A stretch of DNA of 64,000 nucleotides from NCBI GenBank assembly GCA_964016885.1, contig OZ024766.1, positions 12,400,001 through 12,464,000 on the forward strand. The letters are read 5' to 3'. Each line of letters opens with the position of its first letter. Positions within the stretch are counted from its first letter, which is position 1. Below the pieces are notes generated by a model. That model was not told where the DNA came from, made no database searches, and was given only the letters and a program-made list of their open reading frames with translations. Positions 1 to 64,000 of the stretch are shown piece by piece. A program made the position numbers and the translations under genes. This DNA comes from Eledone cirrhosa (Eukaryota).

Positions 1-3000
1 AGGAGCCTAAATTCCACCAGATATTCTTCATGGGCCGGGAATGATGAGGAAGTTTCCCAAAGATGAAAGATCAATTCATCTGTTGACGGGAACATTGTTG
101 CGGAACTTCAAAGTATGCTCCATGCAACCCGTCCGTACGTCCGTGACTTGAAGAGTGCTTTGTAGCTTTTGGACTCTAGACATGAGATGAAATTGGTCAT
201 CAGATCTGACCTGCGGGCGGGCATCCTGGATGTTTCAACGCTCCAACTACCGAAGAGGTAGCAGCAATCGTGGTTGACGAAAATCATGGTGCACGTGACA
301 TCACCATTTACCATCGCAATAACAGACTGACGTTCGTTGCAGAAACCCATCGGTCGTACGATTGCTTACAGTACCCTCTTCTTTTTCCCTACGTCGAGGA
401 CGGCTACAACTTCGAGATTCCGACAATTGATCCGAAAAGTCTTGCTGCTTTACCAAAGGAAGTTTCCAGCATGGATTTTTATGCATACCGACTCATGATA
501 AGAGACGGTCGATTCAACCAACGACTTAGGTTCAAAGAGGTGACAAACCAGTTCTTGGTTGATATGTTCGCAAAGATTGAAGCGGAACGTCTTCTGTACA
601 TACGTACCCATCAAAAAGAACTAACAGGGGTTCAGTACGCTCATCTAAAGGATGCTTTGCAGCGTGACGGTGACGCAACCAATGTTGGGCATCAGGTGAT
701 CCTTCCTTTAAGCTTTAGTGGCTCACCCCGGTACATGCATAAACGGACCCAGGATGCCATGGCGTATGTACGTAAGTTTGGGCGGCCGCATCTTTTTATT
801 ACCTTCACATGGAATCCTAATTGGGTGGAGATTAAGGAGAATTTATTCGCGGGCCAGGCGACGAGTGACAGGCATGATATTACAGCCAGAGTCTTCCACG
901 GAAAGTTGAAGAAACTAATGTGCTTGCTGAAAGATAAGGCCATCTACGGACAACTCAATGCTTGGATGTATACAGTGGAATGGCAGACGAGGGGTCTTCC
1001 ACACGCACATATTCTTATTTGGTGCAAAGAACGAATCTGACCTACAGACATTGATCGCGTTATATGTGCAGAGTTGCCCGATCCCCAAATTGATTTGCAG
1101 CTTTACAACATTGTGCTGGCTATTATGATACATGGACCCTGTGGGGCCCTTAACAGCCAAAATTCATGCATGGAGGGGAACAAGTGCACCAAACACTACT
1201 CCAGAGCCTTCACCAGGGAAACTTGCAGTGGGGTTGACGGCTACCCCATCTACCGGCGGCGTGCTCCCGACTTTGGCGGCCTTTCGATTAAGGATTAAGA
1301 AGAAAGGGACAGAATACGACATTGACAACAGCTGGGTGGGGCCTTACAGCCCTTTGCTTGCTAAAAATGTTTATGCTCACATCTGTTAAAAGCATTAAAT
1401 ACATCTGCAAATACATCAACAAAGGCGGCGACATGGCGGTGGTTGGCCTCAGTGATGGCGTAGAATCAAAAGACGAAATTACTCAATTCATGATGGGAAG
1501 ATACATTTCGTCCAATATGGCGGCTTGGCGCATTTTGGGGCTTGAAATTCACCGGTGCTCTCCGGCAGTTGGTAACTTGGATGTTCACTTAGAGAATGGT
1601 CAACATGTTTATTTCACTGAGGAAACCGCATCGGCTGCTGCCGAACAGCGACCTCTGACGACGCTTACAGCACCTTTTAAGCTATGTTCTGTCGATACGT
1701 TTGCAGTTACCCTTCTTTGCGTCGATGTACCTACCTACTTTACTTGGTCGAACAAAGAATGGCATCGGCGGCGACGAGGGGAAAAGGTTGAGGATTGGGT
1801 AGGTGTCTTCAGAAGTAATGCCATCAGACATTGGGTAGCTGTCTTCAGAAGTAATGCCATCAGACATTGGGTAGGTGTCTTCAGAAGTAATACCATCAGA
1901 CATTGGGTAGGTGTCTTCAGAAGTAATACCATCAGACATTGGGTAGCTGTCTTCAGAAGTAATACCATCAGACATTGGGTAGCTGTCTTCAGAAGTAATA
2001 CCATCAGACATTGGGTAGCGGTCTTCAGAAGTAATACCATCAGACATTGGGTAGCTGTCTTCAGAAGTAATACCATCAGACATTGGGTAGGTGTCTTCAG
2101 AAGTAATGCCATCAGACATTGGGTAGGTGTCTTCAGAAGTAATACCATCAGACATTGGGTAGGTGTCTTCAGAAGTAATACCATCAGACATTGTGTAGGT
2201 GTCTTCAGAAGTAATACCATCAGACATTGGGTAGGTGTCTTCAGAAGTAATGCCATCAGACATTGGGCAGGTGTCTTCAGAAGTAATGCCATCAGACATT
2301 GGGCAGGTGTCTTCAGAAGTAATGCCATCAGACATTGGGCAGGTGTCTTCAGAAGTAATGCCATCAGACATTGGGTAGCTGTCTTCAGAAGTAATGCCAT
2401 CAGACATTGGGTAGGTATCTTCAGAAGTAATACCATCAGACATTGGGTAGGTGTCTTCAGAAGTAATACCATCAGACATTGGGCAGGTGTCTTCAGAAGT
2501 AATACCATCAGACATTGGGTAGGTGTCTTCAGAAGTAATACCATCAGACATTGGGCAGGTGTCTTCAGAAGTAATACCATCAGACATTAGGTAGGTGTCT
2601 TCAGAAGTAATACCATCAGACATTGGGTAGGTGCCTTCAGAAGTAATGTCATCAGACATGGGGTAGGTGTCTTCAGAAGTAATACCATCAGACATTGGGT
2701 AGCTGTCTTCAGAAGTAATACCATCAGACATTGGGTAGGTGTCTTCAGAAGTAATGTCATCAGACATTGGGTAGGTGTCTTCAGAAGTAATGCCATCAGA
2801 CATTGGGTAGGTGTCTTCAGAAGTAATACCATCAGACATTGGGTAGGTGTCTTCAGAAGTAATGCCATCAGACATTGGGTAGGTATCTTCAGAAGTAATA
2901 CCATCAGACATTGGGCAGGTGTCTTCAGAAGTAATACCATCAGACATTGGGTAGCTGTCTTCAGAAGTAATACCATCAGACATTGGGTAGCTGTCTTCAG

Positions 3001-5562
3001 AAGTAATGCCATCCGACATTGGGTAGGTATCTTCAGAAGTAATACCATCAGACATTGGGCAGGTGTCTTCAGAAGTAATACCATCAGACATTGGGTAGGT
3101 GTCTTCAGAAGTAATACCATCAGACATTGGGTAGCTGTCTTCAGAAGTAATACCATCAGACATTGGGTAGCTGTCTTCAGAAGTAATGCCATCAGACATT
3201 GGGTAGGTGTCTTCAGAAGTAATACCATCAGACATTGGGTAGGTGTCTTCAGAAGTAATACCATCAGACATTGGGTAGCTGTCTTCAGAAGTAATGCCAT
3301 CAGACATTGGGTAGGTGTCTTCAGAAGTAATACCATCAGACATTGGGCAGGTGTCTTCAGAAGTAATGCCATCAGACATTGGGTAGGTGTCTTCAGAAGT
3401 AATGCCATCAGACATTGGGTAGGTGTCTTCAGAAGTAATGCCATCAGACATTGGTAGGTGTCTTCAGAAGTAATACCATCAGACATTGGGCAGGTGTCTT
3501 CAGAAGTAATACCATCAGACATTGGGTAGGTGTCTTCAGAAGTAATACCATCAGACATTGGGTAGGTGTCTTCAGAAGTAATGCCATCAGACATTGGGTA
3601 GGTGTCTTCAGAAGTAATGTCATCAGACATTGGGTAGGTGTCTTCAGAAGTAATGCCATCAGACATGTGTACAATGTTCATCCGAAGCAACAAGAATGTT
3701 GCTGCATCAAATCAAAGGGGCCCAAGTCATTCGCCGACCTAAGACTTTTCGATGGCCACATTTGTTCCAGGTTACAGGGACGCGTGCGTGAGGCGCGGGC
3801 TACTCGAGGACGATGCCCACCTGAGCGTGGCGTTGACAGAAGCTGCTGAATGTAAGATGCCTCGAGAAATGAGACGTCTGTTTTGCATAATGCTATTGTT
3901 CTGCGACATAGGTGAGCGGCCCCTTAAGCTTTGGGAAACGCATAAGGACAACATGTCAGAGGACATCCTCCGTAGACCACGAGCAGAAGATCCAGTGGCT
4001 GGCCTTGCTTTCAACGACGCGGTGTACAATCGGGCCCTCATCGACATGGCCGACCATCTTAAAGCTCCTGGAGTTGGCCATGTATCTGATTTCGGTTTGC
4101 CACCACCTCGAAACACTCACAGTGCTTTAGATGTGGAGTTCATACGTGAGTTAAATTACAACATCGACGATATGACACATCAGGTAGCTCAGGACGAACC
4201 CAGACTTTTGCATGACCAGAGACAGGCATATGACAGAATTCACTCCAGTGTTAATTCAAATGAGGGATGGCTATTTTTCCTGGATGCTCCTGGCGGAACA
4301 AGAAAACCTTTTCTCATCAACCTTTTTCTTGCGAAGCTACGAAAAGACAAGCGGATTGCTTTAGGGGTCGCCTCCAGTGGTATTGCGGCGACACTGTTAC
4401 ATGGCGGTCGTACGGCACACTCCGCATTGAAATTACCTTTGGACATTGCAAAGAAGGAGAATCCTACATGTAGAATAGATCGTGGCGACTCTAAAGCACA
4501 TCTTCTTTCTGAGTGCTGCCTGATCATATGGGACGAGGATACCATGAGTCACAAGGCCGCCTTTGAGGCTCTGGATCGAACTCTCAAGAACTTGTGTCGG
4601 AACTCACGCGTCATGGGTGGAGCGACAGTACTGCTCGCTGGCGATTTCCGACAGACACTTCCTGTTATCACTAGAGGCACTAGAGCTGATGAAGTGAATG
4701 CATGCATCAAGTCGTCCTATGTATGGCAGTATGTCCACAAACTACATCTGACAACCAACATGGGAGTGCATGTGCAGGGTGACGCAGACTCCATCGATTT
4801 CTCAAAATATCTACTGGAAGCTGGTAATGGAATTACATCTGGAGTGGATGAAGAGCATATCCGTTTGCCTTTTGGGAACTTTGTGTCAAACATTGACGAA
4901 TTAATGTCATCTGTATTTCCAGACCTTGAATCAGGATTCCATGATCACACCTGGCTGAAAGGGAGAGCTATTTTGGCACCACACAATGCCACTGTTGACG
5001 TGATGAACCCAAAACTACTCGATCATATTTCCGGAAATGAAGTCTCCTTCAAGTCGATTGACACCAATAAAAACGCGGACGACGCCGTCATCTGCCCAAT
5101 TGAATTCCTCAACTGTCAACTACCTCCAGGACTTCCTCCTCATGATCTGAAACTGAAGGTTGGTGTGCCAGTTATGCTGCTGAGAAACCTGGATGCACCA
5201 GAACTATGCAACGGAACGCGTTTAATCATTAAAAAATAAGGACCCAAATTCTGAACACAACCATTTTGAGCGGACCCGCAGCTGGCGTGACCAGGTTAAT
5301 TACCCCTATGAGCCTTAGTCCCTCTGACGTCCCCTATGAATTTACGCGACGGCAGTTTCCCATAAAACTCTGCTTTGCAATGAGCATTAACAAAGCACAA
5401 GGACAAAGGCTGGAAGTGGTTGGCCTAAATCTAAGACAGCAGGTATTTTCCCATGGTCAACTATACGTCGGATGCCCCCGTGTCGGCAGTCCACACAATC
5501 TCTTCATTTGTGGTAACCCAGGCAACACCTGGAACGTTGTCTACAAAGAATCCCTGCAATAA
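1..5562 (+). pseudogene. Helitron RepHel (HUH Rep endonuclease + PIF1-family helicase) transposase pseudogene, 5' part outside window
   Basis: Rep motifs PHLFITFTWNPNW, YTVEWQTRGLPHAHIL and KYICKYINKG. PIF1 motifs FLDAPGGTRKPF (degenerate Walker A), ASSGIAATLL, IIWDE, LAGDFRQTLPV, VMLLRNL/LCNGTRL, RRQFPIKLCFAMSINKAQGQ, FSHGQLYV and NVVYKESL*. Split over ORFs 270-1040, 1074-1298, 1322-2590, 3451-3849, 3752-5239 and 5266-5562 by in-frame stops and frameshifts. Confidence 0.96.
1794..3666 (+). repeat. 36-bp minisatellite (~52 copies; ATTGGGTAGGTGTCTTCAGAAGTAATACCATCAGAC) inside the RepHel ORF
   Basis: 36-bp period translating as HWVGVFRSNTIR; TAG variant at 2588-2590; 1-bp deletion near 3452. 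Confidence 0.98.
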
Positions 5563-5619
5563 CATCTTTGAACCCTACTCTACCCAACGTCCTCTCTCTT
5601 CACGTCGTCCCTCAACTTT

Positions 5620-5698
5620 CCTCTCTCTACTCCCCTTAAAATTCTATAAAACTACATACATGCTGCAACTTTCTCTGATGAAGGGGAGTAGAGAGAGG
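5620..5698. repeat. Perfect 18-bp inverted repeat with 43-bp spacer downstream of the RepHel stop
   Basis: CCTCTCTCTACTCCCCTT (5620-5637) is the exact reverse complement of AAGGGGAGTAGAGAGAGG (5681-5698). Confidence 0.9.
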
Positions 5699-5819
5699 TA
5701 ATCTGATTGTATTAGAGGGGTAAAGCGTCATGTATTTAGTTTTATCGATTATTTCCGTAATTGAAGGTGAGTTTGAATGAAATAAATAGTCGTTGACCTA
5801 AGTTAAACCATTTACAACA

Positions 5820-5923
5820 TTCTTACAGACGTTGAGTCGAATCGGTTTGAAATTGTGTAAATGTATAAACATGGAACATGCACACAGACACACACACAAC
5901 ACCAACAATCTGCCTTTTATAGA
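5820..5923 (-). mobile_element. Probable 5' fragment of a second non-autonomous Helitron (left boundary uncertain)
   Basis: Minus strand reads TCTATAAAAGGCAGATTGTTGGTGTTGTGTGTGTGTCTGTGTG...AAACCGATT, the TC-TATA-AAA plus GT/GTCT-rich layout also seen at the 5' end of the 5927-7006 element. Confidence 0.5.
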
Positions 5924-6232
5924 TAACTAGCAGTAAAGCCCGGCGTTGCTCGGGGTCGCTCAGTAGCTGTGTTAAAGTTACAATGTTAAGTTTCTTTCTT
6001 GGCTTAAAAACTGTAGTGTCTACTGTGCAGACTTGCATGTGGTGTTTTTGATTAATATTCCCTCAACCAACAATATGCCTTATGAAGTTAAGAAAACATA
6101 ACGATAACCCGAATGTTATAACAAAAGAGGATGCTGGGGATAAAAACTGCACTGGTTATTTATTAACAAAGATCGAAAATGTAAACACTGCAACGCATTG
6201 AAAAACATTAGCGTAACCAAATTATCAGTTAT

Positions 6233-6412
6233 GTCTGTCTGCACGCCTATATCACCTCTCTGCACGACTGTCTGTCTGCACGCCTATATCACCTCTCTGC
6301 ACGACTGTCTGTCTGCACGCCTATATCACCTCTCTGCACGACTATCTGTCTGCACGCGTATATCACCTCTCTGCACGACTGTTTGTCTGCACGACTGTCT
6401 GTCTGCACGCCT
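6233..6412. repeat. 37-bp minisatellite (~4.5 copies; GTCTGTCTGCACGCCTATATCACCTCTCTGCACGACT) within the non-autonomous Helitron
   Basis: GCACGCCTAT recurs at 6241, 6278 and 6315. Confidence 0.92.
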
Positions 6413-6481
6413 AACGAAATTTACAGATACATATATTTTAAATAAACTTATATAATTTTTGCTTTTTTTTACGAAATATTT

Positions 6482-6639
6482 GCTTGTTTTACGTAGTCTT
6501 TAAATAGACTTGTTTTCAAGTAAAAATATTGTTTTAAAATGCTTTTAAATGGAAATGAAGCTTGTTTTACGTAGTCTTTAAATAGACTTGTTTTCAAGTA
6601 AAAATATTGTTTTAAAATGCTTTTAAATGGAAATGAAGC
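6482..6639. repeat. Perfect 78-bp tandem duplication (2 copies) within the non-autonomous Helitron
   Basis: GCTTGTTTTACGTAGTC...GGAAATGAA begins at 6482 and again at 6560. Confidence 0.92.
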
Positions 6640-7006
6640 AAAACGGAAGCTTAGTGTTCGAACTGATGAATTTTGCAGGTCAATATTTTGCTGGCTCGAC
6701 AACTGTTCGTGTATTGTGTTAATGTCATTTTAAACGCTGAGAAAGCCAGCGTAATTTTTTACGTAAGACGCTCAATGTAAACAGAACAAAGGGAAATAAC
6801 TGATAACTTACGCTCAAAAATCGATACATTATATTCGATTTCGTCACATGGGGTGGGTCAATTTGAAATATTTTTTTTCTGATGTCTTCGCTAGGGCTCA
6901 ATGTACAAGTATAGCAATTTCGGTGCAATTCCGTGAGAGATTCTAAGAGGAGATGTGTGCCAAAAATCGATAGACAGACAGACAACCACAGTTTTATATA
7001 TATAGA

Positions 7007-8107
7007 TTAGTCTGTTAGTATTGTAGACTTACTGTATAATATATTCGTCTGTTGGTATTGTAGACTTACTGTATATTATATTAGTCTGTTGGTATTGTAG
7101 ACTTACTGTATATTATATTACTCTGTTGGTATTGTAGACTTACTGTATATTATATTAGTCTGTTGGTATTATAGACATACTGTATATTATATTAGTCTGT
7201 TGGTATTGTAGACTTACTGTATATTATATTAGTCTGTTGGTATTATAGACATACTGTATATTATATTAGTCTGTTGGTATTGTAGACTTACTGTATATTA
7301 TATTAGTCTGTTGGTATTATAGACATACTGTATATTATATTAGTCTGTTGGTATTATAGACATACTGTATATTATATTAGTCTGTTGGTATTGTAGACTT
7401 ACTGTATATTATATTAGTCTGTTGGTATTATAGACATACTGTATATTATATTAGTCTGTTGGTATTGTAGACTTACTGTATATTATATTAGTCTGTTGGT
7501 ATTATAGACATACTGTATATTATATTAGTCTGTTGGTATTGTAGACTTACTGTATATTATATTAGTCTGTTGGTATTATAGACATACTGTATATTATATT
7601 ACTCTGTTGGTATTATAGACATACTGTATATTATATTAGTCTGTTGGTATTGTAGACTTACTGTATATTATATTAGTCTGTTGGTATTATAGACATACTG
7701 TATATTATATTAGTCTGTTGGTATTGTAGACTTACTGTATATTATATTAGTCTGTTGGTATTGTAGACTTACTGTATATTATATTACTCTGTTGGTATTG
7801 TAGACTTACTGTATATTATATTAGTCTGTTGGTATTATAGACATACTGTATATTATATTAGTCTGTTGGTATTGTAGACTTACTGTATATTATATTAGTC
7901 TGTTGGTATTGTAGACTTACTGTATATTATATTACTCTGTTGGTATTGTAGACTTACTGTATATTATATTAGTCTGTTGGTATTGTAGACTTACTGTATA
8001 TTATATTACTCTGTTGGTATTGTAGACTTACTGTATATTATATTAGTCTGTTGGTATTATAGACATACTGTATATTATATTAGTGTATTAGTATTGTAGA
8101 CTTACAG
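7007..8107. repeat. AT-rich 37-bp minisatellite (~30 copies; TTAGTCTGTTGGTATTGTAGACTTACTGTATATTATA)
   Basis: 37-bp period with two interspersed variants (TTGTAGACTTAC and TTATAGACATAC). Confidence 0.97.
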
Positions 8108-8109
8108 TT

Positions 8110-8165
8110 TCTATATATATAAACTTGTATTCCTGTCTGTTTGATTGTTTGTTCACGAACTCCTC
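8110..8165 (+). mobile_element. Probable Helitron-like 5' terminus fragment
   Basis: TCTATATATATAAACTTGTATTCCTGTCTGTTTGATTGTTTGTTCACGAACTCCTC mirrors the 5' end of the 5927-7006 element. It is preceded by T rather than A, and no matching 3' end was found. Confidence 0.55.
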
Positions 8166-8186
8166 TGGTTTTGGAGATAGACTCCA

Positions 8187-8293
8187 ATCATCATCATTTT
8201 ACGTCTGCTTTTCCCTGCTTGCAAGGGTCGGACGGTTCCTATTCAGCACAGCATCTCTCCATGTGTCACGGTCCTGCGTCATTTCCGCGGTGA
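8187..8293 (-). mobile_element. 5'-truncated 3' end of an RTE-like LINE with (TGA)n tail
   Basis: Minus strand translates TAEMTQDRDTWRDAVLNRNRPTLASREKQT*, containing the DRxxWR motif of RTE-type C-termini, followed by ATGATGATGAT. Confidence 0.7.
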
Positions 8294-8347
8294 TATATAT
8301 TCTGAAACTACATTGCCCAGGGTACTTGATATTTCATTTTAATCAAA

Positions 8348-9679
8348 GAACCACGTCTGGTTGCATTAGTGTCACACCTGTGGTGCCCCAGTAGGGTCTC
8401 TGGGGTGACAACAGACTGCACTATTGGGGACCCACGTCTGGTTGCATTAGTGTCACACCTGTGGTGCCCCAGTAGGGTCTCTGTGGTGACAACAGACTGC
8501 ACTAGTGGCACTACTACGTCTGGTTGCAATAGTGTCACACCTGTAGTGCCCCAGTAGGGTCTCTGGGGTGACAACAGACTGCACTATTGGGGACCCACGT
8601 CTGGTTGCATTAGTGTCACACCTGTGGTGCCCCAGTAGGGTCTCTGTGGTGACAACAGACTGCACTAGTGGCACTACTACGTCTGGTTGCATTAGTGTCA
8701 CACCTGTGGTACCACAGAGACCCTACTGGGGCACCACAGGTGTGACACTAATGCAACCAGACGTAGTACTGCCACTAGTGCAGTCTGTTGTCACCACAGA
8801 GACCCTACTGGGGCACCACAGGTGTGACACTAATGCAACCAGACGTGGTTCCCCACTAGTGCAGTCTGTTGTCACCACAGCGACCCTTCTGGGGCACCAC
8901 AGGTGTGACACTAATGCAACCAGACGTGGTTCCCCACTAGTGCAGTCTGTTGTCACCACAGAGACCCTTCTGGGGCACCACAGGTGTGACACTAATGCAA
9001 CCAGACGTGGTTCCCCACTAGTGCAGTCTGTTGTCACCACAGCGACCCTTCTGGGGCACCACAGGTGTGACACTAATGCAACCAGACGTGGGTCCCCAAT
9101 AGTGCAGTCTGTTGTCACCACAGAGGCCCTACTGGGGCACCACAGGTGTGACACTAATGCAACCAGACGTAGTAGGGCCACTAGTGCAGTCTGTTGTCAC
9201 CACAGAGGCCCTACTGGGGTACCACAACTGTGACACTAATGCAACCAGACGTGGTTCCCCACTAGTGCAGTCTGTTGTCACCACAGCGACCCTTCTGGGG
9301 CACCACAGGTGTGACACTAATGCAACCAGACGTGGTTCCCCACTAGTGCAGTCTGTTGTCACCACAGAGACCCTTCTGGGGCACCACAGGTGTGACACTA
9401 ATGCAACCAGACGTGGGTCCCCAATAGTGCAGTCTGTTGTCACCACAGCGACCCTTCTGGGGCACCACAGGTGTGACACTAATGCAACCAGACGTGGTTC
9501 CCCACTAGTGCAGTCTGTTGTCACCACAGAGACCCTTCTGGTGCACCACAGGTGTGACACTAATGCAACCAGACGTGGTTCCCCACTAGTGCAGTCTGTT
9601 GTCACCACAGAGACCCTACTGGGGCACTACAGGTGTGACACTAATGCAACCAGACGTAGTAGGGCCACTAGTGCAGTCT
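8348..9679. repeat. 81/82-bp minisatellite (~16 copies) that switches orientation at 8710/8711
   Basis: About 4.5 copies in one orientation (8348-8710) and ~12 reverse-complement copies (8711-9679); junction palindrome CTGTGGT|ACCACAG. Confidence 0.96.
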
Positions 9680-10400
9680 CTATTCTCCATCATGTGTAGA
9701 AGGGACCCTGTGTTGTGACCTGTCCAGTCTTTGATGTTGTCAGACCAGGATTTCATTGTCTACCTATTCTTTTACTATCCCCTGAACAATGGTTGCAAAA
9801 TAAAGATTTGTGGCTGAATATGTGACCATACCAAGCAAACTTCCATAAACTATCTTTATCCCATTAATTCTCCTCATTTAATAATCTTTCGTAGTGGAAC
9901 TTTCATGTTGCTTTCTTATCAGTGAGGACAAGTATGCCATTATTATCACAGACCCACTACTCCCCGATAATATCACAATATTCCTTGACACGCTGTTTGT
10001 AGCTGAATATATGACCATACCAGGCAAACTTCCATATTTTCCCCATCACAACGACAGGTTCTTGTCTCCCGGCATATTTGTTAACGCATTACCTGACAAA
10101 GCTGTTTGTTTTGTGTTGTGTGTATAAGGATGTGTTGCAACCTTCTGAAGGACTTGTGCTCTATGTAGATGTTTAACAGCCTTCTGAAAGACTTGTGCTC
10201 TGTGTAAGGGATATGTAGCAACCTTCTAAAGGACTTGTACTCTGTGTACAAGGATGTGTAGCAACCATCTGAAGGGCTTGTGCCCTGTTTGTAGATAAGG
10301 AGTTTTAGAACCCCATCACAACGAGTGGTTCCTGGCTCCCAGCATATTTGTTAACCTGACAAAGATGTTTGTTTTGTGCTGAGTGTACAAGGATGTGTTG
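9660..10400 (-). mobile_element. Degenerate RTE-clade LINE ORF C-terminal remnant with internal duplications
   Basis: Minus-strand peptides across frameshifts: QHKTNIFVR..NKYAGSQEPL, KFAWYGHI (twice), TIVQGIV, RIGRQ, KSWSDNIKDWTGHNTGSLLHMMENRD. These match the RTE pattern EHKTN..VR / KLxWFGHV / TILQG / GRQRKxWxDNIKEWTG. Confidence 0.85.
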
Positions 10401-13400
10401 CAACCTTCTGAAGGACTTGTGCCCTCTGTATGGGATATGTAGTAACCTTCTGAAGGACTTGTGCCCTGTGTACGAGATGTTTAGTAACCTTCTGAAGGAC
10501 TTGTGCCCTGTGTACGAGATGTTTAGTAACCTTCTGAAGGACTTGTGCCCTGTGTACGAAATGTTTAGTAACCTTCTGAAGGACTTGTGCCCTGTGTACG
10601 AGATGTTTAGTAACCTTCTGAAGGACTTGTGCCCTGTGTACGAGATGTTTAGTAACCTTCTGAAGGACTTGTGCCCTGTGTACGAAATGTTTAGTAACCT
10701 TCTGAAGGACTTGTGCCCTGTGTACGAGATGTTTAGTAACCTTCTGAAGGACTTGTGCCCTGTGTACGAGATGTTTAGTAACCTTCTGAAGGACTTGTGC
10801 CCTGTGTACGAGATGTTTAGTAACCTTCTGAAGGACTTGTGCCCTGTGTACGAGATGTTTAGTAACCTTCTGAAGGACTTGTGCCCTGTGTACGAGATGT
10901 TTAGTAACCTTCTGAAGGACTTGTGCCCTGTGTACGAAATGTTTAGTAACCTTCTGAAGGACGTGTGCCCTGTGTACGAGATGTTTAGTAACCTTCTGAA
11001 GGACTAGTGCCCTGTGTACGAAATGTTTAGTAACCTTCTGAAGGACTTGTGCCCTGTGTACGAGATGTTTAGTAACCTTCTGAAGGACTTGTGCCCTGTG
11101 TACGAGATGTTTAGTAACCTTCTGAAGGACGTGTGCCCTGTGTACGAGATGTTTAGTAACCTTCTGAAGGACTTGTGCCCTGTGTACGAGATGTTTAGTA
11201 ACCTTCTGAAGGACTTGTGCCCTGTGTACGAGATGTTTAGTAACCTTCTGAAGGACTTGTGCCCTGTGTACGAAATGTTTAGTAACCTTCTGAAGGACTT
11301 GTGCCCTGTGTACGAGATGTTTAGTAACCTTCTGAAGGACTTGTGCCCTGTGTACGAGATGTTTAGTAACCTTCTGAAGGACTTGTGCCCTGTGTACGAG
11401 ATGTTTAGTAACCTTCTGAAGGACTTGTGCCCTGTGTACGAGATGTTTAGTAACCTTCTGAAGGACTTGTGCCCTGTGTACGAGATGTTTAGTAACCTTC
11501 TGAAGGACTTGTGCCCTGTGTACGAGATGTTTAGTAACCTTCTGAAGGACTTATGCCCTGTGTACGAGATGTTTAGTAACCTTCTGAAGGACTTGTGCCC
11601 TGTGTACGAAATGTTTAGTAACCTTCTGAAGGACTTGTGCCCTGTGTACGAGATGTTTAGTAACCTTCTGAAGGACTTGTGCCCTGTGTACGAAATGTTT
11701 AGTAACCTTCTGAAGGACTTGTGCCCTGTGTACGAGATGTTTAGTAACCTTCTGAAGGACTTGTGCCCTGTGTACGAAATGTTTAGTAACCTTCTGAAGG
11801 ACTTGTGCCCTGTGTACGAGATGTTTAGTAACCTTCTGAAGGACTTGTGCCCTGTGTACGAGATGTTTAGTAACCTTCTGAAGGACTTGTGCCCTGTGTA
11901 CGAGATGTTTAGTAACCTTCTGAAGGACTTGTGCCCTGTGTACGAAATGTTTAGTAACCTTCTGAAGGACTTGTGCCCTGTGTACGAGATGTTTAGTAAC
12001 CTTCTGAAGGACTTGTGCTCTGTGTACGAGATGTTTAGTAACCTTCTGAAGGACTTGTGCCCTGTGTACGAGATGTTTAGTAACCTTCTGAAGGACTTGT
12101 GCCCTGTGTACGAAATGTTTAGTAACCTTCTGAAGGACTTGTGCCCTGTGTACGAGATGTTTAGTAACCTTCTGAAGGACTTGTGCCCTGTGTACGAGAT
12201 GTTTAGTAACCTTCTGAAGGACTTGTGCCCTGTGTACGAAATGTTTAGTAACCTTCTGAAGGACTTGTGCCCTGTGTACGAGATGTTTAGTAACCTTCTG
12301 AAGGACTTGTGCCCTGTGTACGAGATGTTTAGTAACCTTCTGAAGGACTTGTGCCCTGTGTACGAGATGTTTAGTAACCTTCTGAAGGACTTGTGCCCTG
12401 TGTACGAGATGTTTAGTAACCTTCTGAAGGACTTGTGCCCTGTGTACGAGATGTTTAGTAACCTTCGGAAGGACTTGTGCCCTGTGTACGAAATGTTTAG
12501 TAACCTTCTGAAGGACTTGTGCCCTGTGTACGAGATGTTTAGTAACCTTCTGAAGGACTTGTGCTCTGTGTACGAGATGTTTAGTAACCTTCTGAAGGAC
12601 TTGTGCTCTGTGTACGAGATGTTTAGTAACCTTCTGAAGGACTTGTGCCCTGTGTACGAGATGTTTAGTAACCTTCTGAAGGACTTGTGCCCTGTGTACG
12701 AGATGTTTAGTAACCTTCTGAAGGACTTGTGCCCTGTGTACGAGATGTTTAGTAACCTTCTGAAGGACTTGTGCCCTGTGTACGAGATGTTTAGTAACCT
12801 TCTGAAGGACTTGTGCCCTGTGTACGAAATGTTTAGTAACCTTCTGAAGGACTTGTGCCCTGTGTACGAGATGTTTAGTAACCTTCTGAAGGACTTGTGC
12901 CCTGTGTACGAGATGTTTAGTAACCTTCTGAAGGACTTGTGCCCTGTGTACGAGATGTTTAGTAACCTTCTGAAGGACTTGTGCCCTGTGTACGAGATGT
13001 TTAGTAACCTTCTGAAGGACTTGTGCCCTGTGTACGAGATGTTTAGTAACCTTCTGAAGGACTTGTGCCCTGTGTACGAAATGTTTAGTAACCTTCTGAA
13101 GGACTTGTGCCCTGTGTACGAGATGTTTAGTAACCTTCTGAAGGACTTGTGCCCTGTGTACGAAATGTTTAGTAACCTTCTGAAGGACTTGTGCCCTGTG
13201 TACGAGATGTTTAGTAACCTTCTGAAGGACTTGTGCCCTGTGTACGAGATGTTTAGTAACCTTCTGAAGGACTTGTGCCCTGTGTACGAGATGTTTAGTA
13301 ACCTTCTGAAGGACTTGTGCCCTGTGTACGAGATGTTTAGTAACCTTCTGAAGGACTTGTGCCCTGTGTACGAGATGTTTAGTAACCTTCTGAAGGACTT

Positions 13401-16400
13401 GTGCTCTGTGTACGAGATGTTTAGTAACCTTCTGAAGGACTTGTGCCCTGTGTACGAGATGTTTAGTAACCTTCTGAAGGACTTGTGCCCTGTGTACGAG
13501 ATGTTTAGTAACCTTCTGAAGGACTTGTGCCCTGTGTACGAGATGTTTAGTAACCTTCTGAAGGACTTGTGCCCTGTGTACGAGATGTTTAGTAACCTTC
13601 TGAAGGACTTGTGCCCTGTGTACGAGATGTTTAGTAACCTTCTGAAGGACTTGTGCCCTGTGTACGAGATGTTTAGTAACCTTCTGAAGGACTTGTGCCC
13701 TGTGTACGAGATGTTTAGTAACCTTCTGAAGGACTTGTGCCCTGTGTACGAGATGTTTAGTAACCTTCTGAAGGACTTGTGCCCTGTGTACGAGATGTTT
13801 AGTAACCTTCTGAAGGACTTGTGCCCTGTGTACGAGATGTTTAGTAACCTTCTGAAGGACTTGTGCCCTGTGTACGAGATGTTTAGTAACCTTCTGAAGG
13901 ACTTGTGCCCTGTGTACGAGATGTTTAGTAACCTTCTGAAGGACTTGTGCCCTGTGTACGAGATGTTTAGTAACCTTCTGAAGGACTTGTGCCCTGTGTA
14001 CGAGATGTTTAGTAACCTTCTGAAGGACTTGTGCCCTGTGTACGAGATGTTTAGTAACCTTCTGAAGGACTTGTGCTCTGTGTACGAGATGTTTAGTAAC
14101 CTTCTGAAGGACTTGTGCCCTGTGTACGAGATGTTTAGTAACCTTCTGAAGGACTTGTGCCCTGTGTACGAGATGTTTAGTAACCTTCTGAAGGACTTGT
14201 GCTCTGTGTACGAGATGTTTAGTAACCTTCTGAAGGACTTGTGCCCTGTGTACGAGATGTTTAGTAACCTTCTGAAGGACTTGTGCCCTGTGTACGAGAT
14301 GTTTAGTAACCTTCTGAAGGACTTGTGCCCTGTGTACGAGATGTTTAGTAACCTTCTGAAGGACTTGTGCCCTGTGTACGAGATGTTTAGTAACCTTCTG
14401 AAGGACTTGTGCTCTGTGTACGAGATGTTTAGTAACCTTCTGAAGGACTTGTGCCCTGTGTACGAGATGTTTAGTAACCTTCTGAAGGACTTGTGCCCTG
14501 TGTACGAGATGTTTAGTAACCTTCTGAAGGACTTGTGCCCTGTGTACGAGATGTTTAGTAACCTTCTGAAGGACTTGTGCCCTGTGTACGAGATGTTTAG
14601 TAACCTTCTGAAGGACTTGTGCCCTGTGTACGAGATGTTTAGTAACCTTCTGAAGGACTTGTGCCCTGTGTACGAGATGTTTAGTAACCTTCTGAAGGAC
14701 TTGTGCCCTGTGTACGAGATGTTTAGTAACCTTCTGAAGGACTTGTGCCCTGTGTACGAGATGTTTAGTAACCTTCTGAAGGACTTGTGCCTTGTGTACG
14801 AGATGTTTAGTAACTTTCTGAAGGACTTGTGCCCTGTGTACGAGATGTTTAGTAACCTTCTGAAGGACTTGTGCCCTGTGTACGAGATGTTTAGTAACCT
14901 TCTGAAGGACTTGTGCCCTGTGTACGAGATGTTTAGTAACCTTCTGAAGGACTTGTGCTCTGTGTACGAGATGTTTAGTAACCTTCTGAAGGACTTGTGC
15001 CCTGTGTACGAGATGTTTAGTAACCTTCTGAAGGACTTGTGCCCTGTGTACGAGATGTTTAGTAACCTTCTGAAGGACTTGTGCTCTGTGTACGAGATGT
15101 TTAGTAACCTTCTGAAGGACTTGTGCCCTGTGTACGAGATGTTTAGTAACCTTCTGAAGGACTTGTGCCCTGTGTACGAGATGTTTAGTAACCTTCTGAA
15201 GGACTTGTGCCCTGTGTACGAGATGTTTAGTAACCTTCTGAAGGACTTGTGCCCTGTGTACGAGATGTTTAGTAACCTTCTGAAGGACTTGTGCTCTGTG
15301 TACGAGATGTTTAGTAACCTTCTGAAGGACTTGTGCCCTGTGTACGAGATGTTTAGTAACCTTCTGAAGGACTTGTGCCCTGTGTACGAGATGTTTAGTA
15401 ACCTTCTGAAGGACTTGTGCCCTGTGTACGAGATGTTTAGTAACCTTCTGAAGGACTTGTGCCCTGTGTACGAGATGTTTAGTAACCTTCTGAAGGACTT
15501 GTGCCCTGTGTACGAGATGTTTAGTAACCTTCTGAAGGACTTGTGCCCTGTGTACGAGATGTTTAGTAACCTTCTGAAGGACTTGTGCCCTGTGTACGAG
15601 ATGTTTAGTAACCTTCTGAAGGACTTGTGCCCTGTGTACGAGATGTTTAGTAACCTTCTGAAGGACTTGTGCCCTGTGTACGAGATGTTTAGTAACCTTC
15701 TGAAGGACTTGTGCCCTGTGTACGAGATGTTTAGTAACCTTCTGAAGGACTTGTGCCCTGTGTACGAGATGTTTAGTAACCTTCTGAAGGACTTGTGCCC
15801 TGTGTACGAGATGTTTAGTAACCTTCTGAAGGACTTGTGCCCTGTGTACGAGATGTTTAGTAACCTTCTGAAGGACTTGTGCCCTGTGTACGAGATGTTT
15901 AGTAACCTTCTGAAGGACTTGTGCTCTGTGTACGAGATGTTTAGTAACCTTCTGAAGGACTTGTGCCCTGTGTACGAGAGGTTTAGTAACCTTCTGAAGG
16001 ACTTGTGCCCTGTGTACGAGATGTTTAGTAACCTTCTGAAGGACTTGTGCTCTGTGTACGAGATGTTTAGTAACCTTCTGAAGGACTTGTGCCCTGTGTA
16101 CGAGATGTTTAGTAACCTTCTGAAGGACTTGTGCCCTGTGTACGAGATGTTTAGTAACCTTCTGAAGGACTTGTGCCCTGTGTACGAGATGTTTAGTAAC
16201 CTTCTGAAGGACTTGTGCCCTGTGTACGAGATGTTTAGTAACCTTCTGAAGGACTTGTGCTCTGTGTACGAGATGTTTAGTAACCTTCTGAAGGACTTGT
16301 GCCCTGTGTACGAGATGTTTAGTAACCTTCTGAAGGACTTGTGCCCTGTGTACGAGATGTTTAGTAACCTTCTGAAGGACTTGTGCCCTGTGTACGAGAT

Positions 16401-19400
16401 GTTTAGTAACCTTCTGAAGGACTTGTGCCCTGTGTACGAGATGTTTAGTAACCTTCTGAAGGACTTGTGCCCTGTGTACGAGATGTTTAGTAACCTTCTG
16501 AAGGACTTGTGCCCTGTGTACGAGATGTTTAGTAACCTTCTGAAGGACTTGTGCCCTGTGTACGAGATGTTTAGTAACCTTCTGAAGGACTTGTGCCCTG
16601 TGTACGAGATGTTTAGTAACCTTCTGAAGGACTTGTGCCCTGTGTACGAGATGTTTAGTAACTTTCTGAAGGACTTGTGCCCTGTGTACGAGATGTTTAG
16701 TAACCTTCTGAAGGACTTGTGCCCTGTGTACGAGATGTTTAGTAACCTTCTGAAGGACTTGTGCCCTGTGTACGAGATGTTTAGTAACCTTCTGAAGGAC
16801 TTGTGCTCTGTGTACGAGATGTTTAGTAACCTTCTGAAGGACTTGTGCCCTGTGTACGAGATGTTTAGTAACCTTCTGAAGGACTTGTGCCCTGTGTACG
16901 AGATGTTTAGTAACCTTCTGAAGGACTTGTGCTCTGTGTACGAGATGTTTAGTAACCTTCTGAAGGACTTGTGCCCTGTGTACGAGATGTTTAGTAACCT
17001 TCTGAAGGACTTGTGCCCTGTGTACGAGATGTTTAGTAACCTTCTGAAGGACTTGTGCCCTGTGTACGAGATGTTTAGTAACCTTCTGAAGGACTTGTGC
17101 CCTGTGTACGAGATGTTTAGTAACCTTCTGAAGGACTTGTGCTCTGTGTACGAGATGTTTAGTAACCTTCTGAAGGACTTGTGCCCTGTGTACGAGATGT
17201 TTAGTAACCTTCTGAAGGACTTGTGCCCTGTGTATGGGATATGTAGCAACCTTCTGAAGGACTTGTGCTCTGTGTACGGGATGTTTAGTAACCTTCTGAA
17301 GGACTTGTGCCCTTTGTATGGGATATGTAGCAACCTTCTGAAGGACTTGTGCTCTGTGTACGAGATGTTTAGTAACCTTCTGAAGGACTTGTGCCCTGTG
17401 TACGAGATGTTTAGTAACCTTCTGAAGGACTTGTGCCCTGTGTACGAGATGTTTAGTAACCTTCTGAAGGACTTGTGCCCTGTGTACGAGATGTTTAGTA
17501 ACCTTCTGAAGGACTTGTGCCCTGTGTACGAGATGTTTAGTAACCTTCTGAAGGACTTGTGCCCTGTGTACGAGATGTTTAGTAACCTTCTGAAGGACTT
17601 GTGCCCTGTGTACGAGATGTTTAGTAACCTTCTGAAGGACTTGTGCCCTGTGTACGAGATGTTTAGTAACCTTCTGAAGGACTTGTGCCCTGTGTACGAA
17701 ATGTTTAGTAACCTTCTGAAGGACTTGTGCCCTGTGTACGAGATGTTTAGTAACCTTCTGAAGGACTTGTGCCCTGTGTACGAGATGTTTAGTAACCTTC
17801 GGAAGGACTTGTGCCCTGTGTACGAAATGTTTAGTAACCTTCTGAAGGACTTGTGCTCTGTGTACGAGATGTTTAGTAACCTTCTGAAGGACTTGTGCCC
17901 TGTGTACGAGATGTTTAGTAACCTTCTGAAGGACTTGTGCCCTGGTACGAAATGTTTAGTAACCTTCTGAAGGACTTGTGCCCTGTGTACGAGATGTTTA
18001 GTAACCTTCTGAAGGACTTGTGCCCTGTGTACGAGATGTTTAGTAACCTTCTGAAGGACTTGTGCCCTGCGTACGAAATGTTTAGTAACCTTCTGAAGGA
18101 CTTGTGCCCTGTGTACGAGATGTTTAGTAACCTTCTGAAGGACTTGTGCCCTGTGTACGAGATGTTTAGTAACCTTCTGAAGGACTTGTGCCCTGTGTAC
18201 GAGATGTTTAGCAATCTTCTGAAGGACTTGTGCTCTGTGTACGAGATGTTTAGCAACCTTCTGAAGGACTTGTGCCCTGTGTACGAGATGTTTAGTAACC
18301 TTCTGAAGGACTTGTGCCCTGTGTACGAGATGTTTAGCAACCTTCTGAAGGACTTGTGCTCTGTGTACGAGATGTTTAGCAACCTTCTGAAGGACTTGTG
18401 CCCTGTGTACGAGATGTTTAGTAACCTTCTGAAGGACTTGTGCCCTGTGTACGAGATATTTAGTAACCTTCTGAAGGACTTGTGCCCTGTGTACGAGATG
18501 TTTAGTAACCTTCTGAAGGACTTGTGCTCTGTGTACGAGATGTTTAGTAACCTTCTGAAGGACTTGTGCCCTGTGTACGAGATGTTTAGTAACCTTCTGA
18601 AGGACTTGTGCTCTGTGTACGAGATGTTTAGTAACCTTCTGAAGGACTTGTGCTCTGTGTACGAGATGTTTAGTAACCTTCTGAAGGACTTGTGCCCTGT
18701 GTACGAGATGTTTAGTAACCTTCTGAAGGACTTGTGCCCTGTGTACGAGATGTTTAGTAACCTTCTGAAGGACTTGTGCCCTGTGTACGAGATGTTTAGT
18801 AACCTTCTGAAGGACTTGTGCCCTGTGTACGAGATGTTTAGTAACCTTCTGAAGGACTTGTGCCCTGTGTACGAGATGTTTAGTAACCTTCTGAAGGACT
18901 TGTGCCCTGTGTACGAGATGTTTAGTAACCTTCTGAAGGACTTGTGCCCTGTGTACGAGATGTTTAGTAACCTTCTGAAGGACTTGTGCCCTGTGTACGA
19001 GATGTTTAGTAACCTTCTGAAGGACTTGTGCCCTGTGTACGAGATGTTTAGTAACCTTCTGAAGGACTTGTGCTCTGTGTACGAGATGTTTAGTAACCTT
19101 CTGAAGGACTTGTGCCTGTGTACGAGATGTTTAGTAACCTTCTGAAGGACTTGTGCCCTGTGTGCGAGATGTTTAGTAACCTTCTGAAGGACTTGTGCTC
19201 TGTGTACGAGATGTTTAGTAACCTTCTGAAGGACTTGTGCCCTGTGTACGAGATGTTTAGTAACCTTCTGAAGGACTTGTGCCCTGTGTACGAGATGTTT
19301 AGTAACCTTCTGAAGGACTTGTGCCCTGTGTACGAGATGTTTAGTAACCTTCTGAAGGACTTGTGCCCTGTGTACGAGATGTTTAGTAACCTTCTGAAGG

Positions 19401-22400
19401 ACTTGTGCCCTGTGTACGAGATGTTTAGTAACCTTCTGAAGGACTTGTGCCCTGTGTACGAGATGTTTAGTAACCTTCTGAAGGACTTGTGCCCTGTGTA
19501 CGAGATGTTTAGTAACCTTCTGAAGGACTTGTGCTCTGTGTACGAGATGTTTAGTAACCTTCTGAAGGACTTGTGCCCTGTGTACGAGATGTTTAGTAAC
19601 CTTCTGAAGGACTTGTGCCCTGTGTACGAGATGTTTAGTAACCTTCTGAAGGACTTGTGCTCTGTGTACGAGATGTTTAGTAACCTTCTGAAGGACTTGT
19701 GCCCTGTGTACGAGATGTTTAGTAACCTTCTGAAGGACTTGTGCCCTGTGTACGAGATGTTTAGTAACCTTCTGAAGGACTTGTGCCCTGTGTACGAGAT
19801 GTTTAGTAACCTTCTGAAGGACTTGTGCCCTGTGTACGAGATGTTTAGTAACCTTCTGAAGGACTTGTGCTCTGTGTACGAGATGTTTAGTAACCTTCTG
19901 AAGGACTTGTGCCCTGTGTACGAGATGTTTAGTAACCTTCTGAAGGACTTGTGCCCTGTGTACGAGATGTTTAGTAACCTTCTGAAGGACTTGTGCCCTG
20001 TGTACGAGATGTTTAGTAACCTTCTGAAGGACTTGTGCCCTGTGTACGAGATGTTTAGTAACCTTCTGAAGGACTTGTGCCCTGTGTACGAGATGTTTAG
20101 TAACCTTCTGAAGGACTTGTGCCCTGTGTACGAGATGTTTAGTAACCTTCTGAAGGACTTGTGCCCTGTGTACGAGATGTTTAGTAACCTTCTGAAGGAC
20201 TTGTGCCCTGTGTACGAGATGTTTAGTAACCTTCTGAAGGACTTGTGCCCTGTGTACGAGATGTTTAGTAACTTTCTGAAGGACTTGTGCCCTGTGTACG
20301 AGATGTTTAGTAACCTTCTGAAGGACTTGTGCCCTGTGTACGAGATGTTTAGTAACCTTCTGAAGGACTTGTGCCCTGTGTACGAGATGTTTAGTAACCT
20401 TCTGAAGGACTTGTGCTCTGTGTACGAGATGTTTAGTAACCTTCTGAAGGACTTGTGCCCTGTGTACGAGATGTTTAGTAACCTTCTGAAGGACTTGTGC
20501 CCTGTGTACGAGATGTTTAGTAACCTTCTGAAGGACTTGTGCTCTGTGTACGAGATGTTTAGTAACCTTCTGAAGGACTTGTGCCCTGTGTACGAGATGT
20601 TTAGTAACCTTCTGAAGGACTTGTGCCCTGTGTACGAGATGTTTAGTAACCTTCTGAAGGACTTGTGCCCTGTGTACGAGATGTTTAGTAACCTTCTGAA
20701 GGACTTGTGCCCTGTGTACGAGATGTTTAGTAACCTTCTGAAGGACTTGTGCTCTGTGTACGAGATGTTTAGTAACCTTCTGAAGGACTTGTGCCCTGTG
20801 TACGAGATGTTTAGTAACCTTCTGAAGGACTTGTGCCCTGTGTATGGGATATGTAGCAACCTTCTGAAGGACTTGTGCTCTGTGTACGGGATGTTTAGTA
20901 ACCTTCTGAAGGACTTGTGCCCTTTGTATGGGATATGTAGCAACCTTCTGAAGGACTTGTGCTCTGTGTACGAGATGTTTAGTAACCTTCTGAAGGACTT
21001 GTGCCCTGTGTACGAGATGTTTAGTAACCTTCTGAAGGACTTGTGCCCTGTGTACGAGATGTTTAGTAACCTTCTGAAGGACTTGTGCCCTGTGTACGAG
21101 ATGTTTAGTAACCTTCTGAAGGACTTGTGCCCTGTGTACGAGATGTTTAGTAACCTTCTGAAGGACTTGTGCCCTGTGTACGAGATGTTTAGTAACCTTC
21201 TGAAGGACTTGTGCCCTGTGTACGAGATGTTTAGTAACCTTCTGAAGGACTTGTGCCCTGTGTACGAGATGTTTAGTAACCTTCTGAAGGACTTGTGCCC
21301 TGTGTACGAAATGTTTAGTAACCTTCTGAAGGACTTGTGCCCTGTGTACGAGATGTTTAGTAACCTTCTGAAGGACTTGTGCCCTGTGTACGAGATGTTT
21401 AGTAACCTTCGGAAGGACTTGTGCCCTGTGTACGAAATGTTTAGTAACCTTCTGAAGGACTTGTGCTCTGTGTACGAGATGTTTAGTAACCTTCTGAAGG
21501 ACTTGTGCCCTGTGTACGAGATGTTTAGTAACCTTCTGAAGGACTTGTGCCCTGTGTACGAAATGTTTAGTAACCTTCTGAAGGACTTGTGCCCTGTGTA
21601 CGAGATGTTTAGTAACCTTCTGAAGGACTTGTGCCCTGTGTACGAGATGTTTAGTAACCTTCTGAAGGACTTGTGCCCTGCGTACGAAATGTTTAGTAAC
21701 CTTCTGAAGGACTTGTGCCCTGTGTACGAGATGTTTAGTAACCTTCTGAAGGACTTGTGCCCTGTGTACGAGATGTTTAGTAACCTTCTGAAGGACTTGT
21801 GCCCTGTGTACGAGATGTTTAGCAATCTTCTGAAGGACTTGTGCTCTGTGTACGAGATGTTTAGCAACCTTCTGAAGGACTTGTGCCCTGTGTACGAGAT
21901 GTTTAGTAACCTTCTGAAGGACTTGTGCCCTGTGTACGAGATGTTTAGCAACCTTCTGAAGGACTTGTGCTCTGTGTACGAGATGTTTAGCAACCTTCTG
22001 AAGGACTTGTGCCCTGTGTACGAGATGTTTAGTAACCTTCTGAAGGACTTGTGCCCTGTGTACGAGATGTTTAGTAACCTTCTGAAGGACTTGTGCCCTG
22101 TGTACGAGATGTTTAGTAACCTTCTGAAGGACTTGTGCTCTGTGTACGAGATGTTTAGTAACCTTCTGAAGGACTTGTGCCCTGTGTACGAGATGTTTAG
22201 TAACCTTCTGAAGGACTTGTGCTCTGTGTACGAGATGTTTAGTAACCTTCTGAAGGACTTGTGCTCTGTGTACGAGATGTTTAGTAACCTTCTGAAGGAC
22301 TTGTGCCCTGTGTACGAGATGTTTAGTAACCTTCTGAAGGACTTGTGCCCTGTGTACGAGATGTTTAGTAACCTTCTGAAGGACTTGTGCCCTGTGTACG

Positions 22401-23945
22401 AGATGTTTAGTAACCTTCTGAAGGACTTGTGCCCTGTGTACGAGATGTTTAGTAACCTTCTGAAGGACTTGTGCCCTGTGTACGAGATGTTTAGTAACCT
22501 TCTGAAGGACTTGTGCCCTGTGTACGAGATGTTTAGTAACCTTCTGAAGGACTTGTGCCCTGTGTACGAGATGTTTAGTAACCTTCTGAAGGACTTGTGC
22601 CCTGTGTACGAGATGTTTAGTAACCTTCTGAAGGACTTGTGCCCTGTGTACGAGATGTTTAGTAACCTTCTGAAGGACTTGTGCTCTGTGTACGAGATGT
22701 TTAGTAACCTTCTGAAGGACTTGTGCCTGTGTACGAGATGTTTAGTAACCTTCTGAAGGACTTGTGCCCTGTGTGCGAGATGTTTAGTAACCTTCTGAAG
22801 GACTTGTGCTCTGTGTACGAGATGTTTAGTAACCTTCTGAAGGACTTGTGCCCTGTGTACGAGATGTTTAGTAACCTTCTGAAGGACTTGTGCCCTGTGT
22901 ACGAGATGTTTAGTAACCTTCTGAAGGACTTGTGCCCTGTGTACGAGATGTTTAGTAACCTTCTGAAGGACTTGTGCCCTGTGTACGAGATGTTTAGTAA
23001 CCTTCTGAAGGACTTGTGCTCTGTTTACGAGATGTTTAGTAACCTTCTGAAGGACTTGTGCCCTGTGTACGAGATGTTTAGTAACCTTCTGAAGGACTTG
23101 TGCCCTGTGTATGGGATATGTAGCAACCTTCTGAAGGACTTGTGCTCTGTGTACGAGATGTTTAGTAACCTTCTGAAGGACTTGTGCCCTCTGTATGGGA
23201 TATGTAGCAACCTTCTGAAGGACTTGTGCTCTGTGTACGAGATGTTTAGTAACCTTCTGAAGGACTTGTGCCCTGTGTACGAGATGTTTAGTAACCTTCT
23301 GAAGGACTTGTGCTCTGTGTACGAGATGTTTAGTAACCTTCTGAAGGACTTGTGCCCTGTGTACGAGATGTTTAGTAACCTTCTGAAGGACTTGTGCCCT
23401 GTGTACGAGATGTTTAGTAACCTTCTGAAGGACTTGTGCTCTGTGTACGAGATGTTTAGTAACCTTCTGAAGGACTTGTGCCCTGTGTACGAGATGTTTA
23501 GTAACCTTCTGAAGGACTTGTGCCCTGTGTACGAGATGTTTAGTAACCTTCTGAAGGACTTGTGCCCTGTGTACGAGATGTTTAGTAACCTTCTGAAGGA
23601 CTTGTGCCCTGTGTACGAGATGTTTAGTAACCTTCTGAAGGACTTGTGCTCTGTGTACGAGATGTTTAGTAACCTTCTGAAGGACTTGTGCCCTGTGTAC
23701 GAGATGTTTAGTAACCTTCTGAAGGACTTGTGCCCTGTGTACGAGATGTTTAGTAACCTTCTGAAGGACTTGTGCCCTCTGTATGGGATATGTAGCAACC
23801 TTCTGAAGGACTTGTGCCCTGTGTACGAGATGTTTAGTAACCTTCTGAAGGACTTGTGCCCTCTGTATGGGATATGTAGCAACCTTCTGAAGGACTTGTG
23901 CCCTGTGTACGAAATGTTTAGTAACCTTCTGAAGGACTTGTGCTC
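10374..23945. repeat. 42-bp satellite (~320 copies, 13.6 kb; GTACGAGATGTTTAGTAACCTTCTGAAGGACTTGTGCCCTGT)
   Basis: 42-bp period, highly homogeneous; 1-bp deletions near 17944, 19116 and 22727; about four diverged units also at ~10125-10290. Confidence 0.99.
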
Positions 23946-24000
23946 AAATGACAGGATTCTTTGTTCCATGTCAGCTGCGAGAGTCCACCTCTCACACATG
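23938..24000 (-). mobile_element. RTE-clade LINE ORF segment leading into the 42-bp array
   Basis: Minus strand CERWTLAADMEQRILSFEHKSFRRLLNISYT matches RTE YGCExWTL...xRIxAFExKCxRxLLxISY. Confidence 0.85.
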
Positions 24001-24327
24001 GAAAGACAGTGGCCCCACTTGAGGTGTCTATGGCCATTGTCATTGGAAAACCTCCATGCTTCCTGAAATTCACCAACACTATACCTGACACACCCCCCCC
24101 CTCCGTACACACGCACACATGTACCTGTGTGTATTTCATGACTCATACACTGTTCACTTTCCTCACATTTGTACATTACCCTATGTACTATACACCTTTG
24201 ATGAGTTGTAGTGCACCTGAGCACTGTACACAAAAATTTCATTATTATTATATCATTATATGTCTGGTTGTCTGAGTCCACCTCTCACACATGGAAATAC
24301 GGTGGCCCCACTTGAGGTGTCTTTGGC
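23981..24327. repeat. Dispersed 54-bp direct repeat (23981-24034 and 24274-24327)
   Basis: GAGTCCACCTCTCACACATGGAAA(G/T)AC(A/G)GTGGCCCCACTTGAGGTGTCT(A/T)TGGC; 3 mismatches, offset 293 bp. Confidence 0.9.
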
Positions 24328-24430
24328 GAGGTACGGTTCAGACTGTAATGTCCCCTCCTCTCCCTTTCGTTGCTTGCTTGATCCCTTTTTTCCATTTCTG
24401 TTCCTTTAATAGAGTCTTTTGTTTCTAGTT

Positions 24431-24628
<198 letters not shown>

Positions 24629-24688
24629 TTGTATGTGCATATATTTTAATATATTTAATAGACTGTTTATATTATTAGATACTGCTCA

Positions 24689-24870
24689 GGGTGGATTGGC
24701 AGTATCGGTAGAAGGTCGGACGCCATGCTTTCCAGCATAGTTACGTCCCTTTACGATCTGAGTTCAGTTTCCGCCGAGGTTGACTTTGCCTTTCATCCTT
24801 ACGGGGTAGATAAAATAAAGTACCAGTAATACACTGGGTAATTGCTGGCCTTGTGCCAAAAGTAGAAACA
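24689..24870 (+). mobile_element. tRNA-derived SINE with Deu/Nin-like core, octopod-type, with 18-bp target-site duplication
   Basis: A-box-like TGGCAGTATCGG, B-box-like GAGTTCAGTTTCC, core GAGGTTGACTTTGCCTTTCATCCTTACGGGGTAGATAAAATAAAGTACCAG, tail CCTTGTGCCAAAAGTAGAAACA. Flanked by ATTATTAGATACTGCTCA at 24671-24688 and 24871-24888. Family assignment is from recalled similarity. Confidence 0.85.
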
Positions 24871-24959
24871 ATTATTAGATACTGCTCAATAAATATTTAT
24901 ATAATATCAATATCTTTTCATGACATTTTGTAAGATTTTCTATATTAAATATGTTTGAT

Positions 24960-27900
24960 TCTACCTGTAAATGTAAGACATACTCTACCTGTAAATGTAA
25001 GACATACTCTACCTGTAAATGTAAGACATACTCTACCTGTAAATGTAGGACATACTCTACCTGTAAATGTAAGACATACTCTACCTGTAAATATAAGACA
25101 TACTCTACCTGTAAGACATACTCTACCTGTAAATGTAAGACATACTCTACCTGTAAATATAAGACATACTCTACCTGTAAATGTAGGACATACTCTACCT
25201 GTAAATGTAAGACATACTCTACCTGTAAATATAAGACATACTCTACCTGTAAGACATACTCTACCTGTAAATGTAAGACATACTCTACCTGTAAATATAA
25301 GACATACTCTACCTGTAAATATAAGACATACTCTACCTGTAAATGTAAGACATACTCTACCTGTAAATGTAAGACATACTCTACCTGTAAATGTAAGACA
25401 TACTCTACCTGTAAATGTAAGACATACTCTACCTGTAAGACATACTCTACCTGTAAATATAAGACATACTCTACCTGTAAATATAAGACATACTCTACTT
25501 GTAAATATAAGACATACTCTACCTGTAAATATAAGACATACTCTACCTGTAAATATAAGACATACTCTACCTGTAAATGTAAGACATACTCTACCTGTAA
25601 ATATAAGACATACTCTACCTGTAAATATAAGACATACTCTACCTGTAAATGTAAGACATACTCTACCTGTAAATATAAGACATACTCTACCTGTAAATGT
25701 AAGACATACTCTACCTGTAAATGTAAGACATACTCTACCTGTAAATGTAAGACATACTCTACCTGTAAGACATACTCTACCTGTAAATATAAGACATACT
25801 CTACCTGTAAATATAAGACATACTCTACCTGTAAATGTAAGACATACTCTACCTGTAAATATAAGACATACTCTACCTGTAAATATAAGACATACTCTAC
25901 CTGTAAATATAAGACATACTCTACCTGTAAATGTAAGACATACTCTACCTGTAAATATAAGACATACTCTACCTGTAAATATAAGACATACTCTACCTGT
26001 AAATGTAAGACATACTCTACCTGTAAATGTAAGACATACTCTACCTGTAAATATAAGACATACTCTACCTGTAAATATAAGACATACTCTACCTGTAAAT
26101 GTAAGACATACTCTACCTGTAAATATAAGACATACTCTACCTGTAAATGTAAGACATACTCTACCTGTAAATATAAGACATACTCTACCTGTAAATGTAA
26201 GACATACTCTACCTGTAAATATAAGACATACTCTACCTGTAAATGTAAGACATACTCTACCTGTAAATATAAGACATACTCTACCTGTAAATGTAAGACA
26301 TACTCTACCTGTAAATATAAGACATACTCTACCTGTAAATGTAGGACATACTCTACCTGTAAATGTAAGACATACTCTACCTGTAAATATAAGACATACT
26401 CTACCTGTAAATGTAAGACATACTCTACCTGTAAATGTAGGACATACTCTACCTGTAAATATAAGACATACTCTACCTGTAAATGTAAGACATACTCTAC
26501 CTGTAAATGTAAGACATACTCTACCTGTAAATATAAGACATACTCTACCTGTAAATATAAGACATACTCTACCTGTAAATATAAGACATACTCTACCTGT
26601 AAATGTAAGACATACTCTACCTGTAAATGTAGGACATACTCTACCTGTAAATGTAAGACATACTCTACCTGTAAGACATACTCTACCTGTAAATATAAGA
26701 CATACTCTACCTGTAAATGTAAGACATACTCTACCTGTAAATATAAGACATACTCTACCTGTAAATATAAGACATACTCTACCTGTAAATGTAGGACATA
26801 CTCTACCTGTAAATATAAGACATACTCTACCTGTAAATGTAAGACATACTCTACCTGTAAATGTAAGACATACTCTACCTGTAAATATAAGACATACTCT
26901 ACCTGTAAATATAAGACATACTCTACCTGTAAATATAAGACATACTCTACCTGTAAATATAAGACATACTCTACCTGTAAATGTAAGACATACTCTACCT
27001 GTAAATATAAGACATACTCTACCTGTAAGACATACTCTACCTGTAAATATAAGACATACTCTACCTGTAAATATAAGACATACTCTACCTGTAAATATAA
27101 GACATACTCTACCTGTAAATATAAGACATACTCTACCTGTAAGACATACTCTACCTGTAAATATAAGACATACTCTACCTGTAAATATAAGACATACTCT
27201 ACCTGTAAATGTAAGACATACTCTACCTGTAAATATAAGACATACTCTACCTGTAAATATAAGACATACTCTACCTGTAAATGTAAGACATACTCTACCT
27301 GTAAATATAAGACATACTCTACCTGTAAATGTAAGACATACTCTACCTGTAAATGTAAGACATACTCTACCTGTAAGACATACTCTACCTGTAAATGTAA
27401 GACATACTCTACCTGTAAGACATACTCTACCTGTAAATATAAGACATACTCTACCTGTAAATATAAGACATACTCTACCTGTAAATATAAGACATACTCT
27501 ACCTGTAAATGTAAGACATACTCTACCTGTAAATATAAGACATACTCTACCTGTAAATATAAGACATACTCTACCTGTAAATGTAAGACATACTCTACCT
27601 GTAAATGTAAGACATACTCTACCTGTAAATATAAGACATACTCTACCTGTAAATATAAGACATACTCTACCTGTAAATGTAAGACATACTCTACCTGTAA
27701 ATATAAGACATACTCTACCTGTAAATATAAGACATACTCTACCTGTAAATGTAAGACATACTCTACCTGTAAATGTAAGACATACTCTACCTGTAAATAT
27801 AAGACATACTCTACCTGTAAATATAAGACATACTCTACCTGTAAATGTAAGACATACTCTACCTGTAAATATAAGACATACTCTACCTGTAAATGTAAGA

Positions 27901-30679
27901 CATACTCTACCTGTAAATATAAGACATACTCTACCTGTAAATGTAAGACATACTCTACCTGTAAATATAAGACATACTCTACCTGTAAATGTAGGACATA
28001 CTCTACCTGTAAATGTAAGACATACTCTACCTGTAAATGTAAGACATACTCTACCTGTAAATGTAAGACATACTCTACCTGTAAATATAAGACATACTCT
28101 ACCTGTAAATATAAGACATACTCTACCTGTAAATGTAAGACATACTCTACCTGTAAATATAAGACATACTCTACCTGTAAATGTAAGACATACTCTACCT
28201 GTAAATATAAGACATACTCTACCTGTAAATGTAAGACATACTCTACCTGTAAATGTAAGACATACTCTACCTGTAAATATAAGACATACTCTACCTGTAA
28301 ATGTAGGACATACTCTACCTGTAAATATAAGACATACTCTACCTGTAAATATAAGACATACTCTACCTGTAAATGTAAGACATACTCTACCTGTAAATAT
28401 AAGACATACTCTACCTGTAAATATAAGACATACTCTACCTGTAAATATAAGACATACTCTACCTGTAAATATAAGACATACTCTACCTGTAAATGTAAGA
28501 CATACTCTACCTGTAAATATAAGACATACTCTACCTGTAAATGTAGGACATACTCTACCTGTAAATATAAGACATACTCTACCTGTAAATATAAGACATA
28601 CTCTACCTGTAAATGTAAGACATACTCTACCTGTAAATATAAGACATACTCTACCTGTAAATGTAAGACATACTCTACCTGTAAATGTAAGACATACTCT
28701 ACCTGTAAATATAAGACATACTCTACCTGTAAATGTAAGACATACTCTACCTGTAAATATAAGACATACTCTACCTGTAAATGTAAGACATACTCTACCT
28801 GTAAATATAAGACATACTCTACCTGTAAATGTAGGACATACTCTACCTGTAAATATAAGACATACTCTACCTGTAAATATAAGACATACTCTACCTGTAA
28901 ATGTAAGACATACTCTACCTGTAAATATAAGACATACTCTACCTGTAAATGTAGGACATACTCTACCTGTAAATATAAGACATACTCTACCTGTAAATAT
29001 AAGACATACTCTACCTGTAAATGTAAGACATACTCTACCTGTAAATATAAGACATACTCTACCTGTAAATGTAAGACATACTCTACCTGTAAATATAAGA
29101 CATACTCTACCTGTAAATGTAAGACATACTCTACCTGTAAATATAAGACATACTCTACCTGTAAATATAAGACATACTCTACCTGTAAATATAAGACATA
29201 CTCTACCTGTAAATGTAAGACATACTCTACCTGTAAATATAAGACATACTCTACCTGTAAATGTAGGACATACTCTACCTGTAAATATAAGACATACTCT
29301 ACCTGTAAATATAAGACATACTCTACCTGTAAATGTAAGACATACTCTACCTGTAAATATAAGACATACTCTACCTGTAAATATAAGACATACTCTACCT
29401 GTAAATATAAGACATACTCTACCTGTAAATATAAGACATACTCTACCTGTAAATGTAAGACATACTCTACCTGTAAATATAAGACATACTCTACCTGTAA
29501 ATGTAAGACATACTCTACCTGTAAATGTAAGACATACTCTACCTGTAAGACATACTCTACCTGTAAATATAAGACATACTCTACCTGTAAATATAAGACA
29601 TACTCTACCTGTAAATATAAGACATACTCTACCTGTAAATGTAAGACATACTCTACCTGTAAATGTAAGACATACTCTACCTGTAAATGTAAGACAAACT
29701 CTACCTGTAAATGTAAGACATACTCTACCTGTAAGACATACTCTACCTGTAAATATAAGACATACTCTACCTGTAAATATAAGACATACTCTACCTGTAA
29801 ATATAAGACATACTCTACCTGTAAATGTAAGACATACTCTACCTGTAAATATAAGACATACTCTACCTGTAAATATAAGACATACTCTACCTGTAAATAT
29901 AAGACATACTCTACCTGTAAATATAAGACATACTCTACCTGTAAATATAAGACATACTCTACCTGTAAATATAAGACATACTCTACCTGTAAATATAAGA
30001 CATACTCTACCTGTAAATATAAGACATACTCTACCTGTAAATATAAGACATACTCTACCTGTAAATATAAGACATACTCTACCTGTAAATATAAGACATA
30101 CTCTACCTGTAAATATAAGACATACTCTACCTGTAAATGTAAGACATACTCTACCTGTAAATGTAAGACATACTCTACCTGTAAATATAAGACATACTCT
30201 ACCTGTAAATATAAGACATACTCTACCTGTAAATGTAAGACATACTCTACCTGTAAATATAAGACATACTCTACCTGTAAATGTAAGACATACTCTACCT
30301 GTAAATATAAGACATACTCTACCTGTAAATGTAAGACATACTCTACCTGTAAATATAAGACATACTCTACCTGTAAATATAAGACATACTCTACCTGTAA
30401 ATATAAGACATACTTTACCTGTAAATGTAAGACATACTCTACCTGTAAATATAAGACATACTCTACCTGTAAGACATACTCTACCTGTAAATATAAGACA
30501 TACTCTACCTGTAAGACATACTTTACCTGTAAATATAAGACATACTCTACCTGTAAATGTAAGACATACTCTACCTGTAAATGTAAGACATACTCTACCT
30601 GTAAATATAAGACATACTCTACCTGTAAATGTAAGACATACTCTACCTGTAAATGTAAGACATACTCTACCTGTAAATA
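24960..30679. repeat. 24-bp satellite (~240 copies, 5.7 kb; TCTACCTGTAAAT(A/G)TAAGACATAC) with 18-bp deletion variants
   Basis: 24-bp period; A/G dimorphism; AGG variant; recurrent 6-bp deletion giving CCTGTAAGAC. Confidence 0.99.
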
Positions 30680-30684
30680 ATTAA

Positions 30685-30785
30685 ATAGTTGGCTTTGTTG
30701 GAAAACTGATGGAGTTTCTTTTCCATAAGATATTCAGCTTTACTTTGGCAGAAGTGACCAGGGTGAGTCTTAGCAGTATCTCCTT
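30685..30785 (-). mobile_element. RTE-clade LINE ORF segment leading out of the 40-bp array
   Basis: Minus strand reads without interruption KEILLRLTLVTSAKVKLNILWKRNSISFPTK, matching the post-RT RTE pattern EIxxRIxxATSAMxKLxxIWKxxxISFxTK. Confidence 0.8.
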
Positions 30786-33700
30786 TGGCAGAAGTGACCA
30801 GAGTGAGTCTTAGCAGTATCTCCTTTGGCAGAAGTGACCAGGGTGAGTCTTAGCAGTATCTCCTTTGACAGAAGTGACCAGGGTGAGTCTTAGCAGTACC
30901 TCCTTTGGCAGAAGTGACCAGGGTGAGTCTTAGCAGTACCTCCTTTGGCAGAAGTGGCCAGGGTGAGTCTTAGCAGTATCTCCTTTGGCAGAAGTGACCA
31001 GGGTGAGTCTTAGCACTATCTCCTTTGGCAGAAGTGACCAGGGTGAGTCTTAGCAGTACCTCCTTTGGCAGAAGTGACCAGGGTGAGTCTTAGCAGTATC
31101 TCCTTTGGCAGAAGTGACCAGGGTGAGTCTTAGCAGTATCTCCTTTGGCAGAAGTGACCAGGGTGAGTCTTAGCAGTATCTTGGCAGAAGTGACCAGGGT
31201 GAGTCTTAGCAGTACCTCCTTTGACAGAAGTGACCAGGGTGAGTCTTAGCAGTATCTCCTTTGGCAGAAGTGACCAGGGTGAGTCTTAGCAGTACCTCCT
31301 TTGGCAGAAGTGACCAGGGTGAGTCTTAACAGTACCTCCTTTAGCAGAAGTGACCAGGGTGAGTCTTAGCAGTGTCTCCTTTGGCAGAAGTGACCAGGGT
31401 GAATCTTAGCAGTATCTCCTTTGGCAGAAGTGACCAGGGTGAGTCTTAGCAGTACCTCCTTTGGCAGAAGTGACCAGGGTGAGTCTTAGCAGTACCTCCT
31501 TTGGCAGAAGTGACCAGGGTGAGTCTTAGCAGTACCTCCTTTGGCAGAAGTGACCAGGGTGAGTCTTAGCAGTATCTCCTTTGACAGAAGTGACCAGGGT
31601 GAGTCTTAGCAGTACCTCCTATGGCAGAAGTGACCAGGGTGAGTCTTAGCAGTACCTCCTTTTGCAGAAGTGACCAAGTGAGTCTTAGCAGTACCTCCTT
31701 TGGCAGAAGTGACCAGGGTGAGTCTTAGCAGTACCTCCTTTGGCAGAAGTGACCAGGGTGAGTCTTAGCAGTATCTCCTTTGGCAGAAGTGACCAGGGTG
31801 AGTCTTAGCAGTATCTCCTTTGGCAGAAGTGACCAGGGTGAGTCTTAGCAGTATCTTGGCAGAAGTGACCAGGGTGAGTCTTAGCAGTACCTCCTTTGAC
31901 AGAAGTGACCAGGGTGAGTCTTAGCAGTATCTCCTTTGGCAGAAGTGACCAGGGTGAGTCTTAGCAGTACCTCCTTTGGCAGAAGTGACCAGGGTGAGTC
32001 TTAGCAGTACCTCATTTGGCAGAAGTGACCAGGGTGAGTCTTAGCAGTACCTCCTTTTGCAGAAGTGACCAGGGTGAGTCTTAGCAGTACCTCCTTTGGC
32101 AGAAGTGACCAGGGTGAGTCTTAGCAGTACCTCCTTTGGCAGAAGTGACCAGGGTGAGTCTTAGCAGTATCTCCTTTGACAGAAGTGACCAGGGTGAGTC
32201 TTAGCAGTACCTCCTTTGGCAGAAGTGACCAGGGTGAGTCTTAGCAGTACCTCCTTTGGCAGAAGTGACCAGGGTGAGTCTTAGCAGTACCTCCTTTTGC
32301 AGAAGTGACCAGGGTGAGTCTTAGCAGTACCTCCTTTGGCAGAAGTGACCAGGGTGAGTCTTAGCAGTATCTCCTTTGGCAGAAGTGACCAGGGTGAGTC
32401 TTAGCAGTATCTCCTTTGGCAGAAGTGACCAGGGTGAGTCTTAGCACTATCTCCTTTGGCAGAAGTGACCAGGGTGAGTCTTAGCAGTACCTCCTTTGGC
32501 AGAAGTGACCAGGGTGAGTCTTAGCAGTATCTCCTTTGGCAGAAGTGACCAGGGTGAGTCTTAGCAGTACCTCCTTTGGCAGAAGTCACCAGGGTGAGTC
32601 TTAGCAGTATCTCCTTTGGCAGAAGTGACCAGGGTGAGTCTTAGCACTATCTCGTTTGACAGAAGTGACCAGGGTGAGTCTTAGCAGTACCTCCTTTGGC
32701 AGAAGTCACCAGGGTGAGTCTTAGCAGTACCTCCTTTGGCAGAAGTGACCAGGGTGAGTCTTAGCAGTATCTCCTTTGGCAGAAGTGACCAGGGTGAGTC
32801 TTAGCAGTACCTCCTTTGGCAGAAGTGACCAGGGTGAGTCTTAGCAGTACCTCCTTTGGCAGAAGTGACCAGGGTGAGTCTTAGCAGTACCTCCTTTGGC
32901 AGAAGTGACCAGGGTGAGTCTTAGCAGTATCTCCTTTGACAGAAGTGACCAGGGTGAGTCTTAGCAGTACCTCCTTTGGCAGAAGTGACCAGGGTGAGTC
33001 TTAGCAGTACCTCCTTTGGCAGAAGTGACCAGGGTGAGTCTTAGCAGTATCTCCTTTGGCAGAAGTGACCAGGGTGAGTCTTAGCAGTACCTCCTTTGGC
33101 AGAAGTGACCAGGGTGAGTCTTAGCAGTATCTCCTTTGGCAGAAGTGACCAGGGTGAGTCTTAGCAGTATCTCCTTTGGCAGAAGTGACCAGGGTGAGTC
33201 TTAGCAGTATCTTGGCAGAAGTGACCAGGGTGAGTCTTAGCAGTACCTCCTTTGACAGAAGTGACCAGGGTGAGTCTTAGCAGTGTCTCCTTTGGCAGAA
33301 GTGACCAGGGTGAGTCTTAGCAGTACCTCCTTTGGCAGAAGTGACCAGGGTGAGTCTTAGCAGTATCTCCTTTGGCAGAAGTGACCAGGGTGAGTCTTAG
33401 CAGTATCTCCTTTGGCAGAAGTGACCAGGGTGAGTCTTAGCAGTACCTCCTTTGGCAGAAGTGACCAGGGTGAGTCTTAACAGTACCTCCTTTGGCAGAA
33501 GTGACCAGGGTGAGTCTTAGCAGTGTCTCCTTTGGCAGAAGTGACCAGGGTGAATCTTAGCAGTATCTCCTTTGGCAGAAGTGACCAGGGTGAGTCTTAG
33601 CAGTACCTCCTTTGGCAGAAGTGACCAGGGTGAGTCTTAGCAGTACCTCCTTTGGCAGAAGTGACCAGGGTGAGTCTTAGCAGTACCTCCTTTGGCAGAA

Positions 33701-36700
33701 GTGACCAGGGTGAGTCTTAGCAGTATCTCCTTTGACAGAAGTGACCAGGGTGAGTCTTAGCAGTACCTCCTTTGGCAGAAGTGACCAGGGTGAGTCTTAG
33801 CAGTACCTCATTTGGCAGAAGTGACCAGGGTGAGTCTTAGCAGTACCTCCTTTTGCAGAAGTGACCAGGGTGAGTCTTAGCAGTACCTCCTTTGGCAGAA
33901 GTGACCAGGGTGAGTCTTAGCAGTATCTCCTTTGGCAGAAGTGACCAGGGTGAGTCTTAGCAGTATCTCCTTTGGCAGAAGTGACCAGGGTGAGTCTTAG
34001 CAGTACCTCCTTTTGCAGAAGTGACCAGGGTGAGTCTTAGCAGTACCTCCTTTGGCAGAAGTGACCAGGGTGAGTCTTAGCAGTATCTCCTTTGGCAGAA
34101 GTGACCAGGGTGAGTCTTAGCAGTATCTCCTTTGGCAGAAGTGACCAGGGTGAGTCTTAGCACTATCTCCTTTGGCAGAAGTGACCAGGGTGAGTCTTAG
34201 CAGTACCTCCTTTGGCAGAAGTGACCAGGGTGAGTCTTAGCAGTATCTCCTTTGGCAGAAGTGACCAGGGTGAGTCTTAGCAGTACCTCCTTTGGCAGAA
34301 GTCACCAGGGTGAGTCTTAGCAGTATCTCCTTTGGCAGAAGTGACCAGGGTGAGTCTTAGCACTATCTCGTTTGACAGAAGTGACCAGGGTGAGTCTTAG
34401 CAGTACCTCCTTTGGCAGAAGTCACCAGGGTGAGTCTTAGCAGTACCTCCTTTGGCAGAAGTGACCAGGGTGAGTCTTAGCAGTATCTCCTTTGGCAGAA
34501 GTGACCAGGGTGAGTTTTAGCAGTACCTCCTTTGGCAGAAGTGACCAGGGTGAGTCTTAGCAGTACCTCCTTTGGCAGAAGTGACCAGGGTGAGTCTTAG
34601 CAGTACCTCCTTTGGCAGAAGTGACCAGGGTGAGTCTTAGCAGTATCTCCTTTGACAGAAGTGACCAGGGTGAGTCTTAGCAGTACCTCCTTTGGCAGAA
34701 GTGACCAGGGTGAGTCTTAGCAGTACCTCCTTTGGCAGAAGTGACCAGGGTGAGTCTTAGCAGTATCTCCTTTGGCAGAAGTGACCAGGGTGAGTCTTAG
34801 CAGTACCTCCTTTGGCAGAAGTGACCAGGGTGAGTCTTAGCAGTATCTCCTTTGGCAGAAGTGACCAGGGTGAGTCTTAGCAGTATCTCCTTTGGCAGAA
34901 GTGACCAGGGTGAGTCTTAGCAGTATCTTGGCAGAAGTGACCAGGGTGAGTCTTAGCAGTACCTCCTTTGACAGAAGTGACCAGGGTGAGTCTTAGCAGT
35001 GTCTCCTTTGGCAGAAGTGACCAGGGTGAGTCTTAGCAGTACCTCCTTTGGCAGAAGTGACCAGGGTGAGTCTTAGCAGTATCTCCTTTGGCAGAAGTGA
35101 CCAGGGTGAGTCTTAGCAGTATCTCCTTTGGCAGAAGTGACCAGGGTGAGTCTTAGCAGTACCTCCTTTGGCAGAAGTGACCAGGGTGAGTCTTAACAGT
35201 ACCTCCTTTGGCAGAAGTGACCAGGGTGAGTCTTAGCAGTGTCTCCTTTGGCAGAAGTGACCAGGGTGAATCTTAGCAGTATCTCCTTTGGCAGAAGTGA
35301 CCAGGGTGAGTCTTAGCAGTACCTCCTTTGGCAGAAGTGACCAGGGTGAGTCTTAGCAGTACCTCCTTTGGCAGAAGTGACCAGGGTGAGTCTTAGCAGT
35401 ACCTCCTTTGGCAGAAGTGACCAGGGTGAGTCTTAGCAGTATCTCCTTTGACAGAAGTGACCAGGGTGAGTCTTAGCAGTACCTCCTTTGGCAGAAGTGA
35501 CCAGGGTGAGACTTAGCAGTACCTCATTTGGCAGAAGTGACCAGGGTGAGTCTTAGCAGTACCTCCTTTTGCAGAAGTGACCAGGGTGAGTCTTAGCAGT
35601 ACCTCCTTTGGCAGAAGTGACCAGGGTGAGTCTTAGCAGTATCTCCTTTGGCAGAAGTGACCAGGGTGAGTCTTAGCAGTATCTCCTTTGGCAGAAGTGA
35701 CCAGGGTGAGTCTTAGCACTATCTCCTTTGGCAGAAGTGACCAGGGTGAGTCTTAGCAGTACCTCCTTTGGCAGAAGTGACCAGGGTGAGTCTTAGCAGT
35801 ATCTCCTTTGGCAGAAGTGACCAGGGTGAGTCTTAGCAGTACCTCCTTTGACAGAAGTGACCAGGGTGAGTCTTAGCACTATCTCCTTTGGCAGAAGTGA
35901 CCAGGGTGAGTCTTAGCAGTATCTCCTTTGGCAGAAGTGACCAGGGTGAGTCTTAGCAGTATCTCCTTTGGCAGAAGTGACCAGGGTGAGTCTTAGTAGT
36001 ACCTCCTTTGGCAGAAGTGACCAGGGTGAGTCTTAGTAGTACCTCATTTGGCAGAAGTGACCAGGGTGAGTCTTAGCACTATCTCCTTTGGCAGAAGTGA
36101 CCAGGGTGAGTCTTAGCAGTACCTCCTTTGACAGAAGTGACCAGGGTGAGTCTTAGCAGTACCTCCTTTGGCAGAAGTGACCAGGGTGAGTCTTAGCAGT
36201 ACCTCCTTTGGCAGAAGTGACCAGGGTGAGTCTTAGCAGTACCTCCTTTGGCAGAAGTGACCAGGGTGAGTCTTAGCAGTATCTCCTTTGGCAGAAGTGA
36301 CCAGGGTGAGTCTTAGCACTATCTCCTTTGGCAGAAGTGACCAGGGTGAGTCTTAGCAGTATCTCCTTTGGCAGAAGTGACCAGGGTGAGTCTTAGCAGT
36401 ACCTCCTTTGGCAGAAGTGACCAGGGTGAGTCTTAGCAGTACCTCCTTTGGCAGAAGTGACCAGGGTGAGTCTTAGTAGTACCTCCTTTGGCAGAAGTGA
36501 CCAGGGTGAGTCTTAGCAGTATCTCCTTTGGCAGAAGTGACCAGGGTGAGTCTTAGCAGTATCTCCTTTGGCAGAAGTGACCAGGGTGAGTCTTAGCAGT
36601 ACCTCCTTTGGCAGAAGTGACCAGGGTGAGTCTTAGCAGTACCTCCTTTGATAGAAGTGACCAGGGTGAGTCTTAGCAGTACCTCCTTTGACAGAAGTGA

Positions 36701-39700
36701 CCAGGGTGAGTTTTAGCAGTACCTCCTTTGACAGAAGTGACAAGGGTGAGTCTTAGCAGTATCTCCTTTGGCAGAAGTGACCAGGGTGAGTCTTAGCAGT
36801 ATCTCCTTTGGCAGAAGTGACCAGGGTGAGTCTTAGCAGTACCTCCTTTGGCAGAAGTGACCAGGGTGAGTCTTAGCAGTATCTCCTTTGGCAGAAGTGA
36901 CCAGGGTGAGTCTTAGCAGTATCTCCTTTGGCAGAAGTGACCAGGGTGAGTCTTAGCAGTACCTCCTTTGGCAGAAGTGACCAGGGTGAGTCTTAGCAGT
37001 ACCTCCTTTGATAGAAGTGACCAGGGTGAGTCTTAGCAGTACCTCCTTTGACAGAAGTGACCAGGGTGAGTCTTAGCAGTACCTCCTTTGACAGAAGTGA
37101 CCAGGGTGAGTCTTAGCATTATCTCCTTTGGCAGAAGTGACCAGGGTGAGTCTTAGCAGTATCTCCTTTGGCAGAAGTGACCAGGGTGAGTCTTAGCAGT
37201 ACCTCCTTTGGCAGAAGTGACCAGGGTGAGTCTTAGCAGTATCTCCTTTGTCAGAAGTGACCAGGGTGAGTCTTAGCAGTACCTCCTTTGGCAGAAGTGA
37301 CCAGGGTGAGTCTTAGCAGTATCTCCTTTGACAGAAGTGACCAGGGTGAGTCTTAGCAGTACCTCCTTTGGCAGAAGTGACCAGGGTGAGTCTTAGCAGT
37401 ACCTCCTTTGGCAGAAGTGACCAGGGTGAGTCTTAGCACTATCTCCTTTGGCAGAAGTGGCCAGGGTGAGTCTTAGTAGTACCTCCTTTGGCAGAAGTGA
37501 CCAGGGTGAGTCTTAGTAGTACCTCCTTTGGCAGAAGTGACCAGGGTGAGTCTTAGCAGTATCTCCTTTGGCAGAAGTGACCAGGGTGAGTCTTAGCAGT
37601 ATCTCCTTTGGCAGAAGTGACCAGGGTGAGTCTTAGCAGTATCTCCTTTGGCAGAAGTGACCAGGGTGAGTCTTAGCAGTATCTCCTTTGGCAGAAGTGA
37701 CCAGGGTGAGTCTTAGCAGTATCTCCTTTGGCAGAAGTGACCAGGGTGAGTCTTAGCAGTACCTCCTTTGGCAGAAGTGACCAGGGTGAGTCTTAGCAGT
37801 ATCTCCTTTGGCAGAAGTGACCAGGGTGAGTCTTAGCAGTATCTCCTTTGGCAGAAGTGACCAGGGTGAGTCTTAGCAGTACCTCCTTTGGCAGAAGTGA
37901 CCAGGGTGAGTCTTAGCAGTATCTTGGCAGAAGTGACCAGGGTGAGTCTTAGCAGTATCTTGGCAGAAGTGACCAGGGTGAGTCTTAGCAGTACCTCCTT
38001 TGGCAGAAGTGACCAGGGTGAGTCTTAGCAGTACCTCCTTTGACAGAAGTGACCAGGGTGAGTCTTAGCACTATCTCCTTTGGCAGAAGTGACCAGGGTG
38101 AGTCTTAGCAGTACCTCCTTTGGCAGAAGTGACCAGGGTGAGTCTTAGCACTATCTCCTTTGGCAGAAGTGACCAGGGTGAGTCTTAGCAGTATCTCCTT
38201 TTGCAGAAGTGACCAGGGTGAGTCTTAGCAGTACCTCCTTTGGCAGAAGTGACCAGGGTGAGTCTTAGCAGTACCTCCTTTGGCAGAAGTGACCAGGGTG
38301 AGTCTTAGCAGTACCTCCTTTGGCAGAAGTGACCAGGGTGAGTCTTAGCACTATCTCCTTTGGCAGAAGTGACCAGGGTGAGTCTTAGCAGTATCTCCTT
38401 TTGCAGAAGTGACCAGGGTGAGTCTTAGCAGTACCTCCTTTGGCAGAAGTGACCAGGGTGAGTCTTAGCAGTACCTCCTTTGGCAGAAGTGACCAGGGTG
38501 AGTCTTAGCACTATCTCCTTTGGCAGAAGTGACCAGGATGAGTCTTAGCAGTATCTCCTTTGGCAGAAGTGACCAGGGTGAGTCTTAGCAGTATCTCCTT
38601 TGGCAGAAGTGACCAGGGTGAGTCTTAGCAGTACCTCCTTTGGCAGAAGTGACCAGGGTGAGTCTTAGTAGTACCTCCTTTGGCAGAAGTGACCAGGGTG
38701 AGTCTTAGCAGTACCTCCTTTGACAGAAGTGACCAGGGTGAGTCTTAGCAGTACCTCCTTTGATAGAAGTGACCAGGGTGAGTCTTAGCAGTACCTCCTT
38801 TGACAGAAGTGACCAGGGTGCGTCTTAGCAGTACCTCCTTTGACAGAAGTGACCAGGGTGAGTCGTAGCAGTATCTCCTTTGGCAGAAGTGACCAGGGTG
38901 AGTCTTAGCAGTATCTCCTTTGGCAGAAGTGACCAGGGTGAGTCTTAGCAGTACCTCCTTTGGCAGAAGTGACCAGGGTGAGTCTTAGCAGTATCTCCTT
39001 TGGCAGAAGTGACCAGGGTGAGTCTTAGCAGTACCTCCTTTGGCAGAAGTGACCAGGGTGAGTCTTAGCAGTATCTCCTTTGACAGAAGTGACCAGGGTG
39101 AGTCTTAGCAGTATCTCTTTTGGCAGAAGTGACCAGGGTGAGTCTTAGCAGTATCTCCTTTGGCAGAAGTGACCAGGGTGAGTCTTAGCAGTATCTCCTT
39201 TGGCATAAGTGACCAGGGTGAGTCTTAGCAGTACCTCCTTTGGCAGAAGTGACCAGGGTGAGTCTTAGCAGTACCTCCTTTGGCAGAAGTGACCAGGGTG
39301 AGTCTTAGCACTATCTCCTTTGGCAGAAGTGACCAGGGTGAGTCTTAGTAGTACCTCCTTTGGCAGAAGTGACCAGGGTGAGTCTTAGTAGTACCTCCTT
39401 TGGCAGAAGTGACCAGGGTGAGTCTTAGCAGTATCTCCTTTGGCAGAAGTGACCAGGGTGAGTCTTAGCAGTATCTCCTTTGGCGGAAGTGACCAGGGTG
39501 AGTCTTAGCTGTATCTCCTTTGGCAGAAGTGACCAGGGTGAGTCTTAGCAGTATCTCCTTTGGCAGAAGTGACCAGGGTGAGTCTTAGCAGTATCTCCTT
39601 TGGCAGAAGTGACCAGGGTGAGTCTTAGCAGTACCTCCTTTGGCAGAAGTGACCAGGGTGAGTCTTAGCAGTATCTCCTTTGGCAGAAGTGACCAGGGTG

Positions 39701-42700
39701 AGTCTTAGCAGTATCTCCTTTGGCAGAAGTGACCAGGGTGAGTCTTAGCAGTACCTCCTTTGGCAGAAGTGACCAGGGTGAGTCTTAGCAGTATCTTGGC
39801 AGAAGTGACCAGGGTGAGTCTTAGCAGTATCTTGGCAGAAGTGACCAGGGTGAGTCTTAGCAGTACCTCCTTTGGCAGAAGTGACCAGGGTGAGTCTTAG
39901 CAGTATCTCCTTTGGCAGAAGTGACCAGGGTGAGTCTTAGCAGTATCTCCTTTGGCAGAAGTGACCAGGGTGAGTCTTAGCACTATCTCCTTTGGCAGAA
40001 GTGACCAGGGTGAGTCTTAGCAGTACCTCCTTTGGCAGAAGTGACCAGGGTGAGTCTTAGCAGTATCTCCTTTGGCAGAAGTGACCAGGGTGAGTCTTAG
40101 CACTATCTCCTTTGGCAGAAGTGACCAGGGTGAGTCTTAGTAGTACCTCCTTTGGCAGAAGTGACCAGGGTGAGTCTTAGTAGTACCTCCTTTGGCAGAA
40201 GTGACCAGGGTGAGTCTTAGCAGTATCTCCTTTGGCAAAAGTGACCAGGGTGAGTCTTAGTAGTACCTCCTTTGGCAGAAGTGACCAGGGTGAGTCTTAG
40301 CAGTATCTCCTTTGGCAGAAGTGACCAGGGTGAGTCTTAGTAGTACCTCCTTTGGCAGAAGTGACCAGGGTGAGTCTTAGCAGTATCTCCTTTGGCAGAA
40401 GTGACCAGGGTGAGTCTTAGCAGTATCTCCTTTGGCAGAAGTGACCAGGGTGAGTCTTAGCAGTATCTCCTTTGGCAGAAGTGACCAGGGTGAGTCTTAG
40501 CAGTATCTCCTTTGGCAGAAGTGACCAGGGTGAGTCTTAGCAGTATCTCCTTTGGCAGAAGTGACCAGGGTGAGTCTTAGCAGTATCTCCTTTGGCAGAA
40601 GTGACCAGGGTGAGTCTTAGCAGTATCTCCTTTGGCAGAAGTGACCAGGGTGAGTCTTAGCAGTATCTCCTTTGGCAGAAGTGACCAGTGTGAGTCTTAG
40701 CAGTATCTCCTTTGGCAGAAGTGACCAGCGTGAGTCTTAGCAGTATCTCCTTTGGCAGAAGTGACCAGGGTGAGTCTTAGCAGTACCTCCTTTGGCAGAA
40801 GTGACCAGGGTGAGTCTTAGCAGTATCTCCTTTGGCAGAAGTGACCAGGGTGAGTCTTAGCAGTATCTCCTTTGGCAGAAGTGACCAGGGTGAGTCTTAA
40901 CAGTATCTCCTTTGGCAGAAGTGACCAGGGTGAGTCTTAGCAGTATCTCCTTTGGCAGAAGTGACCAGGGTGAGTCTTAGCAGTATCTCCTTTGGCAGAA
41001 GTGACCAGGGTGAGTCTTAGCAGTATATCCTTTGGCAGAAGTGACCAGGGTGAGTCTTAGCAGTATCTCCTTTGGCAGAAGTGACCAGGGTGAGTCTTAG
41101 CAGTATCTCCTTTGGCAGAAGTGACCAGGGTGAGTCTTAGCAGTATCTCCTTTGGCAGAAGTGACCAGGGTGAGTCTTAGCAGTACCTCCTTTGGCAGAA
41201 GTGACCAGGGTGAGTCTTAGCAGTATCTCCTTTGGCAGAAGTGACCAGGGTGAGTCTTAGCAGTATCTCCTTTGGCAGAAGTGACCAGGGTGAGTCTTAG
41301 CAGTACCTCCTTTGGCAGAAGTGACCAGGGTGAGTCTTAGCAGTATCTTGGCAGAAGTGACCAGGGTGAGTCTTAGCAGTATCTTGGCAGAAGTGACCAG
41401 GGTGAGTCTTAGCAGTATCTCCTTTGGCAGAAGTGACCAGGGTGAGTCTTAGCAGTATCTCCTTTGGCAGAAGTGACCAGTGTGAGTCTTAGCAGTATCT
41501 CCTTTGGCAGAAGTGACCAGCGTGAGTCTTAGCAGTATCTCCTTTGGCAGAAGTGACCAGGGTGAGTCTTAGCAGTACCTCCTTTGGCAGAAGTGACCAG
41601 GGTGAGTCTTAGCAGTATCTCCTTTGGCAGAAGTGACCAGGGTGAGTCTTAGCAGTATCTCCTTTGGCAGAAGTGACCAGGGTGAGTCTTAACAGTATCT
41701 CCTTTGGCAGAAGTGACCAGGGTGAGTCTTAGCAGTATCTCCTTTGGCAGAAGTGACCAGGGTGAGTCTTAGCAGTATCTCCTTTGGCAGAAGTGACCAG
41801 GGTGAGTCTTAGCAGTATCTCCTTTGGCAGAAGTGACCAGGGTGAGTCTTAGCAGTATCTCCTTTGGCAGAAGTGACCAGGGTGAGTCTTAGCAGTATCT
41901 CCTTTGGCAGAAGTGACCAGGGTGAGTCTTAGCAGTATCTCCTTTGGCAGAAGTGACCAGGGTGAGTCTTAGCAGTACCTCCTTTGGCAGAAGTGACCAG
42001 GGTGAGTCTTAGCAGTATCTCCTTTGGCAGAAGTGACCAGGGTGAGTCTTAGCAGTATCTCCTTTGGCAGAAGTGACCAGGGTGAGTCTTAGCAGTACCT
42101 CCTTTGGCAGAAGTGACCAGGGTGAGTCTTAGCAGTATCTTGGCAGAAGTGACCAGGGTGAGTCTTAGCAGTATCTTGGCAGAAGTGACCAGGGTGAGTC
42201 TTAGCAGTACCTCCTTTGGCAGAAGTGACCAGGGTGAGTCTTAGCACTATCTCCTTTGGCAGAAGTGACCAGGGTGAGCCTTAGCAGTATCTCCTTTGGC
42301 AGAAGTGACCAGGGTGAGTCTTAGCAGTATCTCCTTTGGCAGAAGTGACCAGGGTGAGTCTTAGCAGTACCTCCTTTGGCAGAAGTGACCAGGGTGAGTC
42401 TTAGCAGTACCTCCTTTGACAGAAGTGACCAGGGTGAGTCGTAGCAGTATCTCCTTTGGCAGAAGTGACCAGGGTGAGTCTTAGCAGTATCTCCTTTGGC
42501 AGAAGTGACCAGGGTGAGTCTTAGCAGTACCTCCTTTGGCAGAAGTGACCAGGGTGAGTCTTAGCAGTATCTCCTTTGGCAGAAGTGACCAGGGTGAGTC
42601 TTAGCAGTACCTCCTTTGGCAGAAGTGACCAGGGTGAGTCTTAGCAGTATCTCCTTTGACAGAAGTGACCAGGGTGAGTCTTAGCAGTATCTCTTTTGGC

Positions 42701-45700
42701 AGAAGTGACCAGGGTGAGTCTTAGCAGTATCTCCTTTGGCAGAAGTGACCAGGGTGAGTCTTAGCAGTATCTCCTTTGGCATAAGTGACCAGGGTGAGTC
42801 TTAGCAGTACCTCCTTTGGCAGAAGTGACCAGGGTGAGTCTTAGCAGTACCTCCTTTGGCAGAAGTGACCAGGGTGAGTCTTAGCACTATCTCCTTTGGC
42901 AGAAGTGACCAGGGTGAGTCTTAGTAGTACCTCCTTTGGCAGAAGTGACCAGGGTGAGTCTTAGTAGTACCTCCTTTGGCAGAAGTGACCAGGGTGAGTC
43001 TTAGCAGTATCTCCTTTGGCAGAAGTGACCAGGGTGAGTCTTAGCAGTATCTCCTTTGGCGGAAGTGACCAGGGTGAGTCTTAGCTGTATCTCCTTTGGC
43101 AGAAGTGACCAGGGTGAGTCTTAGCAGTATCTCCTTTGGCAGAAGTGACCAGGGTGAGTCTTAGCAGTATCTCCTTTGGCAGAAGTGACCAGGGTGAGTC
43201 TTAGCAGTACCTCCTTTGGCAGAAGTGACCAGGGTGAGTCTTAGCAGTATCTCCTTTGGCAGAAGTGACCAGGGTGAGTCTTAGCAGTATCTCCTTTGGC
43301 AGAAGTGACCAGGGTGAGTCTTAGCAGTACCTCCTTTGGCAGAAGTGACCAGGGTGAGTCTTAGCAGTATCTTGGCAGAAGTGACCAGGGTGAGTCTTAG
43401 CAGTATCTTGGCAGAAGTGACCAGGGTGAGTCTTAGCAGTACCTCCTTTGGCAGAAGTGACCAGGGTGAGTCTTAGCAGTATCTCCTTTGGCAGAAGTGA
43501 CCAGGGTGAGTCTTAGCAGTATCTCCTTTGGCAGAAGTGACCAGGGTGAGTCTTAGCACTATCTCCTTTGGCAGAAGTGACCAGGGTGAGTCTTAGCAGT
43601 ACCTCCTTTGGCAGAAGTGACCAGGGTGAGTCTTAGCAGTATCTCCTTTGGCAGAAGTGACCAGGGTGAGTCTTAGCAGTATCTCCTTTGGCAGAAGTGA
43701 CCAGGGTGAGTCTTAGTAGTACCTCCTTTAGCAGAAGTGACCAGGGTGAGTCTTAGTAGTACCTCCTTTGGCAGAAGTGACCAGGGTGAGTCTTAGCAGT
43801 ATCTCCTTTGGCAGAAGTGACCAGGGTGAGTCTTAGTAGTACCTCCTTTGGCAGAAGTGACCAGGGTGAGTCTTAGCAGTATCTCCTTTGGCAGAAGTGA
43901 CCAGGGTGAGTCTTAGTAGTACCTCCTTTGGCAGAAGTGACCAGGGTGAGTCTTAGCAGTATCTCCTTTGGCAGAAGTGACCAGGGTGAGTCTTAGCAGT
44001 ATCTCCTTTGGAAGAAGTGACCAGGGTGAGTCTTAGCAGTATCTCCTTTGGCAGAAGTGACCAGGGTGAGTCTTAGCAGTATCTCCTTTGGCAGAAGTGA
44101 CCAGGGTGAGTCTTAGCAGTATCTCCTTTGGCAGAAGTCACCAGGGTGAGTCTTAGCAGTATCTCCTTTGGCAGAAGTGACCAGGGTGAGTCTTAGCAGT
44201 ATCTCCTTTGGCAGAAGTGACCAGGGTGAGTCTTAGCAGTATCTCCTTTGGCAGAAGTGACCAGGGTGAGTCTTAGCAGTATCTCCTTTGGCAGAAGTGA
44301 CCAGCGTGAGTCTTAGCAGTATCTCCTTTGGCAGAAGTGACCAGGGTGAGTCTTAGCAGTACCTCCTTTGGCAGAAGTGACCAGGGTGAGTCTTAGCAGT
44401 ATCTCCTTTGGCAGAAGTGACCAGGGTGAGTCTTAGCAGTATCTCCTTTGGCAGAAGTGACCAGGGTGAGTCTTAGCAGTATCTCCTTTGGCAGAAGTGA
44501 CCAGGGTGAGTCTTAGCAGTATCTCCTTTGGCAGAAGTGACCAGGGTGAGTCTTAGCAGTATCTCCTTTGGCAGAAGTGACCAGGGTGAGTCTTAGCAGT
44601 ATCTCCTTTGGCAGAAGTGACCAGGGTGAGTCTTAGCAGTATCTCCTTTGGCAGAAGTGACCAGGGTGAGTCTTAGCAGTATCTCCTTTGGCAGAAGTGA
44701 CCAGGGTGAGTCTTAGCAGTACCTCCTTTGGCAGAAGTGACCAGGGTGAGTCTTAGCAGTATCTCCTTTGGCAGAAGTGACCAGGGTGAGTCTTAGCAGT
44801 ATCTCCTTTGGCAGAAGTGACCAGGGTGAGTCTTAGCAGTACCTCCTTTGGCAGAAGTGACCAGGGTGAGTCTTAGCAGTATCTTGGCAGAAGTGACCAG
44901 GGTGAGTCTTAGCAGTATCTTGGCAGAAGTGACCAGGGTGAGTCTTAGCAGTACCTCCTTTGGCAGAAGTGACCAGGGTGAGTCTTAGCACTATCTCCTT
45001 TGGCAGAAGTGACCAGGGTGAGCCTTAGCAGTATCTCCTTTGGCAGAAGTGACCAGGGTGAGTCTTAGCAGTATCTCCTTTGGCAGAAGTGACCAGGGTG
45101 AGTCTTAGCAGTACCTCCTTTGGCAGAAGTGACCAGGGTGAGTCTTAGTAGTACCTCCTTTGGCAGAAGTGACCAGGGTGAGTCTTAGCAGTACCTCCTT
45201 TGACAGAAGTGACCAGGGTGAGTCTTAGCAGTACCTCCTTTGATAGAAGTGACCAGGGTGAGTCTTAGCAGTACCTCCTTTGACAGAAGTGACCAGGGTG
45301 AGTCTTAGCAGTTCCACCTTTGACAGAAGTGACCAGGGTGAGTCTTAGCAGTATCTCCTTTGGCAGAAGTGACCAGGGTGAGTCTTAGCAGTATCTCCTT
45401 TGGCAGAAGTGACCAGGGTGAGTCTTAGCAGTACCTCCTTTGGCAGAAGTGACCAGGGTGAGTCTTAGCAGTATCTCCTTTGGCAGAAGTGACCAGGGTG
45501 AGTCTTAGCAGTACCTCCTTTGGCAGAAGTTACCAGGGTGAGTCTTAGCAGTATCTCCTTTGACAGAAGTGACCAGGGTGAGTCTTAGCAGTATCTCTTT
45601 TGGCAGAAGTGACCAGGGTGAGTCTTAGCAGTATCTCCTTTGGCAGAAGTGACCAGGGTGAGTCTTAGCAGTATCTCCTTTGGCATAAGTGACCAGGGTG

Positions 45701-48700
45701 AGTCTTAGCAGTACCTCCTTTGGCAGAAGTGACCAGGGTGAGTCTTAGCAGTACCTCCTTTGGCAGAAGTGACCAGGGTGAGTCTTAGCACTATCTCCTT
45801 TGGCAGAAGTGACCAGGGTGAGTCTTAGTAGTACCTCCTTTGGCAGAAGTGACCAGGGTGAGTCTTAGTAGTACCTCCTTTGGCAGAAGTGACCAGGGTG
45901 AGTCTTAGCAGTACCTCCTTTGGCAGAAGTGACCAGGGTGAGTCTTAGCAGTATCTCCTTTGACAGAAGTGACCAGGGTGAGTCTTAGCTGTATCTCCTT
46001 TGGCAGAAGTGACCAGGGTGAGTCTTAGCAGTATCTCCTTTGGCAGAAGTGACCAGGGTGAGTCTTAGCAGTATCTCCTTTGGCAGAAGTGACCAGGGTG
46101 AGTCTTAGCAGTACCTCCTTTGGCAGAAGTGACCAGGGTGAGTCTTAGCAGTATCTCCTTTGACAGAAGTGACCAGGGTGAGTCTTAGCAGTATCTCTTT
46201 TGGCAGAAGTGACCAGGGTGAGTCTTAGCAGTATCTCCTTTGGCAGAAGTGACCAGGGTGAGTCTTAGCAGTATCTCCTTTGGCATAAGTGACCAGGGTG
46301 AGTCTTAGCAGTACCTCCTTTGGCAGAAGTGACCAGGGTGAGTCTTAGCAGTACCTCCTTTGGCAGAAGTGACCAGGGTGAGTCTTAGCACTATCTCCTT
46401 TGGCAGAAGTGACCAGGGTGAGTCTTAGTAGTACCTCCTTTGGCAGAAGTGACCAGGGTGAGTCTTAGTAGTACCTCCTTTGGCAGAAGTGACCAGGGTG
46501 AGTCTTAGCAGTATCTCCTTTGGCAGAAGTGACCAGGGTGAGTCTTAGCAGTATCTCCTTTGGCGGAAGTGACCAGGGTGAGTCTTAGCTGTATCTCCTT
46601 TGGCAGAAGTGACCAGGGTGAGTCTTAGCAGTATCTCCTTTGGCAGAAGTGACCAGGGTGAGTCTTAGCAGTATCTCCTTTGGCAGAAGTGACCAGGGTG
46701 AGTCTTAGCAGTACCTCCTTTGGCAGAAGTGACCAGGGTGAGTCTTAGCAGTATCTCCTTTGGCAGAAGTGACCAGGGTGAGTCTTAGCAGTATCTCCTT
46801 TGGCAGAAGTGAGCAGGGTGAGTCTTAGCAGTATCTCCTTTGGCAGAAGTGACCAGGGTGAGTCTTAGCAGTATCTCCTTTGGCAGAAGTGACCAGGGTG
46901 AGTCTTAGCAGTATCTCCTTTGGCAGAAGTGACCAGGGTGAGTCTTAGCAGTATCTCCTTTGGCAGAAGTGACCAGGGTGAGTCTTAGCAGTATCTCCTT
47001 TGGCAGAAGTGACCAGGGTGAGTCTTAGCAGTACCTCCTTTGGCAGAAGTGACCAGGGTGAGTCTTAGCAGTATCTCCTTTGGCAGAAGTGACCAGGGTG
47101 AGTCTTAGCAGTATCTCCTTTGGCAGAAGTGACCAGGGTGAGTCTTAGCAGTATCTCCTTTGGCAGAAGTGACCAGGGTGAGTCTTAGCAGTATCTCCTT
47201 TGGCAGAAGTGACCAGGGTGAGTCTTAGCAGTATCTCCTTTGGCAGAAGTGACCAGGGTGAGTCTTAGCAGTATCTCCTTTGGCAGAAGTGACCAGGGTG
47301 AGTCTTAGCAGTATCTCCTTTGGCAGAAGTGACCAGGGTGAGTCTTAGCAGTATCTCCTTTGGCAGAAGTGACCAGGGTGAGTCTTAGCAGTATCTCCTT
47401 TGGCAGAAGTGACCAGGGTGAGTCTTAGCAGTACCTCCTTTGGCAGAAGTGACCAGGGTGAGTCTTAGCAGTATCTCCTTTGGCAGAAGTGACCAGGGTG
47501 AGTCTTAGCAGTATCTCCTTTGGCAGAAGTGACCAGGGTGAGTCTTAGCAGTACCTCCTTTGGCAGAAGTGACCAGGGTGAGTCTTAGCAGTATCTTGGC
47601 AGAAGTGACCAGGGTGAGTCTTAGCAGTATCTTGGCAGAAGTGACCAGGGTGAGTCTTAGCAGTACCTCCTTTGGCAGAAGTGACCAGGGTGAGTCTTAG
47701 CACTATCTCCTTTGGCAGAAGTGACCAGGGTGAGCCTTAGCAGTATCTCCTTTGGCAGAAGTGACCAGGGTGAGTCTTAGCAGTATCTCCTTTGGCAGAA
47801 GTGACCAGGGTGAGTCTTAGCAGTACCTCCTTTGGCAGAAGTGACCAGGGTGAGTCTTAGTAGTACCTCCTTTGGCAGAAGTGACCAGGGTGAGTCTTAG
47901 CAGTACCTCCTTTGACAGAAGTGACCAGGGTGAGTCTTAGCAGTACCTCCTTTGATAGAAGTGACCAGGGTGAGTCTTAGCAGTACCTCCTTTGACAGAA
48001 GTGACCAGGGTGAGTCTTAGCAGTACCACCTTTGACAGAAGTGACCAGGGTGAGTCTTAGCAGTATCTCCTTTGGCAGAAGTGACCAGGGTGAGTCTTAG
48101 CAGTATCTCCTTTGGCAGAAGTGACCAGGGTGAGTCTTAGCAGTACCTCCTTTGGCAGAAGTGACCAGGGTGAGTCTTAGCAGTATCTCCTTTGGCAGAA
48201 GTGACCAGGGTGAGTCTTAGCAGTACCTCCTTTGGCAGAAGTTACCAGGGTGAGTCTTAGCAGTATCTCCTTTGACAGAAGTGACCAGGGTGAGTCTTAG
48301 CAGTATCTCTTTTGGCAGAAGTGACCAGGGTGAGTCTTAGCAGTATCTCCTTTGGCAGAAGTGACCAGGGTGAGTCTTAGCAGTATCTCCTTTGGCATAA
48401 GTGACCAGGGTGAGTCTTAGCAGTACCTCCTTTGGCAGAAGTGACCAGGGTGAGTCTTAGCAGTACCTCCTTTGGCAGAAGTGACCAGGGTGAGTCTTAG
48501 CACTATCTCCTTTGGCAGAAGTGACCAGGGTGAGTCTTAGTAGTACCTCCTTTGGCAGAAGTGACCAGGGTGAGTCTTAGTAGTACCTCCTTTGGCAGAA
48601 GTGACCAGGGTGAGTCTTAGCAGTATCTCCTTTGGCGGAAGTGACCAGGGTGAGTCTTAGCTGTATCTCCTTTGGCAGAAGTGACCAGGGTGAGTCTTAG

Positions 48701-51700
48701 CAGTATCTCCTTTGGCAGAAGTGACCAGGGTGAGTCTTAGCAGTATCTCCTTTGGCAGAAGTGACCAGGGTGAGTCTTAGCAGTACCTCCTTTGGCAGAA
48801 GTGACCAGGGTGAGTCTTAGCAGTATCTCCTTTGGCAGAAGTGACCAGGGTGAGTCTTAGCAGTATCTCCTTTGGCAGAAGTGACCAGGGTGAGTCTTAG
48901 CAGTACCTCCTTTGGCAGAAGTGACCAGTGTGAGTCTTAGCAGTATCTTGGCAGAAGTGACCAGGGTGAGTCTTAGCAGTATCTTGGCAGAAGTGACCAG
49001 GGTGAGTCTTAGCAGTACCTCCTTTGGCAGAAGTGACCAGGGTGAGTCTTAGCAGTATCTCCTTTGGCAGAAGTGACCAGGGTGAGTCTTAGCAGTATCT
49101 CCTTTGGCAGAAGTGACCAGGGTGAGTCTTAGCACTATCTCCTTTGGCAGAAGTGACCAGGGTGAGTCTTAGCAGTACCTCCTTTGGCAGAAGTGACCAG
49201 GGTGAGTCTTAGCAGTATCTCCTTTGGCAGAAGTGACCAGGGTGAGTCTTAGTAGTACCTCCTTTGGCAGAAGTGACCAGGGTGAGTCTTAGCAGTATCT
49301 CCTTTGGCAGAAGTGACCAGGGTGAGTCTTAGTAGTACCTCCTTTGGCAGAAGTGACCAGGGTGAGTCTTAGCAGTATCTCCTTTGGCAGAAGTGACCAG
49401 GGTGAGTCTTAGCAGTATCTCCTTTGACAGAAGTGACCAGGGTGAGTCTTAGCAGTACCTCCTTTGGCAGAAGTGACCAGGGTGAGTCTTAGCAGTATCT
49501 CCTTTGGCAGAAGTGACCAGGGTTAGTCTTAGCAGTATCTCTTTTGGCAGAAGTGACCAGGGTGAGTCTTAGCAGTATCTCCTTTGGCAGAAGTGACCAG
49601 GGTTAGTCTTAGCAGTATCTCGTTTGGCAGAAGTGACCAGGGTGAGTCTTAGCAGTATCTCCTTTGGCAGAAGTGACCAGGGTGAGTCTTAGCAGTATCT
49701 CCTTTGGCAGAAGTGACCAGGGTGAGTCTTAGCAGTATCTCCTTTGGCAGAAGTGACCAGGGTGAGTCTTAGCAGTATCTCCTTTGGCAGAAGTGACCAG
49801 GGTGAGTCTTAGCAGTATCTCCTTTGGCAGAAGTGACCAGGGTGAGTCTTAGCAGTATCTCCTTTGGCAGAAGTGACCAGGGTGAGTCTTAGCAGTACCT
49901 CCTTTGGCAGAAGTGACCAGGGTGAGTCTTAGCAGTATCTCCTTTGGCAGAAGTGACCAGGGTGAGTCTTAGCAGTATCTCCTTTGGCAGAAGTGACCAG
50001 GGTGAGTCTTAGCAGTATCTCCTTTGGCAGAAGTGACCAGGGTGAGTCTTAGCAGTATCTCCTTTGGCAGAAGTGACCAGGGTGAGTCTTAGCAGTATCT
50101 CCTTTGGCAGAAGTGACCAGGGTGAGTCTTAGCAGTATCTCCTTTGGCAGAAGTGACCAGGGTGAGTCTTAGCAGTATCTCCTTTGGCAGAAGTGACCAG
50201 GGTGAGTCTTAGCAGTATCTCCTTTGGCAGAAGTGACCAGGGTGAGTCTTAGCAGTATCTCCTTTGGCAGAAGTGACCAGGGTGAGTCTTAGCAGTACCT
50301 CCTTTGGCAGAAGTGACCAGGGTGAGTCTTAGCAGTATCTCCTTTGGCAGAAGTGACCAGGGTGAGTCTTAGCAGTATCTCCTTTGGCAGAAGTGACCAG
50401 GGTGAGTCTTAGCAGTACCTCCTTTGGCAGAAGTGACCAGGGTGAGTCTTAGCAGTATCTTGGCAGAAGTGACCAGGGTGAGTCTTAGCAGTATCTTGGC
50501 AGAAGTGACCAGGGTGAGTCTTAGCAGTACCTCCTTTGGCAGAAGTGACCAGGGTGAGTCTTAGCACTATCTCCTTTGGCAGAAGTGACCAGGGTGAGCC
50601 TTAGCAGTATCTCCTTTGGCAGAAGTGACCAGGGTGAGTCTTAGCAGTATCTCCTTTGGCAGAAGTGACCAGGGTGAGTCTTAGCAGTACCTCCTTTGGC
50701 AGAAGTGACCAGGGTGAGTCTTAGTAGTACCTCCTTTGGCAGAAGTGACCAGGGTGAGTCTTAGCAGTACCTCCTTTGACAGAAGTGACCAGGGTGAGTC
50801 TTAGCAGTACCTCCTTTGATAGAAGTGACCAGGGTGAGTCTTAGCAGTACCTCCTTTGACAGAAGTGACCAGGGTGAGTCTTAGCAGTACCTCCTTTGAC
50901 AGAAGTGACCAGGGTGAGTCTTAGCAGTATCTCCTTTGGCAGAAGTGACCAGGGTGAGTCTTAGCAGTATCTCCTTTGGCAGAAGTGACCAGGGTCAGTC
51001 TTAGTAGTACCTCCTTTGGCAGAAGTGACCAGGGTGAGTCTTAGCAGTATCTCCTTTGGCAGAAGTGACCAGGGTGAGTCTTAGCAGTACCTCCTTTGGC
51101 AGAAGTTACCAGGGTGAGTCTTAGCAGTATCTCCTTTGACAGAAGTGACCAGGGTGAGTCTTAGCAGTATCTCTTTTGGCAGAAGTGACCAGGGTGAGTC
51201 TTAGCAGTATCTCCTTTGGCAGAAGTGACCAGGGTGAGTCTTAGCAGTATCTCCTTTGGCATAAGTGACCAGGGTGAGTCTTAGCAGTACCTCCTTTGGC
51301 AGAAGTGACCAGGGTGAGTCTTAGCAGTACCTCCTTTGGCAGAAGTGACCAGGGTGAGTCTTAGCAGTATCTCCTTTGGCAGAAGTGACCAGGGTGAGTC
51401 TTAGTAGTACCTCCTTTGGCAGAAGTGACCAGGGTGAGTCTTAGTAGTACCTCCTTTGGCAGAAGTGACCAGGGTGAGTCTTAGCAGTATCTCCTTTGGC
51501 AGAAGTGACCAGGGTGAGTCTTAGCAGTATCTCCTTTGGCGGAAGTGACCAGGGTGAGTCTTAGCTGTATCTCCTTTGGCAGAAGTGACCAGGGTGAGTC
51601 TTAGCAGTATCTCCTTTGGCAGAAGTGACCAGGGTGAGTCTTAGCAGTATCTCCTTTGGCAGAAGTGACCAGGGTGAGTCTTAGCAGTATCTCCTTTGGC

Positions 51701-54700
51701 AGAAGTGACCAGGGTGAGTCTTAGCAGTATCTCCTTTGGCAGAAGTGACCAGGGTGAGTCTTAGCAGTACCTCCTTTGGCAGAAGTGACCAGGGTGAGTC
51801 TTAGCAGTATCTTGGCAGAAGTGACCAGGGTGAGTCTTAGCAGTATCTTGGCAGAAGTGACCAGGGTGAGTCTTAGCAGTACCTCCTTTGGCAGAAGTGA
51901 CCAGGGTGAGTCTTAGCAGTATCTCCTTTGGCAGAATTGACCAGGGTGAGTCTTAGCAGTATCTCCTTTGGCAGAAGTGACCAGGGTGAGTCTTAGCACT
52001 ATCTCCTTTGGCAGAAGTGACCAGGGTGAGTCTTAGCAGTACCTCCTTTGGCAGAAGTGACCAGGGTGAGTCTTAGCAGTATCTCCTTTGGCAGAAGTGA
52101 CCAGGGTGAGTCTTAGCAGTATCTCCTTTGGCAGAAGTGACCAGGGTGAGTCTTAGCAGTACCTCCTTTGGCAGAAGTGACCAGTGTGAGTCTTAGCAGT
52201 ATCTTGGCAGAAGTGACCAGGGTGAGTCTTAGCAGTATCTTGGCAGAAGTGACCAGGGTGAGTCTTAGCAGTACCTCCTTTGGCAGAAGTGACCAGGGTG
52301 AGTCTTAGCAGTATCTCCTTTGGCAGAAGTGACCAGGGTGAGTCTTAAAAGTATCTCCTTTGGCAGAAGTGACCAGGGTGAGTCTTAGCACTATCTCCTT
52401 TGGCAGAAGTGACCAGGGTGAGTCTTAGCAGTACCTCCTTTGGCAGAAGTGACCAGGGTGAGTCTTAGCAGTATCTCCTTTGGCAGAAGTGACCAGGGTG
52501 AGTCTTAGTAGTACCTCCTTTGGCAGAAGTGACCAGGGTGAGTCTTAGCAGTATCTCCTTTGGCAGAAGTGACCAGGGTGAGTCTTAGTAGTACCTCCTT
52601 TGGCAGAAGTGACCAGGGTGAGTCTTAGCAGTATCTCCTTTGGCAGAAGTGACCAGGGTGAGTCTTAGCAGTATCTCCTTTGACAGAAGTGACCAGGGTG
52701 AGTCTTAGCAGTACCTCCTTTGGCAGAAGTGACCAGGGTGAGTCTTAGCAGTATCTCCTTTGGCAGAAGTGACCAGGGTTAGTCTTAGCAGTATCTCTTT
52801 TGGCAGAAGTGACCAGGGTGAGTCTTAGCAGTATCTCCTTTGGCAGAAGTGACCAGGGTGAGTCTTAGCAGTATCTCCTTTGGCAGAAGTGACCAGGGTG
52901 AGTCTTAGCAGTATCTCCTTTGGCAGAAGTGACCAGGGTGAGTCTTAGCAGTATCTCCTTTGGCAGAAGTGACCAGGGTGAGTCTTAGCAGTATCTCCTT
53001 TGGCAGAAGTGACCAGGGTGAGTCTTAGCAGTATCTCCTTTGGCAGAAGTGACCAGGGTGAGTCTTAGCAGTATCTCCTTTGGCAGAAGTGACCAGGGTG
53101 AGTCTTAGCAGTATCTCCTTTGGCAGAAGTGACCAGGGTGAGTCTTAGCAGTATCTCCTTTGGCAGAAGTGACCAGGGTGAGTCTTAGCAGTACCTCCTT
53201 TGGCAGAAGTGACCAGGGTGAGTCTTAGCAGTATCTCCTTTGGCAGAAGTGACCAGGGTGAGTCTTAGCAGTATCTCCTTTGGCAGAAGTGACCAGGGTG
53301 AGTCTTAGCAGTATCTCCTTTGGCAGAAGTGACCAGGGTGAGTCTTAGCAGTATCTCCTTTGGCAGAAGTGACCAGGGTGAGTCTTAGCAGTATCTCCTT
53401 TGGCAGAAGTGACCAGGGTGAGTCTTAGCAGTATCTCCTTTGGCAGAAGTGACCAGGGTGAGTCTTAGCAGTATCTCCTTTGGCAGAAGTGACCAGGGTG
53501 AGTCTTAGCAGTATCTCCTTTGGCAGAAGTGACCAGGGTGAGTCTTAGCAGTATCTCCTTTGGCAGAAGTGACCAGGGTGAGTCTTAGCAGTACCTCCTT
53601 TGGCAGAAGTGACCAGGGTGAGTCTTAGCAGTATCTCCTTTGGCAGAAGTGACCAGGGTGAGTCTTAGCAGTATCTCCTTTGGCAGAAGTGACCAGGGTG
53701 AGTCTTAGCAGTACCTCCTTTGGCAGAAGTGACCAGGGTGAGTCTTAGCAGTATCTCCTTTGGCAGAAGTGACCAGGGTGAGTCTTAGTAGTACCTCCTT
53801 TGGCAGAAGTGACCAGGGTGAGTCTTAGCAGTATCTCCTTTGGCAGAAGTGACCAGGGTGAGTCTTAGCAGTATCTCCTTTGACAGAAGTGACCAGGGTG
53901 AGTCTTAGCAGTACCTCCTTTGGCAGAAGTGACCAGGGTGAGTCTTAGCAGTATCTCCTTTGGCAGAAGTGACCAGGGTTAGTCTTAGCAGTATCTCTTT
54001 TGGCAGAAGTGACCAGGGTGAGTCTTAGCAGTATCTCCTTTGGCAGAAGTGACCAGGGTGAGTCTTAGCAGTATCTCCTTTGGCAGAAGTGACCAGGGTG
54101 AGTCTTAGCAGTATCTCCTTTGGCAGAAGTGACCAGGGTGAGTCTTAGCAGTATCTCCTTTGGCAGAAGTGACCAGGGTGAGTCTTAGCAGTATCTCCTT
54201 TGGCAGAAGTGACCAGGGTGAGTCTTAGCAGTATCTCCTTTGGCAGAAGTGACCAGGGTGAGTCTTAGCAGTATCTCCTTTGGCAGAAGTGACCAGGGTG
54301 AGTCTTAGCAGTATCTCCTTTGGCAGAAGTGACCAGGGTGAGTCTTAGCAGTATCTCCTTTGGCAGAAGTGACCAGGGTGAGTCTTAGCAGTACCTCCTT
54401 TGGCAGAAGTGACCAGGGTGAGTCTTAGCAGTATCTCCTTTGGCAGAAGTGACCAGGGTGAGTCTTAGCAGTATCTCCTTTGGCAGAAGTGACCAGGGTG
54501 AGTCTTAGCAGTATCTCCTTTGGCAGAAGTGACCAGGGTGAGTCTTAGCAGTATCTCCTTTGGCAGAAGTGACCAGGGTGAGTCTTAGCAGTATCTCCTT
54601 TGGCAGAAGTGACCAGGGTGAGTCTTAGCAGTATCTCCTTTGGCAGAAGTGACCAGGGTGAGTCTTAGCAGTATCTCCTTTGGCAGAAGTGACCAGGGTG

Positions 54701-57700
54701 AGTCTTAGCAGTACCTCCTTTGGCAGAAGTGACCAGGGTGAGTCTTAGCAGTATCTCCTTTGGCAGAAGTGACCAGGGTGAGTCTTAGCAGTATCTCCTT
54801 TGGCAGAAGTGACCAGGGTGAGTCTTAGCAGTACCTCCTTTGGCAGAAGTGACCAGGGTGAGTCTTAGCAGTATCTTGGCAGAAGTGACCAGGGTGAGTC
54901 TTAGCAGTATCTTGGCAGAAGTGACCAGGGTGAGTCTTAGCAGTACCTCCTTTGGCAGAAGTGACCAGGGTGAGTCTTAGCACTATCTCCTTTGGCAGAA
55001 GTGACCAGGGTGAGCCTTAGCAGTATCTCCTTTGGCAGAAGTGACCAGGGTGAGTCTTAGCAGTATCTCCTTTGGCAGAAGTGACCAGGGTGAGTCTTAG
55101 CAGTACCTCCTTTGGCAGAAGTGACCAGGGTGAGTCTTAGTAGTACCTCCTTTGGCAGAAGTGACCAGGGTGAGTCTTAGCAGTACCTCCTTTGACAGAA
55201 GTGACCAGGGTGAGTCTTAGCAGTACCTCCTTTGATAGAAGTGACCAGGGTGAGTCTTAGCAGTACCTCCTTTGACAGAAGTGACCAGGGTGAGTCTTAG
55301 CAGTACCTCCTTTGACAGAAGTGACCAGGGTGAGTCTTAGCAGTATCTCCTTTGGCAGAAGTGACCAGGGTGAGTCTTAGCAGTATCTCCTTTGGCAGAA
55401 GTGACCAGGGTGAGTCTTAGTAGTACCTCCTTTGGCAGAAGTGACCAGGGTGAGTCTTAGCAGTATCTCCTTTGGCAGAAGTGACCAGGGTGAGTCTTAG
55501 CAGTACCTCCTTTGGCAGAAGTTACCAGGGTGAGTCTTAGCAGTATCTCCTTTGACAGAAGTGACCAGGGTGAGTCTTAGCAGTATCTCTTTTGGCAGAA
55601 GTGACCAGGGTGAGTCTTAGCAGTATCTCCTTTGGCAGAAGTGACCAGGGTGAGTCTTAGCAGTATCTCCTTTGGCATAAGTGACCAGGGTGAGTCTTAG
55701 CAGTACCTCCTTTGGCAGAAGTGACCAGGGTGAGTCTTAGCAGTACCTCCTTTGGCAGAAGTGACCAGGGTGAGTCTTAGCAGTATCTCCTTTGGCAGAA
55801 GTGACCAGGGTGAGTCTTAGTAGTACCTCCTTTGGCAGAAGTGACCAGGGTGAGTCTTAGTAGTACCTCCTTTGGCAGAAGTGACCAGGGTGAGTCTTAG
55901 CAGTATCTCCTTTGGCAGAAGTGACCAGGGTGAGTCTTAGCAGTATCTCCTTTGGCGGAAGTGACCAGGGTGAGTCTTAGCTGTATCTCCTTTGGCAGAA
56001 GTGACCAGGGTGAGTCTTAGCAGTATCTCCTTTGGCAGAAGTGACCAGGGTGAGTCTTAGCAGTATCTCCTTTGGCAGAAGTGACCAGGGTGAGTCTTAG
56101 CAGTATCTCCTTTGGCAGAAGTGACCAGGGTGAGTCTTAGCAGTATCTCCTTTGGCAGAAGTGACCAGGGTGAGTCTTAGCAGTACCTCCTTTGGCAGAA
56201 GTGACCAGGGTGAGTCTTAGCAGTATCTTGGCAGAAGTGACCAGGGTGAGTCTTAGCAGTATCTTGGCAGAAGTGACCAGGGTGAGTCTTAGCAGTACCT
56301 CCTTTGGCAGAAGTGACCAGGGTGAGTCTTAGCAGTATCTCCTTTGGCAGAATTGACCAGGGTGAGTCTTAGCAGTATCTCCTTTGGCAGAAGTGACCAG
56401 GGTGAGTCTTAGCACTATCTCCTTTGGCAGAAGTGACCAGGGTGAGTCTTAGCAGTACCTCCTTTGGCAGAAGTGACCAGGGTGAGTCTTAGCAGTATCT
56501 CCTTTGGCAGAAGTGACCAGGGTGAGTCTTAGCAGTATCTCCTTTGGCAGAAGTGACCAGGGTGAGTCTTAGCAGTACCTCCTTTGGCAGAAGTGACCAG
56601 TGTGAGTCTTAGCAGTATCTTGGCAGAAGTGACCAGGGTGAGTCTTAGCAGTATCTTGGCAGAAGTGACCAGGGTGAGTCTTAGCAGTATCTCCTTTGGC
56701 AGAAGTGACCAGGGTGAGTCTTAGCAGTATCTCCTTTGGCAGAAGTGACCAGGGTGAGTCTTAGCAGTACCTCCTTTGGCAGAAGTGACCAGGGTGAGTC
56801 TTAGCAGTATCTTGGCAGAAGTGACCAGGGTGAGTCTTAGCAGTATCTTGGCAGAAGTGACCAGGGTGAGTCTTAGCAGTATCTCCTTTGGCAGAAGTGA
56901 CCAGGGTGAGTCTTAGTAGTACCTCCTTTGGCAGAAGTGACCAGAGTGAGTCTTAGCAGTATCTCCTTTGGCAGAAGTGACCAGGGTGAGTCTTAGTAGT
57001 ACCTCCTTTGGCAGAAGTGACCAGGGTGAGTCTTAGCAGTATCTCCTTTGACAGAAGTGACCAGGGTGAGTCTTAGCAGTATCTCCTTTGACAGAAGTGA
57101 CCAGGGTGAGTCTTAGCAGTACCTCCTTTGGCAGAAGTGACCAGGGTGAGTCTTAGCAGTATCTCCTTTGGCAGAAGTGACCAGGGTTAGTCTTAGCAGT
57201 ATCTCTTTTGGCAGAAGTGACCAGGGTGAGTCTTAGCAGTATCTCCTTTGGCAGAAGTGACCAGGGTGAATCTTAGCAGTATCTCCTTTGGCAGAAGTGA
57301 CCAGGGTGAGTCTTAGCAGTATCTCCTTTGGCAGAAGTGACCAGGGTGAGTCTTAGCAGTATCTCCTTTGGCAGAAGTGACCAGGGTGAGTCTTAGCAGT
57401 ATCTCCTTTGGCAGAAGTGACCAGGGTGAGTCTTAGCAGTATCTCCTTTGGCAGAAGTGACCAGGGTGAGTCTTAGCAGTATCTCCTTTGGCAGAAGTGA
57501 CCAGGGTGAGTCTTAGCAGTATCTCCTTTGGCAGAAGTGACCAGGGTGAGTCTTAGCAGTATCTCCTTTGGCAGAAGTGACCAGGGTGAGTCTTAGCAGT
57601 ACCTCCTTTGGCAGAAGTGACCAGGGTGAGTCTTAGCAGTATCTCCTTTGGCAGAAGTGACCAGGGTGAGTCTTAGCAGTATCTCCTTTGGCAGAAGTGA

Positions 57701-60700
57701 CCAGGGTGAGTCTTAGCAGTATCTCCTTTGGCAGAAGTGACCAGGGTGAGTCTTAGCAGTATCTCCTTTGGCAGAAGTGACCAGGGTGAGTCTTAGCAGT
57801 ATCTCCTTTGGCAGAAGTGACCAGGGTGAGTCTTAGCAGTATCTCCTTTGGCAGAAGTGACCAGGGTGAGTCTTAGCAGTATCTCCTTTGGCAGAAGTGA
57901 CCAGGGTGAGTCTTAGCAGTATCTCCTTTGGCAGAAGTGACCAGGGTGAGTCTTAGCAGTATCTCCTTTGGCAGAAGTGACCAGGGTGAGTCTTAGCAGT
58001 ACCTCCTTTGGCAGAAGTGACCAGGGTGAGTCTTAGCAGTATCTCCTTTGGCAGAAGTGACCAGGGTGAGTCTTAGCAGTATCTCCTTTGGCAGAAGTGA
58101 CCAGGGTGAGTCTTAGCAGTACCTCCTTTGGCAGAAGTGACCAGGGTGAGTCTTAGCAGTATCTTGGCAGAAGTGACCAGGGTGAGTCTTAGCAGTATCT
58201 TGGCAGAAGTGACCAGGGTGAGTCTTAGCAGTACCTCCTTTGGCAGAAGTGACCAGGGTGAGTCTTAGCACTATCTCCTTTGGCAGAAGTGACCAGGGTG
58301 AGCCTTAGCAGTATCTCCTTTGGCAGAAGTGACCAGGGTGAGTCTTAGCAGTATCTCCTTTGGCAGAAGTGACCAGGGTGAGTCTTAGCAGTACCTCCTT
58401 TGGCAGAAGTGACCAGGGTGAGTCTTAGTAGTACATCCTTTGGCAGAAGTGACCAGGGTGAGTCTTAGCAGTACCTCCTTTGACAGAAGTGACCAGGGTG
58501 AGTCTTAGCAGTACCTCCTTTGATAGAAGTGACCAGGGTGAGTCTTAGCAGTACCTCCTTTGACAGAAGTGACCAGGGTGAGTCTTAGCAGTACCTCCTT
58601 TGACAGAAGTGACCAGGGTGAGTCTTAGCAGTATCTCCTTTGGCAGAAGTGACCAGGGTGAGTCTTAGCAGTATCTCCTTTGGCAGAAGTGACCAGGGTG
58701 AGTCTTAGTAGTACCTCCTTTGGCAGAAGTGACCAGGGTGAGTCTTAGCAGTATCTCCTTTGGCAGAAGTGACCAGGGTGAGTCTTAGCAGTACCTCCTT
58801 TGGCAGAAGTTACCAGGGTGAGTCTTAGCAGTATCTCCTTTGACAGAAGTGACCAGGGTGAGTCTTAGCAGTATCTCTTTTGGCAGAAGTGACCAGGGTG
58901 AGTCTTAGCAGTATCTCCTTTGGCAGAAGTGACCAGGGTGAGTCTTAGCAGTATCTCCTTTGGCATAAGTGACCAGGGTGAGTCTTAGCAGTACCTCCTT
59001 TGGCAGAAGTGACCAGGGTGAGTCTTAGCAGTACCTCCTTTGGCAGAAGTGACCAGGGTGAGTCTTAGCAGTATCTCCTTTGGCAGAAGTGACCAGGGTG
59101 AGTCTTAGTAGTACCTCCTTTGGCAGAAGTGACCAGGGTGAGTCTTAGCAGTATCTCCTTTGGCAGAAGTGACCAGGGTGAGTCTTAGCAGTATCTCCTT
59201 TGGCGGAAGTGACCAGGGTGAGTCTTAGCTGTATCTCCTTTGGCAGAAGTGACCAGGGTGAGTCTTAGCAGTATCTCCTTTGGCAGAAGTGACCAGGGTG
59301 AGTCTTAGCAGTATCTCCTTTGGCAGAAGTGACCAGGGTGAGTCTTAGCAGTATCTCCTTTGGCAGAAGTGACCAGGGTGAGTCTTAGCAGTATCTCCTT
59401 TGGCAGAAGTGACCAGGGTGAGTCTTAGCAGTACCTCCTTTGGCAGAAGTGACCAGGGTGAGTCTTAGCAGTATCTTGGCAGAAGTGACCAGGGTGAGTC
59501 TTAGCAGTATCTTGGCAGAAGTGACCAGGGTGAGTCTTAGCAGTACCTCCTTTGGCAGAAGTGACCAGGGTGAGTCTTAGCACTATCTCCTTTGGCAGAA
59601 GTGACCAGGGTGAGCCTTAGCAGTATCTCCTTTGGCAGAAGTGACCAGGGTGAGTCTTAGCAGTATCTCCTTTGGCAGAATTGACCAGGGTGAGTCTTAG
59701 CAGTATCTCCTTTGGCAGAAGTGACCAGGGTGAGTCTTAGCACTATCTCCTTTGGCAGAAGTGACCAGGGTGAGTCTTAGCAGTACCTCCTTTGGCAGAA
59801 GTGACCAGGGTGAGTCTTAGCAGTATCTCCTTTGGCAGAAGTGACCAGGGTGAGTCTTAGCAGTATCTCCTTTGGCAGAAGTGACCAGGGTGAGTCTTAG
59901 TAGTACCTCCTTTGGCAGAAGTGACCAGGGTGAGTCTTAGTAGTACCTCCTTTGGCAGAAGTGACCAGGGTGAGTCTTAGCAGTATCTCCTTTGGCAGAA
60001 GTGACCAGGGTGAGTCTTAGTAGTACCTCCTTTGGCAGAAGTGACCAGGGTGAGTCTTAGCAGTATCTCCTTTGGCAGAAGTGACCAGGGTGAGTCTTAG
60101 TAGTACCTCCTTTGGCAGAAGTGACCAGGGTGAGTCTTAGCAGTATCTCCTTTGGCAGAAGTGACCAGGGTGAGTCTTAGCAGTATCTCCTTTGACAGAA
60201 GTGACCAGGGTGAGTCTTAGCAGTACCTCCTTTGGCAGAAGTGACCAGGGTGAGTCTTAGCAGTATCTCCTTTGGCAGAAATGACCAGGGTTAGTCTTAG
60301 CAGTATCTCTTTTGGCAGAAGTGACCAGGGTGAGTCTTAGCAGTATCTCCTTTGGCAGATGTGACCAGGGTGAGTCTTAGCAGTATCTCCTTTGGCAGAA
60401 GTGACCAGGGTGAGTCTTAGCAGTATCTCCTTTGGCAGAAGTGACCAGGGTGAGTCTTAGCAGTATCTCCTTTGGCAGAAGTGACCAGGGTGAGTCTTAG
60501 CAGCATCTCCTTTGGCAGAAGTGACCAGGGTGAGTCTTAGCAGTATCTCCTTTGGCAGAAGTGACCAGGGTGAGTCTTAGCAGTATCTCCTTTGGCAGAA
60601 GTGACCAGGGTGAGTCTTAGCAGTATCTCCTTTGGCAGAAGTGACCAGGGTGAGTCTTAGCAGTATCTCCTTTGGCAGAAGTGACCAGGGTGAGTCTTAG

Positions 60701-63700
60701 CAGTACCTCCTTTGGCAGAAGTGACCAGGGTGAGTCTTAGCAGTATCTCCTTTGGCAGAAGTGACCAGGGTGAGTCTTAGCAGTATCTCCTTTGGCAGAA
60801 GTGACCAGGGTGAGTCTTAGCAGTATCTCCTTTGGCAGAAGTGACCTGGGTGAGTCTTAGCAGTATCTCCTTTGGCAGAAGTGACCAGGGTGAGTCTTAG
60901 CAGTATCTCCTTTGGCAGAAGTGACCAGGGTGAGTCTTAGCAGTATCTCCTTTGGCAGAAGTGACCAGGGTGAGTCTTAGCAGTATCTCCTTTGGCAGAA
61001 GTGACCAGGGTGAGTCTTAGCAGTATCTCTTTTGGCAGAAGTGACCAGGGTGAGTCTTAGCAGTATCTCCTTTGGCAGAAGTGACCAGGGTGAGTCTTAG
61101 CAGTACCTCCTTTGGCAGAAGTGACCAGGGTGAGTCTTAGCAGTATCTCCTTTGGCAGAAGTGACCAGGGTGAGTCTTAGCAGTATCTCCTTTGGCAGAA
61201 GTGACCAGGGTGAGTCTTAGCAGTACCTCCTTTGGCAGAAGTGACCAGGGTGAGTCTTAGCAGTATCTTGGCAGAAGTGACCAGGGTGAGTCTTAGCAGT
61301 ATCTTGGCAGAAGTGACCAGGGTGAGTCTTAGCAGTACCTCCTTTGGCAGAAGTGACCAGGGTGAGTCTTAGCAGTACCTCCTTTGGCAGAAGTGACCAG
61401 GGTGAGTCTTAGCAGTACCTCCTTTGGCAGAAGTGACCAGGGTGAGTCTTAGCAGTATCTCCTTTGGCAGAAGTGACCAGGGTGAGTCTTAGTAGTACCT
61501 CCTTTGGCAGAAGTGACCAGGGTGAGTCTTAGCAGTATCTCCTTTGGCAGAAGTGACCAGGGTGAGTCTTAGCAGTATCTCCTTTGGCGGAAGTGACCAG
61601 GGTGAGTCTTAGCTGTATCTCCTTTGGCAGAAGTGACCAGGGTGAGTCTTAGCAGTATCTCCTTTGGCAGAAGTGACCAGGGTGAGTCTTAGCAGTATCT
61701 CCTTTGGCAGAAGTGACCAGGGTGAGTCTTAGCAGTATCTCCTTTGGCAGAAGTGACCAGGGTGAGTCTTAGCAGTATCTCCTTTGGCAGAAGTGACCAG
61801 GGTGAGTCTTAGCAGTACCTCCTTTGGCAGAAGTGACCAGGGTGAGTCTTAGCAGTATCTTGGCAGAAGTGACCAGGGTGAGTCTTAGCAGTATCTTGGC
61901 AGAAGTGACCAGGGTGAGTCTTAGCAGTACCTCCTTTGGCAGAAGTGACCAGGGTGAGTCTTAGCACTATCTCCTTTGGCAGAAGTGACCAGGGTGAGCC
62001 TTAGCAGTATCTCCTTTGGCAGAAGTGACCAGGGTGAGTCTTAGCAGTATCTCCTTTGGCAGAATTGACCAGGGTGAGTCTTAGCAGTATCTCCTTTGGC
62101 AGAAGTGACCAGGGTGAGTCTTAGCACTATCTCCTTTGGCAGAAGTGACCAGGGTGAGTCTTAGCAGTACCTCCTTTGGCAGAAGTGACCAGGGTGAGTC
62201 TTAGCAGTATCTCCTTTGGCAGAAGTGACCAGGGTGAGTCTTAGCAGTATCTCCTTTGGCAGAAGTGACCAGGGTGAGTCTTAGTAGTACCTCCTTTGGC
62301 AGAAGTGACCAGGGTGAGTCTTAGTAGTACCTCCTTTGGCAGAAGTGACCAGGGTGAGTCTTAGCAGTATCTCCTTTGGCAGAAGTGACCAGGGTGAGTC
62401 TTAGTAGTACCTCCTTTGGCAGAAGTGACCAGGGTGAGTCTTAGCAGTATCTCCTTTGGCAGAAGTGACCAGGGTGAGTCTTAGTAGTACCTCCTTTGGC
62501 AGAAGTGACCAGGGTGAGTCTTAGCAGTATCTCCTTTGGCAGAAGTGACCAGGGTGAGTCTTAGCAGTATCTCCTTTGACAGAAGTGACCAGGGTGAGTC
62601 TTAGCAGTACCTCCTTTGGCAGAAGTGACCAGGGTGAGTCTTAGCAGTATCTCCTTTGGCAGAAATGACCAGGGTTAGTCTTAGCAGTATCTCTTTTGGC
62701 AGAAGTGACCAGGGTGAGTCTTAGCAGTATCTCCTTTGGCAGATGTGACCAGGGTGAGTCTTAGCAGTATCTCCTTTGGCAGAAGTGACCAGGGTGAGTC
62801 TTAGCAGTATCTCCTTTGGCAGAAGTGACCAGGGTGAGTCTTAGCAGTATCTCCTTTGGCAGAAGTGACCAGGGTGAGTCTTAGCAGCATCTCCTTTGGC
62901 AGAAGTGACCAGGGTGAGTCTTAGCAGTATCTCCTTTGGCAGAAGTGACCAGGGTGAGTCTTAGCAGTATCTCCTTTGGCAGAAGTGACCAGGGTGAGTC
63001 TTAGCAGTATCTCCTTTGGCAGAAGTGACCAGGGTGAGTCTTAGCAGTATCTCCTTTGGCAGAAGTGACCAGGGTGAGTCTTAGCAGTACCTCCTTTGGC
63101 AGAAGTGACCAGGGTGAGTCTTAGCAGTATCTCCTTTGGCAGAAGTGACCAGGGTGAGTCTTAGCAGTATCTCCTTTGGCAGAAGTGACCAGGGTGAGTC
63201 TTAGCAGTATCTCCTTTGGCAGAAGTGACCTGGGTGAGTCTTAGCAGTATCTCCTTTGGCAGAAGTGACCAGGGTGAGTCTTAGCAGTATCTCCTTTGGC
63301 AGAAGTGACCAGGGTGAGTCTTAGCAGTATCTCCTTTGGCAGAAGTGACCAGGGTGAGTCTTAGCAGTATCTCCTTTGGCAGAAGTGACCAGGGTGAGTC
63401 TTAGCAGTATCTCTTTTGGCAGAAGTGACCAGGGTGAGTCTTAGCAGTATCTCCTTTGGCAGAAGTGACCAGGGTGAGTCTTAGCAGTACCTCCTTTGGC
63501 AGAAGTGACCAGGGTGAGTCTTAGCAGTATCTCCTTTGGCAGAAGTGACCAGGGTGAGTCTTAGCAGTATCTCCTTTGGCAGAAGTGACCAGGGTGAGTC
63601 TTAGCAGTACCTCCTTTGGCAGAAGTGACCAGGGTGAGTCTTAGCAGTATCTTGGCAGAAGTGACCAGGGTGAGTCTTAGCAGTATCTTGGCAGAAGTGA

Positions 63701-64000
63701 CCAGGGTGAGTCTTAGCAGTACCTCCTTTGGCAGAAGTGACCAGGGTGAGTCTTAGCACTATCTCTTTTGGCAGAAGTGACCAGGGTGAGCCTTAGCAGT
63801 ATCTCCTTTGGCAGAAGTGACCAGGGTGAGTCTTAGCAGTACCTCCTTTGACAGAAGTGACCAGGGTGAGTCTTAGCACTATCTCCTTTGGCAGAAATGA
63901 CCAGGGTGAGTCTTAGCAGTACCTCCTTTGGCAGAAGTGACCAGGGTGAGTCTTAGCACTATCTCCTTTGGCAGAAGTGACCAGGGTGATTCTTAGCAGT
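30743..64000. repeat. 40-bp satellite (>830 copies, >33 kb, runs off window; TCCTTTGGCAGAAGTGACCAGGGTGAGTCTTAGCAGTA(T/C)C) with 36-bp deletion variants
   Basis: 40-bp period throughout; 4-bp deletion variant GTATCTTGGC; multi-kb higher-order duplications. Confidence 0.99.

Follow-up and report, generated by a model that had tools for sequence, protein, structure and literature searches.

In Eledone cirrhosa, we find the 3′ end of an RTE-type LINE spread over 58 kb of chromosome, grown from about 0.69 kb. The locus was identified in a 64,000-nt window (assembly GCA_964016885.1, contig OZ024766.1, 12,400,001–12,464,000, forward strand; coordinates above 64000 continue the window numbering past its end). 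Sequence comparison identifies the 40-, 42- and 81-bp repeat units and the unique stretches, all read on the minus strand, as colinear pieces of the 3′ end of one decayed element. The swelling of this 0.7-kb remnant is likely to reflect short pieces copied head-to-tail in place. We give a probability of roughly 80% to the full account, in which segments of a single decayed, 5′-truncated RTE-type LINE copy were duplicated in place and then enlarged, in a region where many kinds of DNA became arrays.

Order of the LINE pieces along the locus

Searching the separate natural pieces of the locus by tblastn with P0003, a 1,025-aa relative carrying Pfam APE and RT domains, yields one ordered series that places the relic at residues 796–1001. 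Residues 796–813 fall at 66455–66402 (a weak match, E 0.07), 838–868 at 30785–30693 (3e-7), 884 onward from 23996 (5e-14), 913–951 at 10124–10008, 944–971 at 9842–9765 and 977–1001 at 9753–9679. A genomic copy, L001, maps onto the locus in identical order at the DNA level, and the relic covers family profile columns 188–872. The first-pass annotation had proposed that one RTE LINE 3′ region was inflated to more than 55 kb, its satellites being colinear parts; the ordered series and the L001 map bear this out, supply the predicted single alignment to one family and agree with its estimate of 0.6–0.7 kb of LINE. The peptides it quoted are present in minus-strand frames.

The 40-bp array (KEILLRLTLVTSA, minus strand, ORF-derived) runs for 895 units from 30743 to the window end at 64000 and on to 66368, 2.4 kb past that end. 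Beyond it lies a 5′ stub of the relic from the late RT region (66369–66455; 81% identity to L001 over 53 bp at the DNA level, E 5e-8), so that about 90 bp of RT sequence resumes past the array as predicted, although the expected YLG..DG-like motif is itself decayed and partly deleted. The 71 distinct variants of the 40-mer lie in nested order, and one block of 59 units recurs at lag 60; the flanking microhomology amounts to three shared bases. Among scored matches, the tandem 40-mer is found only here and, as two units, in the near-identical paralogue C294. Two unique ORF pieces, KVKLNILWKRNSISFPTK (30685–30742) and CERWTLAADMEQRILSF (23944–23997), are both placed on the minus strand by reading frame, L001 map and tblastn.

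Between them sits a nested insert, with some 35 bp of LINE (L001 positions 392 to 427) missing at that point. It had been described as a block inserted at about 24000–30680; it does interrupt the LINE, but its core is old and common to the duplicated copies of the locus, and its 24-mer was expanded in place. A single local insertion was rejected as an explanation, the core being shared by paralogues and present also without RTE at three sites on C2. The 24-bp array (24960–30679, unstranded, 242 units, flanked by an imperfect repeat of about 9 bp) grew out of 1.5 units lying where the insert begins; no donor array appears elsewhere among scored matches. The remainder (24000–24959, unstranded) combines the old core, a dispersed repeat, with additions. 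Here we find a SINE-like element between 18-bp direct repeats (24888–24871 and 24688–24671), a TA microsatellite (24452–24627) and a high-copy repeat (24047–24251) between duplicates of about 49 bp (from 24322 and 24029).

The 42-bp array (HKSFRRLLNISYTG, minus strand, ORF-derived) holds 323 units at 10383–23943, including a 46-unit block repeated at lag 86. Its unit is bounded by a natural 8-bp direct repeat of the family with a spacing of 42, which ties for the longest such repeat at spacings of 20–99 across 880 family columns. The C-terminal ORF that follows (9676–10385, minus strand; placed by frames, L001 map and tblastn) is not the unique sequence it had been taken for at 10385–9675: besides some 160 bp of foreign DNA, it contains another four, diverged, 42-mers, and both QHKTN..QEP and KFAWYGHI occur in it twice. 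The 81-bp array (12 units, 8704–9679, minus strand) combines, in diverged form, sequence of the RTE 3′ end with that of its 41-bp duplication; SVTPVVPQ*, with which the unit ends, belongs to this rearranged derivative and is not the family C-terminus. Continuity of the 81-mer with the element is seen on its upstream side only; the direct match is weak (score 46 versus a shuffled maximum of 39 in 500), and the relation is clearer through paralogue L127. Among scored matches, this array occurs only here and in C294. An inverted block of 4.5 units (8350–8717, plus strand) folds back around a 10-bp palindrome, and the RTE tail is absent from the window copy at this block; looking for a target-site duplication, we found both ends of the copy rearranged. 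Contrary to the earlier claim, the junctions are not all intact, given the loss at the insert, the internal duplications and the fold-back inversion.

Unamplified copies and the wider family

C294 carries two 40-mers, 1.5 24-mers and about one 81-mer and is without the SINE-like element; aligned bases depart from those of the window at 4/388, 3/110 and ~4/114 positions. The same pieces in one or two units suggest that the expansions are recent and local, and more distant paralogues hold at most one partial 40-mer; these unamplified units back the amplification in place that had been proposed. The view that C294 is simply the other allele is not supported, as the upstream flanks are only ~80% alike and the downstream flanks mostly unrelated. 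C294 is a mosaic: upstream, identity is ~90% with C27:8.95 Mb and 80% with the window, and over the RTE patch it is 99%; because it carries deletions too, its short state could partly reflect contraction.

The closest long relatives are mostly of 1010–1035 aa, with PF03372/PF14529 and PF00078, and genomic copies L231 and L236 cover residues 1–1025 in order, though broken. A single APE and RT ORF of ~1000 aa thus characterizes the family, if not the truncated window copy. Family copies carry a (TGA)n tail directly after the ORF, a short tandem-repeat tail rather than poly(A), and have decayed to ~10% from their majority sequence. None of the matches to protein relatives carried an RTE name, and for a post-RT peptide Pfam returned only spurious matches.

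The idea that the locus is unique in the genome was rejected, since the 42-bp unit and a compound 41-bp 3′ junction are repeated at many other RTE copies. The 42-bp unit is expanded at many unrelated copies, to as many as 3,222 units, and forms a 135-kb reservoir on C15. RTE sequence lies on at least one side in 14/14 42-bp-array loci examined (13 downstream, 10 upstream), a number of loci that is a lower bound; seven of the 14 have a second, 3′ array, so several colinear arrays in one copy, judged unusual at first, are not rare here. The default state of the family is one unit: with array-neutral queries, 55 of 57 copies among the top matches (58 loci less the query's own, L041) have at most one 42-mer, and two have at least two.

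A single clade of array-bearing copies is not supported. Sharing of derived changes among 42-bp-array loci, 0.148 (97 pairs), is little above backgrounds of 0.118 (1504 pairs) and 0.131 (794 pairs), whereas the window shares 0.39–0.92 with four paralogues, and carriers of the 41-bp junction have no fixed diagnostic base in common. The exception is three C24 loci (L139–L141) that look like paralogues; L140 and L141 are left out of the 41-bp-junction, monomer-divergence and chromosome counts. Monomers of the 42-mer are 15% apart between 13 loci and mostly 1–5% apart within an array. Plain copies differ by 19% over the same columns; the array monomers are somewhat more alike than that, and some exchange or subfamily structure may be involved.

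Proposed origin and competing explanations

In the history we propose, about 0.7 kb of LINE 3′ end inserted, another dispersed repeat took the place of ~35 bp of it, and the relic with its flanks is present at 11 other sites; these three points are shown. Dimers may then have arisen through slippage or template switching, the 42-mer at the 8-bp natural repeat, the 24-mer at its imperfect repeat and the 40-mer at only three shared bases, while the 81-mer would have been rebuilt from the 41-bp 3′ duplication, a seed that the element may have brought with it instead of acquiring it at this site. The order of variants suggests that recent growth copied blocks of tens of units, probably by an unequal-recombination type of process, a mechanism read from one assembly and not from alleles. 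The element is in register on both sides of the unit for the 40- and 42-mers, as tandem duplication in place implies. The flanking direct repeat of 5–20 bp in the Haber–Louis model is seen at the 42-mer (8 bp), imperfectly at the 24-mer and not at the 40-mer; with the 40-mer (3 bp) and a neighbouring Helitron 36-mer (2 bp) lacking real microhomology, the dimer step would not follow one rule.

An active RTE subfamily might instead have delivered units that were already tandem, like the VNTR that SVA or Ogre elements contain, with only the lengthening being local. The 41-bp junction speaks for this: it has 130 exact matches (22 loci among the first 100 listed), all 20 junction loci examined hold at least three such junctions, most ending in a normal RTE tail with different 5′ truncations, and it occurs in 7/11 42-bp-array copies versus 2/48 others, being a plain dimer in 2/57 neutral copies. 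Yet at those 20 loci the 42-mer never exceeds one unit, the junction is absent from some copies with 42-bp arrays (L036, L040, L137), the tandem 40- and 81-mers are private among scored matches, and junction carriers share no fixed diagnostic base (best p 0.0017 of 903 tests). A mobile master is plausible for the 41-bp unit and not found for the 40- and 42-mers; we consider this reading unlikely as a whole, and likely true for the 81-mer seed only. Finished arrays could also have been imported into RTE copies from elsewhere, through homology-directed conversion or by circles re-inserting. Such import would have a source in the C15 reservoir, and the mosaic C294 indicates that ectopic exchange seems to happen here. 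We nevertheless hold import to be very unlikely, as a separate monomer is seen in most arrays (L136 and L137 have one in common, near the family majority), the window 42-mer differs from that of C15, and scored matches include no donor array at another locus for the 40-, 24- and 81-mers.

That array lengths or joins are assembly artefacts is the reading to which we attach least credence. Misassembly can yield exact kilobase-scale block repeats, and no sequence record spans the junction stretch tested (four runs against 23860–24450, dominated by other repeat copies). Against it stand the nested order of the 40-mer variants, array junctions that keep the LINE register on either side and the recurrence of identical architecture on many contigs, together with a 72-bp 42-mer contig at word depth ~1000 in run X1 (not locus-specific, and possibly from the source sample).

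Regional context and known systems

Arrays are dense around the relic: 204 kb here contain 24 and 77 kb of C294 contain 20, against none in 145 kb and none in 65 kb of controls around RTE and Helitron copies, mostly on C1–C4; a third control set, on large chromosomes, has 4 in 102 kb. On small versus large chromosomes, 42-bp arrays number 10/4 and single-unit copies 9/43 (Fisher p 2e-4; L140, L141, three unplaced contigs and L054 left out), a bias that may be inflated because both sets are top matches, not a census; 9/22 of the junction loci listed are on C1–C4, which counts against it. The neighbouring Helitron ORF holds a private array of 52 × 36 bp, with repeated matches in none of 39 siblings. 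A recurrent 42-mer bounded by an 8-bp repeat and a Helitron array nearby suggest that element sequence and genomic region both matter. We see even odds that a general 'accordion' process is at work in the small chromosomes and distal regions, turning any resident DNA of 16–81 bp into private arrays of up to 135 kb within 1–2% divergence, which old transposon copies record. If so, the genome would amount to a naturally replicated experiment on how satellites are born and grow, with dozens of independent births at one site and an ancestor known to have had one unit.

The phenomenon is TE-derived minisatellite formation, which is known; its scale and recurrence here are unusual. Human TE-derived mini- and satellite arrays, with hotspots in AluS and LTR12, likewise start inside inserted copies and grow by local duplication, are in some cases flanked by direct repeats of 5–20 bp (the Haber–Louis model as cited there), and favour some TE positions partly because the element already held a repeat (Ahmed and Liang 2012, PMC3389668). 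Those arrays are mostly of two units with no genomic hotspot seen, whereas here we find hundreds to thousands of units, four arrays per relic and an apparent regional bias. LINE-derived satellites, including the common cetacean satellite (L1), PROsat (L1 ORF2) and chicken HinfI (CR1), also draw their monomer from a LINE ORF or 3′ end (PMC9659126); they are described there as satellite families, whereas each array here is embedded in register in its parent copy. That review does not mention RTE as a whole word. Tandem repeats in the Ogre 3′ UTR gave rise to PisTR-A (PMC9659126), a 3′ repeat seeding larger arrays as with the 41-bp unit, but Ogre is an LTR element with built-in arrays, and here the parent has the 40- and 42-bp units only once each. 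The single ~1000-aa APE-RT ORF of the relatives and the short tandem-repeat tail match features of RTE-clade LINEs (as given in PMC5850137). The family here is decayed, and is set beside RTE-2_OV of Octopus vulgaris (PMC9115989) by description only; 'tandem' does not occur in that paper, and our literature searches, covering listings and freely readable articles, turned up no report of arrays grown in place from RTE copies in a cephalopod.

Satellite birth from one-copy sequence is mostly deduced from its outcome. This genome holds the ancestral unit together with unamplified paralogues, dimers and arrays of 2–3,222 units, which makes it feasible to separate by counting what microhomology, copy age and chromosomal position contribute; dozens of sister copies with the same pieces expanded likely offer many repeat runs of satellite birth. 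No cellular function of the arrays is implied or shown. Inflation of TE relics adds to genome size, and a tandem-repeat scan reports this one 0.7-kb relic as four unrelated arrays.

The extent and order of the relic

The window is C27:12400001–12464000 of a 3.0-Gb assembly, which a SINE-like sequence and zinc-finger-like 84-bp repeats suggest may belong to an octopod mollusc. In it, TRF recovered the arrays listed by the first-pass annotation, and the peptides it had read are present in minus-strand frames. With neighbouring stretches included, the 40-bp array spans 30743–66368 (895 units; positions above 64000 continue the window's numbering). Another genomic RTE copy, L001, aligns in order with 66455–66403, 30786–30685, from 23997 on, 10297–10007 and 9761–9676, and tblastn with P0003 (a 1,025-residue APE-RT relative) gives ordered matches from residue 796 to 1001. 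The predicted RT sequence therefore does resume beyond the 40-bp array, for only ~90 bp before it ends. The relic corresponds to columns 188–872 of the family profile, or ~0.69 kb of LINE stretched over 58 kb, matching the 0.6–0.7 kb previously estimated, and differs by 15.7% from the family's majority sequence, compared with 9.8% among 56 plain copies. RTE-clade features used for comparison come from PMC5850137.

Some details of the earlier description require correction. Junctions thought to be intact lack ~35 bp of LINE at the nested insert (~24000–30680; L001 alignment), and in 10385–9675, taken to be unique, there are further diverged copies of the 42-mer, segments that have been duplicated and some foreign DNA. 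The 81-mer combines, in diverged form, the RTE 3′ end with a 41-bp duplicate of that end; the fold-back of its array is located at 8704–8717.

Paralogues and the age of the expansions

A junction-region search places the relic or its flanks at 11 other sites: C294, C7 (two), C12 (three), C15, C18, C21, C24 and C27:8.95 Mb. Eight of ten aligned paralogues have the identical 3′ insertion junction and most share the insert core, from which we infer that the LINE insertion and the nested insertion predate a series of segmental duplications. The core also occurs without RTE at three C2 sites. Two of the paralogues (L125, C12:47.083–47.093 Mb) lie inverted to each other, ~6 kb apart.

The nearest paralogue, on C294, is 99% identical across 388 bp and carries few units (two 40-mers, 1.5 24-mers and about one 81-mer), so the window's expansions are likely young; window units diverge from the modal or consensus unit by 1.9% (40-mer) and 1.1% (42-mer). 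The SINE-like element is absent from the C294 copy of the relic, and the pieces amplified there differ (16, 32, 40 and 44 bp), alongside a shared 62-mer reaching ~21 kb. In the window region the 62-bp array, common to both, has 42 units from position 5143 of the adjoining stretch L021 (69143–71743). C294 (L116–L123) is an unplaced 80-kb contig, a mosaic of C27:8.95 Mb-like sequence and a 99% patch resembling the window, with tandem arrays forming 57% of the 77 kb fetched; the unit of its 16-bp array (44610–49290) occurs also in the insert core.

Recurrence and origin of the arrays

A genome search finds the 42-bp unit in tandem in many further RTE copies. RTE flanks are present at all 14 fetched 42-bp-array loci, seven of which carry a second, 3′ array of 27/41/68-bp units. 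The C15 array (31362300–31497700; L238, L272–L283, L239, L240) runs uninterrupted for 135 kb and 3,222 units, with RTE sequence downstream and a different repeat upstream. Of 57 copies retrieved with array-neutral queries, just 2 hold more than one 42-mer. Among array carriers, sharing of derived changes is close to background and the monomer is mostly locus-specific, which together point to independent births of the 42-bp arrays. No fewer than 22 loci have one and the same 41-bp 3′ junction; their tails are mostly normal and their truncations vary. This is most simply read as a seeded subfamily, although a search for diagnostic bases gave no confirmation. Among scored matches, the 81-mer and the tandem form of the 40-mer occur only at the window locus and C294. 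Other RTE 3′ ends (L204–L223) hold mixed arrays of 14-, 27-, 41- and 68-bp units, all assembled from one pair of sub-units.

The sequences show directly that the LINE inserted, that it took a nested insertion, that the locus exists in several copies and that its arrays are private and homogeneous. Seeding probably occurred by slippage or template switching, aided at the 42-mer by microhomology: an 8-bp repeat, joint-longest direct repeat in that part of the family, borders the unit. The 40-mer and the Helitron 36-mer would have been seeded without such aid. Window arrays contain block repeats (59 units at lag 60; 46 at lag 86), and growth probably proceeded by copying multi-unit blocks, as expected from unequal exchange or break-induced copying. 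Satellites brought in from other loci, a master element that already held the arrays and misassembly are each less likely explanations.

The window locus is a real case of TE-derived minisatellite formation, explained well in outline. For the human genome, published work covers tandem repeats derived from TEs, hotspots within TEs and direct repeats at the flanks (PMC3389668), and satellites derived from LINEs are on record in several animals (PMC9659126); the open-access literature searched yielded no description of the present case. The working is the same, but here the scale is larger, four arrays occupy one relic, births are replicated many times and a regional bias is apparent.

The Helitron neighbour and regional array density

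A Helitron Rep/helicase (Rep/PIF1) gene at 210–5562 holds a private, in-frame 36-bp array (1794–3666; 52 units). None of 39 Helitron siblings of 90–95% identity gave repeated matches, and five inspected each have a single unit. Arrays number 24 in 204 kb of the window region, 20 in 77 kb of C294 and 11 in 90 kb of paralogues. Three sets of control stretches, mostly on C1–C4, hold none in 145 kb, four in 102 kb and none in 65 kb. Small chromosomes hold 10 of 14 42-bp arrays versus 9 of 52 single-unit copies, both sets being top search matches rather than a census. Array formation appears regionally biased.

Elements with putative Helentron-like ends lie at L021 2760–3250 (not in C294) and window 5915–7005, the latter followed by a 37-bp array (6997–8105). 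Further along (L022–L031), 48/49-, 65-, 72- and 112-bp arrays recur over the region, and among them are several 84-bp repeats that presumably resemble C2H2 zinc-finger exons.

Follow-up and report, generated by a model that had tools for sequence, protein, structure and literature searches.

A 42-bp satellite array in Eledone cirrhosa with a probable in-place origin from 14 codons of a decayed RTE-like ORF

Fourteen codons of an RTE-like ORF, now decayed, appear to have been repeated 323 times in place in the genome of Eledone cirrhosa, with a likely seed in slippage or repair between E/Q-H-K codons and later unequal exchange of blocks; we give this reading about three chances in four. The array lies in a window of 64,000 bp (contig OZ024766.1, positions 12,400,001–12,464,000), by which we mean the whole stretch that was analysed, and 90% of which is tandem repeat. 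The microhomology mechanism is already described, including in human transposons, and a single flanked array derived from a transposable element (TE) is ordinary; the regional setting is more striking than the mechanism of the array's origin. No function is implied for the array.

Results

The 42-bp unit and its host element

The main array occupies 10382–23945 on the minus strand and contains 323 units, as determined by unit count and comparison with the consensus. Its length (13.6 kb) and homogeneity resemble those of classical satellite DNA: 226 of the 323 units match the consensus exactly and the mean is 0.51 differences per unit (n = 323). The units are 42 bp long in 319 cases, 41 bp in three and 43 bp in one, which leaves the array a net 2 bp under 323 × 42. 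The first-pass annotation had placed TTGTGCT at both array ends, and it is found there, at 10374–10380 and 23938–23944. On the minus strand, the 7-mer AGCACAA lies inside the E-H-K codons of the entry (23938–23944) and the Q-H-K codons of the first exit (10374–10380), so that the array ends fall on the paired E/Q-H-K motif, 13,564 bp or 323 units apart. The proposed minus-strand reading is also correct, with ...RILS-F-E-H-K at the entry and T-Q-H-K-T-N at the exit; the exit-adjacent unit is 43 bp, which places the exit QHK in a shifted frame.

Alignment identifies the 42-bp unit as a single 14-codon stretch within a decayed RTE-like ORF, with flanks that are colinear with unexpanded relatives. 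The entry flank (CERWTLAADMEQRILSF; 23946–23996, minus strand) shares 57–66% identity with the post-RT region of the relatives, and its DNA aligns to L001, an unexpanded and decayed relative whose DNA can be aligned through the entry, one unit and the exit. A further piece of the ORF lies upstream of the entry (VKLNILWKRNSISFPTK; 30693–30742, minus strand). The C-terminus (KFAWYGH...KSWSDNIKDWTG...RD; 9619–9847, minus strand), which we take to be that of an RTE element, contains stops and frameshifts. The closest relatives, P0050 and P0052, carry RVT_1, and the named protein matches are endonuclease-reverse transcriptases of molluscs and sea cucumber. Elements of the RTE clade have one ORF with an AP endonuclease and an RT, followed by a short 3′ UTR with repeats of 3–5 nt (PMC1291365). 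The AP endonuclease and RT of this element would lie beyond position 64000, past the 40-bp array described below; its 3′ end is replaced in the window by an 81-bp array, and L001 has a short GAA run after the ORF.

Pfam assigned no family to five RTE-side translations from the window (at least two of them off-frame or across frameshifts) or to a 148-bp insert. The 40-residue entry piece had no matches in a word-based protein search, which is weak evidence, and Rfam returned over 23940–24970 only matches that are driven by (TA)n and fall below the gathering scores. A coding repeat under selection was considered and rejected: the array contains three one-base deletions and two stop codons, six of the 16 substitution types are synonymous, and the flanking ORF is broken. 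The 2,708-codon stop-free run is likewise no sign of a coding function, since it follows from an in-frame, stop-free unit. Repeat-protein look-alikes in the Atlas scored 0.77 at best and gave no lead.

The earlier proposal of growth in place agrees with the translation of the unit, which is the exact interval that the relatives have once between these flanks. The same observation argues against the insertion of a pre-existing satellite from elsewhere into the RTE-like element, which we regard as extremely unlikely; the unit also has no match in phage and plasmid collections, a weak control for animal sequence.

The microhomology at the array ends

To assess the end match, overlaps were counted at arbitrary junctions (n = 650,430; periods of 20–100) in 8.5 kb of non-array DNA (window and L001); an overlap of at least 7 bp occurs at a frequency of 5.8e-4. 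The 7-bp boundary that had been proposed is thus longer than expected by chance at the first exit, although a second exit retains only six of the seven bases (TTGTGTT on the forward strand). The 7-mer belongs to the unit itself, with AGCACAA in 49 units and GGCACAA in 270 of the 323; the dominant unit has therefore lost it.

The spacing of the two sites is widely shared at the protein level and equals 14 residues in 127 of 137 anchored proteins. When the 8-residue entry motif is compared with its own protein, mean self-identity reaches 2.31 at lag 14 versus no more than 1.09 at the other lags from 5 to 30. E-H-K is the commonest exit triplet (48/137); it occurs at the entry in nine and at both sites in five of the 137 relatives, a rarity that weighs against the proposed seed. 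So does the Q at both exits in the window, a residue present in 7/137 relatives, among which E or D predominates. When 109 relatives were ranked with the entry and the array masked and the exit QHK codons left unmasked, the entry EHK was present in four of the eight closest versus seven of the 109 overall (p = 4e-4), and EHK at both sites in three of the eight; because the exit codons were unmasked, the enrichment is non-circular for the entry site only.

In-place growth could also have begun from a first match of 2–5 bp or from none, with the 7-bp identity completed later by conversion of the ends from array units. The imperfect second exit is compatible with this, as is the entry unit, which is of the core type, so that conversion may have reached the array edge. 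L001, a distant relative, shares only 5 bp, GAGCA at both sites 43 bp apart, and two other junctions in the window, those of a Helitron 36-bp array and of a 78-bp duplication, overlap by only 2 bp; long microhomology is therefore not required for an array to start in this region. We nevertheless consider a shorter match unlikely: F-E-H-K is already present at the entry in the closest relatives, the exit triplet is most often E-H-K in the family, and conversion toward the prevailing GGCACAA would erase the match rather than create it.

The configuration can be compared with the Haber-Louis model, a microhomology route to minisatellites (summarised in PMC6947457; see also PMC3389668, section 3.4). 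The direct repeat of 5–10 bp at both ends is present as 7 bp (6/7 at the second exit), the unit spans the distance from one direct repeat to the other, with a 43-bp unit next to the exit, and the flanks are the colinear single-copy parent. Short repeats of the seed type are common, at about 5 per kb, which makes amplification the rare step.

An older array, a second exit and three unit lineages

Beyond the first exit, where the array had been thought to end at 10374, four further diverged units of 43, 42, 39 and 43 bp (types C, B, A-like and C) lie at 10119–10285 on the minus strand with an exit of their own. The exit segment is present twice: copy 1 (QHKTN...EPLVVMG; 10312–10381, minus strand) has a 7-bp deletion relative to copy 2 (10040–10118, minus strand; 45–62% identity to relatives), which carries the site AACACAA (6/7) at 10111–10117. 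Copy 1 together with the adjoining C unit is identical to copy 2 at 103 of 113 aligned bases. At either exit the adjacent unit measures 43 bp, so that the exit interval now departs from 42 bp.

Three unit lineages, which had gone unnoticed, can be distinguished. Lineage A forms the core of the main array, B comprises nine units and C is the last unit, of 43 bp; they differ at 5–8 of 42 bases (12–19%), versus 0.51 across the whole array. The founding duplication, which was said to be readable from the sequence, can only be inferred, because the three lineages and the duplicated exit segment intervene.

The edge units had been described as diverged and the core as homogeneous. Ten of the 323 differ from the consensus at five or more positions, and when the duplicated block described below is collapsed, six of eight such units fall within 20 units of one end or the other (p = 3.6e-4), which agrees with enrichment at the edges. 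In contrast, the outermost entry unit has only two differences from the consensus, and diverged units are also present in the interior (nos. 72, 74, 158 and 160).

Duplication of an 86-unit block

The main array contains an internal tandem duplication at about 15590–22979 (minus strand, ends approximate) with a period of 86 units (3610–3611 bp), which was overlooked in the first-pass annotation. In a lag-86 comparison 87 of 90 units match. It was the lineage of the entry-end unit that was amplified, partly through this 3.6-kb block duplication. The array length could have been inflated in assembly by one segment laid down twice as the block: exact runs of 1,964 and 950 bp occur at the block period, and a 1-bp homopolymer deletion is common to both copies. 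We judge this to be quite improbable, since three of the 90 units differ between the copies, and block duplications of 45–50 units are reported in human VNTR alleles (PMC8327921). Such inflation would leave the array ends and the origin unaffected.

Neighbouring arrays

An RTE fragment of about 0.6 kb yields the 42-bp array, a 40-bp array of more than 33 kb and the 81-bp array. The 40-bp array (30743–64000, minus strand) derives from the upstream ORF interval KEILLRLTLVTSAK, contains more than 830 units and runs off the window. The 81-bp array (8350–9679) derives from the last codons of the ORF and folds back on itself near 8704–8717. A 24-bp array (24960–30679) lies where the family has LxKSLVxSILLY; its unit gave p = 0.11 in a profile test against RTE and p = 0.33–0.42 in DNA comparisons with a 54-bp duplicate, neither of which supports an origin from the RTE.

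Repeats might instead have been made or carried by retrotransposition, through RT template jumps or a master RTE copy with short arrays. Arrays of 40, 42 and 81 bp and duplications of 41, 54 and ~113 bp are indeed all located in one element, and some human arrays go back to the LTR12 and L1PA consensus sequences (PMC3389668). However, a 14-residue duplication occurs in none of 164 RTE-like proteins, arrays arose also in the Helitron ORF and in non-RTE DNA, and the unit divergence is staged, which makes this explanation very doubtful.

Discussion

Growth in place may have proceeded in four steps. The C-terminus of the clade has, at the protein level, an imperfect repeat R-I-x-x-x-E-x-K with a spacing of 14 residues. 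In the host family both sites would read E-H-K, so that a short sequence recurs in direct orientation after 42 bp; a single misalignment of E/Q-H-K codon runs likely sharing 6–8 bases, through slippage or microhomology-guided repair, would then have duplicated the 42-bp interval. A short array of few units probably persisted and diverged into A, B and C, as their divergence suggests, and the last unit and exit segment would have been duplicated once, leaving the four-unit relic. Type A then presumably swept to about 310 near-identical units, partly via the 86-unit duplication, with amplification likely much later than seeding and by unequal exchange in blocks.

As in human TE-derived minisatellites, a pair of short direct repeats within a transposon delimits the unit; 300 of 7,276 human TE-derived repeats are flanked by direct repeats of 5–20 bp, mostly 7 bp (PMC3389668). 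Human Alu-derived cases average about 2.3–2.4 units (PMC3389668), in contrast to 323 here, and unlike in the human cases the seed is part of two paired coding motifs in a non-LTR ORF, and one short fragment has given rise to three arrays. In S. pombe, tandem duplications of 55–92 bp form between microhomology pairs of 5–8 bp, which are abundant and commoner in native genes than in synonymous shuffles, and there are local hot spots (bioRxiv 10.1101/2020.03.03.972455); those are single, reversible duplications, whereas the present array involved a second process for its large amplification. The chicken HinfI (CR1) and Phodopus PROsat (L1) satellites derive from LINE ORF2 (PMC9659126) and similarly have monomers related to a non-LTR coding region, but the present array has kept its parental flanks on both sides. 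The term 'RTE' is absent from the main text of that satellite review (PMC9659126). The 'TE graveyard' model, in which new tandem monomers emerge from decayed TEs where repeats are dense (PMC12628747), resembles the present setting; it addresses composite monomers and Helitron central arrays, whereas the monomers here are simple in-register slices of a decayed ORF.

It is rare to find a newly arisen satellite with its parent sequence still on both sides. Here the parent and the seed can be seen together with a short array that is old and a long one that is young, which makes seeding separable from amplification; seeding is common, and amplification is rare and here apparently regional. Amplification struck at least three intervals of the element and one of the neighbouring Helitron, which looks like a regional property. 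If other copies expanded the same interval, satellite monomers would be predictable from repetition of a transposon protein motif, and the limiting step in satellite emergence could be tested directly by counting across the genome.

We tentatively raise the possibility of a satellite nursery, in which a regional process expanded the RTE 3′ fragment of about 0.6 kb to more than 50 kb by three to four separate in-register expansions, with the paired R-I-x-x-x-E-x-K, a 14-residue self-similarity conserved across the clade, as a recurrent 42-bp seed. If so, regional amplification would turn whatever dead transposon lies there into arrays, and the 42-bp interval would be independently expanded in other copies and species, predictably. 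Matches to the neighbouring Helitron are 48–65% identical across many invertebrates, with Octopus vulgaris at 55%.

Junctions of the 42-bp array

The 42-bp array occupies 10382–23945 on the minus strand of a decayed RTE-like ORF, and the heptamer TTGTGCT (AGCACAA on the minus strand) that the first-pass annotation placed at both array ends is present at 10374–10380 and 23938–23944. Cut from 23945 on the minus strand, the array contains 323 units, of which 319 are 42 bp long and three are 41 bp long, while the last has 43 bp. The entry flank translates as CERWTLAADMEQRILSF followed by EHK, and the exit as QHKTN. A leftover fraction shows at both ends of any tandem array, so the 7-bp match had to be tested against the overlap at arbitrary junctions. 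Among 650,430 such junctions with periods of 20–100, drawn from 8.5 kb of non-array DNA (the window and L001, an unexpanded, decayed DNA relative of the element), the rate of overlap is 6.2e-3 for 5 bp or more, 1.9e-3 for 6 bp or more and 5.8e-4 for 7 bp or more. The same 8.5 kb holds 44 exact pairs of at least 7 bp at distances of 20–100 (5.2 per kb). The 7-bp junction is therefore informative, yet such seeds are everywhere. GGCACAA is found in 270 of the 323 units, which indicates that the seed has been lost from the bulk of the array.

The parent element

The 34-residue entry piece used as a query retrieved 47 proteins, and a profile of 12 of them with three window pieces gave 4,328 matches, 120 of which were listed. 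The named proteins among the matches listed come from gastropods, amphioxus and a sea cucumber and are either endonuclease-reverse transcriptases or uncharacterised. RVT_1 is present in the closest relatives of the window ORF fragment, the C-terminus of which we take to be that of an RTE. The relatives map in order on the minus strand (30785–30693, 23996–23892, 10124–9984 and 9842–9619), which makes this a single ORF fragment of ~0.6 kb, split by the arrays and by ~1 kb of other DNA at 23997–24959. The CERWT codons of the entry flank fall within a 54-bp duplication (94% identical; 23981–24034 and 24274–24327). A SINE-like insertion of ~180 bp, presumably similar to octopod SINEs, lies between 18-bp direct repeats at 24671–24888. 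At 9807–10036, a 148-bp insert (9848–9995) is flanked by 41-bp direct repeats that are 93% identical; a Pfam search of the insert gave no match, and its translation may resemble the linker between endonuclease and RT in a different LINE family.

The match in relatives

The anchor motif was missing, or the sequence ended early, in 27 of 164 proteins, which left 137 anchored. In 127 of these, 14 residues separate the entry site from the exit site. EHK is the commonest exit triplet (48/137) and is uncommon at the entry (9/137), with both in five proteins. The 109 anchored proteins matching both downstream segments were ranked with the array and entry EHK masked and the exit codons unmasked. Entry EHK occurs in four of the top eight versus seven of 109 overall (p=4e-4), and EHK at both sites in three of the top eight; as the exit codons were unmasked, the non-circular enrichment is limited to entry EHK. 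The EHK pair lies within a longer imperfect repeat, in which a lag of 14 residues brings back I in 97 of the 137 proteins and E and K in 84 each; at this lag the self-identity of the 8-residue motif averages 2.31, versus at most 1.09 at other lags.

At the DNA level, the comparison is with one relative, L001, which aligns through the entry, a single unit and the exit; GAGCA stands at both sites of this decayed copy, 43 bp apart. These alignments support a match of 5 bp or more that predates the array, and one of 6–8 bp in the host family is likely, judging from the protein relatives and the L001 DNA. At 2001–2895, L001 carries a decayed non-LTR element of animal type with a long (AATC)n run behind it; the contig belongs to a bacterial MAG, and the sequence is probably host DNA in the bin. 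Two RTE-like relatives, P0001 and P0045, carry exact internal duplications (lags 28 and 51) in this C-terminal region, which may be natural or may be products of assembly.

Unit lineages and array history

A small array at 10119–10285, missed by the first-pass annotation, consists of four more units and then a second exit copy. The last unit and exit are identical between the two copies at 103 of 113 aligned bases, with a 7-bp gap, and the second-exit site, AACACAA, matches the 7-mer at 6/7. Three unit types differ pairwise by 5–8 bases: type A (LNISYT) forms the core, type B reads LHIPY, and type C (43 bp) adjoins both exits. The small array is composed of C, B, an A-like unit and C, and we read it as a relic of an early state. 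The linker re-entering the small array (10285–10294) and the 148-bp insert, at its edge (9993–10002), share an identical 10-mer, possibly a template-switch mark.

Units of the main array carry 0.51 differences on average, and 226 of the 323 are identical. Units 24–113 are repeated 86 units later with 3 of 90 mismatched. The proposed divergence of the edges around a homogeneous core was borne out in part: with the duplicated block collapsed, six of eight diverged units fall among the 20 units nearest either end (p=3.6e-4), but type B is also found in the interior and the unit at the very entry end belongs to type A. The main array gives no indication of a coding function, having three frameshifts and two stops, with 6 of 16 substitution types synonymous.

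The analysis shows the position of the array in register, its colinear flanks, the spacing of the motif, the divergence in stages and the duplicated block. Slippage or microhomology-guided repair probably produced the first duplication, which a long quiet phase would have followed; the last unit and exit would then have been duplicated, and the entry-end lineage was probably amplified late via unequal exchange. The earlier proposal that the unit is the interval between paired 7-mers holds at its core, while its 7-bp figure, its one-step history and its direct reading of the founding duplication need qualifying by the 6/7 second exit, the three unit types and the block duplication; so qualified, we give it about three chances in four.

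The array is a real and clean further case of an already described type. In PMC6947457 and PMC3389668, the direct-repeat minisatellite model is credited to Haber and Louis 1998, and the latter gives 300 of 7,276 human TE-derived repeats as flanked by 5–20 bp repeats, mostly of 7 bp. Further comparison literature covers S. pombe microhomology duplications (bioRxiv 10.1101/2020.03.03.972455), LINE-derived satellites (PMC9659126), human VNTR blocks (PMC8327921), RTE structure (PMC1291365) and a 'TE graveyard' model (PMC12628747). Titles and abstract openings, which leave subscription journals mostly uncovered and are weak evidence of novelty, mention neither an RTE-ORF minisatellite nor a single short element giving rise to several long arrays.

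Other arrays in the window

Tandem arrays make up 57,574 of the 64,000 bases. More than 830 units of 40 bp, derived from the same RTE-like ORF, form an array (30743–64000) that runs to the window end and has its entry end outside. Its unit translates as the KEIxxRLxxAxSA interval of the relatives, and the array exits on a T-S-A motif that relatives often have 13 codons past a similar motif; 36-bp deletion variants account for 44 of 818 parsed units. The unit of an 81-bp array (8350–9679) starts in the last codons of the ORF, and the array has a fold-back inversion near 8704–8717. A 24-bp array (24960–30679), the ends of which overlap by 13 bp although its flanks differ in origin, occupies the place expected for LxKSLVxSILLY, but its possible derivation from the RTE was not significant (p=0.11).

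The Rep/helicase ORF of a Helitron (1–5560; PF14214, PF05970) contains a 36-bp in-frame array (1794–3666), in which a 12-codon interval is present in 52 copies with a junction overlap of only 2 bp; the interval is single in relatives (34 of 120 fitted the search pattern). Arrays with and without long microhomology thus occur in two unrelated elements, which, inferred from one window, suggests that the limiting factor is the region and not the seed. The significance would be greater if recurrent expansion of the 42-bp interval, or a regional amplifying process, were shown. Two 37-bp arrays lie at 6232–6639 (~4.4 copies) and 6997–8105 (~30 copies), and a 78-bp stretch of the same DNA is perfectly duplicated, with an overlap of 2 bp.

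What the first reader, a model, noticed from the sequence alone, without database searches (positions are those of the whole stretch)
30693..30790. The >33-kb 40-bp satellite continues in frame into single-copy RTE sequence
The terminal monomer and the unique flank form one 31-codon frame, KEILLRLTLVTSAKVKLNILWKRNSISFPTK. The six-frame track misses it because 40 is not divisible by 3 and the array has stops. This identifies the likely origin of the largest array and suggests CAAAG (xK-E and A-K codons) as the founding microhomology.
Basis: partly seen in the sequence, partly recalled or inferred. Interest (0 to 1): 0.7.

Follow-up and report, generated by a model that had tools for sequence, protein, structure and literature searches.

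The report
Giant satellite grown from retrotransposon fragment
A 40-base piece of a dead RTE-type retrotransposon was copied head-to-tail more than 830 times in place, a clear but familiar kind of example of how satellite DNA is born from transposable elements.

Summary
The peptide is real (minus strand, 30785-30693) and the RTE origin holds. Blind searches found nothing, but against RT-bearing relatives found through an independent motif it aligns gap-free just after the RT domain (65% identity at best; HMM without window sequences 14.6 bits, 0 of 2000 shuffles). Contigs of other family copies cross the flank/monomer border without gaps at 82-85% identity and continue into the native upstream coding sequence. 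Two claims fail. The flank is not single-copy. CAAAG is not a family repeat: upstream the family reads Q-K-E (four A), and the 'A-K' codon is A-M/I in every spanning contig (19, 18, 18). The shared junction is AAAG (4 nt), and whether it caused or followed the duplication is open. Beyond the finding: collinear pieces of the same RTE 3' end lie at 24.0, 10.4-10.0 and 9.8-9.6 kb; the 13.6-kb 42-bp array is also amplified RTE coding sequence, and a Helitron carries an in-frame 36-bp array. TE-derived minisatellites are well known; this is a large, well-resolved new member.

The parts
30743..64000 (-). 40-bp tandem array, open at the window end; unit is a piece of RTE ORF coding sequence (sense = minus strand)
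   Evidence: 835 monomers, 62 types, mean 1.9% from consensus, multi-kb internal duplications (40 of 40 monomer types identical at lag 60)
30743..30782 (-). terminal monomer, 13 codons in register with the flank
   Evidence: anchored score reached by 0 of 100,000 nucleotide shuffles, 0 of 10,066 real-DNA windows; family contigs span it gap-free
30783..30786 (-). AAAG at the monomer junction; last bases shared with the family's upstream sequence
   Evidence: family contigs align up to 30786 and then continue with in-frame upstream RTE codons
   Evidence: table 3; column 14; for positions
30692..30742 (-). unamplified RTE flank (post-RT region, DUF6451-like in relatives)
30680..30691 (.). 12-bp spacer where homology to the family majority stops; also present in several contigs of organism H, absent from X1
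   Evidence: depth table (46-48 in X17, 0 in X1) and record 9/17 (30681-30761, 10 differences, no gap)
24960..30679 (.). 24-bp array interrupting the RTE; unit not shown to be RTE-derived
   Evidence: (51 of 100 shuffles score as well)
24671..24888 (.). SINE-like insertion between 18-bp direct repeats, next to a (TA)n run at 24452-24627
   Evidence: (18-bp exact repeat); SINE identity recalled, not tested
23944..23997 (-). next RTE piece, 44 profile positions downstream of the first; runs in frame into the 42-bp array
   Evidence: (52 bits)
10383..23943 (-). 42-bp array (323 copies), 14-codon in-frame piece of the same RTE region; ends share AGCACAA
   Evidence: 49 bits, 0 of 100 shuffled dimers
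9997..10382 (-). RTE continuation with older, diverged local duplications (70-83% alike)
9680..9845 (-). RTE C-terminal piece
   Evidence: (72 bits for 9845-9632)
8350..9679 (.). 81-bp array in two inverted blocks with a palindromic centre near 8704-8717; at least partly from the RTE 3' end
   Evidence: one search hit extends 48 nt into the terminal unit; weak (3 of 100, on the opposite strand)
1794..3666 (+). 36-bp in-frame array inside a decayed Helitron Rep/helicase gene (about 230-5560)
   Evidence: (PF14214 E 2e-55, PF05970 E 3e-62)

Best explanation
A dead copy of an RTE-clade LINE lay on the minus strand. A 40-nt stretch of its ORF just behind the RT domain was duplicated head-to-tail in place (inferred: slippage or end joining over at most 4 shared bases), and the dimer then grew by unequal exchange or repair synthesis to over 830 copies, latterly by duplicating blocks of 2-8 kb. 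The frame is a fossil of the element, not a gene: it stays open for 42 codons only. Shown: homology, register, family membership of the flank, block duplications. Inferred: in-place origin, the founding event, and that the four collinear pieces down to 9.6 kb are one element that also seeded the 42-bp and partly the 81-bp arrays. No function is implied; the array is most likely neutral heterochromatic DNA.
For: Peptide at the orthologous site in 7 of 14 independently fetched loci over its full length, plus its C-terminal half in an eighth; 85 of 120 relatives match at E<0.01, best 65% without gaps; HMM of 10 non-window sequences 14.6 bits, 0 of 2000 shuffles; monomer alone at its expected columns beats 100,000 of 100,000 nucleotide shuffles and is the best of 80 rotations; contigs of two organisms span 30692-30786 without gaps at 82-85% and continue into in-frame upstream and downstream RTE codons; pieces map in order on one strand at profile positions 45-135, 180-274, 230-395, 358-580; array at summed depth 1260 and 687 in X17/X18 (one sample), 0 in X1, which has the RTE family; block duplications at lags 43-111 monomers.
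Against: All five blind searches of the peptide were negative or chance. Unanchored, the 40-bp unit is not distinguishable from shuffled dimers (22 of 100). No listed contig spans the window's own flank-array junction. The distal end is unseen. 44 profile positions between the first two pieces are missing and 6.7 kb of other DNA lies there. The 120 relatives were collected with an alignment that included window pieces, so only the A1 test is free of that bias. RTE clade was not tested by RT phylogeny.
Confidence: 0.88

Rival explanations
1. Founding event A: this copy first changed the Met codon to Lys, creating an AAAG...AAAG pair 40 nt apart, which then seeded the duplication.
For: One state explains both the internal junctions and the flank-side end; AAAG is exact on both sides; short flanking repeats are the standard model (PMC3389668, PMC6947457, passages).
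Against: Needs two adjacent substitutions (one if the copy had the Ile codon, 3 of 19 X17 contigs) in a copy that differs from the family majority at only 3 other positions of 30693-30756; none of 19, 18, 18 contigs has the Lys codon, including a copy that shares the unusual 30681-30691 spacer.
Confidence: 0.45
2. Founding event B: the duplication used 0-2 shared bases (an A), and later turnover overwrote the end of the terminal unit with the junction sequence, so the apparent microhomology is a product of the array.
For: The family has no AAAG at the 40-nt site; in human TE-derived repeats only 300 of 7,276 had flanking direct repeats (PMC3389668 passage); the Helitron 36-bp array here shows only a 2-nt overhang.
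Against: Needs a conversion tract that ends on a single shared G; the ends of the 42-bp array kept flank-like states that differ from its internal junction.
Confidence: 0.3
3. Founding event C: the family's own AAAG pair, 45 nt apart (K-E upstream, V-K downstream), gave a 45-bp unit; a 5-bp deletion at the junction made the 40-bp unit that took over.
For: Both AAAG are family majority states (loose end at 30786; no majority change at 30738-30742); the junction is deletion-prone, 44 of 835 monomers lack 4 bp there.
Against: No 45-bp monomer and no family-type Met junction among 835 monomers; still needs the terminal unit to be overwritten.
Confidence: 0.2
4. The array arose at another copy of the family and entered this locus by homologous recombination or circle re-integration.
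For: The family is abundant and the flank with its spacer occurs at several loci, so targets exist.
Against: Exact register with the flank; neighbouring arrays are also local sequence amplified in place; it would predict the family codon, not Lys, at the terminal unit.
Confidence: 0.08
5. Assembly artefact or chance juxtaposition of an unrelated satellite and an RTE fragment.
For: No listed contig spans the own junction; copy number in the runs cannot be read from depth.
Against: 62 monomer types with nested block structure; array words at high depth in public runs; family contigs cover monomer and flank as one gap-free stretch.
Confidence: 0.03

Closest known systems
TE-derived minisatellites of human (Alu-derived; Ahmed and Liang 2012, PMC3389668; Jurka and Gentles and Haber and Louis as cited there)
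   Same: 20-100 bp internal piece of a retroelement amplified locally, remains of the element left as flanks; short direct repeats proposed as seed.
   Different: Most human cases have two units; this array has over 830. Source is an RTE ORF, and the candidate seed is 4 nt and partly locus-derived.
LINE-ORF2-derived satellites (PROsat of Phodopus, Pvc20 of seal, chicken HinfI/CR1, cetacean common satellite; table in PMC9659126)
   Same: Satellite unit homologous to a LINE coding or 3' region.
   Different: There the link is similarity to a dispersed family; here the founding copy is still attached in register. That review does not mention RTE (0 occurrences).
SINE-derived satellites of squamates (PMC10702118)
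   Same: Internal pieces of a retroposon amplified to arrays of up to about 1000 units, more uniform when long.
   Different: SINE rather than LINE ORF; many loci per genome shown there, one locus examined here.
RTE clade non-LTR retrotransposons (PMC2887409; Malik and Eickbush 1998 recalled)
   Same: Post-RT motif series, ORF end about 39 residues after the last W motif, simple repeats right behind the stop in relatives.
   Different: Only about 540 nt of the 3' end are in the window, decayed and spread over 54 kb; RTE-associated repeats in that paper are 3'-tail microsatellites, not ORF-derived minisatellites.

Membership tests
RTE-clade non-LTR retrotransposon | non-LTR type reverse transcriptase upstream of this region | tested here: met
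   in relatives, not in the window: L011 and L008 hit RVT_1 (E 4e-40, 7e-42); best solved matches LINE-1 ORF2p and R2; family contigs continue from the monomer into RT-side codons
RTE-clade non-LTR retrotransposon | RT groups with RTE-1, BovB, JAM1 in a phylogeny | not tested
   no named RTE reference held as a usable sequence; by-eye likeness of the post-RT motif series to curated RTE proteins in PMC2887409 file 2 is a lead only
RTE-clade non-LTR retrotransposon | AP endonuclease at the N-terminus of a single ORF | not testable with these tools
   5' part is outside the window and outside the fetched loci; some relatives are named 'endonuclease-reverse transcriptase' by NCBI
RTE-clade non-LTR retrotransposon | ORF ends soon after the post-RT region, without a C-terminal zinc knuckle (typical, recalled) | tested here: met
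   84 of 120 relatives hold the last W motif; median 39 residues follow; 0 of 84 with a CCHC/CCHH-like pattern
RTE-clade non-LTR retrotransposon | short 3' UTR with simple repeats right after the stop (PMC2887409) | tested here: inconclusive
   seen by eye in several of 14 loci (e.g. L008, L010, L011, L012, L014); the window copy's end is lost in the 81-bp array
TE-derived minisatellite/satellite | unit homologous to an internal part of a TE family | tested here: met
TE-derived minisatellite/satellite | array sits in register within the source element | tested here: inconclusive
   met on the proximal side; distal side outside the window, no genome held
Haber-Louis origin (unit flanked by 5-10 bp direct repeats) | 5-10 bp direct repeat present in the pre-duplication sequence | tested here: not met
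   against the family majority the overlap is AAAG (4 nt) at most and the downstream copy is absent; the locus's own ancestral state was not available. The 42-bp array does show a 7-nt repeat
Helitron (neighbour) | Rep and Pif1 helicase domains | tested here: met
   PF14214 and PF05970 above cut-off

The most novel reading that the evidence does not exclude
This lineage, or this chromosomal domain, has a strongly raised rate of birth and runaway growth of 24-81 bp minisatellites from arbitrary local sequence: one 540-nt LINE remnant seeded two or three independent arrays (48 kb or more) and a neighbouring Helitron another, so that 89% of the window is young tandem DNA. If genome-wide, it would be a distinct route to genome expansion and a natural series of thousands of array births with known ancestral sequence, allowing a direct test of how much microhomology a founding duplication needs and whether 'founding' repeats are created afterwards by array turnover.
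Probability: 0.2. Interest if true: 0.6.

Novelty: new member of a known kind. Interest (0 to 1): 0.3.

Why it matters
It fixes the origin of a very large array to the base and shows a trap: the neat direct repeat at an array end need not be in the ancestral element, so microhomology read from the array alone can mislead. For annotation, 48 kb masked as anonymous tandem repeat is LINE-derived. The general process is known, so the value is as a well-resolved case, and as a pointer to a genome where such births may be unusually dense.

Tried and rejected
Blind searches with the 31/42-residue peptide: word-index search, 4 candidates, none at E<=10; Pfam, 0 families for 8 window pieces; Atlas, no usable hit; PDB, 0; phmmer over 1.84 billion proteins, 1 hit, P0001, a repetitive protein matched on a six-residue word, rejected as chance. 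Search with the 23.9-kb piece: 95 candidates, none scored. Motif scan of viral contigs: 0. A protein-coding or RNA role: frame closes after 42 codons; Rfam 0 matches in 5500-31500; no unusual DNA folding of unit or junction (z 1.0, 1.6, 0.1). RTE origin of the 24-, 36- and 37-bp units: not supported (51, 86, 71 of 100 shuffles as good). One monomer at 31620 has the family-like Ile base; one singleton among 62 types, given no weight. X21 (reduced representation) gave 11 reads and no array coverage, uninformative. The piece at 8180-8350 looked like another RTE end by recall but neither profile found it. Earlier findings of the scan: none. Literature: ten searches listed no paper on a satellite from an RTE ORF; only listings were seen for most, so this is weak. 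Motif search of PMC9115989 supplements found nothing, with files 5-8 of 8 not searched.

Full report
Observation. The window is eukaryotic repeat DNA: seven tandem arrays cover 57,027 of 64,000 bases. The 40-bp array starts at 30743 and leaves the window (33,258 bp). Thirteen codons come from the terminal monomer, 17 from the flank, and the first Lys from the junction with the next monomer. No genome is held, so the far end could not be read.

Blind searches. The peptide alone finds nothing: searches were empty and the one phmmer hit among 1.84 billion proteins is a chance match to a repetitive protein.

Independent reference. Other minus-strand pieces of the window (9.7-10.0 kb) hold two Trp motifs. 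A DNA pattern made from them, with no part of the peptide, gave 0 viral, 1 genome and 13 metagenome loci. The two long ones scanned carry RVT_1, and all three scanned give a sub-threshold DUF6451 match where the peptide aligns; the nearest solved relatives are LINE-1 ORF2p and R2. The peptide aligns over 30 residues at the orthologous site in 7 of the 14 loci, and over its C-terminal half in an eighth; the rest do not reach or have lost that region. An HMM of 10 pieces from these loci scores the peptide at 14.6 bits, reached by 0 of 2000 shuffles. A later search gave 120 relatives (its query included window pieces): 85 match at E<0.01, the best at 65% without gaps. The monomer part alone, scored at the columns fixed by the flank, is reached by 0 of 100,000 nucleotide shuffles, 0 of 10,066 real windows and 4 of 100,000 residue shuffles, and is the best of 80 rotations. 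Without that anchor it is not significant (22 of 100 shuffled dimers).

DNA evidence. Four of 23 listed runs were laid on 30672-30808 at 80%; X17 and X18 are one sample of organism H, X21 has the same species label, X1 is another organism. 66, 60, 11 and 42 records were laid. Listed contigs cross flank and monomer from 30692 to 30783-30786 with 14-17 differences and no gap. Beyond 30786 the loose ends of 6 and 5 contigs (X17, X18) read in frame as S-T-L-T-K-D-G-R-S-Q, then K-E, matching the protein family upstream; the consensus of 4 X1 contigs reads alike with three codon differences. Before 30692 they continue as L-K-L-Y-K-S-L-V. So the monomer is an internal piece of this family. The flank is not single-copy (summed depth about 800, single contigs 4-24). 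Array words have summed depth 1260 and 687 in X17 and X18 and 0 in X1, so the array is real in H and not seen in A; depth is no copy number, contigs show presence rather than absence, and no listed record spans the window's own junction.

Microhomology. Upstream the family has CAA AAG GAG: the overlap with the array junction is AAAG, the base before it is A. Downstream, all contigs covering 30745 differ from the window (19, 18, 18; 4 of 4 reads) and most differ at 30744 (16, 14, 17): the family codon is Met or Ile, as in proteins (M in 88 of 115). The window differs from the family majority at only three other positions in 30693-30756 (no rows are listed beyond 30756). CAAAG is therefore not a repeat of the element. 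Three routes remain: prior change of this codon giving a 4-nt seed (0.45), a near-blunt duplication with later overwriting of the terminal unit (0.3), or a 45-bp unit from the family's own AAAG pair shortened by 5 bp (0.2; no 45-mer among 835 monomers, but 44 lack 4 bp at that junction). These weights are judgement, not computed.

Growth. Monomers differ 1.9% from consensus; blocks recur at lags of 43, 60, 72, 83, 90 and 111 monomers, one with 40 of 40 types identical. This fits stepwise growth by unequal exchange or repair synthesis, still recent. No unusual folding, no Rfam match in 5500-31500.

Wider anatomy. Protein and DNA profiles place RTE pieces in order on the minus strand: positions 45-135 at 30783-30693, 180-274 at 23997-23903, 230-395 at 10419-9997 (with older duplications), 358-580 at 9845-9632. 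The 42-bp array (13.6 kb) is a 14-codon piece of the same region (49 bits, 0 of 100 shuffles) and its ends share 7 nt. The 81-bp array begins within the last hit, but its unit test is weak. The 24-bp array, a SINE-like insert and a (TA)n run fill the 6.7 kb where 44 profile positions are missing; the 24-bp unit is not shown to be RTE. One element split by its own expansions is the simplest reading, but several H contigs share the 30681-30691 spacer, one at 88% identity without the array, so this break is old and the segment has paralogs. A Helitron at the left end carries an in-frame 36-bp array.

Comparison. Seen as passages: PMC3389668 (23% of human minisatellites TE-derived; 300 of 7,276 with flanking direct repeats), PMC6947457, PMC9659126 (LINE-ORF2-derived satellites, no mention of RTE), PMC10702118, PMC2887409 (RTE features, and curated RTE proteins in supplement file 2 with the same post-RT motif series by eye), PMC10294476, PMC9115989 (four supplements not searched), PMC13282606 (first third and passages; supplement listed, not read). 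The clade call RTE rests on these features and on recall, not on a tree. The host looks like an octopod from the SINE-like insert; this is recalled and untested, though named relatives are mostly from molluscs. Ten searches listed no report of an RTE-ORF-derived satellite, a weak negative.

Verdict. It is a new, large and unusually legible member of a known kind. Interest 0.3.

Noticed in passing
window 10383-23943: 42-bp array is an in-frame 14-codon RTE piece, giving stop-free frames of up to 1617 codons; older diverged duplicates of the same unit lie at 10000-10380.
   Followed up: yes
window 8350-9679: 81-bp array in two opposite blocks around a 14-bp palindrome (fold-back); the unit shows RTE C-terminus-like words on both strands.
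   Followed up: partly
window 1794-3666: 36-bp array in frame inside a Helitron Rep/helicase gene; removing all but one unit restores a continuous frame; 2-nt overhang only.
   Followed up: partly
window 6997-8105: 37-bp array bounded on both sides by a near-identical 17-bp word ending in (TA)n, at what looks by recall like the 3' end of a non-autonomous Helitron-type element (about 5930-7000).
   Followed up: no
window 30680-30691: Spacer could be RTE sequence with two single-base losses; it is shared by several contigs of organism H, one 984-bp contig lacking the array, and absent from X1.
   Followed up: partly
window 24274-24327 and 23981-24034: 54-bp direct repeat (94% alike) of the RTE piece, about 290 bp apart.
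   Followed up: no
window 24671-24888: SINE-like insert with an 18-bp target duplication; resembles an octopus repeat by recall only.
   Followed up: partly
window 8180-8350: Possible 3' end of a second LINE family with an (ATG)n tail on the minus strand; not detected by either profile.
   Followed up: partly
L001:1-260: A contig filed as a bacterial MAG holds an RTE-like LINE end followed by (TA)n, most likely host contamination.
   Followed up: no
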